Assembly: GCA_028287285.1 (NCBI GenBank)
Contig: JAQBPY010000254.1
Location: 1,507 to 65,506, forward strand
Direction: 5' to 3'
DNA length: 64,000 nt
Origin: Gemmatimonadota bacterium
GTDB taxonomy: Bacteria; Gemmatimonadota; Gemmatimonadetes; Gemmatimonadales; Gemmatimonadaceae
Of the stretch, positions 1 to 64,000 are shown one piece after another; positions within the stretch are counted from its first letter, which is position 1, and each line of letters begins with the position of its first letter. Under the pieces are notes generated by a model. That model had not been told where the DNA came from. It searched no databases and saw only the letters and a list, made by a program, of their open reading frames with translations. Both the position numbers and the translations under genes were made by a program.

Positions 1-1874
1 GCACGGGCCAGCTCACGGCCGTGGGGCCTGGCTTTGCCACCATCAACGTGACGAGCAGTGAGTCCACCACGGGCTCGGTGACGGTTCAGGTGTGCCCGAA
101 TCTCGCGGTTGGCGAGGTGTATACCACGTCTGGACCAGGCGCGGGAAACGTCTGTGTCGGCGGCACCGCGTCCGATGCGGAGTACACGTACATGCCGCTG
201 AATACGTCCACTTCCGGTGCCAGCCTGAGGACCATTGGCACGGGTATTCAGGCCGTGACGGGACCACCTACTCCCGACCGTATTCCAACGAGCGTTGCGA
301 GCAACCTTGGTCCGCTTCCAGCATCCTCCGTTGTCAACGACTTTTCGATTGGCACATTTGCCGGTGCGGATGCCAAGCTCGCTGCGTTCCAGGCCAGACG
401 GGCATTCCGGCAGTCAATCCCCCGTGCCACCGCGCCGGAATCGTCAAATGAGGATGTGCATGGCCCGTCCGCGCTGAATGAGGTAAGCCCTACGGCAAGC
501 GGCGTCGCGCCAGCAGAGGGCGCAGATGAGCGGCTCACGTGGTATCCCACCGAGACGAGCGCCGGGCACGTCAATGTTTCTGCTGATGCGATGGTGTCGG
601 GAAGCCTCGCCCTCAGGATGATGTCGGTTCCCTCCGTTGGAGACGCCGTTTCCTACAACACGAACAGCGCGTGTTCCGGGTCTCCGTCCGTTAGAACAGG
701 GCTGGTGCGATCCGTTTCGCAGCACGCCATCATCGTGTCGGACACCATGAATCCGACTGGTGGATTCACCACGGCGCAATACGACTCCATGGCACTGGAG
801 TTTGATACCATCGCCTGGCCCGTGGACTCCGCGAACTTCACGGACCCAACGGACATCGATGTGAACGGGCATGTCATCATTTTCTTTACCCGAGCGTTGA
901 ATGAACTCTCACCTCCAGCGTCCTCGTCGGTGATTCCGGGCTTCTTTGCGAGCAAAGACGTTTTTGGATCTGATGACTGCAGCAACAGCAATGGGGCCCC
1001 AACGATGGGTACGGAAATATTGTACATGGCCGTGCCGGATCCCACGGGGTCCATCAACTCGAACGTGCGGACGGTGTCCTTTGTTCGAGGAAGCGCCATT
1101 GTCACTGCCGTCCACGAGTTCCAGCACCTGATCAATGGCTTCGCGCGCGCATATGTGACCGGCGCATCATTCTTCGAGACGGCATGGACGAACGAAGCGC
1201 TCTCCAGTGTCGCAGAAGAGCTGGCATTCTACCGCACCAGCGTGGGCCTGGCTCCGAAGCAGAACATCGTTGTGGGCAATATCAACACCGGGCCAGATGC
1301 GAGCAGGCGCGTTACGGCGTTCAATGCATTCGCGAATCCGAACTTCGGCAGGCTGCGGCCATGGCTGCAACGCCCGGACACCACGGGTATCACGAGCGGT
1401 ACATCCGCCAATACCTTGGCCCCGCGTGGTATCTCCTGGGCATTCCTGCGATATGCGTCGGACCGTGCCAACGTCGGCGACCCGACATTCTTCCGCAATA
1501 TGGTCAACAGCAATCTCGAGGGGATTCCCAACATCCAGCATGCCATTGGAGGAATGGATCCCTGGCAGTGGCTACGCGATTGTATCATCGCTCTCTACGC
1601 GGATGACGCGATCTCGGTTGCCACGCAATACAAAACGCAGAGCTGGGATTATCGCTCCATGTATGGCGCACTCAGTAGCGGCGGTTATGTGAACGTGCTC
1701 GTTCCCCGTGCCCTCACCAACAACGTCGCCCTCACACTTTTGTACAAGGGCGGTGGTGCGAGCTCGTTCGACCGCTTCGGCGTGCCGGCCACGAAATTCG
1801 CGAACATCAACTTGACCCAGTCATCAGCAGCACCACTGCCCACGGTGCTGTTGGCCATCATCAGAACCAAGTAG
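1..1874 (+). CDS. Secreted HExxH zinc metallopeptidase with Big_2-like Ig domain, paralog 1 (5' end outside window)
   Basis: Reading frame is open to nt 1. PGFATINVTSSESTTGSVTVQVCPNLAVGEVY aligns by eye with PGFATINITSTESTTGSVTIQVCPNLAVGEVY in the 12357..14960 paralog. HExxH site is VHEFQHLIN, with NEALSSVAEE downstream. Both paralogs end in RTK. Confidence 0.75.
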   Translation, partial: TGQLTAVGPGFATINVTSSESTTGSVTVQVCPNLAVGEVYTTSGPGAGNVCVGGTASDAEYTYMPLNTSTSGASLRTIGTGIQAVTGPPTPDRIPTSVASNLGPLPASSVVNDFSIGTFAGADAKLAAFQARRAFRQSIPRATAPESSNEDVHGPSALNEVSPTASGVAPAEGADERLTWYPTETSAGHVNVSADAMVSGSLALRMMSVPSVGDAVSYNTNSACSGSPSVRTGLVRSVSQHAIIVSDTMNPTGGFTTAQYDSMALEFDTIAWPVDSANFTDPTDIDVNGHVIIFFTRALNELSPPASSSVIPGFFASKDVFGSDDCSNSNGAPTMGTEILYMAVPDPTGSINSNVRTVSFVRGSAIVTAVHEFQHLINGFARAYVTGASFFETAWTNEALSSVAEELAFYRTSVGLAPKQNIVVGNINTGPDASRRVTAFNAFANPNFGRLRPWLQRPDTTGITSGTSANTLAPRGISWAFLRYASDRANVGDPTFFRNMVNSNLEGIPNIQHAIGGMDPWQWLRDCIIALYADDAISVATQYKTQSWDYRSMYGALSSGGYVNVLVPRALTNNVALTLLYKGGGASSFDRFGVPATKFANINLTQSSAAPLPTVLLAIIRTK

Positions 1875-1887
1875 CACGCTGTGACGG

Positions 1888-1913
1888 GCGCCGGTGGCCA
1901 GGGCCACCGGCGC
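1888..1913 (+). terminator. GC-rich hairpin after peptidase 1 (possible terminator or attenuator, no U-tract)
   Basis: gcgccggtggcc-ag-ggccaccggcgc has perfect 12-nt complementary arms, 14 nt after the stop codon. No T-run follows. Confidence 0.35.
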
Positions 1914-1952
1914 TGTCGCACGATTGCGGAGCACGGACAGTAGTTTTCCAAG

Positions 1953-3155
1953 GTGCCGAGCGCCCTCCGCGTCCTCTTCATTGCCAGCGCATATCCTCGT
2001 TTCGAGGGCGACGTCATCACCCCGTGGCTCGGGGCGACGATCGCGCATCTGCGCGGGGTAGGGGTGGACGTCGAAGTCCTTGCGCCGGCGTACCACGGCT
2101 CGCCGGATCACATCGTGGACGGCGTGCCGGTGCACCGGTTTCGCTACGCAACATCGGCCTGGGAGATGTTGTCGCATGACAATCCCATTCCGTGGCAGCT
2201 CTCGGAGCGGCCAATTCGACTGGGGCTGGTGCCGGGTTACGTGCTCGCCGCCGCTGCCGCTGCCACGCGGCTGGCCAGGAGCGAGCGGTTTGACGTGGTG
2301 CACGCGTTCTGGCCTGTCCCGCATGCCGTGCCGGGCTTGATTGCACGCCGGCTGACGGGAATCCCCCTCGTCTCCACGTTTTTCGGCGCCGAGCTGCACT
2401 GGCTGGCGCGCAAGCACGGGTGGGCTCGGTGGGCCGTTCGCGCAATCGTCAGCCAGTCGGACGCAGTGACGGCCATTTCCACGCACACGGCAAATCAGCT
2501 TCGCGTCGTTGCTCCCGCCGCTCAGCCGTTCGTGGTCCCCTTTGGTGCAGCCACATCACTTGCCGCAGCGGACGCGCATGTGCCGCATGAGGGAGAGCAG
2601 GCCTTTCTGTTCGTGGGCCGGCTCGTTGCCCGTAAAGGAGTGGATGTGCTGCTCGCCGCACTGTCGCAGCTGGACGACGCACGCCTCGTGATCGTGGGCG
2701 ATGGCGCGGAGCGACAGGCACTCGAGGAACAGACTCGCCACCTCGGCATCGCAGATCGGGTAAAGTTCACCGGGTACCTGCCGCGCACGGAGCTCGAGGC
2801 GTACCTGCAATCATGCCTCGCGCTGGTGCTTCCTGCCGTAACCAACGAGGTCGCCGGCACCGAAGGACTCGGTGTCGCGCTGATCGAGGCGCTGTCGTAC
2901 GGCAGGCCGGTCATTGCCAGCGACGTTGGCGGAATACCGGACGTGGTAATCCATGAGCGTACAGGGCTGCTCGTGCCCGAAGGCGACGCCATGGCGCTGG
3001 CGCGGGCAATGGAACGTCTCGAGCGGGACCATGCATTTGCGTGCGAGCTCGGTGAACGTGGCCGCGCACATGTACAGGACCGATTTTCGTGGTCCGCCAT
3101 TGTCGGCGCACTCCGTTCCATCTACGATACCGCGATCACTCGGCGGGCCACGTGA
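1953..3155 (+). CDS. Glycosyltransferase family 4 (GT-B, retaining type)
   Basis: 400-aa ORF with GTG start. C-terminal GT4 signature EGLGVALIEALSYGRPVIASDVGGIPDVVIHERTGLLVPEGD. Confidence 0.8.
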   Translation: MPSALRVLFIASAYPRFEGDVITPWLGATIAHLRGVGVDVEVLAPAYHGSPDHIVDGVPVHRFRYATSAWEMLSHDNPIPWQLSERPIRLGLVPGYVLAAAAAATRLARSERFDVVHAFWPVPHAVPGLIARRLTGIPLVSTFFGAELHWLARKHGWARWAVRAIVSQSDAVTAISTHTANQLRVVAPAAQPFVVPFGAATSLAAADAHVPHEGEQAFLFVGRLVARKGVDVLLAALSQLDDARLVIVGDGAERQALEEQTRHLGIADRVKFTGYLPRTELEAYLQSCLALVLPAVTNEVAGTEGLGVALIEALSYGRPVIASDVGGIPDVVIHERTGLLVPEGDAMALARAMERLERDHAFACELGERGRAHVQDRFSWSAIVGALRSIYDTAITRRAT

Positions 3156-4294
3156 GTGGTGCGCGCATCAATGTCCTGCACTGCTGCTACGATGATCCGG
3201 ACAATCCGTGGGTCGGGGGTGGAGGAGCGCGCCGGATCTTCGAGTTGTATCGTCATCTGCTCGATACCGTCGACGTCACCATCGCGACGGGCGCTTATCC
3301 TGGCGCGCGTGAAGGGCGATTCCATGGACTAGGCGTTCTTCGGCTCGGCAACGGACGCACCTACTTCGGAAGCCGGCTGACGTATGTAGCGGCGGCATCG
3401 CAGCTGCTTCGCACGGCGCACTATGATGTCGCCATCGTGGACCATTCGGCGTATGCGCCAGTGATGATTCCGTCGGGACGTCCCGTGGGCATGACGGTGC
3501 ACCACCTCACCGGCCCGGTGGCGCGGGAGCGTTGGGGCAGGCTTGGCGGCGCGGCACTCGCACGCGTGGAACGCGCGACGCTGCGCCGAGCGCGCGTGTT
3601 GAGCGCCACGTCGTCAGCCACCGAGCAGGCGTTGCGGGCCATCCTCGCCCCCGACGTCCGCATCGCTCGCGTTTCGTCAGGCGTGGCAGATGAATTCTTC
3701 GGGTTGGTCCGGCACGAGGCGGACTACGTGGCGTACGTGGGCCGGCTCGACGCGGTGCAAAAGGGGCTCGATGTACTGCTCGATGCATGGGCGCTGTTCT
3801 GCCGCTCCAACCTCACCACACACTTGTTCATTGCCGGACGCGGGCCGCATGAGCGCATACTGCGCGCGCAGGCGGAGCGGCTTGGACTCGACACTCGTGT
3901 CACTTTTCTTGGTGCATTGGCCAACGACGCGCGGAACACACTTCTAGCGGGTGCCGCGTGCCAGGTGATGCCCTCACGCTTTGAGGGATTCGGTATCGTG
4001 GCCGCCGAGGCACTCGCCGCCGGTGTGCCGCTCATCGTGTCCGATGATCCGTCGCTGCGCGAGATTGTTGGAGGTCCCGACGCGGGGGTCGTGGTGCCGC
4101 GCGGCGACGTTGATGCACTTGCAGGCGCGCTGCAGCGACTCTTGTTGGACGGGGCAGGGCGCATCCGGTTGTCGGCGCGGGGCAAGGCGCGCGCGGAGCA
4201 GTTTCGCTGGCGTGTCGTTGCCGACGCGCACATTGAATACCTTCACAGCATCATTGCCGCCGGCGGGCGGTCGGGGTACCAGAGTCGCGCATGA
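3152..4294 (+). CDS. Glycosyltransferase family 4
   Basis: EGFGIVAAEALAAGVPLIVSDDPSLREIVGG motif. Preferred start is GTG 3152 (GTGA overlap with the upstream stop). The ORF track extends to 3089, which would overlap the upstream gene by 67 nt. Confidence 0.75.
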   Translation: MSGARINVLHCCYDDPDNPWVGGGGARRIFELYRHLLDTVDVTIATGAYPGAREGRFHGLGVLRLGNGRTYFGSRLTYVAAASQLLRTAHYDVAIVDHSAYAPVMIPSGRPVGMTVHHLTGPVARERWGRLGGAALARVERATLRRARVLSATSSATEQALRAILAPDVRIARVSSGVADEFFGLVRHEADYVAYVGRLDAVQKGLDVLLDAWALFCRSNLTTHLFIAGRGPHERILRAQAERLGLDTRVTFLGALANDARNTLLAGAACQVMPSRFEGFGIVAAEALAAGVPLIVSDDPSLREIVGGPDAGVVVPRGDVDALAGALQRLLLDGAGRIRLSARGKARAEQFRWRVVADAHIEYLHSIIAAGGRSGYQSRA

Positions 4295-6741
4295 GCCTTC
4301 GTCAATTCCTGAGTGATCCTGCAGAGGAGCCGGCGCATCGCGCGATCACGCGCGGAGCGCTCGTGCTGTATGCGGCCGTCGCACTGGTGTTCTTCGCACC
4401 GGCATTCCTGCCGGGCCAGCAGATCGGTGGCACCGACTACCTCACCGGCGGCTACTACTTCCTGGAATTTGCAATGCGCCGGATAGGCGCGGGCGCGTTG
4501 CCAAAATGGGTGCCGTACATTTTTGGCGGCTTGCCCATGTACGCCAATCCGGGCGGGCTGTTCTATCCCGTGCGGCTGCTGATGTCGGCGCTGCTGCCGG
4601 TTGCGCGGGTGATGCCTGCCGTCTTCGTTGTCCAATTCGCACTTGCCGGTATCGGCACACATCTCCTGGTGCGCGCGCTGGGAGTGCGGCACTGGGTCGC
4701 GCTGATCGCGGGGGTCGCATTCGAGCTCACGGGTGTGAGCATCTCGTACGTGTATGCGGGGCACGACGGCCGCATCATCGTGGCAACGCTGTCGCCGTTC
4801 GTTTTCTATTTCGTGTTGAGCGCTGTACGCTCCGGCGAGTTGCGCTGGTTCGTGGGGCTCGCGGTCACTCTGGCGTTCGCGCTGCTCTCGGCGCAGATCC
4901 AGAGCACGTACTACCTGTTGATCGCGGGTGGGCTGTGGGCGGCGTTCCTGCTGGTGAAGTTTCGCCGGGACATGCGCGGCCTCCAGCTCGGATCGCGGAC
5001 GGCACTCGGTCTCGCCGCGGTGGCGCTCGCCTTTGGCGTGGCAGCGGTGAACCTTCTTCCGTTCTCGGGCTACATCAAGGATTCTCCCCGCGCCGAAAGC
5101 ACGAACAGGGACTACGCGTTCTCGACACAGTTCTCCATGCCGCCCGTGGAGACAATGGGCATGGCGGTGCCGGAGCAGGCGGGCATCCTCGGCAATTATC
5201 ACGGCGAGAACGAGTTCAAGCTCCACACCGAGTACGTGGGGGCGTTGGTGGTGCTGATGCTCCTTGTCGGTGTGATGCTGTCGCGGCGAGACAGCACGTG
5301 GCAGTTCATGGGTGGGCTCGCCGCTTTCATGCTGTCGATCAGCTACGGCTCGCACACGCCGCTTTACCGGCTGTACTACATCGCGCTGCCGGGCACGGCG
5401 AAGTTTCGCTCTCCGTCCATCGCACTCTACCTGGTATCGTTGTGCGTCGTCGTCATGGCGGCCCTGACCCTCGAGCGGCTCGCACGTCTGAGCGCCGACC
5501 GCGAGTCGAGTCCCGATGTGCGCAGGCTGGGCAAGGCCGCCAGACTCCTCACGGCTTCTGCCGAGGTTTCGCTGGTGGGGTTCCTGATCGCCGCGGGCAC
5601 CGCGGTTGACGGAAGCGATCGCGCGTTGGGATGGGCGCGCTTCTTCATCTTTGCGTGGGTAACGGCCGTCGTGCTGCGCCGGCTCGCGCGTGGAACGGTT
5701 ACGCTTCGCGCGGCGACGCTCATTCTCCTGGTAACCACCGCCAGCGATCTGCTGTTGATCGATCGGCACTTCATCACCACCGAAGGTGCGCCCGATACCG
5801 TGTTCGCCGAAGATGACGTGGTGCACTACCTGAAGGGCCACACGCCGGGCCGCGTGTGGGTATTTCCCTTTCCCGAGGATGCGAAGGCGGCGCACTACAT
5901 CGCCAACGGCCGGTTTGGTCCACGCTCGGACTACCTGATGCACTTCGGCATCGCGCAGGCAGGCGGTGAGCACGGAAACCAGCTCTACCGGTGGAACCAG
6001 CTCGTGGGCATCGCGAAGAACGGCAATGTGCTCGACTGGCACAATTTCGTGGAGTATCCGGCCATCATGGAGGCCGCGAGCATCCGGTACATCCTGAGTG
6101 GCGTACAGCTGCAGCTCTACGACATGAAGACAAAACAGGGCATGCCGGGCATCAAGGAGGTGCACAACGGCTCCGCGTTCATCTACGTGAACAACCGCGC
6201 GCTGGGACGTGCGCAGCTCGTGCCCACGGTGCGCGTGGTCAAGGATGGCGGCGCACTGGCCGTCATGCGCACGAATGACTGGGATCCGCGCATGGTGGCC
6301 GTCGTCGAGGCGCCGGCCGCCCCGTTCACGAGTCCGGAGCTGCCGCCCGTGGGCCCGACGGGGCCCGACGGTTTGCCCACGAGCGCCCTGGCGATACCAG
6401 GATCCACCCAGATCGACGTTGACGACCCGGATCATGTCGAGGTGTCCGTGCGCGCCACGGCGCCCGCCATGCTTGTCCTCAACGACAACGACGCAGATGG
6501 ATGGATCGCCACGATCGATGGGCGTGAGACGCCCATTCTCCGTACGAACCATGCGTTCCGCGGCGTGGCGGTAACGGCGGGTGCGCACAAGGTGGTCTTC
6601 AGCTTCAGGCCACGACTTTTCTACACCGGGTTGTGGATCTCCCTCGCCGCCGTGCTCGTGCTGGGTGCGGGAGTGGTGGTGGCACTCCTCCAACTCGTGC
6701 GAACCTCGCGTTCGGCGCGGCTCCTGCCTGCTGCCGCCTGA
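4291..6741 (+). CDS. YfhO-like polytopic membrane protein (GT-C-type glycosyltransferase candidate), paralog 1
   Basis: 816 aa, ATGA overlap with the upstream GT4. Many N-terminal TM segments, a large C-terminal extracytoplasmic part and a final TM (LWISLAAVLVLGAGVVVALLQLV). Motifs GTDYLTGGYYFLEF and WVPYIFGGLPMYANPG. Paralog at 17864..20248. Confidence 0.6.
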   Translation: MSLRQFLSDPAEEPAHRAITRGALVLYAAVALVFFAPAFLPGQQIGGTDYLTGGYYFLEFAMRRIGAGALPKWVPYIFGGLPMYANPGGLFYPVRLLMSALLPVARVMPAVFVVQFALAGIGTHLLVRALGVRHWVALIAGVAFELTGVSISYVYAGHDGRIIVATLSPFVFYFVLSAVRSGELRWFVGLAVTLAFALLSAQIQSTYYLLIAGGLWAAFLLVKFRRDMRGLQLGSRTALGLAAVALAFGVAAVNLLPFSGYIKDSPRAESTNRDYAFSTQFSMPPVETMGMAVPEQAGILGNYHGENEFKLHTEYVGALVVLMLLVGVMLSRRDSTWQFMGGLAAFMLSISYGSHTPLYRLYYIALPGTAKFRSPSIALYLVSLCVVVMAALTLERLARLSADRESSPDVRRLGKAARLLTASAEVSLVGFLIAAGTAVDGSDRALGWARFFIFAWVTAVVLRRLARGTVTLRAATLILLVTTASDLLLIDRHFITTEGAPDTVFAEDDVVHYLKGHTPGRVWVFPFPEDAKAAHYIANGRFGPRSDYLMHFGIAQAGGEHGNQLYRWNQLVGIAKNGNVLDWHNFVEYPAIMEAASIRYILSGVQLQLYDMKTKQGMPGIKEVHNGSAFIYVNNRALGRAQLVPTVRVVKDGGALAVMRTNDWDPRMVAVVEAPAAPFTSPELPPVGPTGPDGLPTSALAIPGSTQIDVDDPDHVEVSVRATAPAMLVLNDNDADGWIATIDGRETPILRTNHAFRGVAVTAGAHKVVFSFRPRLFYTGLWISLAAVLVLGAGVVVALLQLVRTSRSARLLPAAA

Positions 6742-6742
6742 C

Positions 6743-7693
6743 ATGACGGACGGCGCGCCGGCTCAACCGCCACGGCAGCGCGCCGCGCCATTTCGCCTCG
6801 CCCGGCTGGCGGCCGTCATCGTGCTTGCGGCGGCGTCCATACTGTACATGGGAACCGCACTCGCTCGCGCGCGCGGCAGTCTGCACAGCATCGCATGGCT
6901 GGCGCACCCGGGCGAGCTTGCGGCAAGCATCGCCATTCAGGCTGTGTCGCTGACGCTGGGCTGCCGCATCTGGTTCGAGATCCTTCAGCGGATCGCGCCC
7001 TCGCCCGTGACGGCAGTGCAGCACTGGCGCATCTGGGCACTCACGAATCCAACACGCTACATCCCCGGCCGCATCTGGCACGTGGCGTCGCTCGCGGCGT
7101 TCATGCGGTCTGCCGGCGTGACACCCGTCGCGATGCTGACGTCGATCGTGGTGCACATGTGGCTCTACGTCCTTGCCGCGTGCGCCATGGGACTCGTGCT
7201 GCTTCCGGTCACGCCAGCATCCGTGGCGGGGGCGGTGGCAGTACTGTGTGGCGTGGCCGCTGGAACGCACCCGCGCCCCCTTCGGGCGATGCTCCACATT
7301 GCATCACGCCTGAGCGGGCAGCCCGCACTCGAGTGGCGCAGCGGCTGGCTCCCAACCCTTGCACTTGTTGCTGCCGACGTGGGCATCCATTCGCTGAATG
7401 GGCTGGGCGTTAGCACGCTGTTAGGGGCAACAATGGATCTTCCCGTGAGCAGCTGGCTGCACGTCGCGGGCGCAAACGCGATCGCCTTCCTCGCCGGATA
7501 CGCCAGCATGGTTCCCGCAGGGCTCGGCGTGCGTGAAGCGACGTTGACGGCTCTTCTGGAGGGAAATTCAATGGCCGGAGGAGCCGCCGCGGCCGCGCTG
7601 GTGGTGCGTGCGGCGGCAACCTTCGTCGAAGTGCTGCTGGCGCTCGTCGCCGGGGTGATGCCAAGAGCTCAGGGGCCTGTTACCGGCGCGTAA
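6743..7693 (+). CDS. UPF0104 / LPG-synthase-TM-like 'flippase-like' membrane protein
   Basis: ATG at 6743, 1 nt after the yfhO-like stop. Polytopic, with YIPGRIWHVASL and VPAGLGVREATL (P-x-G-x-G-x-x-E type motif). The ORF-track extension to 6581 overlaps the upstream gene. Confidence 0.6.
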   Translation: MTDGAPAQPPRQRAAPFRLARLAAVIVLAAASILYMGTALARARGSLHSIAWLAHPGELAASIAIQAVSLTLGCRIWFEILQRIAPSPVTAVQHWRIWALTNPTRYIPGRIWHVASLAAFMRSAGVTPVAMLTSIVVHMWLYVLAACAMGLVLLPVTPASVAGAVAVLCGVAAGTHPRPLRAMLHIASRLSGQPALEWRSGWLPTLALVAADVGIHSLNGLGVSTLLGATMDLPVSSWLHVAGANAIAFLAGYASMVPAGLGVREATLTALLEGNSMAGGAAAAALVVRAAATFVEVLLALVAGVMPRAQGPVTGA

Positions 7694-9963
7694 CCGAGAC
7701 CGGTGGGTGCCTCGAGCACGTTCTTCCGCTCCCGGACCACGGTGAGCAGATCGAGCGCCGCGCCGATGCGCTGTACCTGTGCGCGGACCACCTGCGCAGG
7801 CCTGGCGGAATCACCCTTTTGCGGCAGGACGAAGCCCATGCGTGGCGCCTGCAGGGCGTAGGTGGAGTCCAGTCCGTCCGAAACGCCGAGTCCCACGCGC
7901 ATGTACAGGTAAGGCGCGTTCACAGATGGTATGTCCACCCACCGGCCCTGCCGCTCGAGTCCGGCGGGCCCGCGGAACGACTGCCACAACGCCAGCGTGC
8001 GCGGCACGTCCACGTAGCCGATGCCGGTGTTCACGGCGCCCGGTTCAGCGGCAGGATCGGCGACGAGCTTGCGCGCGAGACCATGCGTGATGAGATGCCC
8101 GCCGAGATACTTGTCCATGGCCGGCGTGCCGGCACCGCTGCTGAAGTAGATGGGACGGTTCACCCCCGCGTCATGGATGATCCGCAGCATGACGACCACG
8201 TCACGCGTGAGCATCGTGGGCGGGATGTCCACCTGAAAGCCATTGAGCTGCGCTCGGCTCGCACCCGTCTGCATCTCCTGCGGAATGGCGTTGGCCTCGC
8301 TCCGCGTCAGCGCCAGCACAGGGGTGAGCGGCCGCGCGGGAAAATTCCTGTAGATCGCGGGCCCCCGCGCTGCGTCATAGGGCTCGGGGGTCTTCACGAT
8401 CAGCTCGCGCACGTACCAGTCCGTCGCGAGATAGGCGAGCAGCACGATGGTCACGTCGCGACGCACACCGAGCACCTGCTGTGCGTACCACAGGGGAAAG
8501 GAATCGTTGTCGCCGCCCGTGAACAGCACGCCGTTGGGCTCCACGCTATTGAGCGCGTCGACGGCAAAGTCCTCCGCAAAGGTCTCCTTGCGGCGAGATG
8601 CGGCGCTCCAGTTCACGATAAGTGGCACGAGTGCCACGCACATCACCGGGCCGGCGATGTGCCAGTGACGGGGGCGGGGCACAACGGCGGCGCGTCCATC
8701 GAGCCCTCCGCTACCCGCGACCAGCTCCGCGATGCGGCGCCACACGAACGCCAGTCCCAGGCCGATCCATACCGAGAGCGCGGAATAGCTCCACAGGTAG
8801 AAGTAGTCCCGGTCGCGCACCTCGTGCAGTCGCGGATCCTGCACGCCCATGGCCATGGCCTGCGAGTAGCCGAGCTTGAAGTTCAGGTAGTAGATGAGCC
8901 CCGCGGTGAGCGTGGCAATGAGGGTCGCAAACGGCACGAAGCTGCGCCGGTCTGCCTTCCAGTGCGTATACCCTCCGGCACCGGCAAGCAGGAGCACCGC
9001 CACAGCGATGGCGCTCTGCCAATCCGGAGACATGCCGGCGGGATCACGGAACCACTGCCACTTGAAGTACAACCACCACATCCGCACCTGGTTGGGCAGG
9101 CTCTGCTGGCGATCGAGCAGCGAAGGCTTTGCGTACTGGGTGCGGTTGTTCTCGTAGAGAAACCGGTCGAGCGTTTCCCTGCTCACCGTGCATCCCCAAT
9201 GCGGTGCGCCATCCTCGCATGCCGACGGATGCCCTTCGTTGATTTCCAGCCGGAATGCCGACCGAATGGGCAGCATCGCGTATGGCGTGAGGCCGAGCAC
9301 GAAGAGCGCCGCGCACAGGGCGAGCAACCGCGGCCGCCTGAGCGTGCGGGGCTTCGTGTAGAGCACGGCTGCAAGCAGCGCGGGGCCGGCAAGCAGGCCG
9401 GCAATGTGAATGGTATAGCCGATGCCCAAGCGATAACACAGGAGGCCGAGCCGCTTGTCTGCCGCAGGCCCGTCCGGATCGCTTTGCCAGAGCAGCGTGG
9501 TCCAGAGGTCCAGCGTGAGCAGAAAGAGCGAAACGGTATAGACCTTCTCGTTCACGACCGACTGGTTCCAGACGGTGAACGCACTGGCGCCCACGAGCGC
9601 CGTGGCCGCGCCGGCAACACGCGCGCGCGACGGTGAGAGCCAGTTGCGCGCGACATGTTCGGTAACGAGAAACCACAGGCCGGCCGACAGGGCGCTGGCA
9701 AGTGCCACCAGCACGTTCAGGCGTCCCGCGACAGTTCGGGCAATTGGCAGCAGGGCGACCACGCGCCCGAGCAGCACGAAACCGGGATTGCCGGGCGGAT
9801 GCGGAATTCCAAGACGTGCCGCAGCGGCCACGTATTCGCCCGCATCCCACAAGCCGATCGTCGGCGATAATGTGACCAGATACAGCAGCAACGCGGCGGC
9901 GGACACGGCGCCCGCGGTGCGATACGATGGCGCGGAGAGCGGGCTCGCCCTGGAGTCACTCAT
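7669..9963 (-). CDS. DUF2723 (TMEM260-like) GT-C family membrane protein, paralog 1
   Basis: 764 aa. N-terminal LSPTIGLWDAGEYVAAAARLGIPHPPGNPGF is typical of DUF2723. Multiple TMs and a large C-terminal soluble domain. ATGA overlap with the upstream GT4 at 9960-9963. Confidence 0.7.
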   Translation of the reverse strand: MSDSRASPLSAPSYRTAGAVSAAALLLYLVTLSPTIGLWDAGEYVAAAARLGIPHPPGNPGFVLLGRVVALLPIARTVAGRLNVLVALASALSAGLWFLVTEHVARNWLSPSRARVAGAATALVGASAFTVWNQSVVNEKVYTVSLFLLTLDLWTTLLWQSDPDGPAADKRLGLLCYRLGIGYTIHIAGLLAGPALLAAVLYTKPRTLRRPRLLALCAALFVLGLTPYAMLPIRSAFRLEINEGHPSACEDGAPHWGCTVSRETLDRFLYENNRTQYAKPSLLDRQQSLPNQVRMWWLYFKWQWFRDPAGMSPDWQSAIAVAVLLLAGAGGYTHWKADRRSFVPFATLIATLTAGLIYYLNFKLGYSQAMAMGVQDPRLHEVRDRDYFYLWSYSALSVWIGLGLAFVWRRIAELVAGSGGLDGRAAVVPRPRHWHIAGPVMCVALVPLIVNWSAASRRKETFAEDFAVDALNSVEPNGVLFTGGDNDSFPLWYAQQVLGVRRDVTIVLLAYLATDWYVRELIVKTPEPYDAARGPAIYRNFPARPLTPVLALTRSEANAIPQEMQTGASRAQLNGFQVDIPPTMLTRDVVVMLRIIHDAGVNRPIYFSSGAGTPAMDKYLGGHLITHGLARKLVADPAAEPGAVNTGIGYVDVPRTLALWQSFRGPAGLERQGRWVDIPSVNAPYLYMRVGLGVSDGLDSTYALQAPRMGFVLPQKGDSARPAQVVRAQVQRIGAALDLLTVVRERKNVLEAPTGLGYAPVTGP

Positions 9964-11078
9964 GGGCGCGCGGCCGTCAACAGCAACGCCTCGAACGCAT
10001 CGGCGGCGCGCGCCCAGGTAAAAGTCTGCGCGTACGCGCGCGCCCGCGCGCCTAGCACACGCGCCAGCTCCGCATCGAGCGCGATGCGCCGCATGGCCCC
10101 CGCGAGCTCGGTGACGTTTCCATGCGGCACCAGGATACCCGTCTGTCCATCACGAACAGCGTCGCGCAGGCCCGGCGAATCACTCGCAATGGACGGTGTG
10201 CCGTATGTTGCGGCATCGAGAATGCTCATGCCCCAACCCTCCTTGGCGGACGTGATGACGTTGGCCCATGCGCGCGACATGAGTGCGAATTTTTCCTCCT
10301 CCGGGACGAAGCCGCGAAACTCTACCCGGTGCGCGATACCGAGACGCTCTGCGTGCCGCCGCAGCGCGCGCTCCTCCGAGCCGCGCCCCGCGACGATCAA
10401 CCGCGCCTCGACGTGCTCCTGCGTCAGCCGCGCCATGGCCTGGAGGAGCAGGTCGACGCGCTTGTACGGCTGCAAGCGTCCAATATAGAGAAACTCCGGA
10501 GTGTCGGCGCGCGCCACGTCATCGTGCTGCGGCGGCGCTGACTCGGGAATGCCGTTGTGGATTACCCGCACGGCGTCGCGATGCCGCGTGCGGCGGCGGG
10601 CTTCGACGGCCGAGCTGTCCGAGACGGCGACGACCGGAACCGACGCATACAGCGGCAGCAGCGCGTGCTCCAGCAACACCGTCGCCGTCGCCACCAATGG
10701 ATTGGCGGCGGCGAACGCGGAGGCACCGAATAGATGGTGCACCATCAACACCACCGGCCCGCGCACCCACACCGGCGTCGCCATCGGAATCTTGTTGAGG
10801 TCCTCGACGACTACGTCGAAGTGCCGGTCATGCCGCTCCCGATACCATGCCCGTGCGGCGACCGGGTACGTCCACCGGTTCCCACGGCGATGGACGGCAA
10901 TGCCATCGAGCTCCTGGTCGGGCGCCGCGCCGGCCCACGAGGATGACACGAGCGTCACGCGGTGGCCCCGCCGCGCGAGACGGCCAAAGATCTCGTGGAG
11001 GTTCGTTTCCGCGCCTCCGGCCTCAGGATGCTCACGATCCAGCCAGTTGAAAACGAGCAGATCAAGACAGGGTGGCAC
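9960..11078 (-). CDS. Glycosyltransferase family 4
   Basis: LLVFNWLDREHPEAGGAE N-terminus and KEGWGMSILDAATYGTPSIASDSPGLRDAVRDGQTGILVP motif. Start placed at in-frame GTG 11078. The 590-aa track ORF (to 11732) would run antisense through the GT2 gene. Confidence 0.7.
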   Translation of the reverse strand: MPPCLDLLVFNWLDREHPEAGGAETNLHEIFGRLARRGHRVTLVSSSWAGAAPDQELDGIAVHRRGNRWTYPVAARAWYRERHDRHFDVVVEDLNKIPMATPVWVRGPVVLMVHHLFGASAFAAANPLVATATVLLEHALLPLYASVPVVAVSDSSAVEARRRTRHRDAVRVIHNGIPESAPPQHDDVARADTPEFLYIGRLQPYKRVDLLLQAMARLTQEHVEARLIVAGRGSEERALRRHAERLGIAHRVEFRGFVPEEEKFALMSRAWANVITSAKEGWGMSILDAATYGTPSIASDSPGLRDAVRDGQTGILVPHGNVTELAGAMRRIALDAELARVLGARARAYAQTFTWARAADAFEALLLTAARP

Positions 11079-11114
11079 TGGCGGGACTGTCGGACGCGAC
11101 GATACTGTGCGGGG

Positions 11115-12101
11115 GTGGCAGACTACGAAGGCGCGCCCGCGGAGGCAAGCGCACGACGAAATTTCGCCGTGATCATTCCGGCGTTCAATGAACGCGAGAA
11201 TGTCGCGCCGCTCTTCCGTGCGCTCGCGCTCGCTTTCGAGACTCACGACCTTGCTGGCGAGCTCGTGTTCGTGGACGATGGATCCACCGACGGTACGTTC
11301 GAGGCAGCGGAAGCCGAGGCGCGGCAATTTGCCGGGCCGGCCACCGTGGTTCGGCATGGGCGCAATCTTGGCAAGACCGAAGCGATCCTGCGTGGCGTGC
11401 AGGCCACCACGCGGCGCTTCGTGGTACTGCTCGACGCCGATCTGCAGTATGCACCGGATGACATTCCTCGATTCCTCGACCTGCTTGATCAGGGATGGGA
11501 TGTCGTGGCCGGCCGGAAGGTGGGCGCATATGCCAAGCAGGCGGTGAGCGGCATCTACAACTGGCTTGCGATTCGGTTGTTCGGCGTCACGGTGCGTGAT
11601 GGAAATTCCATGAAGGCGTGCCGGCGGGCGCTGCTCCTGGAAATTCCACTCCGGCACAACTGGCACCGGTTCTTCGTGGTGCTGGCGCACATGCGCGGGT
11701 ACCGTCTTGCGGAGATCGACGTCGCACTCCATCCGCGTGTGGCCGGCGTGGCCAAGTTCGATTCACGCGGCCGCATCCTGGGGGGAGTCGGCGACCTGAT
11801 CGTGGTGTGGCTGGCGCTACGAGTCAGTACGAAGCCGATGCACGTGTTCGGAGGCATCGGGCTGGTGACATTCGGCGTGGGGGCGGTGGTCGGGTTGATC
11901 ACGCTGGCGCTGCGCGCAGCCAACGTTTTGCCGCCGCCCATTGGCTACCGGCCCCTGGTAGGTCTCGCTGCGTTGCTGCTGCTGGTGGGAATCACGCTGT
12001 TCGCGATGGGGATCATCGCGGAACTGGTGGCCATTCTGCACGCGGAGATCGAGTCGCTGCGACGGGAGCTGCGGATACGGACCGGGGCGGGAGCCTCTTG
12101 A
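11115..12101 (+). CDS. GT2 polyprenyl-phosphate sugar synthase (GtrB/DPM1/ArnC-like) with C-terminal TM helices
   Basis: FAVIIPAFNERENV, VFVDDGSTDGT and LLDADLQYAPDD motifs. Two C-terminal hydrophobic helices (IGLVTFGVGAVVGLITL, AALLLLVGITLFAMGIIAELV). Start uncertain: GTG 11115 is preferred, ATG 11028 is possible. Confidence 0.7.
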   Translation: MADYEGAPAEASARRNFAVIIPAFNERENVAPLFRALALAFETHDLAGELVFVDDGSTDGTFEAAEAEARQFAGPATVVRHGRNLGKTEAILRGVQATTRRFVVLLDADLQYAPDDIPRFLDLLDQGWDVVAGRKVGAYAKQAVSGIYNWLAIRLFGVTVRDGNSMKACRRALLLEIPLRHNWHRFFVVLAHMRGYRLAEIDVALHPRVAGVAKFDSRGRILGGVGDLIVVWLALRVSTKPMHVFGGIGLVTFGVGAVVGLITLALRAANVLPPPIGYRPLVGLAALLLLVGITLFAMGIIAELVAILHAEIESLRRELRIRTGAGAS

Positions 12102-12213
12102 CTCGGCACTTCGGTTGTGCTCGCTAGCGACTCACCGTGGCGAATCCGTCAAGACAAAACGCTTACCAAGCACTTCTATTATTCCCCACGGGCGGTGACT
12201 AGATTGGGCCCTA

Positions 12214-12235
12214 TGCGTCTCTGACAAGAGACGCA
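12214..12235. other. Perfect 9-bp stem / 4-nt loop hairpin in the GT2-peptidase 2 intergenic region
   Basis: tgcgtctct-gaca-agagacgca. No U-tract follows. Function unknown. Confidence 0.3.
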
Positions 12236-12356
12236 CGGAGACAACGCCGGATGTGATGCGGTGCAGCGCGCATCGGCTTGAGCTGTTGAAGCCGCCAATG
12301 ATGCCGATGCTTCGCCGGCAGACGTGTTGATCTCCTTTCCGAGTAGAACTCCAAGA

Positions 12357-14960
12357 ATGCCACCAAGCAAGTTCGCGACCATTGCTGCCAGTGTTGTTCT
12401 TCTGTCCTGCGGAGATCGCCAGATTTCCGCTCCAGGAAGCAACGCCGCCGTACCGTCTGCGCCTGTGCCAGGTGCGTCCAATGCGGTCACGCTGCAGCGA
12501 CTTGCCTGTTCGGCACGCGTCGACACGAAGTCCGTGCGCTGTGCCCTTGCGCCCACCGGCGTGAGCCCTGACCTGATCGTTGGTGGCCAGGGTACGTATG
12601 TGACGCTCGCATCGTCGAACGTGACCTATGACGCCGGTACGCATGTCCTCAGCTCTGACGTGTCGGTTACGAACCTCATTCCGCAGGCCCTCGGCACCAA
12701 CGACGGCGTGACCGGCGATGGTACGGGCTTGCGGATCTTCTTTGATCAGGTGCCCACGACGACGAGCGGTACGGGTGTCGTCACGGTGTCGAACGCCACG
12801 GGAACAGGCACGTTCACCGCGTCGAACCAGCCGTATTTCCTGTATCCGGGCACGGCGCTTGGCGGCGACGACATTCTGTCCACGAATGAGACGTCCGCAA
12901 CGGTGCAGTGGCAGTTCACGCTGGACCCCACCGTCACCACATTCGAGTTCTACGTGTACGTGAGTGCGAACGTGCACTATCCCAACGGCTATGTGGACGC
13001 GGTGCAGGCGGACACGATGCTGAATCAGGCCGCGACGTCGTCCATCACGGCAACGTCGCGCACGGCCGTGGGCAATGCGGTGACGGGCTCCACGCTCTCG
13101 TACGCGAGCACGGCGCCGGCCGTCGCGACGGTCAATACCTCGGGTGTCATCACGGCCGTTGCGCCTGGTTTCGCCACGATCAACATCACGAGCACCGAAT
13201 CGACGACGGGCTCGGTGACCATCCAGGTGTGTCCGAATCTCGCCGTGGGCGAGGTGTACAACACCAGTGGCGCGAGCGGCGAGAACATCTGCGTGGGCGG
13301 CGGTGCATCTGCGATGGAATACACCGTGATGCCGGTCAACAGCGGCGGTACGTCGCAGTCGCTCACCGTAACCGGCACTGGGATCCAGGCTGTGACGGGC
13401 CCTCCAACGCCGGATCGCATTCCCGTGAGCCGGCTGCTTCTGACCGCGAGCGCCGCCCCCACAGGCGGCATCCAGAAAGGCGCATTCGGCGGTGAATACT
13501 CGATGAACGCCGCGGCGGTCGACGGCGCCAGCCTGGTGCACCAGGTTGCCATGGCCGAGTCGCGTCACGGTCCGTCCGTCGAGCAGACTCCGGATGCCGC
13601 GGATGGAGTGACGGCCGCAGATGGCGGAAGCCAGCGGCTGATGTGGTACCCGCCCCGGTCGGACGAGGGGAACGACGACTCAGCCCACTCCCCCGGGCTG
13701 GCGCTCATGAAGGCAGCGATGCCTGTCAGGGACGATTTGACGCCCACTGTTGGCGCGCTGCTGGAGTACAATACGACCAACGCCTGCTCAGGCTCCCCCT
13801 CCCTGCGAACCGGCATGGTGAGAACGGTGTCGGCCCATGCGGTCGTCGTCGGCGATACGGCGAACCCGGCAGGTGGATTCACGACGGCACAATACGACTC
13901 CATCGCACTCGAATTCGATACGATTGCGTATCCCACGATCACAGGCAGCTTCGGCACGCCAAGGGATATGGACAGCAACGGTGGCCGCATTGTCCTGTTC
14001 TTTACGCGGGCCGTCAACGAGCTGTCGCCTCCCGCGTCGTCATCGGTAAACCTTGGGTTCTTTGCACGGAAGGATGTCTCCACCACGACCGAGTGCACCA
14101 ATAGCAACGCGGCGGAGATTCTCTACATGCTGGTGCCCGATCCAACGGGGACGGTAAACTCCAACGTGCGTACTGTTTCGTTCGTGCGAGGCAATACCAC
14201 GGGCACGACCGGGCATGAGCTCGTCCATATCATCAACACGGACTACCGGTATTCTCACGGCGCGCCGTATGAGGCGGGCTGGCTGGACGAGGCACTGGCG
14301 CACATCGGCGAGGAGCTGATGTTCTATCGCGCGTCCGTGGGCCTGTCTCCGCGGCAGAACATCCAGCTTTCGACGTTGACGACGGGTCCCAATGCGTCGA
14401 GACGGGTTGCGGCGTTCAACGCGTATGCGAATCAGAATTTTGGCAGGTTTCGCGCTTGGCTCCAGCGGCCGGACACGGCCGGTCTCGTGAACACGCAGGG
14501 TGCTTCCCTGGCGCGGCGCGGGTTCGGGTGGGCGTTTCTCCGCTACGCGGCAGACCGGATCAACGGCACGGATGCGACGTTTTTCAGGGCGCTGGTGTCA
14601 CAGGACACGGGGGTCGTGAACCTGCAGGCGGCGATCGGCGTCGGAGCGAACGTCCATGACTGGATCCGCGATTGTATCACCGGAATCTACGCGGACGACA
14701 ACGCGTTCACGGTGTCGAGCGACTACCAGCATCCATCATGGAACTACCGGTCCGTGTACGGGGGGCTGGGTGGCTTTCCGTTGCTGGCACGGCCACTGAC
14801 AAACAATGCTGGGCTTCCACTCAGTTACGGGGCAGGTGGTACCACGGCCTATACCCGGTTCGGTGTGGCTGCGGCAACGTATGCGAACATCAAGATCCAG
14901 GCTCCCGGCGCGACAACGCCCGCTGCGACGGTGAGAATGGCGTTGGTACGGACGAAATAG
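12357..14960 (+). CDS. HExxH zinc metallopeptidase lipoprotein with Big_2 domain, paralog 2
   Basis: Lipoprotein signal MPPSKFATIAASVVLLSCGD (lipobox LLSC). Big_2-like segment ends in GFATINITSTESTTGSVTIQV. HExxH site is TGHELVHIIN, with DEALAHIGEE downstream. Ends in RTK. The track start GTG 12324 adds 11 aa. Confidence 0.75.
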   Translation: MPPSKFATIAASVVLLSCGDRQISAPGSNAAVPSAPVPGASNAVTLQRLACSARVDTKSVRCALAPTGVSPDLIVGGQGTYVTLASSNVTYDAGTHVLSSDVSVTNLIPQALGTNDGVTGDGTGLRIFFDQVPTTTSGTGVVTVSNATGTGTFTASNQPYFLYPGTALGGDDILSTNETSATVQWQFTLDPTVTTFEFYVYVSANVHYPNGYVDAVQADTMLNQAATSSITATSRTAVGNAVTGSTLSYASTAPAVATVNTSGVITAVAPGFATINITSTESTTGSVTIQVCPNLAVGEVYNTSGASGENICVGGGASAMEYTVMPVNSGGTSQSLTVTGTGIQAVTGPPTPDRIPVSRLLLTASAAPTGGIQKGAFGGEYSMNAAAVDGASLVHQVAMAESRHGPSVEQTPDAADGVTAADGGSQRLMWYPPRSDEGNDDSAHSPGLALMKAAMPVRDDLTPTVGALLEYNTTNACSGSPSLRTGMVRTVSAHAVVVGDTANPAGGFTTAQYDSIALEFDTIAYPTITGSFGTPRDMDSNGGRIVLFFTRAVNELSPPASSSVNLGFFARKDVSTTTECTNSNAAEILYMLVPDPTGTVNSNVRTVSFVRGNTTGTTGHELVHIINTDYRYSHGAPYEAGWLDEALAHIGEELMFYRASVGLSPRQNIQLSTLTTGPNASRRVAAFNAYANQNFGRFRAWLQRPDTAGLVNTQGASLARRGFGWAFLRYAADRINGTDATFFRALVSQDTGVVNLQAAIGVGANVHDWIRDCITGIYADDNAFTVSSDYQHPSWNYRSVYGGLGGFPLLARPLTNNAGLPLSYGAGGTTAYTRFGVAAATYANIKIQAPGATTPAATVRMALVRTK

Positions 14961-15034
14961 ACCGCACGGTTCCAGAAGCAAGGGGCAAAGCAGCCCCCAC
15001 CGCAGCATTCGCCCTTTTCACGCAGGATGAACAG

Positions 15035-15214
15035 ATGTCAAAAGCGATACCACGCACCAACGAATTCTCAGGTACGAACCATTCGGAGAACCTGACTCGC
15101 TCTCCGTGGGAGATGCCGACGCTCACCAAGCTTCCGCCGTTGACCGAGTTGACCCTGGTCACCGGTGCTGGCATTCATGGTGGCGGAGGAAGCAGCGGCG
15201 GAAGCGTTTTCTAG
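15035..15214 (+). CDS. Candidate RiPP precursor peptide (59 aa, Cys-free, Gly-rich C-terminus)
   Basis: ATG 15035 is preceded by AGGA 7 nt upstream. Peptide: MSKAIPRTNEFSGTNHSENLTRSPWEMPTLTKLPPLTELTLVTGAGIHGGGGSSGGSVF. It lies in the 315-nt gap between the peptidase and the PqqD-like gene. ELTLVTGA fits E(-8)L(-7)xxV(-4)xG(-2)A(-1) of double-glycine leaders. By hand count about two thirds of codons end in G/C; I judge this below neighbouring genes but did not count them, so coding status is uncertain. Confidence 0.45.
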   Translation: MSKAIPRTNEFSGTNHSENLTRSPWEMPTLTKLPPLTELTLVTGAGIHGGGGSSGGSVF

Positions 15215-15275
15215 TAGACTGTTGCTGAACCACGAATAACGCGCAGCACGCCGGATGGATCAGCGGCCTGGCAAG

Positions 15276-15551
15276 TCAGGTCGCCTGACGAATCAGGGTC
15301 TGTTCGCTGAGGTCGCGGAGCAGTGCATTCACGGCATCGGTTGCCACATTCGAGGAAACATCGAAGGTGGCGACCAGTTGCGCCGTGATGCTATCCGTAT
15401 CAAGGCCGCTCTCCAGCAACTTCCATACGTGCGCACCCACGCGATTGAGCCGGAAGTAGTGTTTGCTGCCCATGTGGAGCAGGATCGCCTCGCCGTCCAG
15501 GTGTGACACGAGGACATCGGGTGAGGGCACGTAGCGCAGCGCGGTGCTCAT
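15276..15551 (-). CDS. PqqD-family protein (stand-alone RiPP recognition element candidate)
   Basis: 91 aa. VLVSHLDGEAILLHMGSKHYFRLNRVGAHVWKLLESGLDTDSI matches the PqqD pattern (dge.vll...yy.LN..ga.iW.ll). Its start codon abuts the stop of the upstream propeller gene. Confidence 0.75.
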   Translation of the reverse strand: MSTALRYVPSPDVLVSHLDGEAILLHMGSKHYFRLNRVGAHVWKLLESGLDTDSITAQLVATFDVSSNVATDAVNALLRDLSEQTLIRQAT

Positions 15552-16709
15552 CTATCTGATTGCCGCCGAATGTTCGGTGGAGAGCGCGGCCACGGGAATG
15601 GCGTGGAGCTCAAATGGAATGGCAGGATCCACCCAGCGCAGCGACGACTCGTTCCCGCTGAAGGTGGTGAACACGATGCGTCCATCGGAAAGCCATGCAG
15701 GCTGGCCGCTCGACGCCGTGTTCCGCGTGATTTGAGCGGTCGCATTGGTCCGCAGATCGCGCACGAAGATTTCCGTCGCTCCGCCAATGACCGCGGCATA
15801 CGCGAGACGGAAGCCATCGGGACTCCATGCCGGCTCCACTTCCACGCCCTGCGTTCCCGAGCCCGTCACCAGCACCGGCGTGGCACCCGCTGTGGCCGCA
15901 CTCGTGAACAGGCCCGAGGACCCCGTATTCGTCGAGGCAGACACGAACGCGATCTTGTCCGAGGCAGGCGCCCATGTGGGAGAGGATTCAGGCGCCGACG
16001 GGCTGCCGAAGGTCGCAACGGCAAGACGCGCCGCGCCCGACACGGGAGTCGTGGCCGCCGCCAGGTTGAGCGACGCGATCCATATCTTGCTCACGCCGCT
16101 CGCGTTGGTGGTGTACAGGACGTGCTTCGCATCCGGAGCAATGGACGGCTGCGTCTCACTCTCGTCCGACGTGGTCAGGCGCCGCTCCACGCCCGTGGCC
16201 AGCGACAACGAATACAGCTCCGCATTCCCGTCGCGAAAGCTGGAGTAGAGCACGACGTCGCCCGCGACGGTGGGCCTGGCATCGTCGCCCGCGTTGGTGG
16301 TGAGGCGCGTGAGTGACGTGCCGTCGAGCGCAACGCGATAGATGTCGCGATTCCCGGCGGCGCGTCCGTCGAACACGATGAGCGGAGGGGTGGCTACGGT
16401 GACGGACAGCGAGAGGCTGGTACCGTCGGGGGCGGTGGCGGTGAACACCACCACGCCGGCCTTGGTGAACTGCACGTCGCCGCTGGCCGCGATGGTCACC
16501 GCATCGGCGGGGCTGGCGGCAAGCGCTGACACGGCGGCGACGGAAGAGCCGTCGCCCGTGCTGCTCCGCGCACCCACGTGTGCCGTGAGGCCGCGCTCGG
16601 TGCGGCCGGCGACGGCCAGCGAATACGGCGACGAAGGTGCCACGCCCTTGTCGCCGCCGCAGGCGACGGCGGCGAGGAGAATCACAACGGCTCCGCGGAC
16701 TATACGCAT
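15552..16709 (-). CDS. TolB-like (PD40) beta-propeller lipoprotein
   Basis: Signal MRIVRGAVVILLAAVACGGD (lipobox). Repeated PD40-like units (RLTTNAGDDARPTVAGDVVLYSS, RLTTSDESETQPSIAPDAKHVLYTT, EVEPAWSPDGFRLAY, SSGQPAWLSDGRIVF). Start chosen at ATG 16709, a 10-nt overlap with the rSAM stop. The track ORF to 17120 overlaps the rSAM gene. Confidence 0.7.
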   Translation of the reverse strand: MRIVRGAVVILLAAVACGGDKGVAPSSPYSLAVAGRTERGLTAHVGARSSTGDGSSVAAVSALAASPADAVTIAASGDVQFTKAGVVVFTATAPDGTSLSLSVTVATPPLIVFDGRAAGNRDIYRVALDGTSLTRLTTNAGDDARPTVAGDVVLYSSFRDGNAELYSLSLATGVERRLTTSDESETQPSIAPDAKHVLYTTNASGVSKIWIASLNLAAATTPVSGAARLAVATFGSPSAPESSPTWAPASDKIAFVSASTNTGSSGLFTSAATAGATPVLVTGSGTQGVEVEPAWSPDGFRLAYAAVIGGATEIFVRDLRTNATAQITRNTASSGQPAWLSDGRIVFTTFSGNESSLRWVDPAIPFELHAIPVAALSTEHSAAIR

Positions 16710-17692
16710 GCGGCGACTCCCTGCCATGCACTTGCCTCGCCCTCGGCGAGCCACTTGAGCTTTCCGAGCGCGTGCGCGCAACGGAGACACGGGAGCGTGG
16801 CGAGCGCGCCCGAAAAATTGGATGGTGCCGCCTTGGCGCGAAGGGACGCCATTGACTCGAGATAGATGTTCCATGCATCGCGGAACGACATGTCGTGCAG
16901 GTCTGCCACGACGTCGCTCTCGGTGAATCCATATTCGGACATCTGGCAGCAGAGGGACACGCGTCCGTTGGCGTCCACGTACACGCGATTGAGCGCCATC
17001 GTATCGCAGACAGTCTCCGTCTTTCCGTCGAGCGGCGGCGCGCCGTAGTCGAGCTGAATGACGGTGCGCCGGTGCGGCTCGGCGGCGATGGCGTCGATCT
17101 CCCTCTGAACGGCGGGCCATTCATGCGGTGCGAGATCGCTGTCGCGTACAACGCTGCCGGGCACCGGCTGCGGCAGGATATAGTGCAGGCGGAGGCAGCC
17201 GAGGCTCTCGGCGAGATCCGCGACCGTGCGCACTTCGTGCCGGTCCCTCCGATCGATGACGATGGAGAGCGCGTTGGGAATCTGACGGCTGGTGAGCAGC
17301 GCAATGGCCATGAGCACGCGGCGAAAGCTGTCACGCCCGCGATCTGCATCGTGTGTCTCTTCCGAGCCGCCGGACAGGCTCACCCGCACGTATGACGGTG
17401 GCCAGCGGTCGAACGAGGGCATCATGCGGCGCATGTGCCACCCATTGGTGACCAGGCGGTATGCGATGCCTCGTGCCGCCAGCGCGGAGACGATCTCGTC
17501 CCAGCCCTTGTGCAGCGTGGGCTCTCCGCCGGTAAAGCTGGCCGTGACGCTTCCGAAGAGCTCCAGGGCCTCGTCGCACGTGCGTATGACGAGCTCGGGC
17601 TCCAGCGAGCGTACCTTCAGCACGTCATCGCGAATGCAGTGCGGACAGCGAAGGTTGCAATGTGTCGTAAGCGCAAAACCCAGCAGCATCAA
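16700..17692 (-). CDS. Radical SAM enzyme with partial SPASM/twitch-like C-terminal domain
   Basis: N-terminal LTTHCNLRCPHCIRDD is CxxxCxxC. C-terminal C-x13-G-x4-CC (CDTMALNRVYVDANGRVSLCC) matches the first half of the SPASM motif. A later CLRC is present, but the full CX2CX5CX3C is absent. Confidence 0.8.
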   Translation of the reverse strand: MMLLGFALTTHCNLRCPHCIRDDVLKVRSLEPELVIRTCDEALELFGSVTASFTGGEPTLHKGWDEIVSALAARGIAYRLVTNGWHMRRMMPSFDRWPPSYVRVSLSGGSEETHDADRGRDSFRRVLMAIALLTSRQIPNALSIVIDRRDRHEVRTVADLAESLGCLRLHYILPQPVPGSVVRDSDLAPHEWPAVQREIDAIAAEPHRRTVIQLDYGAPPLDGKTETVCDTMALNRVYVDANGRVSLCCQMSEYGFTESDVVADLHDMSFRDAWNIYLESMASLRAKAAPSNFSGALATLPCLRCAHALGKLKWLAEGEASAWQGVAACV

Positions 17693-17863
17693 ATTCTCGC
17701 TGTGTACCCGCTACCGTGGTCATGCATGGGACGCACCCGTGGCGTCCGGCAGCTAATAAATACCCAATGAACAATCTACACAGGTCGACCCGGAAAGTCC
17801 CCCTCAACAACAAGCTCGTGCATAGAGCTACCGGTGCCAGGCCAATGAGCGTACTATCGAGCC

Positions 17864-20248
17864 ATGATGTCACGGATGCAGTCTGGACCGCCGCTTCAGC
17901 CAGCCGAATGGCCTGTGATCACGCTTCGGGCGATCGCCGTATACCTGCTGTTGGCGTTCATGGCCTTCGCCCCTGCGTTCTTTCCATGGCAGCAGATCGC
18001 CGGCACGGACTACGTCACCGGCGGCTTCTACTTCCTGGAGTATGCCGCGCGCGCGCGGCAGGGGGGCCACTTCCCCACGTGGGTTCCCTACATCTTTGGC
18101 GGGGTTCCCATGTATGCGAACCCGGGCAGTCTGTTCTACCCCGCGCGGATGCTGTTCATCGAGATCCTGCCCCTCGAGCGTGTGATGCCGGCGCTGTACG
18201 TCGTGCAATTCGCGCTCGCCGGCATCGGCATGCATCTCTTTGCGCGGACCCTGGGTGTGCGTCCGTGGGTCGCGTTCCTTGGCGGCCTGCTCTATGAGTT
18301 CACCGGGGTCACGTTCTCGTACGTGTATGCCGGTCATGATGGCCGCATCATAGGCGCGACGCTCGCGCCGTTCCTGTTCTACTTCGTGACGGTGGCCGTG
18401 CGCACCGGCCGCGCATCCTGGTTCGCCGGCATTGCCGCGAGCGTCGGACTGATGCTGCTTTCCTTCCAGCTCCAGAGCACCTATTACGTGCTGCTCGGTG
18501 CCGGGGCATGGGCCGTGTTTCTCCTGGCGCGCGCGCGCGCCGGCATGCCCACGCCGGTGCTCGTGCGCCGTGCCGTGCTGGGTGGCGCGGCGGTGGCGTT
18601 CGGCTTCATGCTCGCTGCCGTGAATCTGCTTCCGTTCTCCGGCTATGTGGAGGATTCCCCGCGCAGCAGCGTGGCCAAGCGGGACTACGCGTTTTCCACG
18701 CAGTTCTCCATGCCGGTGGTGGAGACCGTGGGCCTGGCGGTGCCGGAGCAGGCGGGCCTGCTCGAGGAGTACAAGGGCGACAACCCCTTCAAGCTACATA
18801 CCGAGTACGTGGGCGCGATCGTCCTGCTGCTGCTCGTGGTGGGAGCGATGAGCTTTCAGCGGGATGCCGTCTGGCAGTTCATGGCCGGCCTCGCGCTGTT
18901 CATGCTGACCGTCTGTTACGGCTCGTATACGCCGCTCTACTCCCTCTATTACCGCGTTCTCCCCGGTACGACGAAGTTCCGCTCGCCCTCCATTGCGCTT
19001 TTCATGGTGTCCTTTGCGCTGGTCGTCATGGCCGTGCTCACACTGGAGAGCATGGCCGATGCGCTCGACGAACGACCAGCGTCGCGCGGCTTCGTCCTTC
19101 CGCGGCGCCTGCTGACGGCGCTCATCGGCGCGTCGGTGCTCATCGTCACCGTCGCACTCGGCACCGCGCTCGATGGCGGACACCGGGCGCTGGGGTGGGC
19201 GCGCTTTGGCGTGTGCCTGCTGCTCGCCTCGCTCATCGTCCGCACCTGGATCTTCGGGCGCATCAGGGTGCGCACGGCCTCCATACTGCTCAGCGTCCTG
19301 GCGGTGGCGGATCTCTGGGTCGTGGATCGCAACTTCCTGTGGACGCAGCCTGTCTCCGACATCGTCTACGCGGCGGATGACGTGGTTCACTTTCTCAAGT
19401 CCATGCCCGATGCGCGCGTGTGGGTATTTCCATTTCCCAATGCCGCGGGCGCGGAGCACTACATGGGCAACAAACGCTTCCCGCCCAATAGCGACTACCT
19501 AATGCACTTCGGCATCAGGCAGGCGGGAGGCGAGCATGGCAACCAGCCTTTCCGCTGGAATCGCCTCGCTGGAATCGGGACCACCGGTAATGTGGACTGG
19601 CACAACTTCGTGGAGTATCCCGCCATTCTTGGGGCGGCGGGAGTGAAGTACATCGTGAGCGCGGTGTCGCTGAGCATGGTGAAGGGCAAATCCCGCATGG
19701 GAATGAAAGGGCTGCGCGAGCTGTACCATGGAAGCGCGTACGTATACGAGAACGAGAGCGCCGTTCCGCGCGCCACGCTCGTGCCCTCCGCCGTGTCGGT
19801 GTCGTCGCCACAGGTCGCGGTCATCGCCATGCGGAACGCCGATTGGGACGCACGCAGGGTAGCGGTGGTGGAAGGTGCGTTGCCGGAGCTCGCGGATACG
19901 TCAGCGGCCGGCATGTCGGCGGCCAGCACGGTACGCATGGTCGTGGATGAACCCGAGCACGTTGCCATTCACGTGGATGCCGAACGCCCGGCGCTCCTCG
20001 TGCTCAGCGACAATTATGTCGAAGGATGGACGGCGCGCGTGGATGGAAGCACGGTCCCCATCCTGCGCACCAACCTCGCTTTTCGCGGCGTGCCCGTATC
20101 GAAGGGATCGCATGACGTGGTCTTCGAGTTCGCCCCACGCCGACTTTACGCGGGCATGTGGATGTCGTCGGTTGGCTGGACGGTGCTCCTGATCTCCGTC
20201 GCAGGGCTCGTGTTTACAGGACGGCGGCGCGAGCCGGCCATCGGCTAA
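17864..20248 (+). CDS. YfhO-like polytopic membrane protein (GT-C candidate), paralog 2
   Basis: 794 aa, co-linear by eye with 4291..6741 (GTDYVTGGFYFLEY, WVPYIFGGVPMYANPG, FSTQFSMP, HFGIRQAGGEHGNQ). C-terminal TM present. Confidence 0.6.
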   Translation: MMSRMQSGPPLQPAEWPVITLRAIAVYLLLAFMAFAPAFFPWQQIAGTDYVTGGFYFLEYAARARQGGHFPTWVPYIFGGVPMYANPGSLFYPARMLFIEILPLERVMPALYVVQFALAGIGMHLFARTLGVRPWVAFLGGLLYEFTGVTFSYVYAGHDGRIIGATLAPFLFYFVTVAVRTGRASWFAGIAASVGLMLLSFQLQSTYYVLLGAGAWAVFLLARARAGMPTPVLVRRAVLGGAAVAFGFMLAAVNLLPFSGYVEDSPRSSVAKRDYAFSTQFSMPVVETVGLAVPEQAGLLEEYKGDNPFKLHTEYVGAIVLLLLVVGAMSFQRDAVWQFMAGLALFMLTVCYGSYTPLYSLYYRVLPGTTKFRSPSIALFMVSFALVVMAVLTLESMADALDERPASRGFVLPRRLLTALIGASVLIVTVALGTALDGGHRALGWARFGVCLLLASLIVRTWIFGRIRVRTASILLSVLAVADLWVVDRNFLWTQPVSDIVYAADDVVHFLKSMPDARVWVFPFPNAAGAEHYMGNKRFPPNSDYLMHFGIRQAGGEHGNQPFRWNRLAGIGTTGNVDWHNFVEYPAILGAAGVKYIVSAVSLSMVKGKSRMGMKGLRELYHGSAYVYENESAVPRATLVPSAVSVSSPQVAVIAMRNADWDARRVAVVEGALPELADTSAAGMSAASTVRMVVDEPEHVAIHVDAERPALLVLSDNYVEGWTARVDGSTVPILRTNLAFRGVPVSKGSHDVVFEFAPRRLYAGMWMSSVGWTVLLISVAGLVFTGRRREPAIG

Positions 20249-22500
20249 CGGCCGATGACGGGGGCGTAGCCCAGCCCGGTGGGCGCCTCGAGCACGGGGC
20301 CGCGGCGGAGATAGCGCACAAAATCCACCGCACGCCCCATCCGCAGCACATCGTCGCGCAGGCGTTTCGCGCCCGCGTGATTGCCCGTTGAATCCTGTGC
20401 ATCGGCAAGGGCAACGCCGATGCGCAGGTACAGGTAGGGCATGTTCGCCGAGGCTTCGTCCGTCCATACGCCGCGCGCACCCATGGATTCGCGTGCGTGG
20501 AGATGATCCCAGAGCGATTGCGTCCGGGCCACGTCGAGCAGGCCCACATGCTTCGTCATGATGGCGCCGGGTATCGCGGCGGCGTTCGGCACGACCTTGC
20601 GCGCGAGACCCTGGGTGAGCAGGTGGGGCTTGAGGAAATTGTCGATGACTTCAGACCCTGCGGCCCCGCTGAAGTACACAGGCCGCGCCCGTCCCGCGGT
20701 CTGGATGATGCGCATCATGACCAGCACGTCGCGGTCGATGGTCATTGCCGGAATGGTGAGGTCGAAACCCGGCATTCGAACGCTCTGTGCCCGGAGTGTG
20801 CGTGTATGTGCGGGAATCGAGTCAGCCTGCGCGAGCGTGAAATCGAGCACGGGCTGGCGAAGCGGCGTCACCGGCACGGTGCGGTAGATGGCCGGCCCCG
20901 TGGCGGCATCGTACGGCTCGGGCACGCGTGCGATCAGCTCCCGCGCGTACCAGTCGGTGGACAGGTATGGCGTGAGCACGACGGATACATCGCGGCGCAC
21001 GCCAAGCACCTGCTGTGCGAACCAGAGAGGAAACGAATCGTTGTCGCCGCCGGTAAAGAGAATGGCATTGGGCTCGACGCTGTTGAGCATGTCGACGGCG
21101 AAGTCCTGGGCGAAGCGATCCGCTCGGCGCGATGCCGAGCTCCAATTGGCGAAGAACGGAATGAGCGCGACGGCAAGGACGACCGACGTGAGGGGCCAGC
21201 GCCGCTCGAGCAGCTCCGCCCATGGATCATCCTGGGATGGGGTATTGGTGGTGGAGAACTCCGACAGGGCCTTCCAGACAAAGGCGAGACCCAGGCCGAT
21301 CCAGATGGCGAGCGCGGAGAAGCTCCAGAGGTAGAAGTAATCCCTGTCGCGTGTTTCGCGCGCGTTGGGATCGGCAATCATCATGGTGATGGCCTGGGTG
21401 TAGCCGAGCTTGAAGTTCAGGTAGACGATGAGGCCGGCTGTGAGCGTGGCGACCAGCGTGGCGAAGGGGACGAATGTCTGCCGGTCGTAGCGCCAGTGCG
21501 CGTAGGCTCCCGCACCGGCGAGGAGCAGCATGAGGATGGCGAGGGCACTCTGGGCCTCGGGAGCGGTCCACCGCACGTCTCGCAGCCACTGCCACTTGAA
21601 GTACATCCACCACATGGCGACCTGGTTGGGCAGTGTCTGCTGCCGGTCCAGGATGGAGGGCTTGGCGTACTGTGTTCGATTGTGCGCGTAGAGAAATCGG
21701 TTGACGGTCTCGCGGCTGACGGTGCAGCCCCAGTGTGGACGTCCATCTTCGCACGCCGTTGGATGCCCCTCATTGATGTCGAGGCGAAATGCGGCGCGAA
21801 TGGGCAGTGCGGCGAAGGGTGTGAACCCCAACAGGAACAATGCACCGCATGCCATGAGGAATCGGGTGCGGCGCAGCGTGCTCGGCCGAGTGTACAGCAC
21901 TGCGGCGAGCACTGCGGGGCCGGCAAGCAGGCCGGCGATGTGCACGGTATATCCGAGGCCCAGCCGGTAGCAGATGAGCATGAGCCGACGGTCCGCGGCG
22001 GGGCCATCGGGGTTGGACTGCCATCGGATCGCGGTCCAGACGTCGAGCACGAGGAGGAAGAGCGAGATGGTGTAGACCTTCTCGTTCACGACGGACTGGT
22101 TCCAGACGGTAAACGCGGTGGCGCCGAGGATCGCGCAGGCGGCGGCAGCGTATCGTGCCCGTGGCACGGTGAGCCAGTGTCGCACGACGTGCTCGGCGAC
22201 CAGGAACCAGAGACCGGAGGACAGTGCACTCGCGAGCGCGACCAGGACGTTGAGGCGCATCGCCGCGGTGCGGGCGAGGGGCAGCATCGTCGCTAGGCGG
22301 CCGAGCAGCAGGAATCCGGGATTTCCGGGCGGATGCGGAATGCCCATGCCCACGGCGGCGGCAACGTATTCGCCGGAGTCCCAGAGCCCGATGGTTGGTG
22401 CGAGCGTGAGCAGGTAGAGCGCAAAAACGCCGAGTGCTACGCCCGCTGCCGTTCGGTAGGAGGGCGTGGCGATCACATGGTCATTCTGCGCGATCGTCAA
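20245..22500 (-). CDS. DUF2723 (TMEM260-like) GT-C family membrane protein, paralog 2
   Basis: LAPTIGLWDSGEYVAAAVGMGIPHPPGNPGF. Co-linear with 7669..9963 down to the C-terminus (LEAPTGLGYAPVIGR vs LEAPTGLGYAPVTGP). Track start 22500 is TTG; GTG 22476 is an alternative. Confidence 0.7.
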   Translation of the reverse strand: MTIAQNDHVIATPSYRTAAGVALGVFALYLLTLAPTIGLWDSGEYVAAAVGMGIPHPPGNPGFLLLGRLATMLPLARTAAMRLNVLVALASALSSGLWFLVAEHVVRHWLTVPRARYAAAACAILGATAFTVWNQSVVNEKVYTISLFLLVLDVWTAIRWQSNPDGPAADRRLMLICYRLGLGYTVHIAGLLAGPAVLAAVLYTRPSTLRRTRFLMACGALFLLGFTPFAALPIRAAFRLDINEGHPTACEDGRPHWGCTVSRETVNRFLYAHNRTQYAKPSILDRQQTLPNQVAMWWMYFKWQWLRDVRWTAPEAQSALAILMLLLAGAGAYAHWRYDRQTFVPFATLVATLTAGLIVYLNFKLGYTQAITMMIADPNARETRDRDYFYLWSFSALAIWIGLGLAFVWKALSEFSTTNTPSQDDPWAELLERRWPLTSVVLAVALIPFFANWSSASRRADRFAQDFAVDMLNSVEPNAILFTGGDNDSFPLWFAQQVLGVRRDVSVVLTPYLSTDWYARELIARVPEPYDAATGPAIYRTVPVTPLRQPVLDFTLAQADSIPAHTRTLRAQSVRMPGFDLTIPAMTIDRDVLVMMRIIQTAGRARPVYFSGAAGSEVIDNFLKPHLLTQGLARKVVPNAAAIPGAIMTKHVGLLDVARTQSLWDHLHARESMGARGVWTDEASANMPYLYLRIGVALADAQDSTGNHAGAKRLRDDVLRMGRAVDFVRYLRRGPVLEAPTGLGYAPVIGR

Positions 22501-22705
22501 TGCGCCCTATTTGGGCGCCAGGGGGTAACGCCTGTGTTCCGGGCCTTCGGTGTACCAGGCAACGAGGAAGGAAAAACCCTGTGGTAGGGAACGTAGACGC
22601 ACGCGGCGGTGGCTCGAGACACGGAATCCCCAGCTATGCCGTCTCGGCTGCCAGGTCGGTTCCTGATTCCGAACTTAATGCGTAATTCGAGCTCCGCCAA
22701 GCGTT

Positions 22706-22818
22706 TATCGCCGGACGCCTGTGCGCGTGTCGGGATACTGTCCCGGTCCTTTGCGCCAGATGTGTCACCAGTGGTGGAGAGTTTCTCCCGACAGTCGCTG
22801 CGCTCCTGCGGGATGACA
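22706..22818. repeat. BIME-like composite element: two inverted family-A REP-like hairpin units plus linker
   Basis: Left unit ends ...gtgcgcgtgtcgggata and the linker contains tgcgccaga. Right unit is tctcccgacagtcgctgcgctcctgcgggatgaca. It aligns along its length with the copy at 38642..38758. Confidence 0.7.
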
Positions 22819-22906
22819 GTGGCTGCTTCGCTGCTGCAGGATGACAGTGGCTGCTTCGCTGGCTGCAGGATGACAGTCGCTGTTTTCGGTGCTGTCATCC
22901 CGGAGG
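22808..22906. repeat. Three tandem 28-29 bp units derived from the family-A repeat, closed by an inverted gtcatcc
   Basis: Units: gcgggatgacagtggctgcttcgctgct / gcaggatgacagtggctgcttcgctggct / gcaggatgacagtcgctgttttcggtgct. The last unit contains an 8-bp inverted repeat gatgacag...ctgtcatc. Confidence 0.75.
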
Positions 22907-23149
22907 CCCTTCGATCGTCGACGTGAGCACCCTGACAATCGACGACATCGAAAGCATGGACGTGCACCCCCGAAGCAATACCGAGCGGGACACGGTGAAC
23001 ATCACACGATGTATGTCTTGCCGGCGACGTATGGCTGGCTGCGCTAAGGACGGTTGTCTGGATTTTGTATGCGTGTCGAAGAAATGGGAACGTTGGCACG
23101 CGGTTGATCATACCAAGACGCATACGACACCTCACTCACGGAGAGTCTC

Positions 23150-23563
23150 ATGCGCACGCCTTGTCTCATCGCTCTTGGTTCAATGATCTCACTCGCCGCC
23201 TGCGCGAGAACCACCGCCTCCCTGCTGACGCCCGGTACATCACTGCCCGCTACCTGCGAAAGCGCGATCATGGTTTACGACACGCCGGCGCAGGCGCCGT
23301 CGGGCTACAAAGAAGTGGCGCTCATCAAGTCGGAAGGGCACGGTCTCCTCACGTCACCGGCCGCGATGCGCCGAAGCATGCGCTCGAAAGCAGCGTCCGT
23401 AGGCGCCACGGGCATCATCCTTACCGGAATCGACGGCCCGGGCACTGTCTCGGCAGCCGTGGAGACCGCGCTCAGCATTCCATCGCGTCGAGAAGGTATG
23501 GCGCTCGCTATCTATTCACCGGCTGATAGCTCACGTACCTCAGCCTGTACCACGCAACGATGA
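23150..23563 (+). CDS. Small lipoprotein, unknown function
   Basis: GGAGAG Shine-Dalgarno upstream of the ATG. Signal MRTPCLIALGSMISLAAC (lipobox LAAC). 137 aa. Confidence 0.55.
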   Translation: MRTPCLIALGSMISLAACARTTASLLTPGTSLPATCESAIMVYDTPAQAPSGYKEVALIKSEGHGLLTSPAAMRRSMRSKAASVGATGIILTGIDGPGTVSAAVETALSIPSRREGMALAIYSPADSSRTSACTTQR

Positions 23564-23597
23564 ACACGTGCACGACACGGCGAGACGGCAACCCTTT

Positions 23598-23668
23598 GTC
23601 GTCCTGAGCGCAGCAAAGGACCTGTTTTCATGTCGGACGAGCAGGTCCCTCGCTGTACTCAGGACGAC
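23598..23668. repeat. Inverted pair of family-B REP-like units (long hairpin between convergent genes)
   Basis: gtcgtcctgagcgcagcaaaggacctg, a 17-nt linker, then caggtccctcgctgtactcaggacgac. Lies between the lipoprotein stop (23563) and the tspO stop (23698). Confidence 0.7.
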
Positions 23669-23697
23669 AGCGCCATCACAACGTGTGTCACAATCCA

Positions 23698-24336
23698 CTA
23701 CACACCCTCGAGCGCAGCGATCACATGGCGCTCGGTGACGGGACGATTCAGGCGCACGATCTCCGCATTGAGATACCCCGCGAACGTGACCCACCCGAGG
23801 TACGGAATCATCAGCGCTGCAGCGCCCCTGTCCACCTTTCGCGCCGAGGCAGTGAAGCCGCCAATCGCGCCTGTGAGGGCCACGAGATCCGCGAGCGCGG
23901 CGCGCGGCTTCCGCTCGCCGAAAAACAGCGGCGTCCACGCTGCGTTCAACGACATCTGCGCCGCCCACCACACGAGCGCCTCACTCCTTGCTCGGCTCCG
24001 CGGCGCTCGATACACGCGCCATCCCGCCACGGCGATCATTCCGTAGAGCGCCGCCCACACCGGACCACGCACCGCCGGCGGCGGATTGAAGCGCGACGTC
24101 TTCTGCGCCGCGTACCAGAGCTCGGTGTCCGGGTTCCGAGGTGTCGGGTTGAACTGCGATCCGTATGCGGCCGCGGCAGTGGTGACAGCCAGGAAACCGA
24201 CGAGCGGTGCATACTGGGCGGCGGAGCCACGAACCGCGGCAAGCGCGCGCGTGCTCCGCTTCACGACGCGTGGTGCCTTTCGGTTCCTGCGCACCACGGC
24301 TGTCACAGGACGGGTTTTTGGTAGCGTTGGTGACAT
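23698..24336 (-). CDS. tspO: TspO/MBR family tryptophan-rich sensory protein
   Basis: FNPPPAVRGPVWAALYGMIAVAGW, LNAAWTPLFFG and LMIPYLGWVTFAGYLNAEIVRLN match TspO signature regions. About 60-aa basic N-terminal extension. Confidence 0.8.
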   Translation of the reverse strand: MSPTLPKTRPVTAVVRRNRKAPRVVKRSTRALAAVRGSAAQYAPLVGFLAVTTAAAAYGSQFNPTPRNPDTELWYAAQKTSRFNPPPAVRGPVWAALYGMIAVAGWRVYRAPRSRARSEALVWWAAQMSLNAAWTPLFFGERKPRAALADLVALTGAIGGFTASARKVDRGAAALMIPYLGWVTFAGYLNAEIVRLNRPVTERHVIAALEGV

Positions 24337-24648
24337 GATGTGCTCGATTGCCTGTAGTCAGTGTGTTTGGCACTTGCAGGCATCATTCGCGCCATCCGCC
24401 GTGTGGCGAATGCGTCGGCGTGGACGCACCGCTGCCAGGACGACGCGCGCCGAGCTCACACATGATGCGCGACAGAATTCGCTGAATCGAGCGCGGAAAG
24501 CACGGTAGCTGCTTCGCTCCCTTGGCCGCCTCATAGCTGTCGCCGCGGTAGAGCGAACGGACGTGGCCACGAGACTGGAGAGCCGATAGACGATTGCCGG
24601 GCCGATTGCCACATCCAGGATGACGGAACCGAACGTGAGACACGCTCC

Positions 24649-25590
24649 TTAGAAGATGTACGGCAGCAGTTGCTGATCCACACCAAACACGAATTGCCTG
24701 TCGCTGCCAAAGATGGCGCCCACGTGATATTTGCCGCGCGCCCAGTACACGCCCCCGCGATGGCGAAGCTGCCACGGATTGTTCAGCGGCGTATCTCCGC
24801 GTCCCACCAGAAATCCTCCGGCCGATTGCTGGCATGGTCTGAGGAGATCGGCAAAGCGCCCGGTGCCGCAGTCGACGCCGAAGTTGTAGCGGCGAAGCCC
24901 GAGCTGCGCACTCGTCACCACGCGCGCCTGAAACGGACCGCTCGTGCCCCGCGTTGCGGTAAGATCGGTGGTGCGATACGTCGCCACCAGCTCGTTGGGC
25001 GTGGGCCGTCCGTTTACGCTCGGCAGGAAGCCTGGAATCCACAGCTGTGCCACGTAGTTGAGCAGCACTTCGGCCGCGTTCAATCGCGGCGCATCCGGCC
25101 CGTACTTGATGAAGAAGCGCCGAAGGTTGTCCTTGTTCGCCGCGAGCTGCACTGCGGTGAGCTTGTCCTGCAGCGTGTCGAGTGGCGGCCACAGCGAATC
25201 CCGGGCGGACTTCGGCAACTTGTCGCGGAGCATCGGATACAGCTCGCCGTTGGCAATGAGACGGACCGTCGTGATGGAATCCACGATGCCCACGCTCCAC
25301 CGGTCACGATTCCAGCCGGCAATGGTCGGGAGGTCCATGGCACGACCGACGTAGACGTCGATCACCTGTCCCAGACTGGCATCGAGCAGACGAACCCGGT
25401 CGAAGTAGGACTCCAGTGCGCGCATGTGCGCGTCGGAGGCCGCATTCGACGACGCAAAGTTCACGCGGTCCGCGGCCGCCCGCAAGTTGACGAACACATC
25501 ACGCAACGTGAAAGGTGCCGGCTCCTGCGCGATGAGGGGCGTTGCGCACAGATACAGCATGACGCTCGCGGCCCTCACGGCACGACGCAT
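24649..25590 (-). CDS. Secreted protein of unknown function, possibly outer-membrane associated
   Basis: ATG 25590 shares 1 nt with the upstream TGA (TGATG). Signal peptide MRRAVRAASVMLYLCATPLIAQEP. C-terminus ...FVFGVDQQLLPYIF ends in an aromatic residue, as OMP barrels do. Confidence 0.5.
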   Translation of the reverse strand: MRRAVRAASVMLYLCATPLIAQEPAPFTLRDVFVNLRAAADRVNFASSNAASDAHMRALESYFDRVRLLDASLGQVIDVYVGRAMDLPTIAGWNRDRWSVGIVDSITTVRLIANGELYPMLRDKLPKSARDSLWPPLDTLQDKLTAVQLAANKDNLRRFFIKYGPDAPRLNAAEVLLNYVAQLWIPGFLPSVNGRPTPNELVATYRTTDLTATRGTSGPFQARVVTSAQLGLRRYNFGVDCGTGRFADLLRPCQQSAGGFLVGRGDTPLNNPWQLRHRGGVYWARGKYHVGAIFGSDRQFVFGVDQQLLPYIF

Positions 25591-26558
25591 CACGCGAGCC
25601 ATCCCTTGAGGTCTGCTGCATGGCGCTGCACGTACTGCCCCCAATCATGCGGATTGTTCGGCGTAATGGTGGGCGGACCACCATTCTGCAGCGCACTTTG
25701 CAGGATGTTCACGAGTGTCAACGATTCGGATCCATTTACCGATGCGAGCTGCTCCTGGTCGATGAACGTCGTCTGTCCCGGCAGCTTCATGTACGCCCAG
25801 TCGAGCTGCTTGCGAAGCAGGTATCCGCCCACGGGATCAAGGTTGCCGGTGATCGCAACGGTCCGTCTCGCACACGGTACAACGATTCCACTGGGCGTCG
25901 TCTCCGACGGGATGTCGAGCGAAGGCCTGGAGACGCTGTAGATCGTCGACTGCTGCGGCACGGCGCCGCCGAGTGCCGTTCCCACATACCGAATGAGCTG
26001 GACGGGTGACGCCATCATGATCAGGTTGTCCAGCACGAACCCTGACGACGCGGGCGAAAGCCCGGACGTCGGCGTGGCGGCCGCGTAACTCAACGCCTCA
26101 TAGGTGTGGAAGTTCCCCATGCTGTGTGCAATGATCGAGACGCGCTGGTCATTCGTTCGCACTCCCGAGCTGGTGCCGTCGCGCGTGATCTGGAGCAGCT
26201 GCGCAACGAGTGCGGTCCGTATGGCGAGACGGGCCTCGGCCACGAGGACGGGCCAGATCACGTCGCCGCCAAAGCTCGCGGCAACGTTGCCAAGGGCGGA
26301 GCCGTCGTAGTTCTGCCTGATGACATTGACGAGCTGCGTAAACAGCACGTTCGCGTGAATCTTGTCCGCGACAGCCTGGTCGATCACATCGTAGTAGAGG
26401 AAGTAGATGGCGATCGATTGTGCCTCGGCGCCCAGAATGGCCTGGAGCTGCTGCACGAGTGGCGTGTAGTCGCCTGGCTGCGCGTTGCCGATGCCGTGGA
26501 CAAAGAGAATGGCCCGGTCGCCGGGCCACGGCTGGGATTGCGGGTCCTGGACCGACAT
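25590..26558 (-). CDS. Alpha/beta-hydrolase, lipase/esterase-like, no signal peptide
   Basis: AILFVHGIGN and nucleophile-elbow IIAHSMGN (GxSxG type). Start is ATG 26558 with AGGA upstream. The track ORF extends to 26651. Confidence 0.6.
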   Translation of the reverse strand: MSVQDPQSQPWPGDRAILFVHGIGNAQPGDYTPLVQQLQAILGAEAQSIAIYFLYYDVIDQAVADKIHANVLFTQLVNVIRQNYDGSALGNVAASFGGDVIWPVLVAEARLAIRTALVAQLLQITRDGTSSGVRTNDQRVSIIAHSMGNFHTYEALSYAAATPTSGLSPASSGFVLDNLIMMASPVQLIRYVGTALGGAVPQQSTIYSVSRPSLDIPSETTPSGIVVPCARRTVAITGNLDPVGGYLLRKQLDWAYMKLPGQTTFIDQEQLASVNGSESLTLVNILQSALQNGGPPTITPNNPHDWGQYVQRHAADLKGWLA

Positions 26559-26789
26559 GAAGATCCTGTGCGGTGGTCGAGGCAATAGGGGTTGCCGGCT
26601 CCGGTGTCGGGCGGCGCGTGGTAGCGAAGGTATAACGCGCCAGCGCCTCACGCATCATGTATTGCCAGTGGGCACTGCTGCGAAAGTACATGAGAATATT
26701 CTTATCAAGTTGACGTAGTGGACGATGGTTGCGACGTCTCCCTCATTGTCTGATACTCAGGGCGACAGGTATCTCTGACAAGGGACGTC

Positions 26790-27125
26790 ATGCCGTTCAC
26801 CTGGCAGATCAGCATCAACAGGAGCAGGAATGCCGCTGGCTACGTGTACGCACCTGCCGTCCTCGACCCCGTTGCGATTGGCGACGAGATCATCTTCATC
26901 AACAACGACAGCACGCCGCACTGGCCTGGACTTGTCGATGCCACCGGAATGGCGCCCAGCTCGGCGACTTACTTCATGCGGTATCAGATCCCACCGCACA
27001 CGTCGTCCACGCCGTGGGTGCCTGGCGTAAACGGCACGGTGAGCTTTGCCGACTCGCTCGACACGAAGCCCTCGCCGCCCGCAGGCACCATTGTCGTGGC
27101 GGGCATCACGACGGTGCCTGAATGA
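26790..27125 (+). CDS. Small cupredoxin-like protein lacking Cys (hypothetical)
   Basis: 111 aa. Codons are predominantly G/C-ending on inspection (not counted). VAIGDEIIFINNDSTPHWP resembles the cupredoxin GD-x-v-x-f-x-N-x-D-x-x-x-H strand, but the protein has no Cys. ATGA overlap with the multicopper oxidase gene. Confidence 0.45.
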   Translation: MPFTWQISINRSRNAAGYVYAPAVLDPVAIGDEIIFINNDSTPHWPGLVDATGMAPSSATYFMRYQIPPHTSSTPWVPGVNGTVSFADSLDTKPSPPAGTIVVAGITTVPE

Positions 27126-29341
27126 AGACGAACATGATCGCAGGCGCATTGGCGGTGGTCTGCGCCGTCACAGCGCAGGGGCAAGTCGTGGCGTGCCCCG
27201 CGCAGCAGGACAGCCTCATCAACATGCCGGTCATCAACAGCAGCAGTGTCGATCACACCTTGCGTGCGACGCTCAAGCTCGTGGACGGTGTTCGCACAAT
27301 GTGGGGTCCGTCCGGTGATCCCCGATGCGCAAAGCAGGTGATACGGCTGCTGCAGGGCTTTGATCCTGCGCACATGAAACCTTGGCCGTCGAGCGGCGAG
27401 CCGATTCCCGGTCCCACATTTCGCGCGAGGCTCGGCGATCTGGTGGAGGTGTCATTCTTCAACCAGATCGACCTGAAGAACTTTGGCGCGTCGCTCGACA
27501 AGGGCGACATGGGCACCATGTCGTCGTGCGACCAGTTCACCGCGTCCACGTCGGCGACCACGAGCAAGGATGGTCCCGCCCAGAATGACGGAATGCCCAA
27601 CTGCATTCATGGCTCGAGCACGACGAACGTTCACTGGCACGGTACGCATACCACGCCAAGTACCACGGGCGACAACGTGTTGCTCTTCATCAGGCCGGCG
27701 TTGCGGACCAACGGCAAGCTGCGGCCGGCCGACGAAACGCGCGCGATGAACGCGTTCTCGAGCATTTACAAAGCGTGTGAAGCACACGGTCCGCCAACAC
27801 GCTGGACGCAGCTGCCAACAGCGTGGCAGACGGCACAGCGCGCGCTCGTCAAGGAATACGACAGCTCGGCGGTGTATGAAGGAAAGGCGGGCACCATGCC
27901 GGACAGGTTCCGATTGTGGCCGTTCGATTCTCTGGAGATTGCCGCTGGCGGCTGGCCGCAGTATCAGATTGGCGCGAACCCATATTGTTTCCCGCTGCCG
28001 AAGTACGATTCCACGACCATGCGCATGGGCCAGGCACCCGGTACGCACTGGTACCACGCGCACAAGCATGGGTCCACCGCACTCAACGTCGCCAATGGAT
28101 TGACCGGCGTCTTCATTGTGAGCGGTGATTACGATGACGCGCTTCATGCGTATTACGGCCCGGCTTTCCGGGAGCAGGTGCTCATGATGCAGCAGCTCGC
28201 AACGGTGCCGTTTCCGTCCGTTCCGCTTCCGTCCACCGTCGGTATTGCACCAATCTCCATCAACGGCCGGCTCAACCCTGTCGTGGCAATGCGGCCCGGC
28301 GAAATACAGCTGTGGCGCATCGTGAATGGCGCATTTCGCGACGCCGTCGACTTCGCCTACTTCGAGCCGACGTCGCCGACGTCGTGCAGCAGCGCCACGG
28401 CACCGCGCACTAATGTGCAATGGCGCCAAGTTGCGCAGGACGGCGTGCAGTTCAGGGCGGCCACGTACGAGGCGGAGGGCACGGTGAACCACACATTCAA
28501 TCTCGCGCCCGGCAATCGCGCGGATCTTCTCGTCAAGGCTCCCGCGGCCACGGGCCTCTACACGTTATGCGTCGCGCGCAACATTGCAGTGTACGTCCAG
28601 AGCACCGGCGGTCCGCAGCCGCCAAGCGCGCTGCTGACCGTCTCAGTGGGCGGTGCTGACATGAGTCCGGTGCAGGACTTCATTCCGGCTGAGCGTTTTC
28701 CGGTGCAGCCATCGTTCCTTGCCGACATCCATCCGGACTCCATTCGATTCAAGCGCGAGCTGGTGTTTGGCCCGGCATTCAACATGATTGACGGCAAGGT
28801 CTTCGTCGATCACCATTTCGATCAGGCGATGCTGCTCAATACCGCCGAGGAGTGGACGGTGAAGAATACCGCGAGTGACATCGCGCATCCCTTTCACATC
28901 CACATCAATCCGTTCCAGATCTTCGAGCTCTTCGAGCCCAATTCGCCGGCCGCGAAGACCAGGGGCAATCCGTGCTATGTGGACCCCGACAATCCGGCCA
29001 CATTCAAGCCATGCGCGGCCGGGCAGCCGCACGCGCCGTATATCTGGTGGGACGTCTTCGCCATACCCACGGGCCAGCAGATCGATGTAACCGCGCGCTG
29101 TGTACCGGCAGGCGGCGGTGCACCCTTACTGCAGCGCTGTCCCGCTCCGCTACACGATTACATCAAGTGCGTGAGCGGCAAGTGCATGGAGTACATCCCG
29201 GGTTACTTCAAGATGCGAAGTCGCTTTGTGGATTTCACCGGGCAATTCGTGCTGCACTGCCACATTCTCGTGCATGAAGACCGTGGGATGATGCAGCTCA
29301 TCGAAGTGGTGTCGGACAAGTCCGGCTACACACACCACTAA
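27122..29341 (+). CDS. Multicopper oxidase (three-domain laccase/CueO-like, extended)
   Basis: All four copper motifs are present: HWHGTH, HWYHAHKHG, HPFHIHINPF, HCHILVHEDRGMM. Signal peptide MKTNMIAGALAVVCAVTAQG. Confidence 0.85.
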   Translation: MKTNMIAGALAVVCAVTAQGQVVACPAQQDSLINMPVINSSSVDHTLRATLKLVDGVRTMWGPSGDPRCAKQVIRLLQGFDPAHMKPWPSSGEPIPGPTFRARLGDLVEVSFFNQIDLKNFGASLDKGDMGTMSSCDQFTASTSATTSKDGPAQNDGMPNCIHGSSTTNVHWHGTHTTPSTTGDNVLLFIRPALRTNGKLRPADETRAMNAFSSIYKACEAHGPPTRWTQLPTAWQTAQRALVKEYDSSAVYEGKAGTMPDRFRLWPFDSLEIAAGGWPQYQIGANPYCFPLPKYDSTTMRMGQAPGTHWYHAHKHGSTALNVANGLTGVFIVSGDYDDALHAYYGPAFREQVLMMQQLATVPFPSVPLPSTVGIAPISINGRLNPVVAMRPGEIQLWRIVNGAFRDAVDFAYFEPTSPTSCSSATAPRTNVQWRQVAQDGVQFRAATYEAEGTVNHTFNLAPGNRADLLVKAPAATGLYTLCVARNIAVYVQSTGGPQPPSALLTVSVGGADMSPVQDFIPAERFPVQPSFLADIHPDSIRFKRELVFGPAFNMIDGKVFVDHHFDQAMLLNTAEEWTVKNTASDIAHPFHIHINPFQIFELFEPNSPAAKTRGNPCYVDPDNPATFKPCAAGQPHAPYIWWDVFAIPTGQQIDVTARCVPAGGGAPLLQRCPAPLHDYIKCVSGKCMEYIPGYFKMRSRFVDFTGQFVLHCHILVHEDRGMMQLIEVVSDKSGYTHH

Positions 29342-30033
29342 CGTGTCGTCCCGGGCGCAGCGAAGGAGGACCCACGTGCATACGTTGTGCAAACTTTCCT
29401 TACCGGGCACACATGGCAATGCGCTACGCGCGCCGTACACACCAGGGCGCCCAGCTCCATGATCGCCTGGTTGTGCACCCATGTGGCCTTGCCCGTTCGC
29501 GGCAATATCGCCTTCGCGATGGCCCACACCTGCTTTTGCCCTTTGCCTGTCTTGAGATCGGCGTGCGGCGCGAAGACGCGCTTGATCACGCGCCCCACGT
29601 TCGTATCCACCAGCTCGGCGCGACGCTCATAGGCAAATGAGCTGACCGCGCCTGCCGTGTACGCGCCGATCCCCGGCAGCTCGCGAAGATCCTCGGCGTC
29701 GGGCGGCAGGACGCCGTACACATTACGGCCGCTGTCGGTCACGACCTTGGCAAGCGCATGCAGGTTGCGGGCGCGCGCATAATAGCCAAGCCCTGACCAC
29801 GCCTCCGTCACGCGCATGGGTTTGGCCCGCGCAATGTGGTGCAGGGTGGGAAATGTCTCCAGAAACTCCGCGTACTTTGGCACCACGCGCGACACCTGCG
29901 TCTGCTGTAGCATCAGCTCGGAAACGAGAATGCGGTACGGATCACGCGTCTTCCGCCACGGAAGGTCACGCCCATTCTTGCGAAACCATTTGCGCAGCTG
30001 CGTGCCGAAGGTGCGGACTACTGTGGGGTCCAT
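29338..30033 (-). CDS. MutY-type adenine DNA glycosylase catalytic domain (HhH-GPD, 4Fe-4S), no C-terminal NUDIX-like domain
   Basis: RDLPWRKTRDPYRILVSELMLQQTQV, LPGIGAYTAGAV and cluster loop C-x6-C-x2-C-x5-C (CTARVAHCHVCPVRKVC). Only 231 aa. Confidence 0.7.
   Translation of the reverse strand: MDPTVVRTFGTQLRKWFRKNGRDLPWRKTRDPYRILVSELMLQQTQVSRVVPKYAEFLETFPTLHHIARAKPMRVTEAWSGLGYYARARNLHALAKVVTDSGRNVYGVLPPDAEDLRELPGIGAYTAGAVSSFAYERRAELVDTNVGRVIKRVFAPHADLKTGKGQKQVWAIAKAILPRTGKATWVHNQAIMELGALVCTARVAHCHVCPVRKVCTTYARGSSFAAPGTTR
29345..29373. repeat. Single family-B REP-like unit at the MCO / mutY-like convergent junction
   Basis: gtcgtcccgggcgcagcgaaggaggaccc is flanked by acgtg...cacgtg. On the minus strand it encodes the last residues GSSFAAPGTTR of the mutY-like ORF. 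Confidence 0.6.
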
Positions 30034-30689
30034 GTGGGCGTGTTGGTGAACAATCCGTCAACGAAGCCGATGCGGTGCGCGAGAAAGAGCCCGAACAAGA
30101 TGCTCACCACCCCTGACGCGATGCGCAGGGTCCTGTTCAATCCGTGAAAGCGGTGTGTTGCGACGAGTGAGGGTGCTGCGATGGACACGGTGATGAGCAA
30201 CATCCCCGCGATGGTCCCGACGCCGAACACCGCGAGGTACGCCACGGCCCACAGCGGATTGGGAATGAGCGCCACCTGCGGAAGCGTCGCCACGGCGGCC
30301 GAGCCTGCCAGGCCGTGAATGAATCCTACCGTGAGCGGACGAGCAGTGCTGTCGGCGACCTTGCGCTCGCCGCCGGCAAGAGTGAGGAGGCCAAGCACGA
30401 CGAGCATCACCGCGACGGCGAACTCGAGCGACAGTCCCACGCGCGCCGGAATCGCCGAGAGCTGCACCTTGAGGACGATAATCGCGCCGCCCACGAGGAA
30501 AATCGTGGCCGTATGGCCGATGCCCCACAACACGCCCGTGCGCGCCGCGCGGCCCAGCGATTTCTGCTGCGACACGATGGTGGTCACGGCGACCACGTGG
30601 TCCGGGTCGGTCGCGTGGCGCATGCCGAGCAGGAAGCCCAGCACGATGACGGAGAGGAGCGCGGTCAGCACTCTGTCACCCGCGCGCAC
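30018..30689 (-). CDS. NicO/UreH-like metal (Ni/Co-type) transporter family membrane protein
   Basis: Six predicted TMs. GMRHATDPDHVVAV resembles the NiCoT/RcnA HAxDxDH signature. GTG start. 16-nt overlap with the downstream mutY-like start. Confidence 0.5.
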   Translation of the reverse strand: MRAGDRVLTALLSVIVLGFLLGMRHATDPDHVVAVTTIVSQQKSLGRAARTGVLWGIGHTATIFLVGGAIIVLKVQLSAIPARVGLSLEFAVAVMLVVLGLLTLAGGERKVADSTARPLTVGFIHGLAGSAAVATLPQVALIPNPLWAVAYLAVFGVGTIAGMLLITVSIAAPSLVATHRFHGLNRTLRIASGVVSILFGLFLAHRIGFVDGLFTNTPTWTPQ

Positions 30690-30800
30690 GAAGCGCCGCG
30701 AATGTCATCTCGAACGCACCAAGCGCCCGCAATGTCATCCCGCGCGCACCAAGCGCCGCGAATGTCATCCCGCATGAGCGAAGCGAATGTCGGGACATAC
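30681..30800. repeat. Four tandem 30-bp units ending in a complete family-A REP-like hairpin
   Basis: cgcgcgcacgaagcgccgcgaatgtcatct / cgaacgcaccaagcgcccgcaatgtcatcc / cgcgcgcaccaagcgccgcgaatgtcatcc / cgcatgagcgaagcgaatgtcgggacatac. Lies between crcB and the NicO-like start. Confidence 0.8.
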
Positions 30801-30838
30801 CCCCCACCGTAACTCCCCCGCTGCAATGATGCCAGACC

Positions 30839-31261
30839 TCAAACCCCTCGCCCCAATACCATTCGTGTCAGGTACAAACCGGCAAACGTCCCCGCAAATG
30901 CGAGCGCAAAACTCAACGCGACATTGAGCGCCGCAATCCCGAGCGCCCCACTTTCCACCAGCAATACGCTATCCGCACTGAATGCGGAAAAAGTGGTATA
31001 CCCGCCGCAAACGCCCACCACCAGCAGCAGGTAGACAAAGTGCGACTGATGCGTTTCGCGGCCGATGGCCACGAGCAGCACGCCGATCAGAAATGACCCC
31101 GTCACATTGACGACGAGTGTCCCCACGGGCAGTGGCATGTACGGTGGGAATGCCCCGCGCGGCACCACGCCGTTGAACCGCCGCTGGACCAGGGTGCCCA
31201 GGCCGTATCGCGCCAATCCGCCAATGGCACTGCCAATGGCGACGCAGAGAAATCTCAGCAT
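30839..31261 (-). CDS. crcB: Fluoride ion channel CrcB/FluC
   Basis: 140 aa. GSAIGGLARY, GTLVVNVTGSFLIG and CGGYTTFSAFS are typical CrcB motifs. Confidence 0.85.
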   Translation of the reverse strand: MLRFLCVAIGSAIGGLARYGLGTLVQRRFNGVVPRGAFPPYMPLPVGTLVVNVTGSFLIGVLLVAIGRETHQSHFVYLLLVVGVCGGYTTFSAFSADSVLLVESGALGIAALNVALSFALAFAGTFAGLYLTRMVLGRGV

Positions 31262-31308
31262 GCGGAGGCTTTGCGCATTTCAGTGGAACAATCTAATGTC
31301 CCAGCACC

Positions 31309-32280
31309 ATGACCGCTCCCATTTCCTTCGACGACGTCCTCCGTGCGCGCGAGCGCATTGCCCCCTACCTCGCGCCCACGCCGCTGCGCCAGTACCCGTC
31401 GCTCGACGCGGCCGTACCGGGCGTGCACCTGTTCGTGAAGCATGAGAACATGCAGCCCACCGGCTCCTTCAAGGTCCGGAATGGGCTCTCCACGGTTACC
31501 GCCCTCACCATCCAGCAGCGCGCCGCGGGCATCGTGGGTGCGTCGACGGGAAATCACGGACTTGGCCTCGCCTACGCGGGACGTCAGCTCGGCACCTCCG
31601 TCTCGATCTGCGTGCCGCAGGTGAACAATCCGGAAAAGAACGCGGCGATGCGGGCCTGGGGCGCAAACGTCGTCGAAGAAGGCACGGACTACGACGCAGC
31701 CACGCTCGTCGCGAATCGACTCGCCGAAACGGAGGGGCGGACACTCTGCCACTCCACCAACAATGTGCACGTGCTCTCCGGAGCGGGCACGATGACGCTC
31801 GAGATCCTCGAGCAGGTCTCCGACCTCGACGTCCTCCTCATTGCCACGGGCGGGGGTTCCCAGGCACTCGGCGCTGTCACCGTCGCGAAGGAGTTGCAGC
31901 CTTCGCTGAAGGTGATCGGCGTGCAGGCGGCGGGCGCGTCGGCATTCTGCGACAGCTGGCATGCAAAGACGCCCATGACCACGCCTCGCGCGGAGACGTT
32001 TGCCGAAGGTGTGGCCACGCGGTCCACTTATGCGCTCACCTTCGAGCCGCTGGTGGATGGGCTGGCGGATTTCATCACGGTCACCGATGCCGAAATCGCC
32101 GAGGCGGTGCGGATGATCCTGTCGGCGACGCACCACCTGGTGGAAGGATCGGGCGCGATTGGTGTTGCCGGGGCGGTCAAGATGCGCGACCTGCTCCAGG
32201 GGCAGCGGGTTGGCGTGGTGTTCTGCGGCGCGAACATGGACTCCGCCGTGCTGCAGCGCATTCTCAATCGCGAGCTCTGA
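31309..32280 (+). CDS. PLP-dependent serine/threonine dehydratase family enzyme
   Basis: PLP-lysine motif TGSFKVRNG, glycine loop GGGSQALG. 323 aa. Confidence 0.75.
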   Translation: MTAPISFDDVLRARERIAPYLAPTPLRQYPSLDAAVPGVHLFVKHENMQPTGSFKVRNGLSTVTALTIQQRAAGIVGASTGNHGLGLAYAGRQLGTSVSICVPQVNNPEKNAAMRAWGANVVEEGTDYDAATLVANRLAETEGRTLCHSTNNVHVLSGAGTMTLEILEQVSDLDVLLIATGGGSQALGAVTVAKELQPSLKVIGVQAAGASAFCDSWHAKTPMTTPRAETFAEGVATRSTYALTFEPLVDGLADFITVTDAEIAEAVRMILSATHHLVEGSGAIGVAGAVKMRDLLQGQRVGVVFCGANMDSAVLQRILNREL

Positions 32281-32291
32281 CAACAAGCAGG

Positions 32292-33572
32292 TTACGACAC
32301 CTTGCGTGTTTTCCGCTTCAGGAAGTCCATCAGGATGAACTGGCCCAGCGTCATCGTGGTGGTGAAGTAGGCCTTGCCCCTGCTGATCATGCTCATCTGC
32401 TTCACGAACTCCACGAGCGCGCGGTCGCGGGCCAGCATGAACGTGTTGATCATGATCCCCGACTTCCGGCACGACGCCACCTCCTGTAGCGTGCGCTCGA
32501 TGACGGTGACGTCGAGCCCGAAGGAATTCTTGTAGATCTGGCCATCCTCGAGCGTGAGCGCCGAGGGCTTGCCGTCGGTGATCATGATGATCTGGCGCAT
32601 GTCCTTCTTCTGTGCCATCAGGAGCCGGCGCGCCAGCTTCAGCCCTTCAGCCGTATTGGTGTGATACGGGCCAACCTGCGCACTGGCCAACGTGGCCAGT
32701 GGAATTTCCTCGGCCGAATCGTGAAAGAGCACGACCTTGATGGAATCGCCGGGAAACTGTGTGCGGATGAGGTGCGTTAGCGCGAGTGCCACCTTCTTGG
32801 CAGGAGTGAAACGGTCCTCTCCGTAAAGGATCATCGAGTGCGAGCAATCCAGCATCAGCACGGTCGCGCAGCTCGACCGGTACTCCGCCTGCCGCACCAT
32901 GAGATCCGAATAGTCCAGATCCATCGGCACTTCAATCTTGCCCGTGCGGATGAGCGAATTCTTGAGCGTCTCGTTCACGTCGATGTTGAGGACGTCGCCG
33001 AACTCGTAGTTCTTGCTCCAGCCGTCGGCCTCGATGCCCGTGGCCAGATAGGGCGTGTCATGACTGCCAAAGCTCGACTTGCCCAGTGAGCCGAGCAGGC
33101 CGCGCAGGGTCTTGTAGCCAAGGAAGTCGATGCCTTTCCCCGTGAGGTTGAAGTTGACCTCGCGCGCGGCCGCCTGGGCCATCGAGCCCTTGCCCGTGAC
33201 CGGCTGGTATCCCGCGGGCATCTGCGGCGGCGTCTCCAAATTGAGGTAGCCTTCCTTCACCAACCGCTGGACAAGGTCGTCGAGGAGCTTGGCGAGCTTC
33301 TCCTGGGCCTCCTCGTCGCCGTCCCCACGGAGGGCCTCGAGCATCTCGGGGGTGAACTGGCCGCTCTCCATGAGCGCTTCCAGAATTGCCTGCCGCAGCG
33401 CGTCGAGCGAGCGGTCGCCGGGCTCATCGTAGCCCATGCCGTAAAAGGGCTGGCCCTCCCCGCCGGCAAAGCCGGATTGGAGAAGAAAGTCTGCCAGCTT
33501 GTCGAGCAGCGACTGGAGATCGACCGCGTCGGCCATCTCCGGCGAGAACTTGCTGTAGGTGTGGAAACGCAT
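32292..33572 (-). CDS. vWA domain protein (MIDAS DCSHS)
   Basis: 426 aa. [18 protein letters not shown] is a DxSxS MIDAS motif. The N-terminal acidic helical region resembles the vWA partners of ChlI/MoxR-like ATPases. Confidence 0.6.
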
Positions 33573-33754
33573 GTCCGGCCTCCTCCCTGAGAGATACTGC
33601 CGGTGGAGGTCCGAAGGTAGTAGCGCGTTCAGTTTTGACGCGGATCGAAATCAGCACGTATCCACAAGCCAACGTCCGCTCTCTGCAATCAGAAACAGTC
33701 CATTTGTGGCGGCGACGTAGTGGGCAGGGACGCAGCGCACCTATATTTGAGGCC

Positions 33755-34981
33755 GTGAACCAACCGACGTCGATCAACCCGTTCCGTGTCATCATCAAGC
33801 ACCGGAACTTCCGCCTGTTTCTCATCGGACAGACGCTGTCCCTGATCGGCACCTGGATGCAGACCATGGCGCTCGGCTGGCTCGCCCTGGTGCTCACCAA
33901 CAGCGCGTTTCTGGTCGGCCTCGTGGCCACGGCCTCCTCCATCCCTATTCTGCTGTTCACCATGCCGGCCGGCGCAATCGTGGACCGGTCCGACAAGCTC
34001 AGACTCGTGCGCATCGCGCAGTGCGCGTTCCTGGCCGATGCATCGCTGCTCTGGTGGCTCACCTACACCAACCGGATGACGATCGCGCCGCTGCTCGCTC
34101 TTGCATTCCTGAGCGGGCTCATCTCGTCGGTGGAAATTCCGGCGCGGCAATCGATGTTCATCGACCTCGTGGGCCGCGAGGACCTGCCCGATGCCATCGC
34201 ACTGAACTCGAGCGGCTTCAACCTTGCGCGCGTGGTCGGTCCGGGGCTGGCCGCCGCGACCATCGCGAAGCTCGGCATCGCGTGGTGTTTCTTTCTCAAC
34301 GCCGCAAGCTTCGTGACGGTGCTCATCGGGCTGTTCATGATCCACCTGCCCAAGTGGGTCCCGCATGTTCACACGACGACACCCTGGCAGGGCGTGCAAC
34401 AGGCATTCCGGTACATGCGCGACACGCCAAAGGTGCGTGCGCTCATGCTGATGGTGACGGTTTACTCGATCCTCGGCGTGCCGGTGCTCGCGCTCATGCC
34501 GGTGGTCGCGCGCGAAATGTTCGGATTGGGCGCGGCGGGATACGGCCTGCTCATGTCGTGCCTCGGCGTTGGCGGACTGGCCGGCGCGCTGGGACTCGCC
34601 GCGGTGGGATATCGATATTCCCGCGCGAAGCTTCTCGTTGGCGCGTCCATGACGTGGCCGGTGCTGCTCATCGCCTTCTCGTTTACGCACTCCGCGCGCG
34701 TCGCTTACGCGCTGCTGTTCTGGATCGGTTGCACCATGATCCTGAATGGAGCGATCGCGAATGGGTTGCTGCAGGGCATCGTGCCGGACGCACTGCGTGG
34801 ACGCATCATGGCAGCGTACGGGCTGGTTGTCGTGGGCTTGTCACAGGTGGTCGGGGCGTTCGTTGGCGGCGTCGTCGCTCACACGGTTGGTGTCGCAATG
34901 TCCATACTCGGCGGCGGGGTACTCATGCTGCTGTACGGCGTATGGGCGTTCTATCGCCGCACGGAGCTGCGAACATTGTAA
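33755..34981 (+). CDS. MFS transporter (EntS/DUF894-like)
   Basis: GTG 33755. FRVIIKHRNFRLFLIGQTLSLIGTWMQ and 12 hydrophobic segments. The track ORF start (33386) overlaps the vWA gene. Confidence 0.75.
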   Translation: MNQPTSINPFRVIIKHRNFRLFLIGQTLSLIGTWMQTMALGWLALVLTNSAFLVGLVATASSIPILLFTMPAGAIVDRSDKLRLVRIAQCAFLADASLLWWLTYTNRMTIAPLLALAFLSGLISSVEIPARQSMFIDLVGREDLPDAIALNSSGFNLARVVGPGLAAATIAKLGIAWCFFLNAASFVTVLIGLFMIHLPKWVPHVHTTTPWQGVQQAFRYMRDTPKVRALMLMVTVYSILGVPVLALMPVVAREMFGLGAAGYGLLMSCLGVGGLAGALGLAAVGYRYSRAKLLVGASMTWPVLLIAFSFTHSARVAYALLFWIGCTMILNGAIANGLLQGIVPDALRGRIMAAYGLVVVGLSQVVGAFVGGVVAHTVGVAMSILGGGVLMLLYGVWAFYRRTELRTL

Positions 34982-35096
34982 GGGCTGGTGAACCGGTGAC
35001 AAAGTGCGGTAGGCGGTGTGGCTCAGCGAATTCCGTGATGTACTTGCGCGCGGCCTCCGGCGCCTCCAGAATCACGAAACCGCCTGCCAGGTTATC

Positions 35097-36188
35097 ATGT
35101 CGCTTGATCGCCGAGAGTTCCTGAGAGCGTCCGCCCTTGCCGTTGCCGGCGTACCACTCCTGAAATCCGGACTGGGCACCGTGCCACAGGAGAAAAAGCT
35201 CGGCTTTGCCCTTGTGGGACTTGGCAGTCTGAGCACGAATCAGATTGCGCCGGCGCTGATGAAAACGAAAAACTGCCGGCTTGCCGGAATCGTGACCGGC
35301 ACGCCCGCCAAGGCCGCGGCGTGGAAGGCGAAATACAACATCCCCGACACGAGCATCTACAACTACGACACCATCGAGTCGATCGCGCGCAATGCCGACG
35401 TCGACGTCGTCTACGTCGTCACACCGAACGCCCTCCACGCGCGTGACGTGATCAAGGCGGCAAAGGCGGGCAAGCATGTGCTCTGTGAAAAGCCGATGGA
35501 GGTGAGCACCGCGCAGTGCGAGGCCATGATCGCCGCCTGCAGGAAGGCCGGCAAGCAGCTCGCCATCGGGTACCGCTGCCAGTTCGACCCGACACACCTC
35601 GAATGCTTTCGGCTGGCGCGCGAGAAAGTCCTTGGCGACGTCCGCCTCATTGATGCCGCGTTCGGATTTCCGGCCGGTGATCCCGGTCAGTGGAGACTCA
35701 ACGCGGCACTGTCGGGCGGCGGTCCGATGATGGACGTCGGCATCTACGCGCTGCAGTCCGCGTGCCTGCTCACGGGTGAATCACCGGTCTCGGTCAGTGC
35801 CACGACGACGAAAACAGATCCGGTGAAATTCAGGAGTGTCGAGGAGACGATGACCTTCGACCTGAAATTTCCCGGCGGCGTGATTGCACACTGCAGCACG
35901 TCGTACAAGGTCCCAGGGCTCAACCGCTTCACCGTCCATGCCGATCGAGGGACATTCGGCATGGAGCCGGCGTACAACTACGGCGGCAATCGTGCGTGGC
36001 GGAGTGACAACGTGCCGTTCACGACGCCGCCGGTAGATCAGTTCGCGATGGAGATGGACGATTTCGCGAATTGCATTATCAACGGCAAACCCACCAGGGT
36101 GCCGGGAGAGCAGGGATTGCGCGACGTGAAGATCATGATGGCGGCATACGAGTCGGCGCGCGTTGGCCGCGTCATTTCGCTCGTGTAG
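35097..36188 (+). CDS. Gfo/Idh/MocA family oxidoreductase with Tat signal
   Basis: MSLDRREFLRASALAVAGVPLL (twin-arginine). Rossmann GFALVGLGSLS, then EKPM motif (HVLCEKPME). Confidence 0.8.
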   Translation: MSLDRREFLRASALAVAGVPLLKSGLGTVPQEKKLGFALVGLGSLSTNQIAPALMKTKNCRLAGIVTGTPAKAAAWKAKYNIPDTSIYNYDTIESIARNADVDVVYVVTPNALHARDVIKAAKAGKHVLCEKPMEVSTAQCEAMIAACRKAGKQLAIGYRCQFDPTHLECFRLAREKVLGDVRLIDAAFGFPAGDPGQWRLNAALSGGGPMMDVGIYALQSACLLTGESPVSVSATTTKTDPVKFRSVEETMTFDLKFPGGVIAHCSTSYKVPGLNRFTVHADRGTFGMEPAYNYGGNRAWRSDNVPFTTPPVDQFAMEMDDFANCIINGKPTRVPGEQGLRDVKIMMAAYESARVGRVISLV

Positions 36189-36206
36189 CGATTGTGCGGG
36201 ATATGG

Positions 36207-36737
36207 TTATTTCATCGCATCGAGCTTCTGCTGTGCTGCCATCATGTGCGCCTGAAAGGCGGGCCCGACCTTCGTAACGAGGTCCTTCACCTCCTGATTG
36301 TGCAGCGCGGGAAGCAGCGTGGTCGTCACCGCGTCCAGGACGGCCTTGTGATAGGCGATCTCGTGCGCGAGAAACGCCCTGTCAAAGTCCTTGCCCGACG
36401 CCGTCTCCAGTTTCTTCACGGCGGCAGCGTGATCCTTCGCCATGGCGAAGTCCTTTGGCGCCGTGGGCGTGACGCCGAGCTTTTTCGCGAGATCGCGGCC
36501 CTGCTGCCGCACCATCGTATGATCGTGTGACAGCATCTTCCCGAACTCGCGGATTTCGGCGGTGGAACCTTTCGTTGCCGCGATATTGCCGGTCTCGATG
36601 TCCCAGGTATTCGCTGCATCGAAGATCGCGACGATGGTGGGATCATCCAGCGTCTGCGAGTGCGCGGGACGCGTGAACATCGCGAGCGCTGCGAGGGCGA
36701 GGACAGCGGTGCGAGCGGTGGACCGGTGAACGAACAT
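36207..36737 (-). CDS. DUF4142 domain secreted protein
   Basis: AGGAG Shine-Dalgarno. Signal MFVHRSTARTAVLALAALAMFTRPAHSQ. Duplicated helical pattern with EIREFGKMLSHDHTMV and FLAHEIAYHKAVLD. Confidence 0.65.
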   Translation of the reverse strand: MFVHRSTARTAVLALAALAMFTRPAHSQTLDDPTIVAIFDAANTWDIETGNIAATKGSTAEIREFGKMLSHDHTMVRQQGRDLAKKLGVTPTAPKDFAMAKDHAAAVKKLETASGKDFDRAFLAHEIAYHKAVLDAVTTTLLPALHNQEVKDLVTKVGPAFQAHMMAAQQKLDAMK

Positions 36738-36784
36738 ATGGGCTCCTGGTGGAATGAGGTGTCCGTGGAACTTGACTCTCGAGG

Positions 36785-36818
36785 AATAATAAGTCAAGTA
36801 AATATTTGACTTATTATT
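36785..36818. promoter_or_regulatory. AT-rich perfect 13-bp inverted repeat (candidate operator) in a divergent promoter region
   Basis: aataataagtcaa-gtaaatat-ttgacttattatt. It lies between the DUF4142 start (36737, minus) and the HTH regulator start (36853, plus), and contains TTGACT. Confidence 0.6.
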
Positions 36819-36852
36819 TCAGGTGCTATCTTTCACCCAGACCGGAGGAGCC

Positions 36853-37497
36853 ATGCGCTGGTGGGAGCAGCAGGTTGGAGGAGCCACGCGCGGGCGCATC
36901 ATTGCGCTCATTCGCCGAGGCATGTCGACGATCGAGGAGCTTGCCGCCGAGCTTGGCGTGACGGACAATGCCGTTCGAGCACAGATACAGACGCTCGAGG
37001 ACGCGGACCTGGTCGCAAGCGTGGGCACTCGGCAGGGCGCGGGGGCGGGTAAGCCAGCCACGCTGTATCAAATCACGCAGACGGGAGAGGCAATGCTTTC
37101 CGCAGCGTACGCGCCAGTCCTCACCTCGTTGCTCGAATCGCTCGCCGATCGCCTCGCACCAGCCGACATCGCGGAGATCCTGCGCGAGACCGGCCGCCGA
37201 CTCGTGCCGGCGGATTCGATCGCGACCGGCTCGATGGAATCACGCGTCCGCACCGCCGCTGCGGTGCTCATTGCACTCGGCGCCGAGATCGACGTCGAGA
37301 AGATCAATGGTGGCTTCAGGTTGCGAGGCTACGCCTGTCCGCTGTCTGCCGCGGTGCGCGCGGAACCCGGGGCCTGCCAGGTCGTCGAGGAGCTGGTGGC
37401 ATCGCTCGTCGGATCACCCGTCAGGGAATGCTGCGATCGAACCCACGGCGCTCGGTGCCGCTTCGAGATTCTTTCGAAGGTCGGCGTTCGCAACTGA
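36853..37497 (+). CDS. ArsR-like winged-helix transcriptional regulator with Cys-rich C-terminal domain
   Basis: GGAGGAG Shine-Dalgarno. RGRIIALIRRGMSTIEELAAELGVTDNAVRAQIQTLEDADLV is the HTH. C-terminal region contains GYACP...GACQ...ECCD...ARC. Confidence 0.6.
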   Translation: MRWWEQQVGGATRGRIIALIRRGMSTIEELAAELGVTDNAVRAQIQTLEDADLVASVGTRQGAGAGKPATLYQITQTGEAMLSAAYAPVLTSLLESLADRLAPADIAEILRETGRRLVPADSIATGSMESRVRTAAAVLIALGAEIDVEKINGGFRLRGYACPLSAAVRAEPGACQVVEELVASLVGSPVRECCDRTHGARCRFEILSKVGVRN

Positions 37498-37503
37498 GTA
37501 TCC

Positions 37504-38562
37504 GTGTACTCCACCTGTCTCTTCTGCCAGAGTGCGCTCGGCCGGAATGAATCCGTCGAGCATTTTCCAATTGGCCGCCGGCTGGCGTTCGACGGCGCGA
37601 AGGGGCGTCTCTGGGTTGTGTGCCGCACGTGTGAGCGATGGAATCTCACGCCGCTCGAGGAGCGGTGGGAAGCCATCGAGGAGTGCGAGAAGTTGTTTCG
37701 CTCCACCAGGCTGCGCGTATCCACCGAGCACATCGGCCTCGCTCGGCTCAGGGAGGGCCTCGAGCTGGTGCGCATCGGCGAGCCGCAGCGGCCGGAGATG
37801 GCCGCGTGGCGTTACGGTGATCAGTTCGGGCGCAGGCGGCGCAGAAACTATGCGCTCGTTGCGGGCGGCGTTGCCGTTGTTGGCGTTGGCGTCGTTGCCG
37901 GTCCGATGATGGGTCTCGTTGGAGCGGGCGCGTTTGGACCAGCGCTCAACATCCTCAGTTTTGCCCGTAGCCTGTATCAGACTCGGACCGTCATTCGTGT
38001 TCCCGATGGTGACGACACCATTCGCGTGCGTCTCGTCGATCTCAAGAAGGCCAAGCTGTACTTCGACCCCGATGGAATCGTGCTCCGGACGCCCGCGTTG
38101 CGTGCCGACAGCACCGTTTGGACTCTCGGCAATGCGACCGGTGAAATTGATCTGATTGGCGAGAAGGCGATCCGCGCGGCCGGGGCGCTGCTTCCGTACC
38201 TGAATCACACTGGCGGTTCGGCGAGCGAAGTCTCGCGCGCTGTTGGATATCTGGAGGAGGCGGGGAATCCGGCGGAACTCTTTCGCCGAGCCGTGATTGC
38301 CATCGAGGAACGCGATGCGGCGAAGTGGGTTCAGGCCGGTAGGACGAACGTTCTGGGCACACTGCCCAAAGCCGGACGCCTGGCGCTCGAGATGGCCGCA
38401 CACGAGGACTCGGAGCGACGGGCGCTCGAAGGTGAGCTGCACGTTCTGAAAACCGCATGGAAGGACGCAGAGGAAATTGCGCGGATTGCTGACGATATGT
38501 TCCTGCCCGAGTCCGTGGACCAGGACCTCGCGCGCTTGAAACGCGAACGCGACAAGACCTGA
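37504..38562 (+). CDS. Hypothetical zinc-ribbon / membrane protein
   Basis: N-terminal CLFC...CRTC (CxxC-x34-CxxC). Central hydrophobic stretch YALVAGGVAVVGVGVVAGPMMGLVGAGAF. Starts 7 nt after the regulator stop. Confidence 0.5.
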   Translation: MYSTCLFCQSALGRNESVEHFPIGRRLAFDGAKGRLWVVCRTCERWNLTPLEERWEAIEECEKLFRSTRLRVSTEHIGLARLREGLELVRIGEPQRPEMAAWRYGDQFGRRRRRNYALVAGGVAVVGVGVVAGPMMGLVGAGAFGPALNILSFARSLYQTRTVIRVPDGDDTIRVRLVDLKKAKLYFDPDGIVLRTPALRADSTVWTLGNATGEIDLIGEKAIRAAGALLPYLNHTGGSASEVSRAVGYLEEAGNPAELFRRAVIAIEERDAAKWVQAGRTNVLGTLPKAGRLALEMAAHEDSERRALEGELHVLKTAWKDAEEIARIADDMFLPESVDQDLARLKRERDKT

Positions 38563-38641
38563 AGCGCACTTCGTACCTTTACGTCATCGCACTACAGGCG
38601 ATATGGTCGTCACTGCACGAGTGTTGGAATACGGGCACCGT

Positions 38642-38758
38642 TGTCATCCCGCACGCGCTATGCGCGTGTCGGGATATTCCGTACAGGTGCTCTGCGCCAG
38701 AATGCCAAAATGAGGGAATGGTATCTCCCGACACTCGCTGCGCTCATGCGGGATGACA
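38642..38758. repeat. BIME-like composite element: inverted pair of family-A REP-like units
   Basis: tgtcatcccgcacgcgctatgcgcgtgtcgggatat, a linker containing tgcgccaga, then atctcccgacactcgctgcgctcatgcgggatgaca. The outer 11 nt are perfect inverted termini (tgtcatcccgc / gcgggatgaca). Confidence 0.8.
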
Positions 38759-38966
38759 GAAGCGTCGTCTATGCGACACGATCATCTATTGCTCGAGGAG
38801 GGCGCCATGGTGGGATACATGGTCACTTGCGCAAAGCTCGAGGTGTTAAGATATCTCTCGCAGGCCGCACGGAGGCGGGCCATGGTGAGCAGACGCGGAC
38901 CGGTACAAACCCGAAGTAGAACGCGAATCGGGCGGAAACGTTGTTTGTTTCCGCCCGATCGAGAGA

Positions 38967-39380
38967 TCAGGGCGCCGTCATCGTCGAATCCCGCTTCGCA
39001 TCCTTCAGCTTCTTGTTCTCGTCGCGATGCACCATCGTCGCCTTGATGCCGCCCAGCTCGTGGTTCTTCACCACCTCACCACTCATGGCATCCACCGCCA
39101 CTTCCGTAGCGCGCTTGCCCTTGGTCAAGAGCTTGACGTTGTACACGAGCCGCTTGTCCATCATGTTCAGCTCAGCGGAGCTCACTTCACCCCCGGGGGC
39201 CGCCACGCGTGCGAGGGCCATCGCCGAATCGCCGCTGACCTTCACGGAGTGCGCAAGGGTCTTGCTGACCTTGATGTCGACCTTGGCGGCCTGCGTGCTC
39301 TGCGGCTTCGCCATGTCCTGCGCGGCGGCGGGTACGGAAAGCACCCCGGCGAGCGCGAGTGTCAGAAGTTGGATTTTCAT
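38967..39380 (-). CDS. PepSY domain secreted protein
   Basis: GGAG Shine-Dalgarno. Signal MKIQLLTLALAGVLSVPAAAQ. PGGEVSSAELNMMDKRLVYNVKLLTKGKRATEVAVDAMSGEVV is PepSY-like. Confidence 0.6.
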   Translation of the reverse strand: MKIQLLTLALAGVLSVPAAAQDMAKPQSTQAAKVDIKVSKTLAHSVKVSGDSAMALARVAAPGGEVSSAELNMMDKRLVYNVKLLTKGKRATEVAVDAMSGEVVKNHELGGIKATMVHRDENKKLKDAKRDSTMTAP

Positions 39381-39554
39381 GTGAATTCTCCAGTCGGTAA
39401 ATGAGGACGTCCAGCACCCAGCACGGCCTACACGTGCACAATGCGTGCTTGCCCACCACCCCCAGCGAGCTCGGCCCGGCACCGCGAGGAACCATTCGTC
39501 GCCGGAATTAGTTTACAGGTAACGGTCACCCCATAAACGAGGAGCACGAGGACG

Positions 39555-40061
39555 ATGAGCACGCCGACCACAGCAAACACCGAAGTCGCCGTCATTGCCG
39601 GTGGCTGCTTCTGGGGGGTGGAGGACATCCTCCGCACGGTGCCCGGTGTGATCGATACGGACGTGGGATACACGGGAGGCTGGCTCGAGAATCCCACCTA
39701 CCACGACACGCACGAGAGCAAGTCGGGGCACGCCGAGGCCATTCGGATCACGTTCGATCCAACCGTCCTGTCATTCGAGACGCTGCTCGAGAAGTGGTTC
39801 TTCAAGCTGCACGACCCCACCACGCTCAATCGTCAGGGCAACGACATCGGCACGCAGTATCGCTCGGCAATTTTTCCGCAGTCACCGGAACAGAAGGCCA
39901 TCGCGGAGCAGGTCATCGCCCGCGTGAATGCCTCGGGCTTCTGGAAAAAACCCATTACCACCACCATCGAGGCTGCGGCACCGTGGTACAGCGCGGAGGG
40001 CTATCATCAGGATTACCTGAAGAAGAATCCGGGCGGCTACACCTGCCACTTCATGCGCTGA
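39555..40061 (+). CDS. msrA: Peptide methionine-S-sulfoxide reductase MsrA
   Basis: AGGCFWGVE active-site motif, GYTGG, HAEAIRITFDP, YHQDYL. Confidence 0.9.
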   Translation: MSTPTTANTEVAVIAGGCFWGVEDILRTVPGVIDTDVGYTGGWLENPTYHDTHESKSGHAEAIRITFDPTVLSFETLLEKWFFKLHDPTTLNRQGNDIGTQYRSAIFPQSPEQKAIAEQVIARVNASGFWKKPITTTIEAAAPWYSAEGYHQDYLKKNPGGYTCHFMR

Positions 40062-40062
40062 C

Positions 40063-41322
40063 TCAGGGCGACGCCGGCCGTTCGGGAGCGAGCGTGAGGT
40101 CAACGATGAGGGGCAGATGATCGGAGCCGACGTCATCGCCGAGCGTGACGCGGTCGGCATACCAGCCAGGTCCGCTCAGCACATGGTCGATGCGGGCGCG
40201 GATCCAGCCATTGCGCTTCGTCATGCCGAGCCCGTAGCCAACGCGCGAGAAGGCATCGGTCATGTCACCCCACGCGGTGCGAAAGATCTGGCTCTCTACG
40301 GGGGTGTTGAAGTCGCCGACCACGAGTGTGGGAGCCTTGCCCACGTTGACCCACTGCCGCGCGAGCTGCGCTTCGATCGCGCGCAGCTCCGTGTTCTGCT
40401 GCAGCCGCTCCGACTGCAGCCAGCCGCCCAGCAGGTCTTCCAGGCCCTTGCGCGGCGTCTCGAGATGCAGGTTGGTAAGGTTGATCGGACCGCGCGGCGT
40501 CTGCAGCGTATAGCGCACAACGTAGCCCGCACCGCCAATGCCTTCTTCGGTGTCGCCGTGAATGCGCTCGAGCGTGCGCCGGTTCATCACACTCGAATCC
40601 GTGATGGGAAAATGGCTCACGAGACATTGGTCGTTAGCGGAGTGGGTGTACCATCCCTTGAGCTCCTTCAGCTCTGACCGCAGTGCCTCGCCGCACTCCT
40701 GTAAAGCGAGGACGTCGGGCTTCCAGCGCTCGAGGTATTCGGAAAGGAGCACCCAGTTCCTGTCGCCGCCCTCGATATTGAGCGTGACGATGCGAACGTG
40801 CATCCCCGCCGGATGTGAAAGCATGCGCTGCCATCCCGCACGGAATCCCATGATGGGCCCAACGGTGATGAGCGCCGCGCCCAGGAGGGGGATGAGTGAT
40901 TTCCTGTGCAGGAACAGCGCAGCCACGGCGAGGATTCCGCCCGGCACGAGAAAGATCCAGCGGCCGATGAACAGCAGCACGGTGCCGACCCACCATGTGT
41001 CGCCGTAGGTCCACATGACGGCACACACCACGCAGACGGCGATGAAGTACAACCATGCGAGCCGCGCGACGAGGATAGCCCGGCTGGGCGCAAGGAGGTA
41101 ACGCCAATGGACTCGCGCGATGGATCGGCCGATGCCCTTGAACAGCAAGCCCACATTATGCAACGTCCAGACGCCTTGTGTCGTGGGCGCGGGCGCGGGG
41201 CGTGTCTCCAAGGGCACGCGCATGACGACGCCACACTGCCGGCACTTGATCTTCACGCCCCGGTGCTGATCGGGCACGGACATCGTTTTGCCGCACGTGC
41301 ACCGGAGAGTGAGGTTCGCCAT
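40063..41322 (-). CDS. Membrane-anchored endonuclease/exonuclease/phosphatase (EEP) family protein with N-terminal zinc ribbon
   Basis: CTCG...CRQCG zinc ribbon, four to five TMs, then EEP motifs (VTLNIEGG, LALQEC, IDHVL, SDHLPL). Confidence 0.7.
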   Translation of the reverse strand: MANLTLRCTCGKTMSVPDQHRGVKIKCRQCGVVMRVPLETRPAPAPTTQGVWTLHNVGLLFKGIGRSIARVHWRYLLAPSRAILVARLAWLYFIAVCVVCAVMWTYGDTWWVGTVLLFIGRWIFLVPGGILAVAALFLHRKSLIPLLGAALITVGPIMGFRAGWQRMLSHPAGMHVRIVTLNIEGGDRNWVLLSEYLERWKPDVLALQECGEALRSELKELKGWYTHSANDQCLVSHFPITDSSVMNRRTLERIHGDTEEGIGGAGYVVRYTLQTPRGPINLTNLHLETPRKGLEDLLGGWLQSERLQQNTELRAIEAQLARQWVNVGKAPTLVVGDFNTPVESQIFRTAWGDMTDAFSRVGYGLGMTKRNGWIRARIDHVLSGPGWYADRVTLGDDVGSDHLPLIVDLTLAPERPASP

Positions 41323-41359
41323 CCGGCAAAGCTACGGTGCCGTCGGAGAAATCACACCG

Positions 41360-42115
41360 TCAGAGTGCTGGCCGTGGCAGCATTTCTCCCGTGAGAAACT
41401 GACGTCGATGAAAAGCAAAGGCTTCTGCCTTGAAGTAGTCCCGCTTCGCCAGCTCCACTCTGTCCCGCGTCGCCGTGCAGTACCACGTCTCGAAGCCATG
41501 CGGTTTCGCGCCGCCAAAGACATTCACCGAAAACGCGCCCACATTCACGCCATCCTCAGCATCGCGCGCGGATGGATATCGAAACAGCTCCACGCCTGCC
41601 TCACGCATGGCCGTGCCGAGTGCCTGCGTGGGTCCGTACTTCGACGGCGACGTGATCGCACGCCGATGGACGTCGAACGGCGGAGCCACGAGATCCACAC
41701 CCCGCGCCGAGCGCATGCGAACCGTGAATGCCGTGAGCGGCGTGATGACCGCGCCCAGCTCCGCGCTCGTTCCCTCGAGAAACAGCAGCCGGTAATAGGC
41801 CAGCTCCGCGAATGCGGTACGCAACGTCTCCGAGCCGTACCAGATGCCGCGCTCCTGCCGGCTGCCGAAGCGCGAGCCGTGGCGGAGCGGCGGATATCGA
41901 AATGGCGTGAAGAGCAGGTAGTGCGTGCGGCCGCCGGTGGTGTCGGGCGGCTTGGCGCGGTCGATCAGCTCCTCGAGCAGCGCCTGCTCCTGGGCCGAGT
42001 CGACGAGCTTGCGCGTGGAGACCTGATGCTGTGCCTCCACCACTCGCCAGGGCGAGAGACGAAGGGCGCGGAGCTCAGAGTCGTCCGCGCATCGCGTCCA
42101 GATACTGGACGACAT
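41360..42115 (-). CDS. RES domain toxin (type II TA; MbcT/ParT-like NAD+-targeting family)
   Basis: GSRFGSRQERGIWYGSETLRTAFAELAYY and FRYPSARD give the R/E/S pattern. Start ATG 42115 overlaps the antitoxin 3' end by 41 nt, so the start is uncertain. Confidence 0.7.
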   Translation of the reverse strand: MSSSIWTRCADDSELRALRLSPWRVVEAQHQVSTRKLVDSAQEQALLEELIDRAKPPDTTGGRTHYLLFTPFRYPPLRHGSRFGSRQERGIWYGSETLRTAFAELAYYRLLFLEGTSAELGAVITPLTAFTVRMRSARGVDLVAPPFDVHRRAITSPSKYGPTQALGTAMREAGVELFRYPSARDAEDGVNVGAFSVNVFGGAKPHGFETWYCTATRDRVELAKRDYFKAEAFAFHRRQFLTGEMLPRPAL

Positions 42116-42458
42116 CAACCAGTCCTTCGACAGTGCGAATTCGCTCGGCGGGCACTCCGCCAAGGTGTGCATTCTCCGCGTGCAGCCATGCACGCGCCTT
42201 GCCGTCGTCGCCACCCACCAGCGCATCGAGCGCGCGGTAGAGACGGAGGAACATGAGTGCGAGCTCGCCTTCTTTTGTATCCGGGTCGAGCCCGCGCGCA
42301 CTTTGCAACCGGGAAACGGAGGCTTCGCTGGAGCCGATGATGGCCGCGAGGTGCCGGTGGCGGAGCTCGAGGCGTTCCGCCGCGGCAAGCGTGGCCCGGG
42401 CAAGCACCTGGGCCGGCTCGGGCCGTGGTGCGGTGCGGAGTCGCGTGGGGGCTGTCAT
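42075..42458 (-). CDS. Xre-type antitoxin with DUF2384 toxin-binding domain (MbcA/ParS-like)
   Basis: ARAWLHAENAHLGGVPAERIRTVEGLVDVVQYLDAMRG is the typical DUF2384 C-terminus. ATG 42458 (the track start 42461 is TTG). Confidence 0.7.
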   Translation of the reverse strand: MTAPTRLRTAPRPEPAQVLARATLAAAERLELRHRHLAAIIGSSEASVSRLQSARGLDPDTKEGELALMFLRLYRALDALVGGDDGKARAWLHAENAHLGGVPAERIRTVEGLVDVVQYLDAMRGRL

Positions 42459-42463
42459 CAAAT

Positions 42464-42491
42464 GAAAGTTAATAGATAAATACTTTCATGT
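42464..42491. promoter_or_regulatory. AT-rich 8-bp inverted repeat overlapping a promoter-like TTGCAC/TATTAA, directly upstream of the antitoxin
   Basis: atgaaagt-N12-actttcat. The minus strand reads TTGCAC-15 nt-TATTAA-10 nt-ATG. Candidate autoregulatory operator, possibly giving a leaderless mRNA. Confidence 0.4.
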
Positions 42492-42497
42492 GCAAGA

Positions 42498-42995
42498 TCA
42501 CCCTTCGAAGGCTTTCTCGAGCGTTTCAATGTCGAGCTTCTTCATCTTCAGCATCGCGGTCATGGCACGCGCGGCGCCGTCGGAGCTCGCGTCCCTGAAG
42601 AGGTCGGGCAGCATGGATGGAACGATCTGCCACGAGAGACCGTACTTGTCCTTGAGCCAGCCGCACTGCTGGGCCCTGGGGTCCCCGCCCGACGACAGCC
42701 TGTCCCAGTAGTAGTCGATTTCGTGCTGTTCCTCGCAGTTCACCTGAAAGGATATTGCCTCCGTGAACTTGAACTGCGGCCCGCCGTTCACGGCTGTGAA
42801 CTCGTGGCCGTCCAGCTCGAACAGGACGCTCATCACCGAGCCAGCCGGCCGGCGATGCGTCTCGAAGCCGGCCTTGCCGTAATAGTTGATGGTGACGATC
42901 CGCGAGTTCTTGAAGATACCGGTATAGAACTGCGCGGCTTGCTCGGCCTGGCTATCGAACCACAGCGATGGGGTGAGCCGCTGGAGAGTGCTCAT
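42498..42995 (-). CDS. VOC-fold protein (PhnB/3-demethylubiquinone methyltransferase-domain family)
   Basis: LTPSLWFDSQAEQAAQFYTGIF, NGGPQFKFTEAISF, CGWLKDKYGLSWQIVP. Confidence 0.75.
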   Translation of the reverse strand: MSTLQRLTPSLWFDSQAEQAAQFYTGIFKNSRIVTINYYGKAGFETHRRPAGSVMSVLFELDGHEFTAVNGGPQFKFTEAISFQVNCEEQHEIDYYWDRLSSGGDPRAQQCGWLKDKYGLSWQIVPSMLPDLFRDASSDGAARAMTAMLKMKKLDIETLEKAFEG

Positions 42996-43136
42996 GTCAG
43001 AGCTCCGGTGAGTCGCGAAGAGTGTCGGTGAGCCGTCGACACCAAGGAATATCCGTACCATAGACTCGCTGGGGCAGGCGAGCACAAGTATTCCGGCGAA
43101 ATGAGTCTGAGGGCGTTCTCTCGTGTTGTCAGCCCG

Positions 43137-45606
<2,470 letters not shown>

Positions 45607-45614
<8 letters not shown>

Positions 45615-46149
45615 TCGCGAGCTCCCTCCGCAGCCAGGCGCGAGATGCGCTCCATTCCCGCTTGACCGTGGCCGGCGAGATGTCGAGCACCGCCGCCGTT
45701 TCCTCGACGCCAAGACCCGCAAAGAAACGCAGCTCGACGATCTGCCCGGCACGCGGGTCCATGGCCGTCAGTCGCTGCAGCGCTTCATCGAGGGCAATGA
45801 CGTCGAGCTCCGTTTCCGGAACATCGCTCGCGAGCGACTCCTCGAGGGTGATGCAGACCTGATCGCCTCCCCGTTTTGCGGCACGCCGGGCCAACGCGTG
45901 ATTCACGAGAATGCGCCGCATCATCTCGGCGGCAAGGCCAAAGAAACGCCCACGATCTGCCGGCGGAACATCCTGGGCCGCCAGCCGCAGGTAGGCCTCG
46001 TGGACGAGCGCCGTCGGGCTGAGCGTATGACCTTCGCGCTCGTGCCACAGAAAGCGCTCGGCAAGCTCGTGCAGCTCCGAGTAGACCCGCGGAAAGAGCA
46101 CATCCAGCGACGTCTTGCCTTCTCCCGGACCGTCCTGTCTGGCGCTCAC
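45607..46149 (-). CDS. ECF sigma factor of the kinase-associated type (TIGR02999/ECF43-like)
   Basis: HTLSPTALVHEAYLRL, FFGLAAEMMRRILVNHALARRAAKRGGD, region 4 ELRFFAGLGVEETAAVLDISPATVKREW. Confidence 0.8.
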
Positions 46150-46378
46150 GATCAGATAACGGACCTGGAAAAGCGCCGCTTCGCCATGGCCGGCGCGTCA
46201 CTTGGTCCGGCAGCGCGGACAACAGGCGGTTGCATCACGTGAGTCGCAGTCTCTGGAAACGGTGGGGCGTTCCTGAATCTAAACCTGCCACGCACGCCCT
46301 CGCGCCAACCCCGCAGACCTGCCAACTTACTGCTGAGCACGAACACATCTGCTCCGTACTTTGAATCAGAGGCACCAC

Positions 46379-46813
46379 ATGACCGAAAACTCACAGAGCT
46401 CCGACGGCGCCGTCACGCGCGCCGCGCCCGAATCGTTCCGTGCCCGCGCCCTGGCGGCGTCGTTCACGGTAAACGATCTCGAAAAAAGCCTGGCGTGGTA
46501 TTGCGACGTCGTCTGCTTCATCATCGACCAGAAACATGAACGAGAAGGGAAACTGGTCGCCGTCTCCCTCAAGGCCGGTGACATCAGACTCCTGCTCGGC
46601 CGGGACAATGGCGCCAAGGGGTGGGAGCGCGTGAAAGGCCAGGGGATGTCACTCCAGTTCTCTACCGCTCAGGATATCGATGCGCTCGCGGCGGGGATCA
46701 CGGAGCGGGGCGGCACGCTGGATGCTGAGCCCGCGGACATGCCGTGGGGGACACGTGTCTTTCGCCTGAAGGACCCCGATGGCTTTACACTGGTCATCTC
46801 GTCAATGGCCTGA
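46379..46813 (+). CDS. Glyoxalase/bleomycin-resistance (VOC) family protein
   Basis: FTVNDLEKSLAWYCDVVCF ... FRLKDPDGFTLVISS. ATG 46379 with GAGG upstream. Confidence 0.65.
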   Translation: MTENSQSSDGAVTRAAPESFRARALAASFTVNDLEKSLAWYCDVVCFIIDQKHEREGKLVAVSLKAGDIRLLLGRDNGAKGWERVKGQGMSLQFSTAQDIDALAAGITERGGTLDAEPADMPWGTRVFRLKDPDGFTLVISSMA

Positions 46814-47247
46814 GCGCTCGGCCAAATCGCTCGCGTGCGACGGATGCCACGAGCGTTGCGGCGCCGTCCCATCCAAGCCCCGTATTGACACACAGATGGT
46901 AGTTCGCAGGATCGGTCCAGTCCCGTGACCAATGGCGATGAATGAACTGCGCTCGCCGTTCATTCATCGCCTGCACGGAGCCGCTCCTCGCTGGGCGGCG
47001 TCGCCGCATCACCCACCAATGGCATGACCTCGGGTGCGCTCAGCGAGATCGCCGAGGCCAGGCGTTCCGCGAGCGACGGCACACGTTCTTCGCGCGATGA
47101 CACCTCGGCCACCGTCAGCCCGAGGCGTGCTGCTACTTCGTCGACCAGCGCATTGTCATAGAGTGTCCAACCGAGCGCCGATGCGACTTGCTCCGCGACT
47201 TCCGACCCTCCGGAGCCGAACTGGCGCGTGATGGTGACGATGGGCAT
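46794..47247 (-). pseudogene. Cytidylate-kinase-like family gene, frameshifted and apparently internally shortened
   Basis: N-terminal part MPIVTITRQFGSGGSEVAEQVASALGW (47247..46960) and C-terminal part ERRAQFIHRHWSRDWTDPANYHLCVNTGL (47012..46794) are in different frames. The central segment expected for this family is not seen. Confidence 0.45.
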
Positions 47248-47750
47248 CAGCCGTCCTTTCTCGACGTCACGTTTTTCACGCGCACCTGTTCCACCACGTC
47301 GAAGCCGAGCGCGCTCCACGCACCTTCGGCCTCCATACTTCCCGCGACGTTGTGCAGCCGCATCTGCTCGAGCCCTCGTAGCCGTGACCAGCGCTCCACG
47401 GCCAGCAACAGCGCACGGAGCACACCGCGCCGGCGGAACGACGGTTTCACGTAGGCCGACGATACATAGGCATATCGCGCCGGATCGAGCAGCAGGGAGC
47501 CGATCGACTCGACGCAGCGCAGGATGCCGGCGACGTCGTCACCAATGAGCGCGAGGTAGATCGTTTCATTCATCGCGCGCAGCTGCGTGACGAACAGGTC
47601 TCGTGCACGCTTGTCGACGTCGGGCCTCAGCCGCCCGTAGATGGGATGCGTGGGATGTTCGCGCAGCAACGCGAGTCGCATCTCGAGGACCGCCTCGAGA
47701 TCGTGCAGGGTTGCGGCGCGAACGATGATCTCACCCCCCAAACAAGTCAT
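47247..47750 (-). CDS. GNAT family N-acetyltransferase
   Basis: VSSAYVKPSFRRRGVLRALLLAVERW is the acetyl-CoA motif A (R-x-x-G-x-A/G type). Start uncertain: ATG 47750 overlaps the upstream gene by 20 nt. Confidence 0.65.
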   Translation of the reverse strand: MTCLGGEIIVRAATLHDLEAVLEMRLALLREHPTHPIYGRLRPDVDKRARDLFVTQLRAMNETIYLALIGDDVAGILRCVESIGSLLLDPARYAYVSSAYVKPSFRRRGVLRALLLAVERWSRLRGLEQMRLHNVAGSMEAEGAWSALGFDVVEQVRVKNVTSRKDG

Positions 47751-49194
47751 CACTCGGCCGGCGTCTGCGGCGTTCCGGCTCGGCACGTCCATACAATCCT
47801 CCATCCGAGCGCGAGATTTTCTTGCGCGCGACGAGTGCCTCGAGCACGAGCTCGCATGCGGCGACCGTCTGCGATGCATCACCCTCCGCCGCCAGTCCGA
47901 TGTGCCTGACCAACTCGACGAGCCCAGGCACGAGCTGAAATGCGGCCTGCATGCCTTCGGCGCGCTCGTCTTCCGTGAGCTGGAGGTTTCCACCTTCGTC
48001 GAACCAGATGATGACGTCGTCCGTGTTCATGCCGCCCGCGCGCTCGCTGAACGTGGCATCGGCGGCGCGCCGAATGAGCTCACGTGCGATTGCATGTCCA
48101 CCCACGAGCTCACCCTGGTACTCGAGCTCGATCTTGCCGGTGATGGCCGGCTGTGCCGCGTAGACGTCCGAGATGCGCGGGACGATTTCCGTTTCGCCCG
48201 TCACGATTGCGCGACGCTCCGCGTTGGAAACGGCATTTTCCATCACGCTGATGGGCATGCGCTGCGATACGCCGGAGCGCCGGTCGATGCGCTTGTCCTC
48301 GCGCGCCTCGAACGCGACGCGCTCCACTACTTCGGCGATGAAGTCGGGGATGCGCACGCTCTTGCCTTCGCGCGCCGTCCATGCCTCCTGGCTCGTGATC
48401 GACATTCCCAGCTCGACCGTTTCAGGATAGTGCGTGATGATCTCGCTGCCGATGCGATCCTTGAGCGGCGTGATGATCTTGCCGCGCGCCGTGTAGTCCT
48501 CGGGGTTCGCGGTGAAGCACAGCTGCACGTCGAGCGGAAGGCGAACCGGATAGCCCTTGATCTGGACGTCGCCTTCCTGCATCACGTTGAACAGTCCGAC
48601 CTGTACCTTGCCGGCGAGGTCCGGCAGCTCGTTCAGGGCAAAGATGCCGCGATTTGCACGCGGCAGCATGCCGTAGTGGATGGTCAACTCATCGGAGAGC
48701 ACATGTCCACCGCGGGCAGCGCGGATGGGGTCGAGATCGCCGATCATGTCTGCGATGGTGACGTCAGGAGTCGCGAGCTTTTCAACGAACCGGCTGTCGC
48801 GATCCACCCACGCCACGGGCGTGTCGTCGCGTGCGTCGGCAATGAGGTTCTTGCCATAGCGCGAAATGGGCGCGAATGGATTGTCGTTCACCTCGCTGCC
48901 GGCAATGATCGGCATGACGTCGTCGAGCAAGGTCAACAACGCGCGAAGAATGCGTGACTTGGCCTGGCCGCGGAGCCCAAGCAGGATGAAGTTATGCTTC
49001 GACAGCAGCGCATTGACGATCTGCGGCATGACTGTCTCTTCGTATCCGATCACTCCTTCGAACAGCGGCCCGCCCCGGGCCAGCCTGCCAAGGAGATTCT
49101 GGCGCATCTCATCCTTTACGGACCGTGTGGCGCGGTTTGCCGCTCCCCACGGGGAACGGGCGAGGGCGCCGAGTGTTTCTGGGTGCTGCGACAA
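47731..49194 (-). CDS. ChlI/MoxR-like AAA ATPase (often annotated 'sigma-54 interacting' or 'Mg chelatase-like')
   Basis: ILLGLRGQAKSRILRAL is a P-loop variant. 487 aa. Family resemblance to ATPases that normally pair with vWA proteins. TTG start at 49194. Confidence 0.6.
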   Translation of the reverse strand: MSQHPETLGALARSPWGAANRATRSVKDEMRQNLLGRLARGGPLFEGVIGYEETVMPQIVNALLSKHNFILLGLRGQAKSRILRALLTLLDDVMPIIAGSEVNDNPFAPISRYGKNLIADARDDTPVAWVDRDSRFVEKLATPDVTIADMIGDLDPIRAARGGHVLSDELTIHYGMLPRANRGIFALNELPDLAGKVQVGLFNVMQEGDVQIKGYPVRLPLDVQLCFTANPEDYTARGKIITPLKDRIGSEIITHYPETVELGMSITSQEAWTAREGKSVRIPDFIAEVVERVAFEAREDKRIDRRSGVSQRMPISVMENAVSNAERRAIVTGETEIVPRISDVYAAQPAITGKIELEYQGELVGGHAIARELIRRAADATFSERAGGMNTDDVIIWFDEGGNLQLTEDERAEGMQAAFQLVPGLVELVRHIGLAAEGDASQTVAACELVLEALVARKKISRSDGGLYGRAEPERRRRRPSDDLFGG

Positions 49195-49293
49195 CGCTGC
49201 CTCCGGGGCAAAAATCGGTTCTTTTCGGAAGTAGCTTTACGTGCCGTGCAATCGCAAGTGGCGTACGGAAACATTGCGCCGCCGCACCAGCGG

Positions 49294-49485
49294 GCATCTC
49301 GCATGCGCGAAGTGCGTGCCGGGGATTGGTGGCGGATGGCGTGGCAAAGGCCGGCCTCACAGACCAGTACAGTATCTCCCGACATTCGTTCGCTTCGCTC
49401 ACTCCTGCGGGATGAGAGGGTGCGATGCGGCATCCGATTGTCATCCCGCATGAGCGAAGCGAATGTCGGGAGATTGGTGGCGGAT
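49294..49485. repeat. Cluster of three family-A REP-like units (+, -, +)
   Basis: gcatctcgcatgcgcgaagtgcgtgccggggattggtggcggat / atctcccgacattcgttcgcttcgctcactcctgcgggatga / tgtcatcccgcatgagcgaagcgaatgtcgggagattggtggcggat. Confidence 0.75.
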
Positions 49486-49560
49486 CGTTTGCCCAACCGG
49501 CCACGGCGTCCAGCATCTCTCCGGCAGTCGCTCCGCTTCGCACACGCCGGCGAACGACAG

Positions 49561-51663
49561 TCACGCCGACTCCACCTCGACCTGATTGTCGTAGAACACC
49601 GGCCCGTTGCCGAGATCAGTCAACCGCTGCGATGTGGTCTGGTTCGCATTGGCGCCGTCACCGGCGAGCTTGCCCCACCAGATCGACGGCGCCCACACCA
49701 CGCCCTCCCGAATGGACGGCTCCACGCGTGCACGCGCGAGAAATGCGCCACGGTCATTCCGCACGGTCACCATCGCCCCCACGGAGATGCCACGACGCTC
49801 GGCGTCCGCGGGATGGAGCAGGACCTCCGGCTCCTTCGCCTGACGTCGCAGGGACGTGACGTTCACGAACGTGGTGTTGAGGAACTGATGCGCTGGCGAC
49901 GAGATCAACGTGAGCGGATATCGCGCCACGAGCTCGGCGTCACGCTCCACGGACTCATATGGTGGAATGTACGTCGGCAACGGATCGAGTCCCATCTCCG
50001 CGAGCCGCACCGAATAGAATTCACACTTGCCACTCGGCGTCGGGAATTCGCCGTCGGCGTACGGGAGATACGGCGTAGGTACGTTGAGCCGAGTCCACCC
50101 TTTTTCCAGCAGCGTTTCGAACGACACACCCTGAAGCCTGGGTGCCCCTGTGTCGAGCGCCTGCCGAATGAGCGCGAGATCGTCGTCCTGAAATGCCGGA
50201 TCGGTCATCCCCATTCGCGCCGCGAGCAGCCGGAAGATCTCGCTGTTCGGCTTCGCTTCACCGAGCGGCGCGATGGCCGGCTGATTCAGCGACACATAGT
50301 GATGTCCGTACGCGAAGTGGACGTCCCAATGCTCCAGTTGCGTGGTGGCCGGCAGCACGATGTCGGCCCAGTCGCACGTATCGGTCTGGAAATGCTCGAG
50401 CACAACGGTAAAGAGATCCTCGCGCGCGAGCCCGCGCGTGACCGCATTGCGGTCGGGGGCAACGGCGGCAGGGTTGCTGTTGTAGACAACGAGTGCCTTC
50501 ACGGGCGGACCGCCCACACCGCCGTCGGCCGTGGTGAGCGCATCGCCAAGGCGGATCATGTTGATGGTGCGCGTCGCGGGACCGAGGTCGACGCGTGCAA
50601 GCGCCGCCTTGTTGAACATGAAGTTCGCCGACGTGGACAGTTGCACACCGCCGCCGGCGCGCCGCCAATGGCCGGTAACTGCCGGCAGGCATGCAATGGT
50701 GCGAACAGCCATGCCGCCGCCTGCATGACGCTGCAGCCCGTAGTTCACGCGAATGAACGCGGCCCTGGACGCTCCATATCGTTCGCCGAGCGACACGATC
50801 GTCTCCACGGGAAGACCCGTGGCCTCCGACGTGCGCTCGGGAGTCCATTCGGCAGCCCGCTCGCGCAATGCCTCATGGCCGAGTGTAAAGCGCTCCATGT
50901 AGTCGCGATCCTCGAGGCCGCGCGCAAAAATCACGTGCATGACGCCCAGGGCGAGCGCCGCATCGGTGCCGGGCCGAATGGGAATCCACTCGTCGCACTG
51001 GAGCGCGGTCCGCGTCCGGATGGGGTCGATGCAGATGATTTTTGCACCGCGCTCCCGTGCCTTCAGGATGAACGGCCAGAGATGCGGATTTGCCGTGAGC
51101 GTGTTCGTTCCCCACAGGAGAATGAGATCACTTTGCGGTACCCCTTCGCCATCCGCGCCGACATTCGCGCCAACGGTCATCCGCATGCCCACCGTTCCCG
51201 CCATCGAGCAGATGGTGCGGTCGAGCTTCGAGGCGCCGAGTGCATGGAAGAAACGCAGGTCCATCGACGAGCCCTGCACCATGCCCATCGTGCCGGCGTA
51301 CGAGTACGGCAGGATGGATTCTGCGCCGAATTCCTTCGCGATGGATCCAAGGCGAAGCGCGATTTCATCGAGCGCCGCCTCCCACGTGATGGCCTCGAAT
51401 TGTCCGCTGCCTTTTGGCCCGACGCGGCGAAGCGGCGTGCGAAGCCGGTCGTGGTGATACGTGCGCTCCACGTATCGGTTGACTTTCGCGCAGAGGAATC
51501 CGTTGGTGACCGGATGGTCAGGATCGCCGGCAACACGCGTCGCGATGCCATTTTCGACCGTGACGAGCATGGCGCACGTGTCAGGGCAATCGTGTGGGCA
51601 TGCGCCGCGGACCACGCCGTTGCGACGGATCTCGTTTTTCGCGGAGGGAGTTTCGGAAGACAT
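49561..51663 (-). CDS. Molybdopterin (bis-MGD) oxidoreductase, MopB superfamily
   Basis: N-terminal 4Fe-4S motif CPHDCPDTC. 700 aa with typical MopB and C-terminal barrel regions. Substrate unknown. Confidence 0.8.
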   Translation of the reverse strand: MSSETPSAKNEIRRNGVVRGACPHDCPDTCAMLVTVENGIATRVAGDPDHPVTNGFLCAKVNRYVERTYHHDRLRTPLRRVGPKGSGQFEAITWEAALDEIALRLGSIAKEFGAESILPYSYAGTMGMVQGSSMDLRFFHALGASKLDRTICSMAGTVGMRMTVGANVGADGEGVPQSDLILLWGTNTLTANPHLWPFILKARERGAKIICIDPIRTRTALQCDEWIPIRPGTDAALALGVMHVIFARGLEDRDYMERFTLGHEALRERAAEWTPERTSEATGLPVETIVSLGERYGASRAAFIRVNYGLQRHAGGGMAVRTIACLPAVTGHWRRAGGGVQLSTSANFMFNKAALARVDLGPATRTINMIRLGDALTTADGGVGGPPVKALVVYNSNPAAVAPDRNAVTRGLAREDLFTVVLEHFQTDTCDWADIVLPATTQLEHWDVHFAYGHHYVSLNQPAIAPLGEAKPNSEIFRLLAARMGMTDPAFQDDDLALIRQALDTGAPRLQGVSFETLLEKGWTRLNVPTPYLPYADGEFPTPSGKCEFYSVRLAEMGLDPLPTYIPPYESVERDAELVARYPLTLISSPAHQFLNTTFVNVTSLRRQAKEPEVLLHPADAERRGISVGAMVTVRNDRGAFLARARVEPSIREGVVWAPSIWWGKLAGDGANANQTTSQRLTDLGNGPVFYDNQVEVESA

Positions 51664-51899
51664 GAGTGGGGACTTGAGTCAGTCGCGAAGGTAGCGAGGG
51701 CAGGCGCGGAGGACCACAGGCGGGCCGGAATACATTACAAAGTCATCTTATAAGTCGTTGCTGTAGCGCTAGTTACATACTGCATGCAAACATTTGCGTA
51801 CTCATCCGGGGCATTTCGGTGGATTTCCCGAGCCGCCGCAGGGGCGAAACAATGAGGAACCCGTTGGGGCGTAGTCACTTGGCCCACCACAATTCACCC

Positions 51900-51927
51900 T
51901 TGACATGTGGTCCCGAAATTCTAACTT
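51900..51927 (+). promoter_or_regulatory. Candidate sigma-70-type promoter for the small lipoprotein gene
   Basis: TTGACA-16 nt-TAACTT, about 80 nt upstream of ATG 52006. Confidence 0.3.
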
Positions 51928-52005
51928 TTACCCCGCTGAAGCCGGGCACCGAGAACGTGCGCGGACCAACGCGTCATTCACTCAAGACCTAATCAGGAGA
52001 ATTAC

Positions 52006-52266
52006 ATGAAGCGCCTGGCCCTTGTCGCAGTCGTGCTCGTCGCGGCCTGCAGTGCGAAGGAAACCCCCAAGGCTGACACCGCCGCTCCGGCGATGGCACC
52101 TGCGCCGGCACCGGTTGCCGTCGACACCACCAAGAAGGACTCGGCCTCCATGGCCGGCATGAAGATGGACACGGCCAAGGCCAAGATGGACACGTCCATG
52201 AAGAAGATGGAAGAAGCCAAGGGCGCCATGAAGGATGCCAAGGCTGCCGCTCCGAAGAAGCCGTAA
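52006..52266 (+). CDS. Small Lys/Ala/Met-rich lipoprotein
   Basis: AGGAGA Shine-Dalgarno. MKRLALVAVVLVAACS lipobox. Repeats KMDT(A/S)K. Confidence 0.7.
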   Translation: MKRLALVAVVLVAACSAKETPKADTAAPAMAPAPAPVAVDTTKKDSASMAGMKMDTAKAKMDTSMKKMEEAKGAMKDAKAAAPKKP

Positions 52267-52290
52267 TTTTCTTCACTGCGTCTTGAGATC

Positions 52291-52326
52291 GGGGCGGTAC
52301 ACCTCAGGGTGTGCCGCCCCGTTTCT
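52291..52326 (+). terminator. Rho-independent terminator
   Basis: ggggcggtacacc-tcag-ggtgtgccgcccc (13-bp stem with one G-U pair) followed by gtttct. Confidence 0.65.
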
Positions 52327-52329
52327 CAT

Positions 52330-53394
52330 TCAGTCCGTTGCAAAGGGCAGGGCCATGACGTCGACGGTACGCTCCGCGATCGTGTCATCAACGTTCCAGC
52401 GCGCGATGAGCGCGGCGCCCGCCGCCACTTCACGACGAATCATCGCGATGGCAATGCCGCCGAGCCGCGGTGAGCGCACACTGCTGCGAACGTCGCCCAC
52501 CTGAAGTCCGTCCTCGCCATGCAGTGTCGCGCCCATGGGCGGCGCATCGAGGCCACTCGCGCGAATCCCACGAAGATGCTTGTTCACGTGTCCACGAAAG
52601 TGAAGACGTGCGACCGTTTCCTGTCCAACGTAGCAGCCTTTCGTGTACGAGATGGCGTGCAGCTCGTCGAAGTTCGCTTCCTGCGGAATAGTGGTGTCGT
52701 CCATGTCGACTCCCCACTCCGGACGGCCCGCTTCGACGCGCGCAATCTCCCACGCGTCCAGACCGGCGGGCAATGCACCCGCCGCAACAGCGCGCTCCCA
52801 CAGCGCATCGAATTGATCCGCGTCGACGATGAGCTCGAACCCCTCGACGTCGAGATCCACCGAGCGAACGACGAGCATCTTGTGCCCGCCCATGTCCACG
52901 GTGATGTGCGCGTAGGGAGCGAGCGCGGTGAGCGCCGGCGACTGCACACCGGTGAGCGCCGCCACCACGTGCCGCGCATTGACGCCGAACACGCCCAGGT
53001 CGCGAAGGGCCGCACTTTCATCGACGTGTGGTGCGATGCGCGGATTCACGAACTTCTTCACCATGGACGCCCACGCCGCGGCGGCGCGCGGCGGCGCGTC
53101 CACCAGCACACTGCCTTCCTCGACGAAAATGCGGACGTCGGCGATGATCTTGCCCTTGGCGGTAAGGGCCGCCGCGTAACAGCCCTGGCCCGCTACGAGT
53201 CCGGAGACGTCATTCGTGACGAGGCCGGTCACCATCTCGGCGGCCTTGTCGCCCTTGAGGCGTACGCGCCCACGATGGCTGCGATCGAAGAGCACGGCGC
53301 CGGCATGCAGGGCTTCGTACTCGACGGCGACACTGCCATACGCGAGCACGACGCTGCGCCCGCCGACGTCGCCAAGGGTGTGCATGGCGGTCAT
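52330..53394 (-). CDS. ygfZ: YgfZ/GcvT-like folate-binding protein
   Basis: KGCYVGQETVARL signature. GcvT-like N-terminal region. Confidence 0.7.
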   Translation of the reverse strand: MTAMHTLGDVGGRSVVLAYGSVAVEYEALHAGAVLFDRSHRGRVRLKGDKAAEMVTGLVTNDVSGLVAGQGCYAAALTAKGKIIADVRIFVEEGSVLVDAPPRAAAAWASMVKKFVNPRIAPHVDESAALRDLGVFGVNARHVVAALTGVQSPALTALAPYAHITVDMGGHKMLVVRSVDLDVEGFELIVDADQFDALWERAVAAGALPAGLDAWEIARVEAGRPEWGVDMDDTTIPQEANFDELHAISYTKGCYVGQETVARLHFRGHVNKHLRGIRASGLDAPPMGATLHGEDGLQVGDVRSSVRSPRLGGIAIAMIRREVAAGAALIARWNVDDTIAERTVDVMALPFATD

Positions 53395-53993
53395 GGTGTA
53401 CGCTCCGCAGTGGTGAGGCCGGCAATGCGCGCGAGGTCCGCGAGCGTCATGCCGTCAATGGCGTCGATGGAGCCATCCGCATCGATGGCGGCGTGCGCCG
53501 GCATTCCGATGGCGATAGCCCTGAGCGCGGCATGCTTTGCCTGTCGCAGGCCGCTGCCGCTCGATACGATGGCCACGGACCGCGTGGCGGAAAGCGGCTT
53601 GCGTTTCGCGAGGAGGTCGAGCGCCGCCCGAAAGTCGTTCGCGGCATCGTCGTTGGCGGTGACGATGGCCGACGCGGCGCCGTCCAGGCCGGCGAGTCGG
53701 AGGACAAATTCCGTTTCCGGGCGCGTTGCGCGCGTGACGACGGCGAGCCGCGAGCCGAGTTGAATGCGTTCGACAAACTCTCTCGCGCCCGGCTCGAGTA
53801 TGACGCCCTTTCCCAGCCGCTCGGCAAAATGCCTGCTGGCGCGGAGTGCAACGAGGTCGCTCACGGTGGCGTCTTTCGCGGCGGACTCGCGCGTCGCGCC
53901 TTCATCAGCGAGCGCACGACTCAGTGCGTCGCGGCGGGCGGCGGCAGTGGAAACGAGCACACACTCCCAGTCGAGCAGGACAGCATCGAGCAT
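53391..53993 (-). CDS. HAD-like hydrolase with degenerate motif I
   Basis: VLLDWECVLV replaces DxDGT. ATGA overlap with ygfZ. Confidence 0.4.
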   Translation of the reverse strand: MLDAVLLDWECVLVSTAAARRDALSRALADEGATRESAAKDATVSDLVALRASRHFAERLGKGVILEPGAREFVERIQLGSRLAVVTRATRPETEFVLRLAGLDGAASAIVTANDDAANDFRAALDLLAKRKPLSATRSVAIVSSGSGLRQAKHAALRAIAIGMPAHAAIDADGSIDAIDGMTLADLARIAGLTTAERTP

Positions 53994-54107
53994 GCCTGAA
54001 TATACGACGTGTATGTGTGTATATGCGTGGACGGACGGACTGATTCGTTTCAGGGGCCGCGTGTCATGAGGCCGGCGTTGCGGCTCCGGCAGAAGGCGAA
54101 CGCAGGG

Positions 54108-55382
54108 TCAAAGGTTTCCGTACGATGCATCCAACAAGTCAATTGGGTGCACCGCCCTTACCCCCACCCCCGCCTGCTGCAACCCGGCCCCGATCTGCAT
54201 GAGACACCCCGGATTCCCCGTCGCCACCAGCGGCGCACCAGTCAGTGCGATATTCGCCAACTTCGGCGCGAGCACACGATTGCTCACGTCGGGCTCCACC
54301 AGGTTGTAGATACCGGCGCTGCCGCAGCATTGGTCACTCGCGTTCAACGGCACGAGCGTAAGCCCGGGAATGGCGCCGAGCACGCGTAGGGGTGGAGTGG
54401 CGATGCGCTGCGCGTGAAGCAGGTGACAGGGTGCGTCGTACGTGACTGTGAGCGGCAGCGCGCCGCCGGTGCGCGGACCCGCCTCGGCAAGCAGCTCGCT
54501 CACGTCTCGCACGCGCGCGGAAAAGCTGACAGCACGCTCATGCCAGCCGGCATCATGCTCGAGTATCTGACCGTATTCCTTCATCATTGCACCGCAGCCC
54601 GCGGCGTTCACCGCCACGTAGTCGGCACCGGCTGCCTCGAACGCCTCGATGTTCGCCCGCGCCAATGTGCGAGCCGTCTCGGCGTCGCCGGCATGCGCAT
54701 GCAGTGCACCACAGCAGCGCTGCTGTGGCGCGAGCACGAGCGAATAGTCATTCATGGACAATGTGCGTTCCGTCGCCCGATTCGTCTCGGCAAAGAGGCC
54801 TTCCATGACGCATCCTGTAAGCACGGCCACCGAGCCGCGTGATCCCGATGAGTCCGGCGAATAGCGCTTGCGCGTGATGGACGCTCGCGTCGATTCGAGC
54901 ATGGCCATGGCGAAGCCGAGCCGGCCAGGCAAGCTCGCCAACAGACGCGAAAGTCCCAGTGCGCGCGTCAGACGGCCACCAAACATGAACAGCAGCATCA
55001 GTGGACGTCGCGCGAAGGCGAACAGGATGGCCCGTGCCACGAACGGGATGGGCTTGACCGCGGTAAGCGTTGCGCGCGTGGCTTCGAGCAGGTGGCCATA
55101 CGGCACCCCGGATGGACAGGCTGTTTCGCAGGCGCGGCACCCGAGACAGCGATCGATGTGCGTGTGGACGTCTTCGTTCGTCGTCGCGAGCGTGCCCTCG
55201 ACCAGGCCGCGCATGAGGACGATGCGACCACGGGGGCTGTCGTTCTCGTCCTCCAGCGCGAGGTAGGTGGGGCACGCCTGCAGGCAGAACCCGCAATGCA
55301 CGCACGCGTCGATACCACCGCTCGCGAGGTCGAGTGGAGATCCAGGAATTGCACACGGTATGGAGCCCGTAGTCACGCTCAT
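54108..55382 (-). CDS. glcF: Glycolate oxidase iron-sulfur subunit GlcF
   Basis: CVHCGFCLQACP and CLGCRACETACP ferredoxin motifs, plus two CCG-type Cys-rich repeats. Confidence 0.8.
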   Translation of the reverse strand: MSVTTGSIPCAIPGSPLDLASGGIDACVHCGFCLQACPTYLALEDENDSPRGRIVLMRGLVEGTLATTNEDVHTHIDRCLGCRACETACPSGVPYGHLLEATRATLTAVKPIPFVARAILFAFARRPLMLLFMFGGRLTRALGLSRLLASLPGRLGFAMAMLESTRASITRKRYSPDSSGSRGSVAVLTGCVMEGLFAETNRATERTLSMNDYSLVLAPQQRCCGALHAHAGDAETARTLARANIEAFEAAGADYVAVNAAGCGAMMKEYGQILEHDAGWHERAVSFSARVRDVSELLAEAGPRTGGALPLTVTYDAPCHLLHAQRIATPPLRVLGAIPGLTLVPLNASDQCCGSAGIYNLVEPDVSNRVLAPKLANIALTGAPLVATGNPGCLMQIGAGLQQAGVGVRAVHPIDLLDASYGNL

Positions 55383-56485
55383 GTGTTGCCGAGTATGCCG
55401 GGGTTCAAGATGCTGTCGGGGTCAAAGGCGTGCCTGACGCCTCGTGCGAGTGTATCCGTGGAGCGCGCACGCGTTGCCAGCGGCCAGAGCGATGCAGGCA
55501 GCCGCTCGCCAATGAGCGTCATCTCGGCAGACAGCGCCGCTAGCATCTGCGGCAGCTCCTTGCTCTCGCCAGGAGGCAGGATGCAGCGAACCACACCTCG
55601 ACTCACCGTTGCGTGTGCGACGCCGCCGAACATTTCCGTGAGCTCCAGCGCGCGAGCCCACACGTGCGCGATGCGTGCGGGCATCGCGCTCACCCGGAAC
55701 ACAATCGCACCGGGTTGTTCAATGCCCGCGAGCTTGCTCCACACATTTGCCGGAAGCACACGTGAATCGCCGAGTGCGGCCGCAGCATTGCGCGCGGCCG
55801 CAACCAGTGGAGAATTCCCGCCGAGCCGCACCAGGAGGCTCGCGTCGGCACTGCCCGTAAGCGGCTGCGCGAGCGCAGGAGAAAGAAACTCGGCGGCGAG
55901 TGGCGTGTGCACACTGGCACGCACCCAGTCGGCGACAGCCCCGACCGAGCCTGCCGCGATGGCGAGTGTGCAGTCTTCTTCCGGCTTGGCGCGCACACGG
56001 ACGGTGATTTCCGTTAGCATACCAACCGTGCCCCAGGAGCCGGTGGCGAGGCGTACGAGGTCAAAGCCCGCCACGTTCTTCACGACCTGTCCCCCGGCCC
56101 GTACGATGTCGCCTGCACCTGTCACGAATTCACAGCCCAGCACGTGATCACGCGGCACGCCGAAGGCACTTGCCAGCGGCCCCCACGACCCCGTTGCAAC
56201 CGTTGCACCCAGTGTGCCGGTAGTAACTCCAAAGGGATCGAGCGTGAGCCATTGATCGTTGGCGTTCGTGACGCGTTGTATCTCGGAGAACGGCGTACCG
56301 GCGCGCACGGTGAGCACGAGGTCACCTGGCTCGTACGTAACCACGCCCGTGTCGGCACTCAACGTCTCCGATGCATCGCACGGTCGTCCCGCATCGAGCC
56401 AGGTGCCGCCACCCGTGAGTCGCAACGGCATCCGCCGAGCACGCGCATCGGCGATGAGTGCGGAGATCTCGGCGCTGCTGCTCAT
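55379..56485 (-). CDS. glcE: Glycolate oxidase FAD-binding subunit GlcE
   Basis: FAD-binding PCMH-type fold (LRLTGGGTWLDAG, VKNVAGFDL). ATGA overlaps on both sides, placed between glcD and glcF. Confidence 0.7.
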   Translation of the reverse strand: MSSSAEISALIADARARRMPLRLTGGGTWLDAGRPCDASETLSADTGVVTYEPGDLVLTVRAGTPFSEIQRVTNANDQWLTLDPFGVTTGTLGATVATGSWGPLASAFGVPRDHVLGCEFVTGAGDIVRAGGQVVKNVAGFDLVRLATGSWGTVGMLTEITVRVRAKPEEDCTLAIAAGSVGAVADWVRASVHTPLAAEFLSPALAQPLTGSADASLLVRLGGNSPLVAAARNAAAALGDSRVLPANVWSKLAGIEQPGAIVFRVSAMPARIAHVWARALELTEMFGGVAHATVSRGVVRCILPPGESKELPQMLAALSAEMTLIGERLPASLWPLATRARSTDTLARGVRHAFDPDSILNPGILGNT

Positions 56486-57900
56486 GGCCTGGCGGATGGC
56501 GCCGCATGCCACTCGCGGCAACTGTGGATGGGCACGACCTTGCTCGGGTTCGAGCGCTGCTCCGGATCGAACACGGTACGCAGCGTACACATTGCAGTCA
56601 GTGTACTTGGCGTAAACAACGAGGCCATGTATGGTAACTTGTCGAGCCCCACGCCGTGCTCGCCCGTAATGGTGCCGCCCGCCGCGATGCACGCTTCCAT
56701 CACTTCGCGCATCGCCTCATGCACATGCGCCGATTCGACCGGGTCGTTGGCGTTGTAGGGAATATTGGGATGCAGGTTGCCGTCGCCGGCGTGGAACACG
56801 TTGCACACCGTGAGCCCCCGCGCAACACCGATGCGTCCGATCTCCGCAAGAATGGCCGGCAGCTTCGTGCGGGGCACCACCGCGTCCTGCACTACGAGGT
56901 GTGACGACACGCGCCCCATCGCGCCAAAGGCTTTCTTGCGACCCTGCCAGAGACGAGCGCGATCCGCAGCATCGGTGGCGATACGCACCCCGCGCGCTCC
57001 GGCGTCGAGACAGAACTTTTCAACGCGGGCGACGTCTTCCTCTAATCCGGCGAGCGGCCCATCGAGCTCGATGAGGAGAATCGCCGCCGCGTCAGTGGGA
57101 TATCCCGCCGCGTAGATGGACGCTTCGACGGCGTGAATTGTTGGAGCGTCCATCATCTCGAGCGCCGCCGCGACAATGCCCGATGCGATGATCGCCGAAA
57201 CGGCACGCGCGGCGGAGTCCACCGAGGCGAAGTCGGCAAGCAGCGTGCGAATCGCCTGCGGATTCTTCACGAGGCGCACGGTGACGTCGAGCACCACGCC
57301 GAAGCACCCTTCGGAGCCGATGAAGGCGCCTAACAGATCAATGCCGTCGTCCTCGCCGTCGGGATTGCCAAGGGTGATGATCTCGCCGCCTGGCAAGATG
57401 ACCGTCAATGCAATGACATGGTTCAGCGTGACGCCATACTTGAGGCAGTGCGGCCCGCCGGCATTCTCGGAGACATTGCCGCCGATGGTACACGCCGTCT
57501 GGCTCGACGGATCGGGTGCGTAGTGCAGCCCCAGCGGCGCCGTGGCCGCGGTGAGATTGGCATTCACCACACCAGGCTCCACGACCGCCCGGCAATTCTC
57601 CACGTCGATGGAGATGATGCGCTTCAGGCGATGCAGGCCAAGGAGCACCACGCCGTTCGCGAGAGCGCCGCCGGAGAGTCCGGTGCCGGCCCCGCGCGCC
57701 ACGTACGGCGTTTTCGTTTCCGCGAGCAGGCGCACGACGTCGATGACTTCGTCGCGGGTTGCCGGAAAGACAGCGAGGCGCGGCGCATGGTGATAACCCG
57801 GCAGCCCGTCTGATTCGTAGACGCGAAGCTCCGATGGCCTTGCAAGGACGCGCTTTTCACCGACGATTGCGGCGAGACGTGATTCCAGCGCGAGGCTCAT
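56482..57900 (-). CDS. glcD: Glycolate oxidase subunit GlcD (FAD-linked oxidase)
   Basis: VARGAGTGLSGGA, GTITGEHGVGLDK. ATG 57900 (ATGA overlap with the upstream gene). Confidence 0.8.
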   Translation of the reverse strand: MSLALESRLAAIVGEKRVLARPSELRVYESDGLPGYHHAPRLAVFPATRDEVIDVVRLLAETKTPYVARGAGTGLSGGALANGVVLLGLHRLKRIISIDVENCRAVVEPGVVNANLTAATAPLGLHYAPDPSSQTACTIGGNVSENAGGPHCLKYGVTLNHVIALTVILPGGEIITLGNPDGEDDGIDLLGAFIGSEGCFGVVLDVTVRLVKNPQAIRTLLADFASVDSAARAVSAIIASGIVAAALEMMDAPTIHAVEASIYAAGYPTDAAAILLIELDGPLAGLEEDVARVEKFCLDAGARGVRIATDAADRARLWQGRKKAFGAMGRVSSHLVVQDAVVPRTKLPAILAEIGRIGVARGLTVCNVFHAGDGNLHPNIPYNANDPVESAHVHEAMREVMEACIAAGGTITGEHGVGLDKLPYMASLFTPSTLTAMCTLRTVFDPEQRSNPSKVVPIHSCREWHAAPSARP

Positions 57901-58772
57901 GGGCAGATGACGCGCAGGGAATCGCGATTCAGGGAATACTCGAGCGGTGTATCGAGCGGTACGAGCTCGCCATCGAGTGCGACCAGGGTGCGATGGCGCA
58001 GCGTGATGGTACACCGGTCAACGATGAAGCTGTCCAGCTCCGGTGTTCGCGCGGCGGTTTTTACGCCGCGTGCCACGGCGTTGAGTGCGATGGCGAGCAT
58101 GCGGCCGCGCGAGCGCCCGCTCACGATCATGACATGGAGCCCGCGCTTGCCGCCGGCAACACGATTCCCCAGGGTGGGGAGCTGCAGCTCGCGCTCGCCC
58201 ACGCCGATGAAGACGATGGGCGTGCGATAGATGCGGCGCTTGCCGTCGACCTCGATTTCCACGGCCACCTTTCGCAGCTGCACGAGGGTGCGCAGCGCGG
58301 CGAGTGTGGACGCAATGCGATAGCCAAATCGCTTTTCGAGATACTCGCGCACCCGCACGAAGTGCACGTACGCGCCAACGCTGCTGGTATTGAGGAAGAC
58401 CCTTCCGTTCACCATGCCGACGTCGACATCCCGGGCCGTTCCGTTCTCTGCGCACGCGAGCGCCTCACCGGCATCGGTGCTGAGTCCGAGATCGGTGGCA
58501 AAGTGATTCAGCGTACCGCCGGGCAGGATCGCGAGCTCGGTCCCGGTCCCGGCGAGCACCGTGGCCGCGGTGGCGATGGTTCCGTCACCGCCGGATACGA
58601 GCAGGCGCGGAACCCCTTCGTCCACGATGCCCTTCAGCGTGCTCTCGAGCTTGTCGGGCGGACTTTCGCGGACGTCGAACGCGTGGTTGGCCGCCAGCGC
58701 CGTGCGCGCCGCATCCGCGGTGCCGGAGGCGGTATTGATGAGCGCGGGAATACCGCGTGCCTGTATGGTCAT
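57897..58772 (-). CDS. Diacylglycerol/lipid kinase family protein (YegS/BmrU-like)
   Basis: LLVSGGDGTIATAA and LAILPGGTLNHFA motifs. ATG 58772 (ATGA overlap with the upstream gene). Confidence 0.75.
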   Translation of the reverse strand: MTIQARGIPALINTASGTADAARTALAANHAFDVRESPPDKLESTLKGIVDEGVPRLLVSGGDGTIATAATVLAGTGTELAILPGGTLNHFATDLGLSTDAGEALACAENGTARDVDVGMVNGRVFLNTSSVGAYVHFVRVREYLEKRFGYRIASTLAALRTLVQLRKVAVEIEVDGKRRIYRTPIVFIGVGERELQLPTLGNRVAGGKRGLHVMIVSGRSRGRMLAIALNAVARGVKTAARTPELDSFIVDRCTITLRHRTLVALDGELVPLDTPLEYSLNRDSLRVICP

Positions 58773-61700
58773 CCGTGATCGCCCACGGGACTCCGGCGCC
58801 GCAGCCCCTTCACCCACTTGATGATGCCGCGCTTGTCATGCGACGGGATCTCCACCGTGGCCTTGCGATCGAGCTTGCCCCAGCCGACGAGCCGCCCGCT
58901 GAGGGCCGCCGCGAACGAGCGCACCACGACCCAGTACATCACCTGCCGATATGCGAAGCGCTGGATGAAGATGAGCCACGTGAGCTGCTTGTCCTCGTCC
59001 GGCTCCATGAGAAATGCAATCACGGCCGCAAGCCAGTCCACGAGCAGGAAGACCGCGTAATACGTGAAGACCTTTTCGAGGTCGACGAGCGCGTACGTCA
59101 GCCGGTCGTCAATGCTGTGATTTCCCGCGTTGATGTAGACGGACACAATGCTGTACAGGAACATGAAGTCGGCAATGGGCGAGATGGCCGGCAGCAGCAG
59201 CTGGAACAGGAAGACATTGGGCAGTGCGATCCATCCCAGCGATCCGTACTTTGCGCGGAAGAATGCGCTGCGATGCTTCCAGGTGCATTGCAGCGTTCCG
59301 AACGACCAGCGAAAGCGCTGCTTGGCGAGGCCGCGCAGCGTATCGGGTGCCTCGGTATACGCGACGGCGCCATCGGCATACGCCACCGAATAGCCGGCGC
59401 GGCGCATGTCGAGGGTGAGGTCCTGGTCTTCGGCGAGGGTATCCTCCTTGAAGCCGCCCACCTCGAGCACCACCGAGCGGCGCCACGCCCCAACCGCACC
59501 TGGCACCACCGTGATGCAGTCGAGCAACGCAAAGGCACGCCGGTCAAAGTTCTGGCTGGTGACGTACTCGAGTGCCTGCCAGCGTGTCACGAGATTGATG
59601 CGGTTTCCCACCTTTGCGTTGCCCGCAACGGCCGCCACCCTGGGGTTCTGCAGGGGCTGCACGAGCTCCGCGACAGTGTCGTCGTCGAATACGGTATCGG
59701 CATCGAGTCCAATCACGATCTCGTGCTTTGCGAGATTGATACCGTAGTTGAGCGCACTCGCCTTGCCGCCGTTTTCCTTCTTGTAGACCGACACCTGTGG
59801 ATGCGAGCCGTACGCCTCCTGGCAGATCAACGCGGTGTCGTCCGAGGAGCCGTCATCTACCATCACGATCTCGAGCGCCCCGCCATACACCTGGTTGAGC
59901 AACGACGAGATGGTCTGGACGACGACCTTTTCCTCATTGAATGCCGGCACGATCACGCTCACGCCTGGGGTGTACGTGACCGGCACGCCACGCCGCTGGT
60001 GCTGTCCGATGCGCTGGATGATGGCAAGGACGCCGATCACCACGAGCCGGGCGATGCCCAGCACGACGGCCACGGTAAAGACCCAGAACAGCGTCTGCTC
60101 GCCGATGCCAAGGAGCATGAAGCCGATCATGCGCAGGAAGCGCGTGATCTCGCTGGAGGGCGCCGGCGGCATGGCGTCGTCGCGCGTGATGCCCGCCAGC
60201 TCGCTCACCAGCACGATGGTGTCGCCACGCGCGCGCAACGAGTCGATGAGGGGCCCCACCGCCGCAACGGTGTTGTGGCGGTCGCCACCGGAATCGTGCA
60301 GCAGGATGATGTTGCGCGCCGAGTCCTGTGCGAGGGTGTTCAGCTCATTGGGCTCCTTGCGGCGCTCGAGCACGAGCGACACGATCTTGTCGGTGGGGAG
60401 TCCCTTCCAGTCTTCGCTGTCGACGTGCAGGCCGATCGTCCAGTAGTTGCGGCGCGACGCGATACCCACGGGCACGAGCTCCGCATCGGTGCTCGGCTCG
60501 GCATCCCCAAAGTACGGCGGGCGGAAGAACGCGACGCGCCGGTTGAGGACCGCCTCGATCAGCGATGCGGTCGCATCGATCTCGTAGCGACTCTGCCGCT
60601 CTCGTGTTAGCGCGAGGTTAGGATGCGTATACGTGTGATTCCCGATCTCATGCCCTTCATTGTAAACGCGCTGTAAAAGACGAATGTGGGTGTCGACGTT
60701 CTGGCCGATGACGAAGAACGTGGCCTTGACGCCGCGCGACCGGAGGGTGTCGAGAATCTGCGGCGTGTAGCGGCCGTCCGGGCCGTCGTCGAAGGTGAGG
60801 GCCACGCGGTGTGCGTTCTGGACCTGCCCGCCCGTGCGCGCCACCACCCACGGAATGGGCGCCTTCACCAGCGTCTCGTTGGTGATGAAGCCGCTCGGCG
60901 CATCCACCTGCAGGTTGCGGCTGCCATTGAGCGGATAGTTCGTGACCTGCAGGATCTCGCCGACGCCGTTGAATTCCACGTCGTAGCTGGGCCGCATGGG
61001 CTTGAGGCTGTCCGGTGACAGCAGCGCCCCGTCGTTGGTGATCACGTTCCACAGCGACGGATCCTCGCCGCCCAGGTGCCAGATGGCGGTGCCTGCGACC
61101 CCGAGCGCGCGGCCGATGCGCATTTCGTTGTAGGCGGTAACAGCGTCGAGGTACCACAGCACATGATCCGTGGAATCGCGACTCGTCCACTGCATGTACG
61201 GGTTCATGGACACGGGATCAAAGCGCGGACGCGGCTGGCTCCGGCCGCGTGTGGCGGCCATCGTCTCCTGGAAGTTGAAGCTTTCCGCGCGGCCGAGTGT
61301 AACCGCCTCGGCATCGTTCCAGTCGTAGCCGTATGCGCCGATCATCAGGATCAGCTTGGACGGATCCACCAGCTTCGCGAAGCGGCGTGCCTGGGTGAGA
61401 TAGAACTGTTGGCTCGCAACCGGACCCGGCTCGCCCGTGGAATAATGCTCGTCGAACAGCATGGGGAACAGCTTGTCGTTCAACATGCCGGCGCGCAGCA
61501 CGTACGAATCCGGATCGCCGGCGGCGATGGCCTGCGTGGCCAGCTTGCCCATGGAGTGCATCGCATCATGCACCTCGTGCGCAAAGCTCAGGACCTGCGC
61601 GCGCAGCTCCGGATCGGTGAAATTTTCGAGATCGAGCGTGGTCCCGGCCAGGCCGTACGTATTCACGGCATCGCGCAGCTGGCGAATGGCGTTTGCCCGC

Positions 61701-62362
61701 GCGGTGGGGTTGGACAGGAAGCGGCGAACAGCTTCCGGGTCGAACTTGCCGAGCGTCGAGTCCTTGCCGGGCTCCACCACGAAGTTGGAGAGCATCAGGA
61801 AGAGCGACGGACGCGTCTCGATGGGCTTGCTGTGGAGCAGCTCGATGACCTGCGGCTTGATGTGAAGCAGCAGCGTGTCGCCGCTGATGGGAAAGAAGCC
61901 CCACTCGCAGATGACCCAGTCCAGCTTGTCGTAGTTGTGCGTGAGTGATGCGAACGAGTTGTCCGCCCAGTTCACGAAGAAGCCGGCCACGATGGACTCG
62001 TTGCGCGGCGGCCGGCCTCCCGTGCCCACGTTGAAGGCCGGGATCGCCTCGGGCTTTCGCGAGGCCGCCGTGCCGTACCGCTTCATCGCCGCGGCGAGCT
62101 TGCGGCGGTACGCCGTGCGGAGCCGGTCTATCTTGTTGAACGCGCTGGGCTTGCCGGTGGTTGCGCGCGCGATGGGCAGGTTGTTCGCCGTCGCGAGCGG
62201 CAGCTCGGGAGGAATGGGCGGATACAATGCAAGCGTGCCCACGAGCACCAGCGCGATGATCGTCGTGGCGACACCCACCGCCAGCGCCGCGCGCCTGATG
62301 CGGCGCCAGCGTCGTCCGGTGTAGTCGATGAAGATCGGGGAATGTCTGCTGCGGTCGACCAT
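58769..62362 (-). CDS. Fused GH18-like / NodB polysaccharide deacetylase / processive GT2 synthase membrane protein
   Basis: 1197 aa. N-terminal TM. GH18-like region (FFVNWADNSF, TTLDLEN, GAYGYDW). NodB region (ALTFDDGP, GHEIGNHTYTH). TMs. GT2 region (VIVPAFNE, VDDGSSDDT, GLDADT, AEDQDL, QRFRWSFG). C-terminal TMs. Confidence 0.8.
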   Translation of the reverse strand: MVDRSRHSPIFIDYTGRRWRRIRRAALAVGVATTIIALVLVGTLALYPPIPPELPLATANNLPIARATTGKPSAFNKIDRLRTAYRRKLAAAMKRYGTAASRKPEAIPAFNVGTGGRPPRNESIVAGFFVNWADNSFASLTHNYDKLDWVICEWGFFPISGDTLLLHIKPQVIELLHSKPIETRPSLFLMLSNFVVEPGKDSTLGKFDPEAVRRFLSNPTARANAIRQLRDAVNTYGLAGTTLDLENFTDPELRAQVLSFAHEVHDAMHSMGKLATQAIAAGDPDSYVLRAGMLNDKLFPMLFDEHYSTGEPGPVASQQFYLTQARRFAKLVDPSKLILMIGAYGYDWNDAEAVTLGRAESFNFQETMAATRGRSQPRPRFDPVSMNPYMQWTSRDSTDHVLWYLDAVTAYNEMRIGRALGVAGTAIWHLGGEDPSLWNVITNDGALLSPDSLKPMRPSYDVEFNGVGEILQVTNYPLNGSRNLQVDAPSGFITNETLVKAPIPWVVARTGGQVQNAHRVALTFDDGPDGRYTPQILDTLRSRGVKATFFVIGQNVDTHIRLLQRVYNEGHEIGNHTYTHPNLALTRERQSRYEIDATASLIEAVLNRRVAFFRPPYFGDAEPSTDAELVPVGIASRRNYWTIGLHVDSEDWKGLPTDKIVSLVLERRKEPNELNTLAQDSARNIILLHDSGGDRHNTVAAVGPLIDSLRARGDTIVLVSELAGITRDDAMPPAPSSEITRFLRMIGFMLLGIGEQTLFWVFTVAVVLGIARLVVIGVLAIIQRIGQHQRRGVPVTYTPGVSVIVPAFNEEKVVVQTISSLLNQVYGGALEIVMVDDGSSDDTALICQEAYGSHPQVSVYKKENGGKASALNYGINLAKHEIVIGLDADTVFDDDTVAELVQPLQNPRVAAVAGNAKVGNRINLVTRWQALEYVTSQNFDRRAFALLDCITVVPGAVGAWRRSVVLEVGGFKEDTLAEDQDLTLDMRRAGYSVAYADGAVAYTEAPDTLRGLAKQRFRWSFGTLQCTWKHRSAFFRAKYGSLGWIALPNVFLFQLLLPAISPIADFMFLYSIVSVYINAGNHSIDDRLTYALVDLEKVFTYYAVFLLVDWLAAVIAFLMEPDEDKQLTWLIFIQRFAYRQVMYWVVVRSFAAALSGRLVGWGKLDRKATVEIPSHDKRGIIKWVKGLRRRSPVGDHG

Positions 62363-62422
62363 TCAGGGAGCGCGGCGTGTTGACTGGCCGCGCATGCCAT
62401 TCACACGGCGCGGCCCATTCCC

Positions 62423-64000
62423 TTAAGCTAGCGCACGCTGCGCAACCGTGCCGTTGAGGACGGTCGCGATGATCGTATCGAGCGCCTGAAGCTCGAACGG
62501 TTTCTGGAGCACCGGGCAGGCAGTCCGCTGGACAAAGCTGGCCGCTTCGGCCGAGGCCACATCGCCGGTGCTGAACACGAACCGGCGCAGCAGCTCCGGG
62601 TGCGAAAGGGCGAGCTGGTCATGCAGCTCGATGCCCGAGAACCCCGGCATCCGGAGGTCTGAAATGACGACGGCAATGCGATCACCGAGCCGCTCCAGCT
62701 GCTTGATGCCGGCGGCACCGTCGCCGGCCTCTTCCACAGCCCATCCACGGCGCGTGAAATATCGCTTGAGCGCGGCACGGATGGTGGGCTCGTCATCGAT
62801 GATCAGGACGATCCGGGCATCGGGCCCGGGCTCATCCTTGGGGGTGACCCGCACGACGGGAACGGACTCGGGCGTCCGGCGCGGATCGCCATCTGCCGAG
62901 GTCTGCCCACTCCTGTCGAATGACGTCATCGTACCCGGCTCCATGTAAGGAAGAAACACCGTAAAGCGAGATCCACTCCCTGCGTCACGCGTGCCCACCG
63001 CAATGCGCCCGCCGAACTGCTCCACGATGCCCAGCGTGACCGAAAGCCCCAGTCCCGTTCCTTCGCCGATAGGCTTCGTCGTGAAGAACGGATCGAAAAT
63101 CCTGGGGAGAATCTCGGCCGGAACACCGGGTCCTGAATCTTCGACCATCAGGACGCAGCCCGCGTCCGAGCGTTCGGAGACGACCCACACGCCGCCCCCC
63201 GGGCCGGCGGCCTGGGCCGCATTGCTCACCAGGTTGGCCACGATCTGCTCGATGCCCGCGCGATCCGCGAGCACCAGCGTGTTGTACGGCCCTTCGGCGA
63301 GGTGCAGCTGCACGCCGGATTCCTCGAGCGTGGGACGCATGGCGCGCGCCGTTTGCGCCACGACTTCACCCAGCCAGATGGGTACCGTGTTCGTTGCCCG
63401 CTGCCGCACGAACGACAACAGGTCGCGCACGATCGAGCGTGAGCGCCGGGCCTGGTCGCGAATGACGTGCAACGCCTCTGCATCGTCGCTGGAGCGCTCG
63501 TCGTTGAGCAGGTCTTCGGCGTAGTGCATGATGGACGAGAGCGGATTGTTCAGCTCGTGGGCGACGCCAGAGATGAGCTGTCCCACGGCCGCGAGCCGTT
63601 CGCTGCGCCGCAGCGCCAGCTCCGCCGCACGGAGCGACGTGACGTCCTCGGCATACCCCTCCCAGAGCCATACCGTGTTTCGGTCGTCGCGGTATGCCTG
63701 GGCGCTGAGCCTCACCGTCACCAGCGAGCCGTCAGCGCGGCGCCACTCGACTTCCATGCCGCGCACCACGTCGCTCTCGTCGAGCCGACGACAGAGCTCC
63801 ATACGCGCCGCGGCATCGTGATACAACCGCTGCTGCTCCGCGGCGCGGGACAGCTCCGGAACACCGGAATATCCGAGCAGCGCCGCCATGGCCGGATTGG
63901 CGGACACGAGCACGCCACGCCGTGTTTCCCGGAAAATCGCCGCCGGCGCATTCTCCACGAACGACCGAAAGCTTGCCTCGGAGGCGCGCACCGACGCCGC
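62423..64000 (-). CDS. Hybrid sensor histidine kinase (PAS-HisKA-HATPase-REC), 5' end outside window
   Basis: H-box SGVAHELNNPLSSI, N-box NLVSNAAQA, G-boxes EDSGPGVP and GTGLGLS. Receiver domain VLIIDDEP...VISDLRMPGFSG. Frame is open to nt 64000. Confidence 0.8.
   Translation of the reverse strand, partial: AASVRASEASFRSFVENAPAAIFRETRRGVLVSANPAMAALLGYSGVPELSRAAEQQRLYHDAAARMELCRRLDESDVVRGMEVEWRRADGSLVTVRLSAQAYRDDRNTVWLWEGYAEDVTSLRAAELALRRSERLAAVGQLISGVAHELNNPLSSIMHYAEDLLNDERSSDDAEALHVIRDQARRSRSIVRDLLSFVRQRATNTVPIWLGEVVAQTARAMRPTLEESGVQLHLAEGPYNTLVLADRAGIEQIVANLVSNAAQAAGPGGGVWVVSERSDAGCVLMVEDSGPGVPAEILPRIFDPFFTTKPIGEGTGLGLSVTLGIVEQFGGRIAVGTRDAGSGSRFTVFLPYMEPGTMTSFDRSGQTSADGDPRRTPESVPVVRVTPKDEPGPDARIVLIIDDEPTIRAALKRYFTRRGWAVEEAGDGAAGIKQLERLGDRIAVVISDLRMPGFSGIELHDQLALSHPELLRRFVFSTGDVASAEAASFVQRTACPVLQKPFELQALDTIIATVLNGTVAQRALA

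Follow-up and report, generated by a model that had tools for sequence, protein, structure and literature searches.

A composite cell-envelope locus in Gemmatimonadota, probably combining lipid-linked glycosylation, a duplicated GT-C pair, and a RiPP-like cassette

The window analyzed here is a 64,000-nucleotide stretch of Gemmatimonadota DNA, whose first 22,500 nucleotides carry the genes listed in Table 1. Three full-length paralogue pairs are present, encoding M30-like lipoprotein peptidases, YfhO-like GT-C glycosyltransferases, and TMEM260/DUF2723-like GT-C glycosyltransferases, and each was aligned over its full length by BLASTP (E = 0) with MAFFT and codon analysis. Amino acid and nucleotide identities are 55% and 60% for the peptidases (dN 0.40, dS 1.8), 55% and 62% for YfhO (dN 0.38, dS 1.2), and 63% and 66% for DUF2723 (dN 0.30, dS 1.3). 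An earlier, sequence-only reading had described these pairs as an ancient duplication with the same gene order and orientation in two modules and with conserved C termini, and all of these elements are borne out: peptidase, YfhO, and DUF2723 run (+, +, -) in both modules, RTK ends both peptidases, both DUF2723 proteins share a C-terminal LEAPTGLGYAPV, and dS is saturated in all three pairs (range, 1.2 to 1.8). Both copies of YfhO and of DUF2723 have been kept under purifying selection, and a search across the window for extra copies of the three families found none beyond the two each. The sequence was matched in one soil-metagenome DNA run only and in no RNA run.

Table 1. Genes identified in positions 1 to 22,500 of the window
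Gene	Coordinates	Strand	Product	Match or remark
pepA	1..1874	+	M30-like lipoprotein metallopeptidase	C-terminal 623 of 885 aa
GT4a	1953..3155	+	Cytoplasmic GT-B glycosyltransferase	Pfam Glycos_transf_1, 5e-42
GT4b	3152..4294	+	Second GT4	Pfam Glycos_transf_1, 3e-33
yfhoA	4291..6741	+	YfhO-like GT-C membrane glycosyltransferase, A copy	Pfam YfhO, 45.3 bits (cut-off, 28.5)
UPF0104	6743..7693	+	UPF0104/PplT (MprF-flippase-like) membrane protein	Weak Pfam LPG_synthase_TM and NCBIfam MprF matches
dufA	7669..9963	-	TMEM260-like (DUF2723, CAZy GT117-like) GT-C, A copy	Pfam TMEM260-like, 134 bits
GT4c	9960..11078	-	Third GT4	GTG start at 11078; 372 aa
GT2	11115..12101	+	Polyprenyl-phosphate glycosyltransferase (ArnC/GtrB/PgfS-like), two C-terminal TM helices	
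pepB	12357..14960	+	867-aa M30-like lipoprotein metallopeptidase	PDB sequence match to lugdulysin, 4e-5
Precursor	15035..15214	+	59-aa RiPP-like precursor (MSKAI...LPPLTELTLVTGAGIHGGGGSSGGSVF)	Homologues in all six other rSAM-cassette loci
PqqD	15276..15551	-	PqqD-family peptide chaperone (RRE)	Pfam PqqD, 57.7 bits
PD40	15552..16727	-	PD40/TolB-like beta-propeller lipoprotein	Four Pfam PD40 repeats, 69 bits; lipobox LAAVACGG
rSAM	16700..17692	-	Radical SAM/SPASM-type peptide maturase	Pfam Radical_SAM, 75.9 bits; SPASM, 20.7 bits (slightly under the 21.5 cut-off)
yfhoB	17864..20248	+	YfhO-like GT-C, B copy	Pfam YfhO, 38.7 bits
dufB	20245..22500	-	TMEM260-like GT-C, B copy	Pfam TMEM260-like, 138 bits

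In module 1, pepA starts upstream of the window, and its full-length product (P0004; lipobox LLLTSCGD) is encoded on the same 78-kb contig; the HExxH columns of the peptidases are invariant in the family alignment (A1). GT4a is 60% identical to a 414-aa GT4 of a relative (L084) and corresponds in position to a GT4 in L089, while GT4b, whose frame is open from 3089 and whose start is uncertain, reaches 4 nt into yfhoA and shares 57% identity with the GT4 part of a GT4-UPF0104 fusion in L084. YfhoA has about 11 hydrophobic segments. The start given for UPF0104 is the most likely one and is taken from the gene call in L083; homologues in L161 and L162 are annotated PF03706. Convergent with both of these genes lies dufA, followed by a region (9960..11732) that had been taken for a single GT4. 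The long frame runs on to 11732 only spuriously, and 238 aa at its N terminus look non-coding. What the region holds is GT4c, which has the orientation of dufA and a 4-nt overlap with it, and the divergent GT2, which had been overlooked. Along its whole length GT4c shares 62% identity with a 372-aa GT4 upstream of an A-type DUF2723 in L001, and GT2 is 74% and 66% identical to the GT2 proteins of L001 and L089. The full-length NCBIfam matches of GT2 are to ArnC (9e-28) and PgfS (1.5e-25), both below the equivalog cut-offs, and its PDB matches are ArnC and GtrB chains. This homology, together with an invariant Asp (GTDY) in loop 1 of both YfhO copies and WD[AS]GEY after TM1 in both DUF2723 copies (WDAGEY in dufA), predicts that the GT-Cs and GT2 are catalytically competent.

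In module 2, the start of pepB had been placed correctly (ATG; lipoprotein signal MPPSKFATIAASVVLLSCGD). The protein comprises a lipobox (LLSC), an N-terminal beta-sandwich domain (here the N-domain), Big_2, a disordered linker of about 110 aa, and a lugdulysin-like catalytic domain, and its AF2 model (pLDDT 80) matches lugdulysin in Foldseek (7bb8/7bb9; E 1e-11 to 3e-12, TM 0.61 to 0.66). Between pepB and yfhoB lie four genes where two had been noted, the PD40 lipoprotein and the precursor having been missed. The precursor gene follows pepB by 75 nt on the same strand, with an AGGA Shine-Dalgarno sequence 8 nt upstream; it is conserved in 7/7 cassette loci (the window and six others) and databases contain at least 943 relatives of it, about 50 to 66 aa long, and no Pfam or NCBIfam model matched it. 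PqqD matches the NCBIfam lasso-type PqqD model below its cut-off (7e-15), and the best NCBIfam matches of the radical SAM protein (StsB, ScmF, MftC, and PqqE) all fall far below cut-offs; the latter protein is 77% identical to its L084 counterpart. The PD40 lipoprotein is kept with the cassette in L084, L085, L089, L008, L009, L019, and L163, and fuller versions add a Transglut_core3 (lasso-B2-like) protease, an HPr-kinase-like protein, and NTP_transf_5. The four genes make up an undescribed peptide-modification cassette. Beyond it, dufB is convergent with yfhoB, with a 4-nt overlap.

The history of the copies was followed with simple NJ trees, in which the placement of pepB is weakly supported. 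Each of the three families splits into A and B clades, and as each clade contains a copy from R1, a related 1.2-Mb metagenome contig, the duplication is older than the split between the window organism and R1. YfhoA groups with P0122 and L088 in clade A, and yfhoB with P0129, P0125, and P0126 in clade B (bootstrap 100%); for DUF2723, clade A has a bootstrap of 100% and clade B, in which dufB groups with L084 and L134, 90%. A convergent, abutting arrangement of YfhO and DUF2723 is seen twice in the window and also in L001, L084, L086, L088, L134, and L167. This layout, the concordant clades, and the near-equal ratios of paralogue to orthologue distance (1.33 and 1.30) show YfhO and DUF2723 to be a true unit that was duplicated together. 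That part of the proposed segmental duplication stands, but the history of the peptidases is looser: their ratio is 1.08, an A/B split barely deeper than speciation, and the peptidase was also duplicated in this lineage, though not demonstrably in the same event as the GT-C pair. Nor do the peptidases keep to their assigned modules. R1 has this gene set between the same flanks (TspO, HhH-GPD, and PALP), with the block of rSAM cassette, YfhO-B, and DUF-B at a different position and the pepA orthologue upstream of the cassette and the B-type pair, and in the window, as in L001 and L088, DUF2723-A has a pepB-type gene beside it.

The three families had also been proposed to work together, with different cargo inserted into each module. 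In a set of 79 loci anchored on the peptidase and taken from GTDB species genomes, YfhO was found within 10 kb of the peptidase in 0/79 and DUF2723 in 1/79, and outside the immediate clade the triad is unlinked across the phylum; loci that share it descend from one ancestor and are therefore not independent evidence of function. Directly 3' of YfhO, UPF0104 is present in 22/35 loci (39 to 52% identity) and DUF2723 in 0/35. GT4-(MT)-GT4-YfhO-UPF0104 stands beside rpoN-lptB-lptC-kdsD-kdsC-kdsA in L161 and L162, and L089, without DUF2723, reads pep-GT4-GT4-YfhO-UPF0104-GT2-LTD...PqqD-PD40-rSAM-precursor. GT4-GT4-YfhO-UPF0104 is thus an ancestral, phylum-wide operon, which module 1 kept and module 2 lost. 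Peptidase and cassette occur together without any GT-C in the Gemmatimonadaceae loci L008, L009, and L019, and the rSAM/PqqD/PD40 cassette has long been associated with the peptidase and is not an insertion. A reading as two equivalent triads with foreign cargo is unlikely.

We consider it probable (roughly 0.6) that in this Longimicrobiia-like soil bacterium positions 1 to 22,500 form one composite cell-envelope locus of Pgf-like lipid-linked extracytoplasmic glycosylation, a duplicated GT-C pair, and a RiPP-like cassette; its donor, its acceptor, and any role of the peptidases are what we infer from the observed gene content, homology, duplication history, and neighborhood statistics. A first layer would consist of the three cytoplasmic GT4s, GT2, UPF0104, and the GT-Cs: GT2 would charge polyprenyl phosphate with a sugar, UPF0104/PplT would act as a flippase-like component, and the GT-Cs would pass the sugar onto an acceptor at the periplasmic face. 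The TMEM260-like GT-C was probably recruited tail-to-tail with YfhO in the lineage of the window, the pair then being duplicated as a unit before the divergence from R1. The second layer would be the older cassette, travelling with the M30-like peptidase.

It is conceivable that the peptidase is functionally unconnected to the glycosyltransferases and belongs with the cassette, its place beside the GT-Cs being an inherited neighborhood; it could, for example, process an exported modified peptide outside the cytoplasm with the PD40 lipoprotein. The loci without GT-C, the position of the precursor just behind pepB, and YfhO-DUF2723 pairs without any M30 peptidase (L086 and L167) all fit this idea. 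However, only 3/79 peptidase loci carry the cassette, N-domain proteins are present but the M30 catalytic domain is absent at the cassette loci L163 and L164, some cassettes have their own lasso-B2-like leader protease, and a precursor-like gene also lies beside LTD N-domain proteins without an rSAM gene (L166 and L084). We hold this idea to be doubtful, if worth serious consideration.

A clue to the acceptor comes from the N-domain. Among six non-window DUF2723 loci examined, an N-domain gene lies directly beside DUF2723 in L086, L088, L134, and L167 and within about 3.5 kb in L001 and L084; YfhO loci without DUF2723 gave only 3 N-domain matches in 789 kb. On the 5' side of dufB in the window there is no N-domain gene but 1.2 kb of non-coding DNA. 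The C-terminal domains of these neighbors vary (M30, LTD, endonuclease, or Big_2 only), and the recurrent neighbor of DUF2723 is any lipoprotein with the N-terminal beta-sandwich of the peptidases. The N-domain and Big_2 domains contain 27% Ser+Thr. Under the composite reading, the YfhO/TMEM260-like pairs would glycosylate extracytoplasmic targets, and the most likely clients would be neighboring lipoproteins with the Ser/Thr-rich N-domain and Ig-like Big_2 domains.

Instead of being glycosylated, the N-domain could itself bind glycans. In that case the target of the GT-C pairs would be a polysaccharide or lipid, whether LPS core, lipid A, or a surface glycolipid, and N-domain lipoproteins, the peptidases included, would be anchored to its glycan; cell-wall-binding domains encoded beside the synthesis locus of their own ligand offer a precedent. 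The best folds for the N-domain model are CBM3-type carbohydrate-binding modules, Ig-like folds, and chitinase accessory domains, albeit weak and not significant (E >= 3e-3, TM about 0.35). GT2 is closest to ArnC, of the lipid A Ara4N pathway, and the GlcN-PG pathway GpgSDF, by which Pseudomonas aeruginosa makes, and probably flips, a glycolipid, is likewise built from GT4 and UPF0104 (PMC12713373). Teichoic acids are also among the substrates of YfhO enzymes (PMC5836110), and as the YfhO operon of most Gemmatimonadota abuts lpt/kds LPS genes, the acceptor may be a glycolipid or LPS, not protein. Against this, the DUF2723/TMEM260 domain (Pfam PF11028) has been characterized in one enzyme only, which O-mannosylates protein (PMC10214176), and the YfhO-type GT-Cs of Pgf and PgtC2 O-glycosylate proteins encoded within their own cluster (PMC12041528). 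A lipid or polysaccharide acceptor is unlikely in our view.

A single tandem duplication of a functional triad, with foreign cargo added later to each copy, would explain the shared order, the similar divergence, and the A and B copies of all three families in R1, and the window order, which is that of the single-module L089, may be nearer the ancestral one, but it is quite unlikely given the ancestral operon, the cassette at GT-C-free loci, the neighborhoods of the peptidases (the pepA orthologue beside the B-type pair in R1, pepB-type genes beside DUF2723-A in three genomes), their ratio of 1.08 (about 1.3 in the GT-Cs), and the lack of YfhO at all 79 peptidase loci of other genomes. The existence of the copies is confirmed; the cargo, which includes an undescribed cassette, predates the duplication, and the locus is only moderately unusual.

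The composite glycosylation locus can be placed beside two known systems. In streptococcal Pgf, PgfS works with two YfhO-type GT-Cs and adjacent client genes, and this could serve as a model for glycosylation of neighboring lipoproteins by the YfhO/TMEM260-like pairs. Human TMEM260, which adds O-mannose to beta-strands in Ig-like IPT domains (PMC10214176), may likewise be a model.

Window G+C is about 64%, and GC3-supported open reading frames give a compact gene map over positions 1-22500. As the sequence-only reading had claimed, this map holds three full-length paralogue pairs, namely the M30-like lipoprotein peptidases pepA and pepB, the YfhO-like GT-C proteins yfhoA and yfhoB, and the TMEM260/DUF2723-like GT-C proteins dufA and dufB, and the C-terminal motifs quoted with that claim are found in both copies. 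Nucleotide alignment of the pairs is confined to coding stretches, at 64-73%, with dN values of 0.30-0.40. The identities proposed as a check on the duplication could be computed, but dS (1.2-1.8) is saturated and of no use for dating, so relative protein distances, expressed as paralogue/orthologue ratios, were used instead. A search of the remaining 42 kb of the window for the peptidase, YfhO and DUF2723 proteins found no extra copies.

The original gene map was right about the pairs but overlooked a GT2 gene, a PD40 lipoprotein and a 59-amino-acid ORF, and misdrew one GT4 gene. The GT2 gene lay hidden beneath the GT4 ORF of the opposite strand, the N-terminus of which had been spuriously extended. 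A further ORF at 22497..23135, considered as a duplicate of the N-terminus of that long ORF, shows no similarity to it, and neither stretch looks coding. The 3' ends of convergent genes overlap at two sites, and an intergenic palindromic repeat (core approximately TCTCCCGACAnTCGCTnCGCTCATGCGGGATGACA), which looks REP- or MITE-like, is dispersed over the window; one copy lies in the 1.2 kb of non-coding sequence that precedes dufB. Scanning the entire window for tRNAs and Rfam families gave no matches. When sequencing runs were searched, the locus sequence was found in a single DNA run, from a soil metagenome, and in no RNA run.

Features of the locus and of the comparison loci (L numbers), with positions in the sequence named
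Feature	Sequence	Position	Strand	Remarks
pepA	window	1..1874		55% amino acid identity to pepB, BLASTP E=0
yfhoA	window	4291..6741		55% amino acid identity to yfhoB, BLASTP E=0
UPF0104/dufA overlap	window	7669-7693		25 nt
dufA	window	7669..9963	minus	63% amino acid identity to dufB, BLASTP E=0
GT4c	window	9960..11078	minus	372 aa; true part of long ORF 9960..11732
GT2	window	11115..12101	plus	divergent from GT4c; 74% identical to a relative's GT2
pepB	window	12357..14960
N-domain of pepB	window	12399-12971
Predicted disordered segment of pepB	window	13407-13733		residues ~351-459 of 867
Small ORF	window	15035..15214	plus	59 aa; between pepB and yfhoB
PqqD	window	15276..15551	minus	between pepB and yfhoB
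PD40/TolB-like lipoprotein	window	15552..16727	minus	between pepB and yfhoB
rSAM/SPASM enzyme	window	16700..17692	minus	between pepB and yfhoB
yfhoB	window	17864..20248
yfhoB/dufB overlap	window	20245-20248		4 nt
dufB	window	20245..22500	minus
Palindromic repeat	window	22711-22849
Palindromic repeat	window	30730-30808
Palindromic repeat	window	38649-38759
Palindromic repeat	window	49374-49552
GT4-UPF0104 fusion	L084	15839-17896		685 aa
N-domain	L001	1712-2092
N-domain	L086	15127-15675
N-domain	L134	4038-4418
N-domain	L163	9542-9940
N-domain	L163	13967-14524
N-domain	L166
N-domain	L167
Fuller cassette	L089	12948-15535
Fuller cassette	L163	12191-12589
Three precursor-like copies	L165	5584-8174		with MbnB/TglH-type enzyme and M28 peptidase

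We tentatively propose a joint reading of this locus, to which we would give roughly a one-in-four chance. The convergent pair of YfhO and TMEM260-like (GT117-like) proteins would form a dedicated bacterial protein O-glycosylation machine, the clients of which would be lipoproteins with a shared N-domain and Ig-like domains (nucleases, LTD proteins and the M30 peptidases); two such machines, differing in the sugar or the client they recognize, would have arisen by duplication; and, independently, Gly-rich small proteins with the motif LTELTLxTG would represent a new RiPP class that is widespread in Gemmatimonadota.

The history of the duplication can be followed by comparison with the closest relative, R1, a 1.2-Mb metagenome contig read as loci L084 and L001. 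R1 carries the gene set of the window (two peptidases, two YfhO, two DUF2723, three GT4 and one GT2 gene, the rSAM cassette and the small ORF), and the flanks are common to both (TspO, two conserved hypotheticals, HhH-GPD and PALP). The block of rSAM cassette, YfhO-B and DUF-B lies at the opposite end of the locus in R1, with the cassette inverted. The second GT4 of R1 is fused to UPF0104 as a GT-B-PplT protein; the window genes are unfused and stand on either side of yfhoA. In trees built by neighbor joining only, with 100 bootstraps and comparison loci that are all metagenomic, DUF2723 proteins separate into a clade A (window A, L001, L088 and L086; 100%) and a clade B (window B, L084 and L134; 90%), and YfhO proteins likewise form a clade B (window B, P0129 of R1, P0125 and P0126; 100%) and a clade A that includes P0122 of R1. 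As both clades contain copies from relatives, the GT-C pair was duplicated before these organisms diverged.

The phylogenies of YfhO and DUF2723 are thus concordant, with paralogue/orthologue distance ratios of 1.33 and 1.30, but the peptidases do not follow them. Their ratio is 1.08, pepA clusters (95% bootstrap) with that R1 peptidase whose neighbors are the rSAM cassette and the B-type pair, and pepB groups only weakly with peptidases adjoining DUF2723-A in L001 and L088. Judged by gene order, pepB is as much a part of module 1, the set with the GT4 genes and UPF0104 (yfhoA-dufA-GT4c-GT2-pepB), as of module 2, the set with the cassette. An old co-duplication of the two-gene GT-C unit is well supported by these protein comparisons, and a single event that copied peptidase, YfhO and DUF2723 together is possible.

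The organization of more distant loci indicates which genes are ancestral. L089 represents the sister lineage of the A+B YfhO clade, and its genes run pep-GT4-GT4-YfhO-UPF0104-GT2-LTD-NTP_transf_5, with HPrK-like, Transglut_core3, PqqD, PD40 and rSAM genes on the other strand followed by a small ORF; the first part of this order is that of module 1. DUF2723 was not found in L089, and an ORF at its 3' edge, checked as a hidden DUF2723, is not one. Distant Gemmatimonadota (L161 and L162) conserve GT4-(methyltransferase)-GT4-YfhO-UPF0104, with GT2 genes on the flanks. Among 35 YfhO-anchored metagenome loci (39-52% identity) with enough downstream sequence, UPF0104 lies directly downstream of YfhO in 22 and DUF2723 in none. 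The phylum-wide occurrence of GT4-GT4-YfhO-UPF0104 implies that module 1 keeps the ancestral operon and that module 2 is a stripped duplicate.

A second survey was anchored on the peptidase. Genes were counted within 10 kb of the peptidase in 79 loci from GTDB species genomes, 47 of which were at least 12 kb long: YfhO occurs in none, DUF2723 in one, rSAM in three, PqqD in three, PD40 in four and a second peptidase in 18. The three rSAM-bearing loci (L008, L009 and L019) come from Gemmatimonadaceae or Gemmatimonas, which argues that the link between peptidase and cassette is older and wider than that between peptidase and GT-C enzymes. Conversely, the convergent YfhO-DUF2723 pair occurs with no M30 peptidase in L086 and L167, and the triad-bearing loci have common ancestry and so provide no independent evidence. 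A three-gene functional triad with foreign cargo, as first suggested, is not supported: the triad is not a linked unit in the surveyed loci, and the supposed insertions are ancestral in the case of GT4 and UPF0104 and accompany the peptidase elsewhere in the case of the cassette. A more accurate description of the locus is that of an ancestral operon together with a two-gene unit that was duplicated.

The assignment of the GT-C enzymes draws on profile matches and conserved acidic residues. Pfam YfhO (PF09586) matches yfhoA and yfhoB at 45.3 and 38.7 bits (cut-off 28.5), with only the C-terminal ~70 residues aligning; database homologues are annotated PF09586. A topology of 10-11 hydrophobic segments is predicted for the copies, and all 21 sequences aligned, both copies among them, have D49 in the GTDY motif that follows TM1. 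The TMEM260-like family (PF11028) covers dufA and dufB over the full model length at 134.1 and 137.7 bits (cut-off 24.2). WD[AS]GEY follows TM1 in all eight aligned bacterial DUF2723 sequences and is likened to D52 of the human enzyme by position, not by residue-level alignment. Both copies of the GT-C enzymes retain intact acidic motifs in the first loop. The C-terminal tail LEAPTGLGYAPV of DUF2723 is specific to this clade and does not occur in the outgroup L017.

Residues 9-314 of the 328 in GT2 align to ArnC chains (8.6e-27) and to GtrB sll0501 (3.5e-15), two hydrophobic helices follow the GT2 domain in the translation, and the NCBIfam scores for ArnC (97 bits) and PgfS (90 bits) are both under the equivalog cut-offs. 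Judged by these alignments, GT2 is a full-length ArnC/GtrB/PgfS homologue and thus a predicted polyprenyl-phosphate sugar synthase. The window UPF0104 protein reaches 17.6 bits against PF03706, under the cut-off of 33.4, and its L089 orthologue 29.8 bits; positional homologues in L161 and L162 with 28-41% identity are annotated PF03706. It is treated here as a probable divergent relative of PF03706 and not as a proven member.

By homology, the locus thus encodes an ArnC/PgfS-like GT2 donor synthase, a flippase-like UPF0104/PplT protein, three cytoplasmic GT4 enzymes and four GT-C enzymes. In the mechanism proposed here, GT2 would load a sugar onto polyprenyl phosphate, the lipid-linked sugar would be flipped across the membrane, and the YfhO/TMEM260-like pairs would pass it to extracytoplasmic acceptors; for YfhO, the transfer step is suggested by context, namely the ArnC/PgfS-like GT2 of the locus.

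The candidate acceptors are best introduced through the peptidases. These have no family match in Pfam or NCBIfam, and their homologues are almost only from Gemmatimonadota (Longimicrobium and Gemmatimonadaceae), often in multiple or tandem copies. In 28 family sequences including pepA and pepB, no substitution occurs at H561, E562, E593 or E594, and conservation at H565 is 90% or higher. A phmmer match to the M30 peptidase lugdulysin (4.3e-5) agrees with the AF2 model of pepB (pLDDT 80), the catalytic half of which resembles this enzyme in Foldseek (7bb9, E 2.7e-12; 7bb8, E 1.3e-11; target TM 0.61 and 0.66, respectively, over ~380-430 aligned columns; 16% identity). The pepB protein is a lipoprotein with lipobox LLSC, followed by the N-domain, Big_2, a ~110-residue disordered linker and the catalytic domain. 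The disordered segment, with predicted pLDDT < 30 and little conservation across the family, could be a propeptide or linker.

The N-domain, an N-terminal beta-sandwich, is a mobile module of ~190 amino acids that is also N-terminal in LTD, LTD/Big_2/endonuclease, Big_2-only and GH44-annotated proteins. With Big_2, it makes up a part of pepB that is 27% Ser+Thr. Searched in isolation, its fold gives a generic beta-sandwich with weak CBM3/Ig-like matches (E >= 3e-3), which are insufficient to name the fold. In the six DUF2723-bearing loci examined outside the window, an N-domain gene directly adjoins DUF2723 in four (L086, L088, L134 and L167) and lies within ~3.5 kb in the others (L001 and L084). 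YfhO loci that lack DUF2723 (n=73, 789 kb) gave three N-domain matches only, all in the two closest lineages. Genes with the N-domain also cluster beside the precursor-like small genes.

The neighboring N-domain/Ig-like lipoproteins are favored here as the putative clients. Two precedents suggest this: YfhO-type GT-C enzymes of the Pgf and PgtC2 pathways add O-linked glycans to proteins, which in the case of Pgf are products of genes in the same cluster (PMC12041528); and the sole characterized DUF2723/TMEM260-domain enzyme O-mannosylates Ig-like IPT domains (PMC10214176). For DUF2723 itself, adjacency to Ig-like/beta-sandwich lipoprotein genes alone points to Ig-domain O-mannosylation, an activity known for the human enzyme only.

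There are two main rivals. The acceptor could instead be LPS or a glycolipid, in which case the N-domain would bind that glycan; the YfhO unit of L161 and L162 adjoins rpoN-lptB-lptC-kdsD-kdsC-kdsA, and a glycolipid pathway that combines GT4 with UPF0104 is known (PMC12713373). Alternatively, the peptidase may work with the RiPP-like cassette only, which would fit its wider linkage to rSAM.

The cassette itself represents a separate lead. The small ORF lies 75 nt downstream of pepB, and its product, MSKAIPRTNEFSGTNHSENLTRSPWEMPTLTKLPPLTELTLVTGAGIHGGGGSSGGSVF, has the leader motif LPxLTELTLxTG and a Gly-rich core that has no Cys and ends in SVF. Homologues are present in all other cassette loci (L084/L001, L089, L008, L009 and L019), so that the precursor occurs in 7/7, with 14 invariant columns and the shared motif W..P...LP.L..LTL.TG.GI.G...GGG..V. 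A profile search retrieved at least 943 relatives of ~50-66 aa, which carry neither names nor Pfam domains; a source is named for only a few, and these are from Gemmatimonadota. Six precursor peptides searched in Pfam and NCBIfam matched no family. The cassette enzyme scores 75.9 bits for Radical_SAM and 20.7 bits for SPASM (cut-off 21.5), with CNLRCPHC at its N-terminus, and PqqD scores 57.7 bits in Pfam. Against NCBIfam, the rSAM protein is far under all curated cut-offs (e.g., StsB, 65 versus 625 bits; MftC, 55 versus 265), none of the named RiPP classes compared (PQQ, mycofactocin, SCM, GeoRSP, sactipeptide and lasso) was matched, and a lasso cyclase is absent from the locus. A literature search combining Gemmatimonadota, rSAM, PqqD and precursor retrieved no paper on such a system. 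From sequence comparison, precursor and cassette look like an undescribed RiPP-like family.

Related contexts vary in their enzymes. L163 and L164 show PD40-precursor-rSAM-(N-domain protein)-PqqD-...-Transglut_core3. Lasso-type accessory genes for a Transglut_core3 B2-like protease, an HPr-kinase-like protein and NTP_transf_5 are present in the fuller cassettes of L089 and L163, which lack a lasso cyclase; in the window and in R1 these accessory genes have been lost. In L165, a DUF692/MNIO enzyme of the MbnB/TglH type and an M28 peptidase take the place of rSAM/PqqD, and the precursor family may serve two maturase classes. In L166, a single precursor-like gene adjoins those for LTD N-domain proteins, and no maturase is visible nearby.

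If true, the O-glycosylation-machine reading would assign a function to bacterial DUF2723 proteins for the first time and would give TMEM260 Ig-domain O-mannosylation a counterpart in prokaryotes. The locus gives bacterial DUF2723/GT117 a testable context, with donor synthase, flippase candidate, YfhO partner and recurrent lipoproteins as candidate clients. The second lead is a large unannotated RiPP-like precursor family in Gemmatimonadota, associated with rSAM/SPASM or MNIO enzymes. No general principle is altered, and the value lies in annotation and hypotheses for a little-studied phylum.

Among known systems, the Streptococcus mutans Pgf O-glycosylation cluster comprises the GT2 PgfS, PgfE, the YfhO-type GT-Cs PgfM1 and PgfM2 and the adhesin genes cnm/cnaB/cbpA, alongside which a GtrB/PgtC2 pathway is described (PMC12041528). 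The window resembles it in its PgfS/GtrB-like polyprenyl-phosphate GT2 (1.5e-25 to the PgfS model, full length), in at least two GT-C membrane transferases per locus, in secreted Ser/Thr-rich, Ig-like-domain proteins encoded in the same cluster, and in a weak match of the YfhO C-terminus to the PgfM1 model. It differs in that scores are far under equivalog cut-offs, the second GT-C is TMEM260-like and not YfhO, the host is a diderm, the clients are putative, and there is no epimerase but three GT4s and UPF0104. In teichoic-acid glycosylation, a CsbB/GtlA GT2 makes C55-P-sugar, GtcA flips it and a YfhO/GtlB GT-C transfers it outside the membrane (PMC5836110, PMC7389260, PMC8035078). The same three-component logic of GT2, small membrane flippase and YfhO-family GT-C is proposed for the window, although teichoic acids are not expected in Gemmatimonadota and the flippase candidate is UPF0104/PplT, not GtrA family.

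A search of a full-text library for DUF2723 returned only the paper on human TMEM260 (CAZy GT117), the protein O-mannosyltransferase for IPT domains in which D52 is essential (PMC10214176), and thus none that assigns a function to a bacterial DUF2723/GT117 homologue. Both window proteins share with it the N-terminal GT-C module (PF11028), a large extracytoplasmic C-terminal domain and nearby candidate clients with Ig-like beta-sandwich domains, and their acidic WDxGE after TM1 may correspond to D52 of TMEM260, but their donor would be bacterial polyprenyl phosphate and not dolichol phosphate. The Pseudomonas aeruginosa GpgSDF pathway (GT4 synthase, deacetylase and UPF0104 flippase; PMC12713373) likewise encodes GT4 with UPF0104/PplT, and the R1 fusion has the GT-B-PplT architecture listed in a PplT-domain preprint (bioRxiv 10.1101/2022.03.11.483950). 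Unlike GpgSDF, the window has no deacetylase and contains GT-C enzymes and an ArnC-like GT2, and GT4a/b/c reach 34-65 bits against the GlcN-PG synthase model (cut-off 480).

The peptidases share with lugdulysin and hyicolysin (MEROPS M30 zinc metallopeptidases) a conserved HExxH with downstream Glu and a similar catalytic fold, but differ in sequence, in being lipoproteins and in the extra N-terminal beta-sandwich, Big_2 and linker. The cassette resembles rSAM/SPASM and PqqD systems (PQQ, mycofactocin, SCM/GeoRSP and lasso B1/B2) in placing a small conserved precursor beside an rSAM/SPASM-type enzyme and a PqqD-type RRE, and differs from them in always occurring with PD40 and N-domain lipoproteins. 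In conclusion, the locus elaborates known kinds of system in a lineage-specific way.

Follow-up and report, generated by a model that had tools for sequence, protein, structure and literature searches.

The presence, side by side in a Gemmatimonadota genome, of genes for two GT-C-type membrane proteins, several cytoplasmic glycosyltransferases and a putative flippase raises the question of whether these genes form one extracytoplasmic glycosylation system or more than one. We addressed this question in a stretch of 64,000 nucleotides (the window), in which an earlier note had recognized a complete-looking module with the adjacent secreted HExxH proteins as candidate acceptors. All genomes used for comparison were metagenome-assembled genomes (MAGs).

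Gene content of the locus

The segment from 1953 to 12101 codes for three GT4 glycosyltransferases, a YfhO-type GT-C, a UPF0104/PplT protein, a TMEM260-like (DUF2723) GT-C and an ArnC/GtrB-type GT2, and HMMs, matches to solved structures and AlphaFold/Foldseek comparison gave concordant family assignments (Table 1). The genes named in the earlier note are present at or near the coordinates given for them and look coding (GC3 0.72-0.82). The coupling claimed for the interleaved GT4 genes is likewise borne out by a GTGA at 3152-3155 (GT4a/GT4b), an ATGA at 4291-4294 (GT4b/YfhO1) and a minus-strand ATGA at 9960-9963 (GT4c/DUF2723-1); in addition, the UPF0104 ATG at 6743 lies one base past the YfhO1 stop. 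The starts of GT4b, GT4c and GT2 were corrected to those in Table 1, and the longer open reading frames 9960-11732 and 10962-12101 were discarded as antisense overlaps. The most likely start of HExxH-b is the ATG at 12357, with a lipobox LLSC.

A second YfhO/DUF2723 pair, absent from the earlier note, is found at 17864-22500. Both TMEM260-like genes are convergent with a neighbour, the first overlapping the 3' end of UPF0104 by 25 nt and the second that of YfhO2 by 4 nt. Rfam, tRNA and promoter/terminator scans gave nothing over background, and no unassigned coding-like open reading frame was left in the first 23.7 kb of the window.

Table 1. Features of the locus, with positions counted from the first base of the window.
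Feature	Position	Strand	Assignment and evidence
HExxH-a	1-1874	+	M30 (hyicolysin/lugdulysin)-like paralogue of HExxH-b; 5' end beyond window edge; HEFQH motif
GT4a	1953-3155	+	Cytoplasmic GT-B; PF00534 143.7 bits; first gene of phylum-wide operon
GT4b	3152-4294	+	Cytoplasmic GT-B; PF00534 115 bits; GTG start at 3152
YfhO1	4291-6741	+	YfhO-type GT-C; PF09586 45.3 bits
UPF0104/PplT	6743-7693	+	MprF flippase-domain-like membrane protein; PF03706 18.5 bits
DUF2723-1	7669-9963	-	TMEM260-like GT-C 1; PF11028 134.1 bits
GT4c	9960-11078	-	Cytoplasmic GT-B; PF00534 134 bits; GTG start at 11078
GT2	11115-12101	+	ArnC/GtrB/DPMS type with C-terminal TM helices; PF00535 87.5 bits
HExxH-b	12357-14960	+	Lipoprotein; N-domain, Big_2 Ig-like and M30-like metallopeptidase domains
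YfhO2	17864-20248	+	YfhO-type GT-C of second pair; PF09586 38.7 bits; 54% identical to YfhO1
TMEM260-like 2	20245-22500	-	TMEM260-like GT-C 2, second pair; PF11028 137.7 bits; 62% identical to paralogue 1

Two GT-C enzymes of different families

The earlier note had assigned the two large membrane proteins to unrelated GT-C families, and HMM searches and AlphaFold/Foldseek comparison both upheld this. YfhO1 and YfhO2 both score above the PF09586 threshold (GA 28.5), through a match that spans only profile positions ~762-835, the C-terminal ~70 residues comprising a beta domain and the last TM helix. Searches of the PDB with YfhO, by single sequence or profile, gave no match, and fold comparison alone did so: for the AF2 model of YfhO1 (pLDDT 87.7, pTM 0.90) the best Foldseek matches were AftD, which came first, ArnT, STT3, PglB, EmbB and Pmt4, all of them GT-C enzymes, with AftD, ArnT, STT3 and PglB at probability 1.00. 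An acidic residue expected in the first extracytoplasmic loop is found just after TM1 as the invariant D49, 10 residues past the helix, and the stretch H158-D159-G160-R161 is also conserved, with G160 and R161 invariant and H158 and D159 present in at least 90% of sequences. Enzymes of the YfhO family are known to glycosylate teichoic acids and also Ser/Thr-rich protein regions.

Both TMEM260-like proteins score far above the PF11028 threshold (GA 24.2), and PF28495 (TMEM260_2) is recorded on such proteins in the source database; they showed no match to a TPR domain. TMEM260-like 1 matched human TMEM260 (9rql_A) at E = 2.4e-14 as a single sequence and at 1.6e-20 with a profile, and HMMER alignments placed D40, H55 and D485, invariant in 33 homologues, opposite human D52, H67 and D441. 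The human enzyme needs all three for activity: D52 and H67 contact the donor mannose, and D441 serves as the catalytic base (bioRxiv 10.64898/2026.03.17.711096). On these alignments, the split active site seen in the human protein is kept in the bacterial enzyme. Two further candidate equivalents lie outside the HMMER alignment: an invariant R274-x-x-Y277, which fits the donor-binding human R264/Y267 by spacing, and an RDRDYF motif (R383/R385), which by position is a plausible counterpart of the donor-binding R355. The AF2 model of TMEM260-like 1 (pLDDT 79.2), for which the GT-C enzymes PglB, ArnT and STT3 were the best Foldseek matches, shows an alpha/beta domain (479-652) and, after it, five helices at the C-terminus. 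Bacterial TMEM260 (DUF2723) homologues are abundant, with more than 5,700 among the matches listed; the literature searched on DUF2723 gave no function or substrate for the bacterial proteins and mentioned them only as 'distant homologs in bacteria'.

A phylum-wide operon

GT4a-GT4b-YfhO-UPF0104, with a GT2 nearby, recurs across the Gemmatimonadota, and since most of the cluster is found again in dozens of other genomes of the phylum, it is not a chance arrangement. Our survey covered 80 YfhO loci, including 58 GTDB loci with adequate flanks and 29 flanked on each side by 5 kb or more. Among the 58, GT4b was immediately 5' of YfhO in 35, UPF0104 directly 3' of YfhO in 43 and GT2 directly 3' in 12. 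The order GT4b-YfhO-UPF0104 accounted for 33 of these loci, GT4a-YfhO-GT2 for 11 and GT4b-YfhO-GT2 for one, and in eight YfhO and UPF0104 were adjacent with no GT4 recognized directly upstream of YfhO. An ArnC-like GT2 lay within 10 kb of YfhO in 25 of the 29 loci with the longer flanks. In most of the 80 loci YfhO is preceded by a GT4a orthologue of 45-53% identity; L001_GT4_414 is 61% identical to GT4a. Apparent GT4c matches antisense to GT2 in many loci were disregarded because they come from the spurious N-terminal extension of the frame 9960-11732.

These results define a phylum-wide operon, GT4-GT4-YfhO-PplT with an ArnC-like GT2, in a widespread and little-studied soil phylum. The probable product of this operon is an envelope glycolipid or glycoconjugate that has not been described before. 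Searches of the literature on Gemmatimonas glycolipids returned nothing relevant.

Predicted donor synthesis and lipid translocation

The GT2 is of the type that makes lipid-phosphate sugars, as the earlier note had supposed, and aligns over its full length with ArnC, GtrB and PgfS, including the DAD motif, rather than with polymer synthases. The match to the ArnC structure 8vxh (E = 3.5e-27) runs from residue 54 to 365 against 32 to 340, places LLDADLQ opposite TLDADLQ and takes in the C-terminal TM region; GtrB (5ekp) and DPMS (5mlz) match as well. Full-length scores against the ArnC and PgfS equivalogs were 96.4 bits (NF007986, cut-off 529) and 89.4 bits (NF047588, cut-off 500), and because the first is so far under its cut-off, the sugar probably differs from that of ArnC. 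The GT2 of locus L001 is 74% identical to that of the window.

Of the four Pfam families named beforehand, PF09586, PF11028 and PF00535 were confirmed outright. For PF03706 the picture is divided: the window UPF0104 protein covers profile positions 9-300 of 302, yet its score is below GA 33.4. All 24 UPF0104 orthologues scanned matched PF03706 (best E = 1.1e-16), and the MprF flippase region was matched at E = 4.6e-5; a UPF0104 profile found no match in the PDB.

The suggestion that UPF0104 flips the lipid-phosphate sugar did not fare well, as the evidence ties this protein to GT4b. In L001, GT4b and UPF0104 are fused into one 685-residue protein, and across the 58 loci the two genes co-occur (33 with both, 2 with GT4b only, 10 with UPF0104 only and 13 with neither, a statistic that ignores phylogenetic non-independence). 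Because of this fusion and co-occurrence, UPF0104 fits a glycolipid synthase/flippase pair of the GpgS/GpgF kind better, and the fusion is a further case for the emerging idea that PplT/UPF0104 proteins flip the glycolipids of an adjacent glycosyltransferase. Fusions of GT-B enzymes to PplT domains are known from the literature, and the gpgSDF operon, with a GT4 and a UPF0104 gene, makes GlcN-PG (PMC12713373). Apparent YfhO::UPF0104 fusions, seen as long open frames in L055, L057, L062 and other loci, were taken as high-GC artefacts, since in both loci checked (L057 and L072) the frame differs from that of YfhO. No GtrA-type flippase was found among the coding-like frames of the first 23.7 kb or the small frames searched in the gaps; for this reason UPF0104 may after all flip the polyprenyl-phosphate sugar, or a dedicated flippase may lie elsewhere in the genome.

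A lineage-specific pair of GT-C genes

The TMEM260-like genes have a different distribution. A DUF2723 gene was present in only 2 of the 80 YfhO loci, and in 80 ordinary DUF2723 loci, a ~45-50% identity group from the matches listed in a metagenome profile scan, none had YfhO, GT2, GT4, UPF0104 or HExxH genes within 10 kb. Thus, although all the components of the proposed single module are present, comparative genomics splits the locus in two, and that reading is only partly right: the locus is a composite in which an operon normally without DUF2723 has a TMEM260-like gene at its side.

YfhO-adjacent DUF2723 genes were seen only in the window, L001 (twice), L003, L004/L005, L006 and L007, so that the convergent pair is confined to a small clade. 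The MAG of the window carries two pairs in the window and a third elsewhere. GT4c has an equally placed counterpart in L001 (L001_GT4), to which it is 62% identical over its full length. The neighbour-joining tree of the YfhO family and that of the TMEM260-like family are mirror images, both with three orthogroups, and YfhO2 and TMEM260-like 2 each group with L001b and L007. The pair arose once, and later duplication of the whole unit gave the three orthogroups. Being convergent, the paired genes are not co-transcribed, and this, together with the lack of linkage between the two families in most of the phylum, might suggest that the YfhO operon and the TMEM260-like genes next to it are functionally independent and became neighbours by genomic accident in this lineage; we regard this as very improbable, given that three paralogous copies and several genomes preserve the adjacency, with 3' overlaps of 4-36 nt, and that mirrored trees are not expected of independent genes.

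Lipoproteins that flank the pairs

The earlier note had put forward the HExxH proteins as acceptors. HExxH-b matched lugdulysin (7bb8) at E = 4e-5 (4.3e-5) alone and 5.6e-9 with a profile, in an alignment that sets HELVH and WLDEAL against HEYQH and WLNEAL and so takes in the HExxH motif and the downstream Glu zinc ligand; no Pfam model matched the M30-like domain, and the Big_2 region matched intimin (E = 2e-7). HExxH-a is 52% identical to residues 279-878 of HExxH-b, and its frame is open back to base 3. Full-length HExxH-b orthologues adjoin the pairs in L001 and L004/L005. The peptidase site is not the common feature, being degenerate (HELTR and EQAL) in the L001 orthologue, which on sequence grounds is probably inactive as a peptidase.

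What the flanking proteins share is an unannotated, beta-rich domain of ~160 residues at the lipoprotein N-terminus (the N-domain); that of HExxH-a would lie outside the window, since the 5' end of the gene is cut by the window edge. Wherever the flanks of a pair could be checked, N-domain lipoproteins were present, though not always as immediate neighbours: they are M30-like in the window, L001 and L004, of the LTD type in L001 and L007, and Big_2-only in L003, and no N-domain gene is immediately adjacent to pair 2 of the window or to pair b of L001. About 2 Mb of sequence from 160 ordinary YfhO and DUF2723 loci held no N-domain protein. The acceptor proposal gains real, though indirect, support from the position of these genes, but the shared part is the N-domain and not the HExxH motif. 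HExxH-b remains a candidate acceptor or partner.

An early impression that the N-domain is confined to paired loci, from a word-indexed search that found 5 proteins, was dropped when an exhaustive search gave 1137 clusters at 50% identity. The domain heads hundreds of otherwise unrelated surface proteins, and other members occur in contexts without a visible GT-C. Because the family is large and has members away from GT-C genes, its adjacency to the pairs could partly mirror how common these genes are. We do not claim the N-domain as an IPT/TIG domain: Pfam searches at E<=10 with the N-domains of four neighbouring proteins gave neither TIG nor any other credible match, and the motif GGQ..YV.L.SSNV bears only a loose resemblance to IPT A/B strands.

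A probable composite glycosylation locus

We lean towards reading the locus as a composite envelope glycosylation system, made up of the phylum-wide operon and the clade-specific pair. On the cytoplasmic side of the membrane, the GT2 would charge polyprenyl phosphate with a sugar; after flipping, the YfhO enzyme would move this sugar onto a periplasmic acceptor. In parallel, GT4a and GT4b would make a glycosylated lipid on the inner leaflet that UPF0104 would translocate, a step likened to that of GpgS/GpgF, or to PimA and PimB followed by GT-C extension; we infer that this lipid is the most likely acceptor of YfhO. The TMEM260-like GT-C, co-transcribed with GT4c, would have come to lie tail-to-tail with YfhO before the pair duplicated, and would most likely O-glycosylate the N-domain lipoproteins from the same pool of polyprenyl-phosphate sugar, possibly working with its YfhO partner. 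A stronger version, in which the TMEM260-like and YfhO-like enzymes are a co-evolving and possibly physically associated pair that O-glycosylates one particular domain, a Gemmatimonadota-specific N-domain, each duplicated pair having its own neighbouring client lipoprotein, appears unlikely to us; it would amount to a bacterial counterpart of the O-mannosylation of IPT domains by metazoan TMEM260.

We also think it improbable that the system is linear, with three components, in which the lipid-phosphate sugar comes from the GT2, is flipped by UPF0104 and is used by both GT-C enzymes on the secreted HExxH peptidases, the GT4 enzymes being incidental or only extending the glycan. The lack of a GtrA-type flippase in the cluster, the position of UPF0104 directly 3' of YfhO, the frequent GT2 within 10 kb and the HExxH orthologues conserved as neighbours of the pairs are all consistent with such a system. 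Nevertheless, UPF0104 is fused to GT4b and not to a GT2 or GT-C, and tracks GT4b; the 11 GT4a-YfhO-GT2 loci have GT2 and GT-C genes without UPF0104; most Gemmatimonadota have the operon without a nearby HExxH or DUF2723 gene; and one orthologue has a degenerate HExxH site.

Somewhat more doubtful is a single lipoglycan or glycolipid resembling PIM/LM, in which the GT4 enzymes prime a lipid that is flipped and then extended with polyprenyl-phosphate sugars by YfhO and the TMEM260-like enzyme in turn; the N-domain lipoproteins would then be no acceptors, but would bind the glycan through an anchoring domain or be unrelated neighbours. The translational coupling of three GT4 genes to GT-C genes would suit this, as would a layout matching pathways of GT4, Ppm1-like GT2 and GT-C enzymes, the first place of AftD, an arabinofuranosyltransferase, among the YfhO1 matches, and the anchoring-module-like occurrence of the N-domain at the head of so many unrelated surface proteins. 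Against it, the luminal catalytic Asp (D485) and the domain layout of the TMEM260-like enzyme are still those of a protein O-mannosyltransferase, throughout the phylum ordinary DUF2723 genes are solitary and apart from glycan genes, and the cluster is without polymerase, ligase or polymer export genes.

On the composite reading, the locus offers a testable substrate hypothesis for bacterial DUF2723 proteins, namely the neighbouring N-domain lipoproteins, together with a gene likely to supply the donor and an enzyme that may act as partner.

Comparison with known systems

The Firmicutes systems CsbB/GtcA/YfhO, acting on teichoic acids, and GtrB/PgtC2 and PgfS/PgfM1/PgfM2, acting on Ser/Thr-rich protein regions, likewise combine a membrane-anchored GT2 that makes a C55-P-sugar with an outward-facing YfhO-family GT-C, and in the Pgf cluster, too, two GT-C genes adjoin the genes of the substrate adhesins. 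In contrast to these systems, the host here is a diderm, the cluster has UPF0104/PplT instead of a GtrA-type flippase, its second GT-C belongs to the TMEM260-like and not to the YfhO family, the operons include three coupled GT4 genes, and YfhO matches PF09586 at its C-terminal end only.

GpgSDF of Pseudomonas aeruginosa, which makes GlcN-phosphatidylglycerol, and HexSDF of Clostridioides difficile share with the operon a cytoplasmic GT4 lipid glycosyltransferase and a putative UPF0104 flippase. Here, however, a deacetylase gene is missing, the operon has two GT4 genes, GT4b and UPF0104 are separated by a GT-C gene, and GT4a scores 64.6 bits against the GlcNAc-PG synthase model, far under the cut-off of 480.

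Mycobacterial PIM/LM/LAM synthesis uses the GT4 enzymes PimA and PimB', the GT2 Ppm1 and the GT-C enzymes PimE, MptA and AftD: two cytoplasmic GT4 steps on a lipid are followed by flipping and by GT-C extension from a polyprenyl-phosphate sugar made by a DPM1-like GT2. The same logic is seen here, and AftD is the best structural match of YfhO1, but inositol-lipid genes are absent, the phylum and envelope differ, and the likeness seen is one of logic and fold. With ArnC/ArnT modification of lipid A the locus shares a GT2 that aligns best, over its full length, with ArnC, and ArnT is among the best structural matches of both GT-C models, whereas ArnA, ArnB, ArnD, ArnE and ArnF genes are lacking.

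Finally, human TMEM260 (PDB 9rql/9rqm), a protein O-mannosyltransferase of IPT domains, resembles the TMEM260-like enzyme in its GT-C membrane core, its alpha/beta domain with the catalytic Asp and its C-terminal helices, although the sequence alignment covers only the N-terminal ~220 residues and ~130 around that Asp. The donor of the bacterial enzyme would be a polyprenyl-phosphate sugar, its candidate N-domain substrate is not recognizably IPT/TIG, and its gene is paired and co-duplicated with that of a YfhO-type enzyme. If the protein-glycosylation reading is true, GT-C-dependent O-glycosylation of folded-domain clients would reach into the bacteria and shed light on the origin of metazoan TMEM260.

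A phylum-wide YfhO operon with lineage-specific additions

Comparison of loci with ordinary YfhO homologues (most of them outside the clade in which YfhO is paired with a TMEM260-like gene), loci with ordinary DUF2723 homologues and loci of close relatives revealed that the locus splits into two parts. Window 1953-7693 is a phylum-wide operon in its standard order, and the TMEM260-like (DUF2723) gene, GT4c and the M30-like HExxH genes are lineage-specific additions. Real genes were told apart from spurious ORFs by third-position GC (window GC ~64%) and orthologue boundaries. The window belongs to a Gemmatimonadetes MAG, and its TMEM260-like protein is 100% identical to JWM95_3186, encoded on a 78-kb contig.

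Features of the window and of comparison loci from other genomes (L numbers)
Sequence	Feature	Coordinates	Strand	Remark
Window	HExxH-a	1-1874	+	5' end lost at window edge
Window	GT4a	1953-3155	+	
Window	GT4b	3152-4294	+	
Window	YfhO1	4291-6741	+	
Window	UPF0104	6743-7693	+	
Window	TMEM260-like 1	7669-9963	-	
Window	GT4c	9960-11078	-	
Window	GT4c/GT2 gap	11079-11114		36 nt
Window	GT2	11115-12101	+	
Window	Inverted repeat	12213-12240		
Window	HExxH-b	12357-14960	+	
Window	N-domain of HExxH-b	12522-13040	+	
Window	Radical SAM/SPASM, PD40, PqqD operon	15276-17692	-	
Window	Radical SAM/SPASM	17692-16700	-	
Window	PD40/TolB-like beta-propeller lipoprotein	about 16727-15552	-	
Window	PqqD	15551-15276	-	
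Window	YfhO2	17864-20248	+	
Window	TMEM260-like 2	20245-22500	-	
Window	Region upstream of TMEM260-like 2	22501-23697		
Window	Possible lipoprotein ORF	23150-23563		
Window	RES-domain protein	41360-42403	-	outside locus
Window	Ser/Thr protein kinase	43137-45752	-	outside locus
Window	GH18-like/deacetylase/GT2 fusion	58769-62362	-	
L001	HExxH-b orthologue	5053-7530	-	
L001	GT4c/GT2 gap	8850-8885		
L001	N-domain	15214-16344		
L001	GT4b-UPF0104 fusion	16357-18414	-	
L003	N-domain	8439-9743		
L007	N-domain	7234-8394		

Searching one genome of each GTDB species gave 80 Gemmatimonadota loci with YfhO homologues of 40-56% identity, and comparing these with the window proteins by tblastn showed that an operon of the order GT4a-(x)-GT4b-YfhO-UPF0104 recurs. 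The 58 loci whose flanks were long enough included GT4b-YfhO-UPF0104 (33 loci), GT4a-YfhO-GT2 (11), x-YfhO-UPF0104 (8) and GT4a-YfhO-UPF0104 (2), x denoting that no GT4 was recognised immediately 5' of YfhO. Where both flanks reached at least 5 kb (29 loci), an ArnC-like GT2 was present no more than 10 kb away in 25. Of the 80 loci, just L006 and L007, which resemble the window most, carry DUF2723 beside YfhO. No YfhO, GT2, GT4, UPF0104 or HExxH relative was found within 10 kb of ordinary DUF2723 genes at 80 metagenome loci (44-51% identity, among the matches listed); in one case, on a contig of 3 Mb, the neighbours are purine and tRNA-synthetase genes.

Among homologues of at least 55% identity, the TMEM260-like and YfhO genes always converge and share 4-36 nt at their 3' ends, as seen in window pair 2, L001 (two pairs), L003, L004/L005, L006 and L007; window pair 1 differs in that UPF0104 sits between them. 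Translational coupling joins GT4c to TMEM260-like 1 in the window and in L001. GT4c and GT2 diverge, and in both sequences their start codons are 36 nt apart, a gap so short that both promoters must sit within neighbouring coding sequence.

Beyond 22.5 kb the window carries genes unrelated to the locus (TspO, multicopper oxidase, MutY and others). In the ~1.2 kb upstream of TMEM260-like 2, GC hardly varies with codon position (about 0.6 at each of the three in the single frame checked), and there is one small possible lipoprotein ORF with a LAAC lipobox and no Pfam match. Farther away are a RES-domain protein (a toxin-type domain), an 871-aa Ser/Thr protein kinase whose C-terminal TPR match is weak and under the Pfam threshold, and a 1197-aa fusion of GH18-like, polysaccharide deacetylase and processive-type (chitin/PNAG-synthase-like) GT2 domains.

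Co-duplication of the two GT-C genes

Neighbour-joining trees of paired-clade TMEM260-like and YfhO proteins, rooted on ordinary homologues and built without support values, each gave a monophyletic paired clade with the same three orthogroups: window pair 1, L004 and the first L001 pair; the third pair of the genome and L003; and window pair 2, the second L001 pair and L007. This agreement indicates that the pair arose a single time and that its two genes were later duplicated together, and the co-duplication is the strongest evidence here for functional coupling of the two GT-C enzymes.

Folds and active sites of the glycosyltransferases

The earlier note had proposed a GT2 that makes a lipid-P-sugar, a UPF0104 flippase candidate and two GT-C enzymes. 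Three of the four families were borne out by HMM searches, namely YfhO1 (PF09586, 45.3 bits against a GA of 28.5), TMEM260-like 1 (PF11028, 134 bits) and GT2 (PF00535, 87.5 bits), and UPF0104, taken alone, fell under threshold. Because the PF09586 match was confined to the last ~70 residues of YfhO1, its fold was examined directly. The best PDB matches of an AlphaFold2 model built with 30 homologues (pLDDT 87.7, pTM 0.90) were all GT-C enzymes (AftD, ArnT, STT3, PglB, EmbB and Pmt4), and the TMEM260-like model (pLDDT 79.2) matched PglB, ArnT, STT3, AglB and AftA/B, placing both large membrane proteins among the GT-C families, as proposed.

Solved structures of ArnC gave an end-to-end alignment with GT2 (E 3.5e-27) that takes in the DAD motif and the membrane-associated C-terminus, and Synechocystis GtrB and archaeal DPMS matched as well. 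On this basis GT2 is a polyprenyl-phosphate glycosyltransferase and not a polymer synthase. Its best NCBIfam models, ArnC and PgfS, both scored far under their equivalog cut-offs, and we assign it no sugar. Neither of the two outcomes that would have spoken against the earlier proposal was observed.

Both GT-C enzymes look catalytically competent, given the conservation of their key residues. In a 2026 cryo-EM study of human TMEM260, D52 and H67 contact the mannose of the donor, Y267 binds that mannose and R264 the phosphate, R355 contributes too, and the catalytic base is D441 in the luminal Rossmann-like domain (bioRxiv 10.64898/2026.03.17.711096). HMMER alignments placed D40, H55 and D485 (in GGDNDSF) of TMEM260-like 1 opposite D52, H67 and D441, and all three are invariant among 33 homologues, as are R274-x-x-Y277 and RDRDYF, plausible candidate counterparts of R264/Y267 and R355. 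In YfhO, D49 (GTDY, ten residues past TM1) is invariant, and within the conserved H158-D159-G160-R161, G160 and R161 are invariant and H158 and D159 occur in at least 90%.

N-domain lipoproteins as candidate acceptors

HExxH-b begins with a lipoprotein signal (lipobox LLSC), followed by a beta-rich N-terminal domain of ~160 aa without a Pfam match (N-domain), a Big_2 Ig-like domain (intimin, E 2e-7) and a domain akin to lugdulysin, an M30 peptidase (profile E 5.6e-9; HExxH and Glu ligands aligned). Full-length orthologues (58-59% identity) adjoin pairs in L001 and L004/L005. In the L001 orthologue, HELTR replaces HExxH and EQAL the Glu-ligand motif; this M30-like protein has probably lost catalysis, indicating that proteolysis is not the conserved feature. 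Other pair neighbours, L003_Big2 (434 aa), L001_LTD (376 aa) and an LTD protein in L007 (386 aa), share the N-domain alone, with conserved motifs GGQ..YV.L.SSNV, VTVqNLi.Q.lGT.DG, GvrVFF and QpYfqY. The proposal that the HExxH proteins are acceptors gains indirect support from the N-domain, found next to every checkable pair; the peptidase site is not what these neighbours share.

An exhaustive search showed that the N-domain family is large (1137 clusters at 50% identity), always N-terminal, with a lipobox-like motif in ~76% of members and highly varied C-termini (Big_1/2, invasin, FG-GAP, beta-helix); named members are from Longimicrobiaceae. The domain marks out a large family of Gemmatimonadota lipoproteins. 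Some members adjoin PD40 propeller or S74-like genes on short contigs with no GT-C visible, and the link is therefore one-directional: checkable pairs always have such a neighbour, and N-domain proteins are not always paired. No N-domain protein occurred in ~2 Mb of 160 ordinary loci, among the matches listed. Our best single guess, of moderate probability, is that N-domain lipoproteins are the acceptor of the TMEM260-like enzyme; a serious alternative is that the N-domain has a glycan-binding anchoring role.

The 255-nt gap between GT2 and HExxH-b holds a perfect inverted repeat, GCGTCTC-TGACAA-GAGACGC, without a T-run and with no Rfam match. Convergent to HExxH-b, the radical SAM/SPASM, propeller and PqqD operon looks like a RiPP-type maturation set; a search for its precursor peptide found none. 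On an unrelated contig, PqqD, M8 peptidase, N-domain/Big_2 and PD40 propeller genes are consecutive, and the propeller of the window shares 36% identity with one in L167 that adjoins an N-domain protein.

UPF0104 and GT4b

The window UPF0104 protein scored 18.5 bits against a PF03706 threshold of 33.4, yet aligned across the whole model. Twenty-three positional orthologues and the domain of an L001 fusion were extracted, and PF03706 was matched by all 24 sequences scanned, a count that includes the window protein (best E 1.1e-16). The 685-aa L001 fusion joins GT4b (57% identity, residues 5-368) to UPF0104 (41%, residues 400-641), which in the window are separate genes with YfhO1 between them. 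Across the 58 loci (not corrected for phylogeny), 33 had both GT4b directly 5' and UPF0104 directly 3' of YfhO, 2 had GT4b only, 10 UPF0104 only and 13 neither, and both genes were absent from the 11 GT4a-YfhO-GT2 loci. Precedents include the Pseudomonas aeruginosa gpgSDF operon (GT4, deacetylase and UPF0104 'flippase'), which makes glucosaminyl-phosphatidylglycerol, the analogous Clostridioides difficile hexSDF (PMC12713373) and known fusions of GT-B enzymes to PplT domains (bioRxiv 10.1101/2022.03.11.483950). On the fusion, the co-occurrence and these precedents, we read GT4(a/b) and UPF0104 as a putative glycolipid synthase/translocase unit. Flipping of the polyprenyl-P-sugar by UPF0104 is possible, as no GtrA-type gene is present in the cluster; the fusion and co-occurrence tie UPF0104 to GT4b instead and make flipping of a glycolipid the more likely role.

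Proposed mechanism and comparison with known systems

The family assignments are solid, and beyond fold and residues the functions are ones that we infer. We propose that GT2, for which homology is strong, would form a polyprenyl-P-sugar on the cytoplasmic face, that this would be translocated across the membrane, and that the YfhO and TMEM260-like enzymes would transfer the sugar in the periplasm, an activity to which their folds and catalytic residues point. Synteny, the L001 fusion and precedent suggest that GT4a/GT4b may glycosylate a membrane lipid flipped by UPF0104, providing the ancestral YfhO acceptor. In the paired clade, conserved adjacency suggests that N-domain lipoproteins may be modified by the TMEM260-like enzyme together with the YfhO enzyme co-duplicated with it.

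The locus would work like the multi-component transmembrane glycosylation systems of Firmicutes and the streptococcal GtrB/PgtC2 and Pgf protein glycosylation systems, which also use YfhO-family enzymes. It differs in its phylum and diderm envelope, in a PplT protein in the expected place of a GtrA-type flippase, in three coupled GT4 genes, and in a second, TMEM260-like GT-C whose gene is paired and co-duplicated with that of YfhO. In the literature searched, DUF2723 is mentioned in one paper, which says no more of bacterial proteins than 'distant homologs in bacteria'; the comparative pattern is new and testable.

Follow-up and report, generated by a model that had tools for sequence, protein, structure and literature searches.

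The 64,000-nucleotide stretch of Gemmatimonadota DNA analysed here (64 kb of a 78-kb contig, called the window below) carries a real, uncharacterised RiPP-type system whose modification itself is unidentified. Its conserved substrate peptide is encoded by a 59-codon ORF. The system, an uncharacterised radical SAM (rSAM) peptide-modification system that occurs throughout the phylum Gemmatimonadota, pairs lasso-style leader recognition with an rSAM enzyme and with periplasmic lipoproteins dedicated to it; neither its chemistry nor its product is identified. We regard it as probable that this phylum has a conserved, unnamed peptide-maturation system of the RiPP type, that the window contains a reduced copy of it, and that it operates through the steps proposed below. 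The first-pass annotation had assigned the cassette to no described RiPP class, and this is supported, as no family in NCBIfam or Pfam and no paper was found that defines the system.

The five-ORF layout described in that annotation holds in all details of coordinates, overlap and spacing (Table 1). Three minus-strand genes (rSAM, PD40 lipoprotein and PqqD) converge on the 59-aa ORF; the ATG of the PD40 lipoprotein gene overlaps the rSAM stop by 10 nt, the ATG of the PqqD gene abuts the PD40 lipoprotein stop codon (0-nt gap), and 74 nt separate the stop of the HExxH lipoprotein from the start of the small ORF. For the rSAM, ATG 17689 is a likelier start than TTG 17692. All five ORFs are intact, and their models agree without any difference with the NCBI proteins MDB4915544/46/47/48 and 'hypothetical protein JWM95_3189', the latter being the 59-aa precursor. 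The surroundings were also correctly described as two paralogous modules, each composed of a peptidase, either two GT4 genes or the cassette, YfhO and DUF2723.

Table 1. Coordinates of the cassette genes and their predicted parts within the window.
Feature	Position	Strand	Length	Description
rSAM gene	16700..17689	-	329 aa	PF04055 and partial SPASM; no fused RRE
PD40 lipoprotein gene	15552..16709	-	385 aa	Ig-like region, then PD40 (TolB-like) beta-propeller
PqqD-family gene	15276..15551	-	91 aa	Stand-alone RRE (leader-binding domain), lasso B1 type
Precursor peptide gene (small ORF)	15035..15214	+	59 aa	MSKAIPRTNEFSGTNHSENLTRSPWEMPTLTKLPPLTELTL followed by VTGAGIHGGGGSSGGSVF
Predicted leader, residues 1-41	15035..15157	+		W25(-17), P28(-14), L30(-12), P34(-8), T40(-2), L41(-1)
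Predicted core	15158..15211	+	18 aa	VTGAGIHGGGGSSGGSVF
HExxH lipoprotein	12357..14960	+	867 aa	Unnamed N-terminal beta-sandwich, Big_2-like and M30-like metallopeptidase domains
N-terminal domain of M30-like lipoprotein	12441..13028	+	~190 aa	All-beta, two conserved Cys

The small ORF is not a chance reading frame: counting the window, 72 non-redundant loci have a homologue, and the family spans 598 protein clusters (~600), all of them named 'hypothetical' and without a Pfam domain; the precursor matches no NCBIfam or Pfam profile. All 80 related loci come from Gemmatimonadota. Conservation and co-localisation were observed directly. Of the 28 loci (window included) whose flanks each reach 5 kb or more, called well-flanked below, 25 have the small ORF. 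It lies directly upstream of the rSAM gene in 51/71 loci, most loci have a single precursor gene, and in 11 loci no precursor was found within the sequence available. The reading was to be abandoned if homologous operons never kept a small ORF, or if an already defined family claimed the proteins, and it passes both tests: no family claims the rSAM, the PqqD protein or the precursor, and the NCBIfam scores fall under the cutoffs (at best 50-65 bits against cutoffs of 265-625 for the rSAM, and 55 against 80 for PqqD).

Leader and core statistics are based on 182 non-redundant precursor-family members, aligned with an anchoring pattern that required P-14 and P or G at -8 and permitted W, F or Y at -17. 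W-17 and P-14 are present in 100% of the members, P-14 being imposed by the pattern; among positions not imposed, V/L/I-12 reaches 98%, L-3 100%, T-2 99.5% and L-1 99%. The window precursor retains all invariant leader residues. Lasso leaders carry the motif YxxPxL at -17 to -12 plus Thr-2, and the family spacing (W-17, P-14, V/L-12, T-2) matches it exactly (PMC10368454). The PqqD protein (PF05402, E=1.5e-15) has as its best NCBIfam matches the lasso PqqD chaperones NF033536 and NF033530 (55 and 49.5 bits, below cutoffs), and its closest solved structure is the lasso B1 protein TbiB1 (5v1u, E=4.2e-9). The leader and the PqqD-type RRE are specifically of lasso type, so that an 'unknown RiPP' can be narrowed to a lasso-leader/rSAM hybrid. 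RRE-Finder reported ~300 lasso-type RREs co-occurring with rSAM enzymes, which were left uncharacterised (PMC7470986). Cleavage between L-1 and core residue +1 is inferred rather than demonstrated; the region from -9 to +3 (LPRLT[D/E]LTLQTG) is far better conserved than in lasso leaders, and could itself be a modification or recognition site, beyond a mere cleavage site.

The predicted core of the family has ~20 residues (modal length 20) and is Gly-rich (38% of residues), with QTG at the start and STVF at the end. Among the 182 members, 74% have Q at position 1, 98% have T/S at position 2 and 83% have G at position 3, an I-x-G motif is nearly invariant, and the C-terminus is STVF in 46%, STCF in 19% and TVIP in 8%. 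The window core begins with Val, whereas the family has mostly Gln, and contains no Asp and no Glu. Family cores have either no Cys or exactly two (44/182), never one, a pattern that suggests a disulfide and hence an oxidising, extracytoplasmic destination, which fits the lipoprotein partners. The window peptide has no Cys, as had been noted earlier, and its core therefore cannot form a thioether.

The rSAM (PF04055, E=5.5e-21) has more than 1000 homologues and contains the motif CNLRCPHC (C12, C16, C19). Its SPASM match is partial (20.7 bits against a cutoff of 21.5; profile positions 1-44 of 67), and five auxiliary Cys, C229-x13-G-x4-C248-C249 ... C302-x2-C305, are conserved in at least 80 of 83 homologues, which fits the earlier description of a half-SPASM domain. 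The AF2 model (pLDDT 90) has BlsE, SkfB, SuiB, PqqE and anSME as its nearest PDB folds (TM ~0.6); the enzyme folds like the SPASM/twitch maturases, and its C-terminal domain is a twitch-like partial SPASM.

The PD40 and N-domain lipoproteins are conserved parts of the system. The former has a signal peptide and lipobox (MRIVRGAVVILLAAVAC) and belongs to PF07676 (E=3.6e-19); it is not TolB itself, because its TIGR02800 score of 113.7 bits is under the cutoff of 343. A propeller lipoprotein in such an operon had been considered unusual. It is, however, no peculiarity of this locus but a conserved component: PD40 homologues occur in 24/28 well-flanked loci, and in 21 of 44 loci the gene is flanked by those for rSAM and PqqD in the same orientation. 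The HExxH lipoprotein has the lipobox LLSC, and the HELVH and WLDEAL motifs of its M30-like domain align to lugdulysin (7bb8, E=2.2e-5). Lipoproteins sharing its N-terminal domain are present in 20/28 well-flanked loci, and 45 of 65 copies lie at most 2 kb from the rSAM gene. This domain forms 1147 representative clusters at 50% identity and is always N-terminal, in proteins of 187-1836 aa with highly variable C-terminal domains; its AF2 model (pLDDT 87) has no PDB match better than E=1.8e-3 (TM ~0.3). Full-length orthologues of the M30-like lipoprotein adjoin the precursor-rSAM pair in L054, L062, L064 and L070. The window and L070 have an intact HExxH motif, whereas it is degenerate in L062 and L064 (HQLQH, HTLQH), both with B2, a correlation that rests on only four to five loci.

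By its observed gene content, the window cassette is a cut-down version of a conserved cluster that is larger elsewhere. In many related loci this cluster also encodes a genuine lasso B2 leader peptidase together with HprK-like and NTP_transf_5 proteins; the Transglut_core3 protein of a related locus scores above the NCBIfam threshold for lasso B2 (60.4 bits against 33), and both the ScmC/HprK-like and the NTP_transf_5 proteins are conserved members of the cluster outside the window. All three genes are absent from the 64-kb window even at E<=10. Five Pfam-annotated loci contain no lasso cyclase (Asn-synthetase-like, PF00733), no exporter in or beside the cluster, and no transporter, immunity gene or C39 peptidase. 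Nor is there a PF00733 cyclase in those ORFs of the window that were scanned with Pfam.

We propose that the 59-aa peptide is the substrate, with W-17 x x P-14 x L-12 ... T-2 L-1 in its leader as a recognition sequence of lasso type. The stand-alone PqqD protein, a lasso-B1-type RRE, would bind this sequence, an inferred interaction, and would present the Gly-rich C-terminal core (VTGAGIHGGGGSSGGSVF) to the twitch-type rSAM, itself without an RRE. The inferred radical-mediated modification would most likely be an intramolecular cross-link at the conserved C-terminal [S/T]-V-[F/I] motif, with epimerisation of the conserved Ile/Val as the main alternative; any such chemistry is a guess, in the absence of product, mass shift or binding data. 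In most genomes a lasso-B2-type cysteine peptidase would cut after T-2 L-1 to give a core beginning Q-T-G, and the HprK-like and NTP_transf_5 proteins would probably perform further tailoring. Leader removal in the window is left unexplained because these three genes are missing there; candidates for cutting the leader would be a protease from another part of the genome or the neighbouring M30-like HExxH lipoprotein, whose active-site motif is intact. The PD40 and N-domain lipoproteins are inferred to be periplasmic partners that would bind or process the exported peptide. Export is only inferred, because the five annotated loci show no exporter.

Among the closest known systems are the split B1/B2 lasso clusters, especially those (paeninodin, pseudomycoidin and BsfA type) that contain kinase and nucleotidyltransferase genes. 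They share with the present system the leader pattern (aromatic -17, Pro -14, aliphatic -12, Thr -2), the stand-alone B1 RRE and, in related loci, the B2 protein and the HprK-like and PF14907 nucleotidyltransferase-family neighbours. However, position -8 is Pro here and Gly in lasso leaders, the core offers no macrolactam acceptor, the window lacks these three neighbours, and the rSAM occupies the place of the lasso cyclase. The PQQ system (PqqA/PqqD/PqqE) also combines a small peptide, a PqqD-family RRE and an rSAM with an auxiliary-cluster domain, no exporter being seen in the annotated clusters, and PqqE is the closest solved rSAM by sequence (E=3.6e-10). In contrast, the PqqE (TIGR02109, 50 bits against 381) and PqqD (TIGR03859, 20.9 against 46) scores are low, there is no Glu-x3-Tyr pair, and PqqB and PqqC were unseen in the Pfam-annotated loci and the window ORFs scanned. 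Mycofactocin (MftA/MftB/MftC) likewise has a discrete PqqD-like RRE with an rSAM and a Val-aromatic peptide end (GVY, against SVF / TVF here), but MftC TIGR03962 scores 55 bits against 265 and MftD, MftE and MftF were unseen in the same loci and ORFs; Pro often follows the C-terminal residue, or the latter is non-aromatic (TVIP, TVTP), so free C-terminal Tyr-type decarboxylation is not conserved. The SynChlorMet (SCM) cassette of NCBIfam/TIGRFAMs, whose own precursor is not known, unites a PqqD homologue, rSAM/SPASM enzymes and the HprK-like ScmC; ScmF is among the top rSAM matches and related loci have weak ScmC (PF27840) matches. All scores are nevertheless far under the cutoffs (ScmF 58.9 against 400, ScmD 31 against 100, ScmC 17.9 against 125), SCM has two rSAM enzymes rather than one, and the window has no ScmC-like gene. 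The twitch/SPASM maturases SkfB, SuiB and CteB (sacti-, ranthi- and streptide-type) share the fold and the dependence on RRE and leader peptide, but the window core lacks Cys and a Lys/Trp pair, the RRE is separate and lasso-type, and five auxiliary Cys are conserved, not seven.

It is possible, although rather unlikely, that the peptide gives rise to a cofactor or small subunit and not to a secreted bioactive peptide, the models being PQQ, mycofactocin and the gamma subunit of quinohemoprotein amine dehydrogenase. In that case the conserved periplasmic propeller or N-domain lipoproteins would bind the peptide after modification, whole or in part, and would need it for their function. A phylum-wide system with mostly one precursor gene per locus, the tight co-encoding of lipoproteins (a beta-propeller among them), the lack of transporter, immunity gene and C39 peptidase in the five annotated loci and the position of PqqE as the closest solved rSAM by sequence all favour it. 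The core ends (QTG...STVF) and length are conserved, unlike the cores of antibiotic RiPPs, which are typically hypervariable. The leader spacing W...13...[E/D]...4...residue +1 may mirror the W...E15...Y19 of PqqA (WKKPAFIDLRLGLEVTLY). However, position +1 varies (Q, A, V, D, L, I) without a conserved Tyr or Trp, which excludes PQQ-like chemistry, and not every peptide ends in a free Phe (TVIP, TVTP, SIFP, TVFPF), which argues against MftC-like C-terminal decarboxylation. The PqqE and MftC equivalog scores speak against it too, and no PD40 propeller is known to be a cofactor-dependent enzyme.

That the window copy is a decaying remnant, which has lost the B2, HprK-like and NTP_transf_5 genes and yields no finished product, appears improbable. 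The three genes are indeed absent from the 64 kb, and the closest relatives (L001, L004, L087) keep NTP_transf_5 beside the precursor, but all ORFs, the overlapping or abutting start and stop codons of the minus-strand genes and the invariant leader residues are preserved. The reduced set recurs in 3/28 well-flanked loci (the window being one), B2 and the HprK-like gene are missing from L006 and L007 as well, and another part of the genome could hold the genes that the window lacks. A lasso cluster with its cyclase encoded elsewhere and the rSAM merely tailoring can hardly be sustained. The leader, the B1-type RRE and, in related loci, B2 would agree with it, as would the accessory genes of kinase-like and nucleotidyltransferase type, which clusters for phosphorylated lasso peptides typically carry; the cyclase is nonetheless missing wherever Pfam was run, core position 1 is mostly Gln and not Gly/Ala/Ser/Cys, and an acidic residue at core positions 7-9 is scattered and not conserved (60/182). 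For the window peptide this reading is refuted, since a core without Asp or Glu allows no macrolactam. There is little to recommend the idea that the rSAM matures a co-encoded secreted lipoprotein, as anSME does for sulfatases, with the small ORF a regulator or chaperone-like peptide, even though anSME is a structural neighbour of the rSAM and lipoproteins are its most constant neighbours, second only to the precursor. The combination of a stand-alone RRE with a peptide whose motif for RRE binding is perfect indicates that the peptide is the substrate, the lipoproteins differ widely in their C-terminal domains, and the adjacency of precursor and rSAM is tighter than that of lipoprotein and rSAM.

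The window carries a reduced-form member of a large, unnamed RiPP-type system that is restricted to the phylum Gemmatimonadota; no peptide modification has been shown. The first-pass annotation had proposed an unrecognised RiPP-type cassette with a candidate precursor at this position, and both the finding and the reading were supported. Its gene layout proved real, as the coordinates, the gaps and the overlap were all reproduced by ORF listing and junction reading, and the Pfam matches (Radical_SAM, partial SPASM, PqqD and PD40) agree with the domains it had assigned. The genes for the radical SAM enzyme (rSAM), the PD40 lipoprotein and the PqqD protein lie on the minus strand and converge on a small ORF, the putative precursor gene. 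The most likely rSAM start is the ATG at 17689 (MLLGFALTTHC), one codon inside the TTG given by the ORF lister.

Coordinates of the cassette genes and of the N-terminal domain of the HExxH lipoprotein
Feature	Position	Strand	Remarks
HExxH lipoprotein gene	12357-14960	+	signal peptide ending in lipobox LLSC (ORF listing, junction reading)
Unnamed all-beta N-domain	12441-13028	+	about 190 aa, two conserved Cys
Small ORF (precursor)	15035-15214	+	59 codons; 74 nt downstream of the HExxH lipoprotein gene
PqqD protein	15276-15551	-	PqqD domain E=1.5e-15; ATG directly after the PD40 stop, no gap
PD40 lipoprotein	15552-16709	-	PD40 E=3.6e-19; ATG in a 10-nt overlap with the rSAM stop
rSAM	16700-17689	-	Radical_SAM E=5.5e-21; 329 aa

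The gene models of the cassette are identical to NCBI proteins of a Gemmatimonadetes MAG, encoded on a contig of 78,195 bp. The rSAM is MDB4915548.1, the PD40 lipoprotein, the PqqD protein and the small ORF product are named 'hypothetical protein JWM95_3191', '_3190' and '_3189', respectively, and the HExxH protein carries the name 'Endoglucanase-like protein'. None of the five cassette proteins reached the cutoff of an NCBIfam model, and the small ORF had no match at all. Scans of all components with NCBIfam, Pfam and PADLOC, in line with the profile searches suggested with the annotation, also gave no curated family above cutoff. PADLOC returned only a generic partial viperin (pVip) similarity for the rSAM core. 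In the convergent intergenic region (15205-15300), a promoter/terminator scan and RNA folding gave nothing above shuffled sequences (z=-0.09).

Homologues of the rSAM number more than 1,000 at E<=1e-10 (90% clustering), and the top 120 are 58-93% identical. Scanning one genome per GTDB species gave 80 loci, all 80 from Gemmatimonadota (Gemmatimonadales, Longimicrobiales and HR33). The proposed reading would have been refuted if homologous operons never had a conserved small ORF nearby, which is not the case. The window peptide and the homologue found first, at L001:10517-10693 (L001 and similar handles denote related Gemmatimonadota loci with rSAM homologues), were used to build an HMM. With it, 72 non-redundant loci, the window included, proved to have a homologous small ORF, and in 51 of 71 loci this ORF lies <=300 nt upstream of the rSAM gene on the same strand. 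For 11 loci without a detected precursor, neither a relaxed motif nor inspection of the ORFs upstream of the rSAM gene revealed one. The components were counted in 28 loci, again including the window, in which the rSAM gene has 5 kb or more of sequence on either side. The precursor is present in 25 of these, the PD40 lipoprotein in 24, PqqD in 20, a lipoprotein with the N-domain of the HExxH protein in 20, a ScmC/HprK-like protein in 17, a Transglut_core3 protein in 13 and an NTP_transf_5 protein in 10. The commonest order is precursor, rSAM, (N-domain lipoprotein), PD40, PqqD, Transglut_core3, HprK-like and NTP_transf_5, the last on the opposite strand.

A single-sequence search with the precursor found two proteins only; a profile search covering 5.8 billion proteins gave 598 precursor clusters. 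Regarding the 120 clusters among the matches listed, nearly all are 50-97 aa long, the named entries are all 'hypothetical' and none has a Pfam domain. The precursor gene has thus been predicted by independent gene callers and left unnamed. Two rSAM paralogues of the family occur within a single locus in two cases (L025:7032-8001 and 10004-10979; L066:5597-6145 and 10001-10976). Three tandem YadA_head plus Peptidase_S74 proteins, tail-fibre-like, stand between rSAM and PD40 at L009:13742-17449. Beside the cluster there are three phage-tail Collar proteins and a 1627-aa Big_2/invasin protein in one locus (L001:3946-5516) and contractile-injection-system baseplate genes in another (L084:367-4006).

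The leader, as judged from its sequence, is of the lasso type. Lasso leaders have the motif YxxPxL at positions -17 to -12, counted back from the cleavage site, and Thr at -2 (PMC10368454); the precursor family described here keeps this spacing but has Trp where the motif has Tyr, and the window leader reads W25 x x P28 x L30 ... T40 L41. Leader statistics were taken from 182 non-redundant precursors, anchored by a pattern that required P-14, L/M-9 and P/G-8 and allowed W/F/Y at -17. Position -17 is Trp and -14 is Pro in 100% of them, and -8 is always Pro. The pattern did not impose V/L/I-12, L-3, T-2 or L-1, which were found in 98%, 100%, 99.5% and 99%, respectively. The two best NCBIfam matches of the window PqqD protein, both below cutoff, are lasso_PqqD_Bac (55 bits, cutoff 80) and lasso_PqqD_Strm (49.5 bits, cutoff 70), and among solved structures TbiB1, a lasso B1 protein, is nearest to it (E=4.2e-9). 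The Transglut_core3 protein of related loci exceeds the NCBIfam cutoff for the lasso leader peptidase B2 (NF033537; 60.4 bits versus 33). HprK-like and PF14907 proteins, which the literature describes as typical neighbours of phosphorylated lasso peptides too, are also found in related loci of this system. Despite this likeness, a lasso peptide was rejected, as the Asn-synthetase-like lasso cyclase (PF00733) is absent from the Pfam annotation of five related loci (L001, L003, L084, L085 and L086) and from the window ORFs scanned with Pfam. Nor does the core fit a macrolactam, which needs a small first residue and Asp or Glu at 7-9: position 1 is Gln in 74% of the family, only 60 of the 182 precursors have an acidic residue at core positions 7-9, none of them conserved, and the window core has neither Asp nor Glu. 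About 300 discrete lasso-type RREs that co-occur with rSAM enzymes were reported in the RRE-Finder paper, which regarded them as false positives (PMC7470986); the family described here is probably among these cases, and would help explain part of them.

This system has the generic feature of RRE-dependent rSAM RiPPs, a short precursor gene co-conserved with an rSAM and an RRE protein. The other known systems were rejected on more specific grounds. The closest solved protein to the rSAM by sequence is PqqE (E=3.6e-10), but both PQQ equivalogs score below cutoff (TIGR02109, PqqE, 50.3 bits versus 381; TIGR03859, PqqD, 20.9 versus 46). Moreover, the window peptide contains no Tyr, the Glu-x3-Tyr of PqqA is absent and equivalent residues are not conserved, for which reason PQQ-like chemistry was rejected. 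For mycofactocin, TIGR03962 (MftC) gave 55.4 bits against a cutoff of 265. MftA ends in Gly-Val-Tyr, whereas the core ends here are SVF in the window and STVF (46%), STCF (19%) or TVIP (8%) in the family. As a free aromatic residue does not always stand at the C-terminus (TVIP, TVTP, SIFP and TVFPF), mycofactocin-like C-terminal decarboxylation is disfavoured, and with the equivalent residues not conserved that chemistry was rejected. All equivalogs of the SynChlorMet cassette stay below their cutoffs (ScmF 58.9 versus 400, ScmE 51.7 versus 400, ScmD 31.1 versus 100, and 17.9 versus 125 for the ScmC-like protein of L001), and the window has no ScmC-like gene. The argument made earlier against sactipeptides and ranthipeptides also holds, as the window peptide is free of Cys, SPASM is only partial, there are five auxiliary Cys and StsB reaches 64.9 bits versus 625. 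Lasso, PQQ, mycofactocin, SynChlorMet and sacti/ranthipeptides thus each fail at least one tested defining feature, in agreement with the earlier view that this is not a described RiPP class. No description of the system was found in the literature searched, including work on Gemmatimonadota, lasso, PqqD and RRE-linked rSAM clusters. The system belongs to RRE-dependent rSAM peptide maturation, outside all of these families, with its modification not yet demonstrated.

If the lasso cleavage rule applies, the window leader would be cut between L41 and V42, giving the predicted core VTGAGIHGGGGSSGGSVF. The family core has a modal length of 20 and 38% Gly; it begins with Q-(T/S)-G, and I-x-G is almost invariant within it. 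Cores have exactly two Cys (44 of 182) or none at all, and no core has a single one. As a single Cys is sufficient for a thioether, this strict pairing was read as a disulfide, a hint, by inference only, that the peptide may reach an oxidising compartment. Downstream of the rSAM gene, some Longimicrobium loci have a small ORF of another kind (L009:11549-11698, L010:12447-12707 and L012:2711-2992). It reads ...RRPFVAPAVEHLGRLETTTL|LTVVIP, with canonical lasso-like F-17, P-14, V-12, G-8 and T-2, and its 6-residue tail resembles the main core at either end, the Gly-rich middle being absent. The precursor HMM scores it weakly (E 0.4-1.6).

The rSAM has no RRE fused to it and opens with the radical-SAM core itself, which fits dependence on the separate PqqD protein. 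Its SPASM match covers profile positions 1-44 of 67 (20.7 bits). Beyond the CxxxCxxC motif, five Cys are kept in at least 80 of 83 homologues (C229-x13-G-x4-C248-C249 and C302-x2-C305), in contrast to the seven of a full SPASM domain; by their number, they would be enough for one auxiliary cluster. The structural neighbours of its AlphaFold model (pLDDT 90) are BlsE, SkfB, SuiB, PqqE, anSME and CteB, with TM about 0.6. The reaction cannot be deduced from these data. We favour a cross-link, installed by the rSAM, for which the conserved [S/T]-V-[F/I] at the C-terminus would be the anchor, the main alternative being epimerisation of the conserved Ile/Val. Now that the precursor and a minimal set of enzymes (precursor, PqqD and rSAM) are defined, along with a predicted cleavage site, radical chemistry on a Cys-free, Gly-rich core, be it the favoured cross-link or not, becomes directly testable.

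The propeller lipoprotein had been considered unusual in such an operon, a view that does not stand. PD40 is a conserved component, and its position between rSAM and PqqD is the commonest arrangement (21 of 44 loci), so that the propeller is a regular member of the system and not an oddity of the window locus. The PD40 lipoprotein is distinct from TolB of Tol-Pal: TIGR02800 gives 113.7 bits versus a cutoff of 343, matching the propeller blades alone, and in the N-terminal part neither a TolB N-terminal domain nor any other Pfam match was found. Regarding the HExxH protein, an alignment of its C-terminal part to lugdulysin (7bb8; E=2.2e-5), an M30 metalloprotease, spans HELVH and WLDEAL, and there is no Pfam match at E<=1. 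Only its N-terminal 200-300 residues are widely common to the lipoproteins neighbouring the rSAM. This N-domain, also found at L003:9148-10548, groups into 1,147 clusters at 50% identity. It occupies the N-terminus in every case, and the parts fused to it are PD40 propellers, M30-like domains or other C-termini. Among 65 copies, 45 lie within 2 kb of an rSAM gene. Foldseek found no significant match in the PDB for its model (pLDDT 87). Four tandem N-domain paralogues are found just upstream of the rSAM gene at L067:19-9959.

Full-length M30-like orthologues adjoin the precursor-rSAM pair in four related loci, L054, L062, L064 and L070. Both window paralogues (12357-14960 and 21-1874) and L070 have an intact HExxH motif, which is degenerate in the other three orthologues: HQLQH in L062 (7005-9722), HTLQH in L064 (7014-9659) and RELLA in L054 (11054-13510). 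The clusters of L062 and L064 carry B2. These very few cases suggest that an M30-like enzyme, where active, might take the place of B2.

Gemmatimonadota are abundant in soil, few of them have been cultured, and to our knowledge almost no natural products of the phylum have been characterised. The system is widespread in the phylum and yet unannotated, with more than 1,000 rSAM homologues and about 600 clusters of precursors, all "hypothetical". It joins lasso-type leader handling, a twitch-type rSAM and conserved periplasmic lipoproteins; its chemistry, export route and role are unknown. Such a reuse of lasso-type modules for leader recognition and cleavage with a different class-defining enzyme bears on the evolution of RiPP pathways by module exchange, and the conserved lipoprotein partners offer a handle on the biological role. 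Only tentatively, as something possible rather than probable, we propose that the cassette is a founding member of a RiPP class that is new and found in Gemmatimonadota alone. Here the lasso leader machinery (the B1 RRE, with or without B2, kinase-like and nucleotidyltransferase-family genes) would have been recombined with a twitch-type rSAM replacing the lasso cyclase. The resulting radical-modified peptide, rich in Gly and ~20 residues long, would be not a free antibiotic but a dedicated ligand or prosthetic partner of the periplasmic lipoproteins (PD40 and M30-like) that share the unnamed beta-sandwich N-domain.

The window copy lacks some of the common components, as no Transglut_core3 (B2), HprK-like or NTP_transf_5 gene was found in its 64 kb (best E-value 0.5). 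B2 is also missing in the relatives L004, L006 and L007, and NTP_transf_5 is kept next to the precursor in the close relatives L001, L004 and L087. Three of the 28 well-flanked loci, the window among them, have the reduced set, made up of precursor, PqqD, PD40 and N-domain lipoprotein. Since the window genes are all intact and tightly coupled, we do not think that this copy is a remnant, the missing genes having been sought in the 64-kb window only. The description of the surroundings as two paralogous modules was upheld: each runs from an M30-like lipoprotein through either GT4-GT4 or the cassette to YfhO and a TMEM260-like/DUF2723 protein. YfhO or DUF2723 was found near the rSAM gene in none of the 80+ related loci, which makes that association local to the window genome; the ancestral link is that of the M30-like/N-domain lipoprotein with the rSAM system. 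Farther downstream there are a multicopper-oxidase-like protein (27122-29341) and an MFS_3 'transmembrane secretion effector' transporter (33386-34981), and nothing ties them to the cassette. The two paralogous glycosylation modules flank the cassette at 1953-12101 and 17864-22500, and contain two GT4, YfhO, a TMEM260-like/DUF2723 GT-C, GT4 and a GtrB-like GT2, and then a second pair of YfhO and TMEM260-like genes. Eukaryotic TMEM260 O-mannosylates Ig-like (IPT) domains, and the lipoproteins near the TMEM260-like genes have Ig-like domains.
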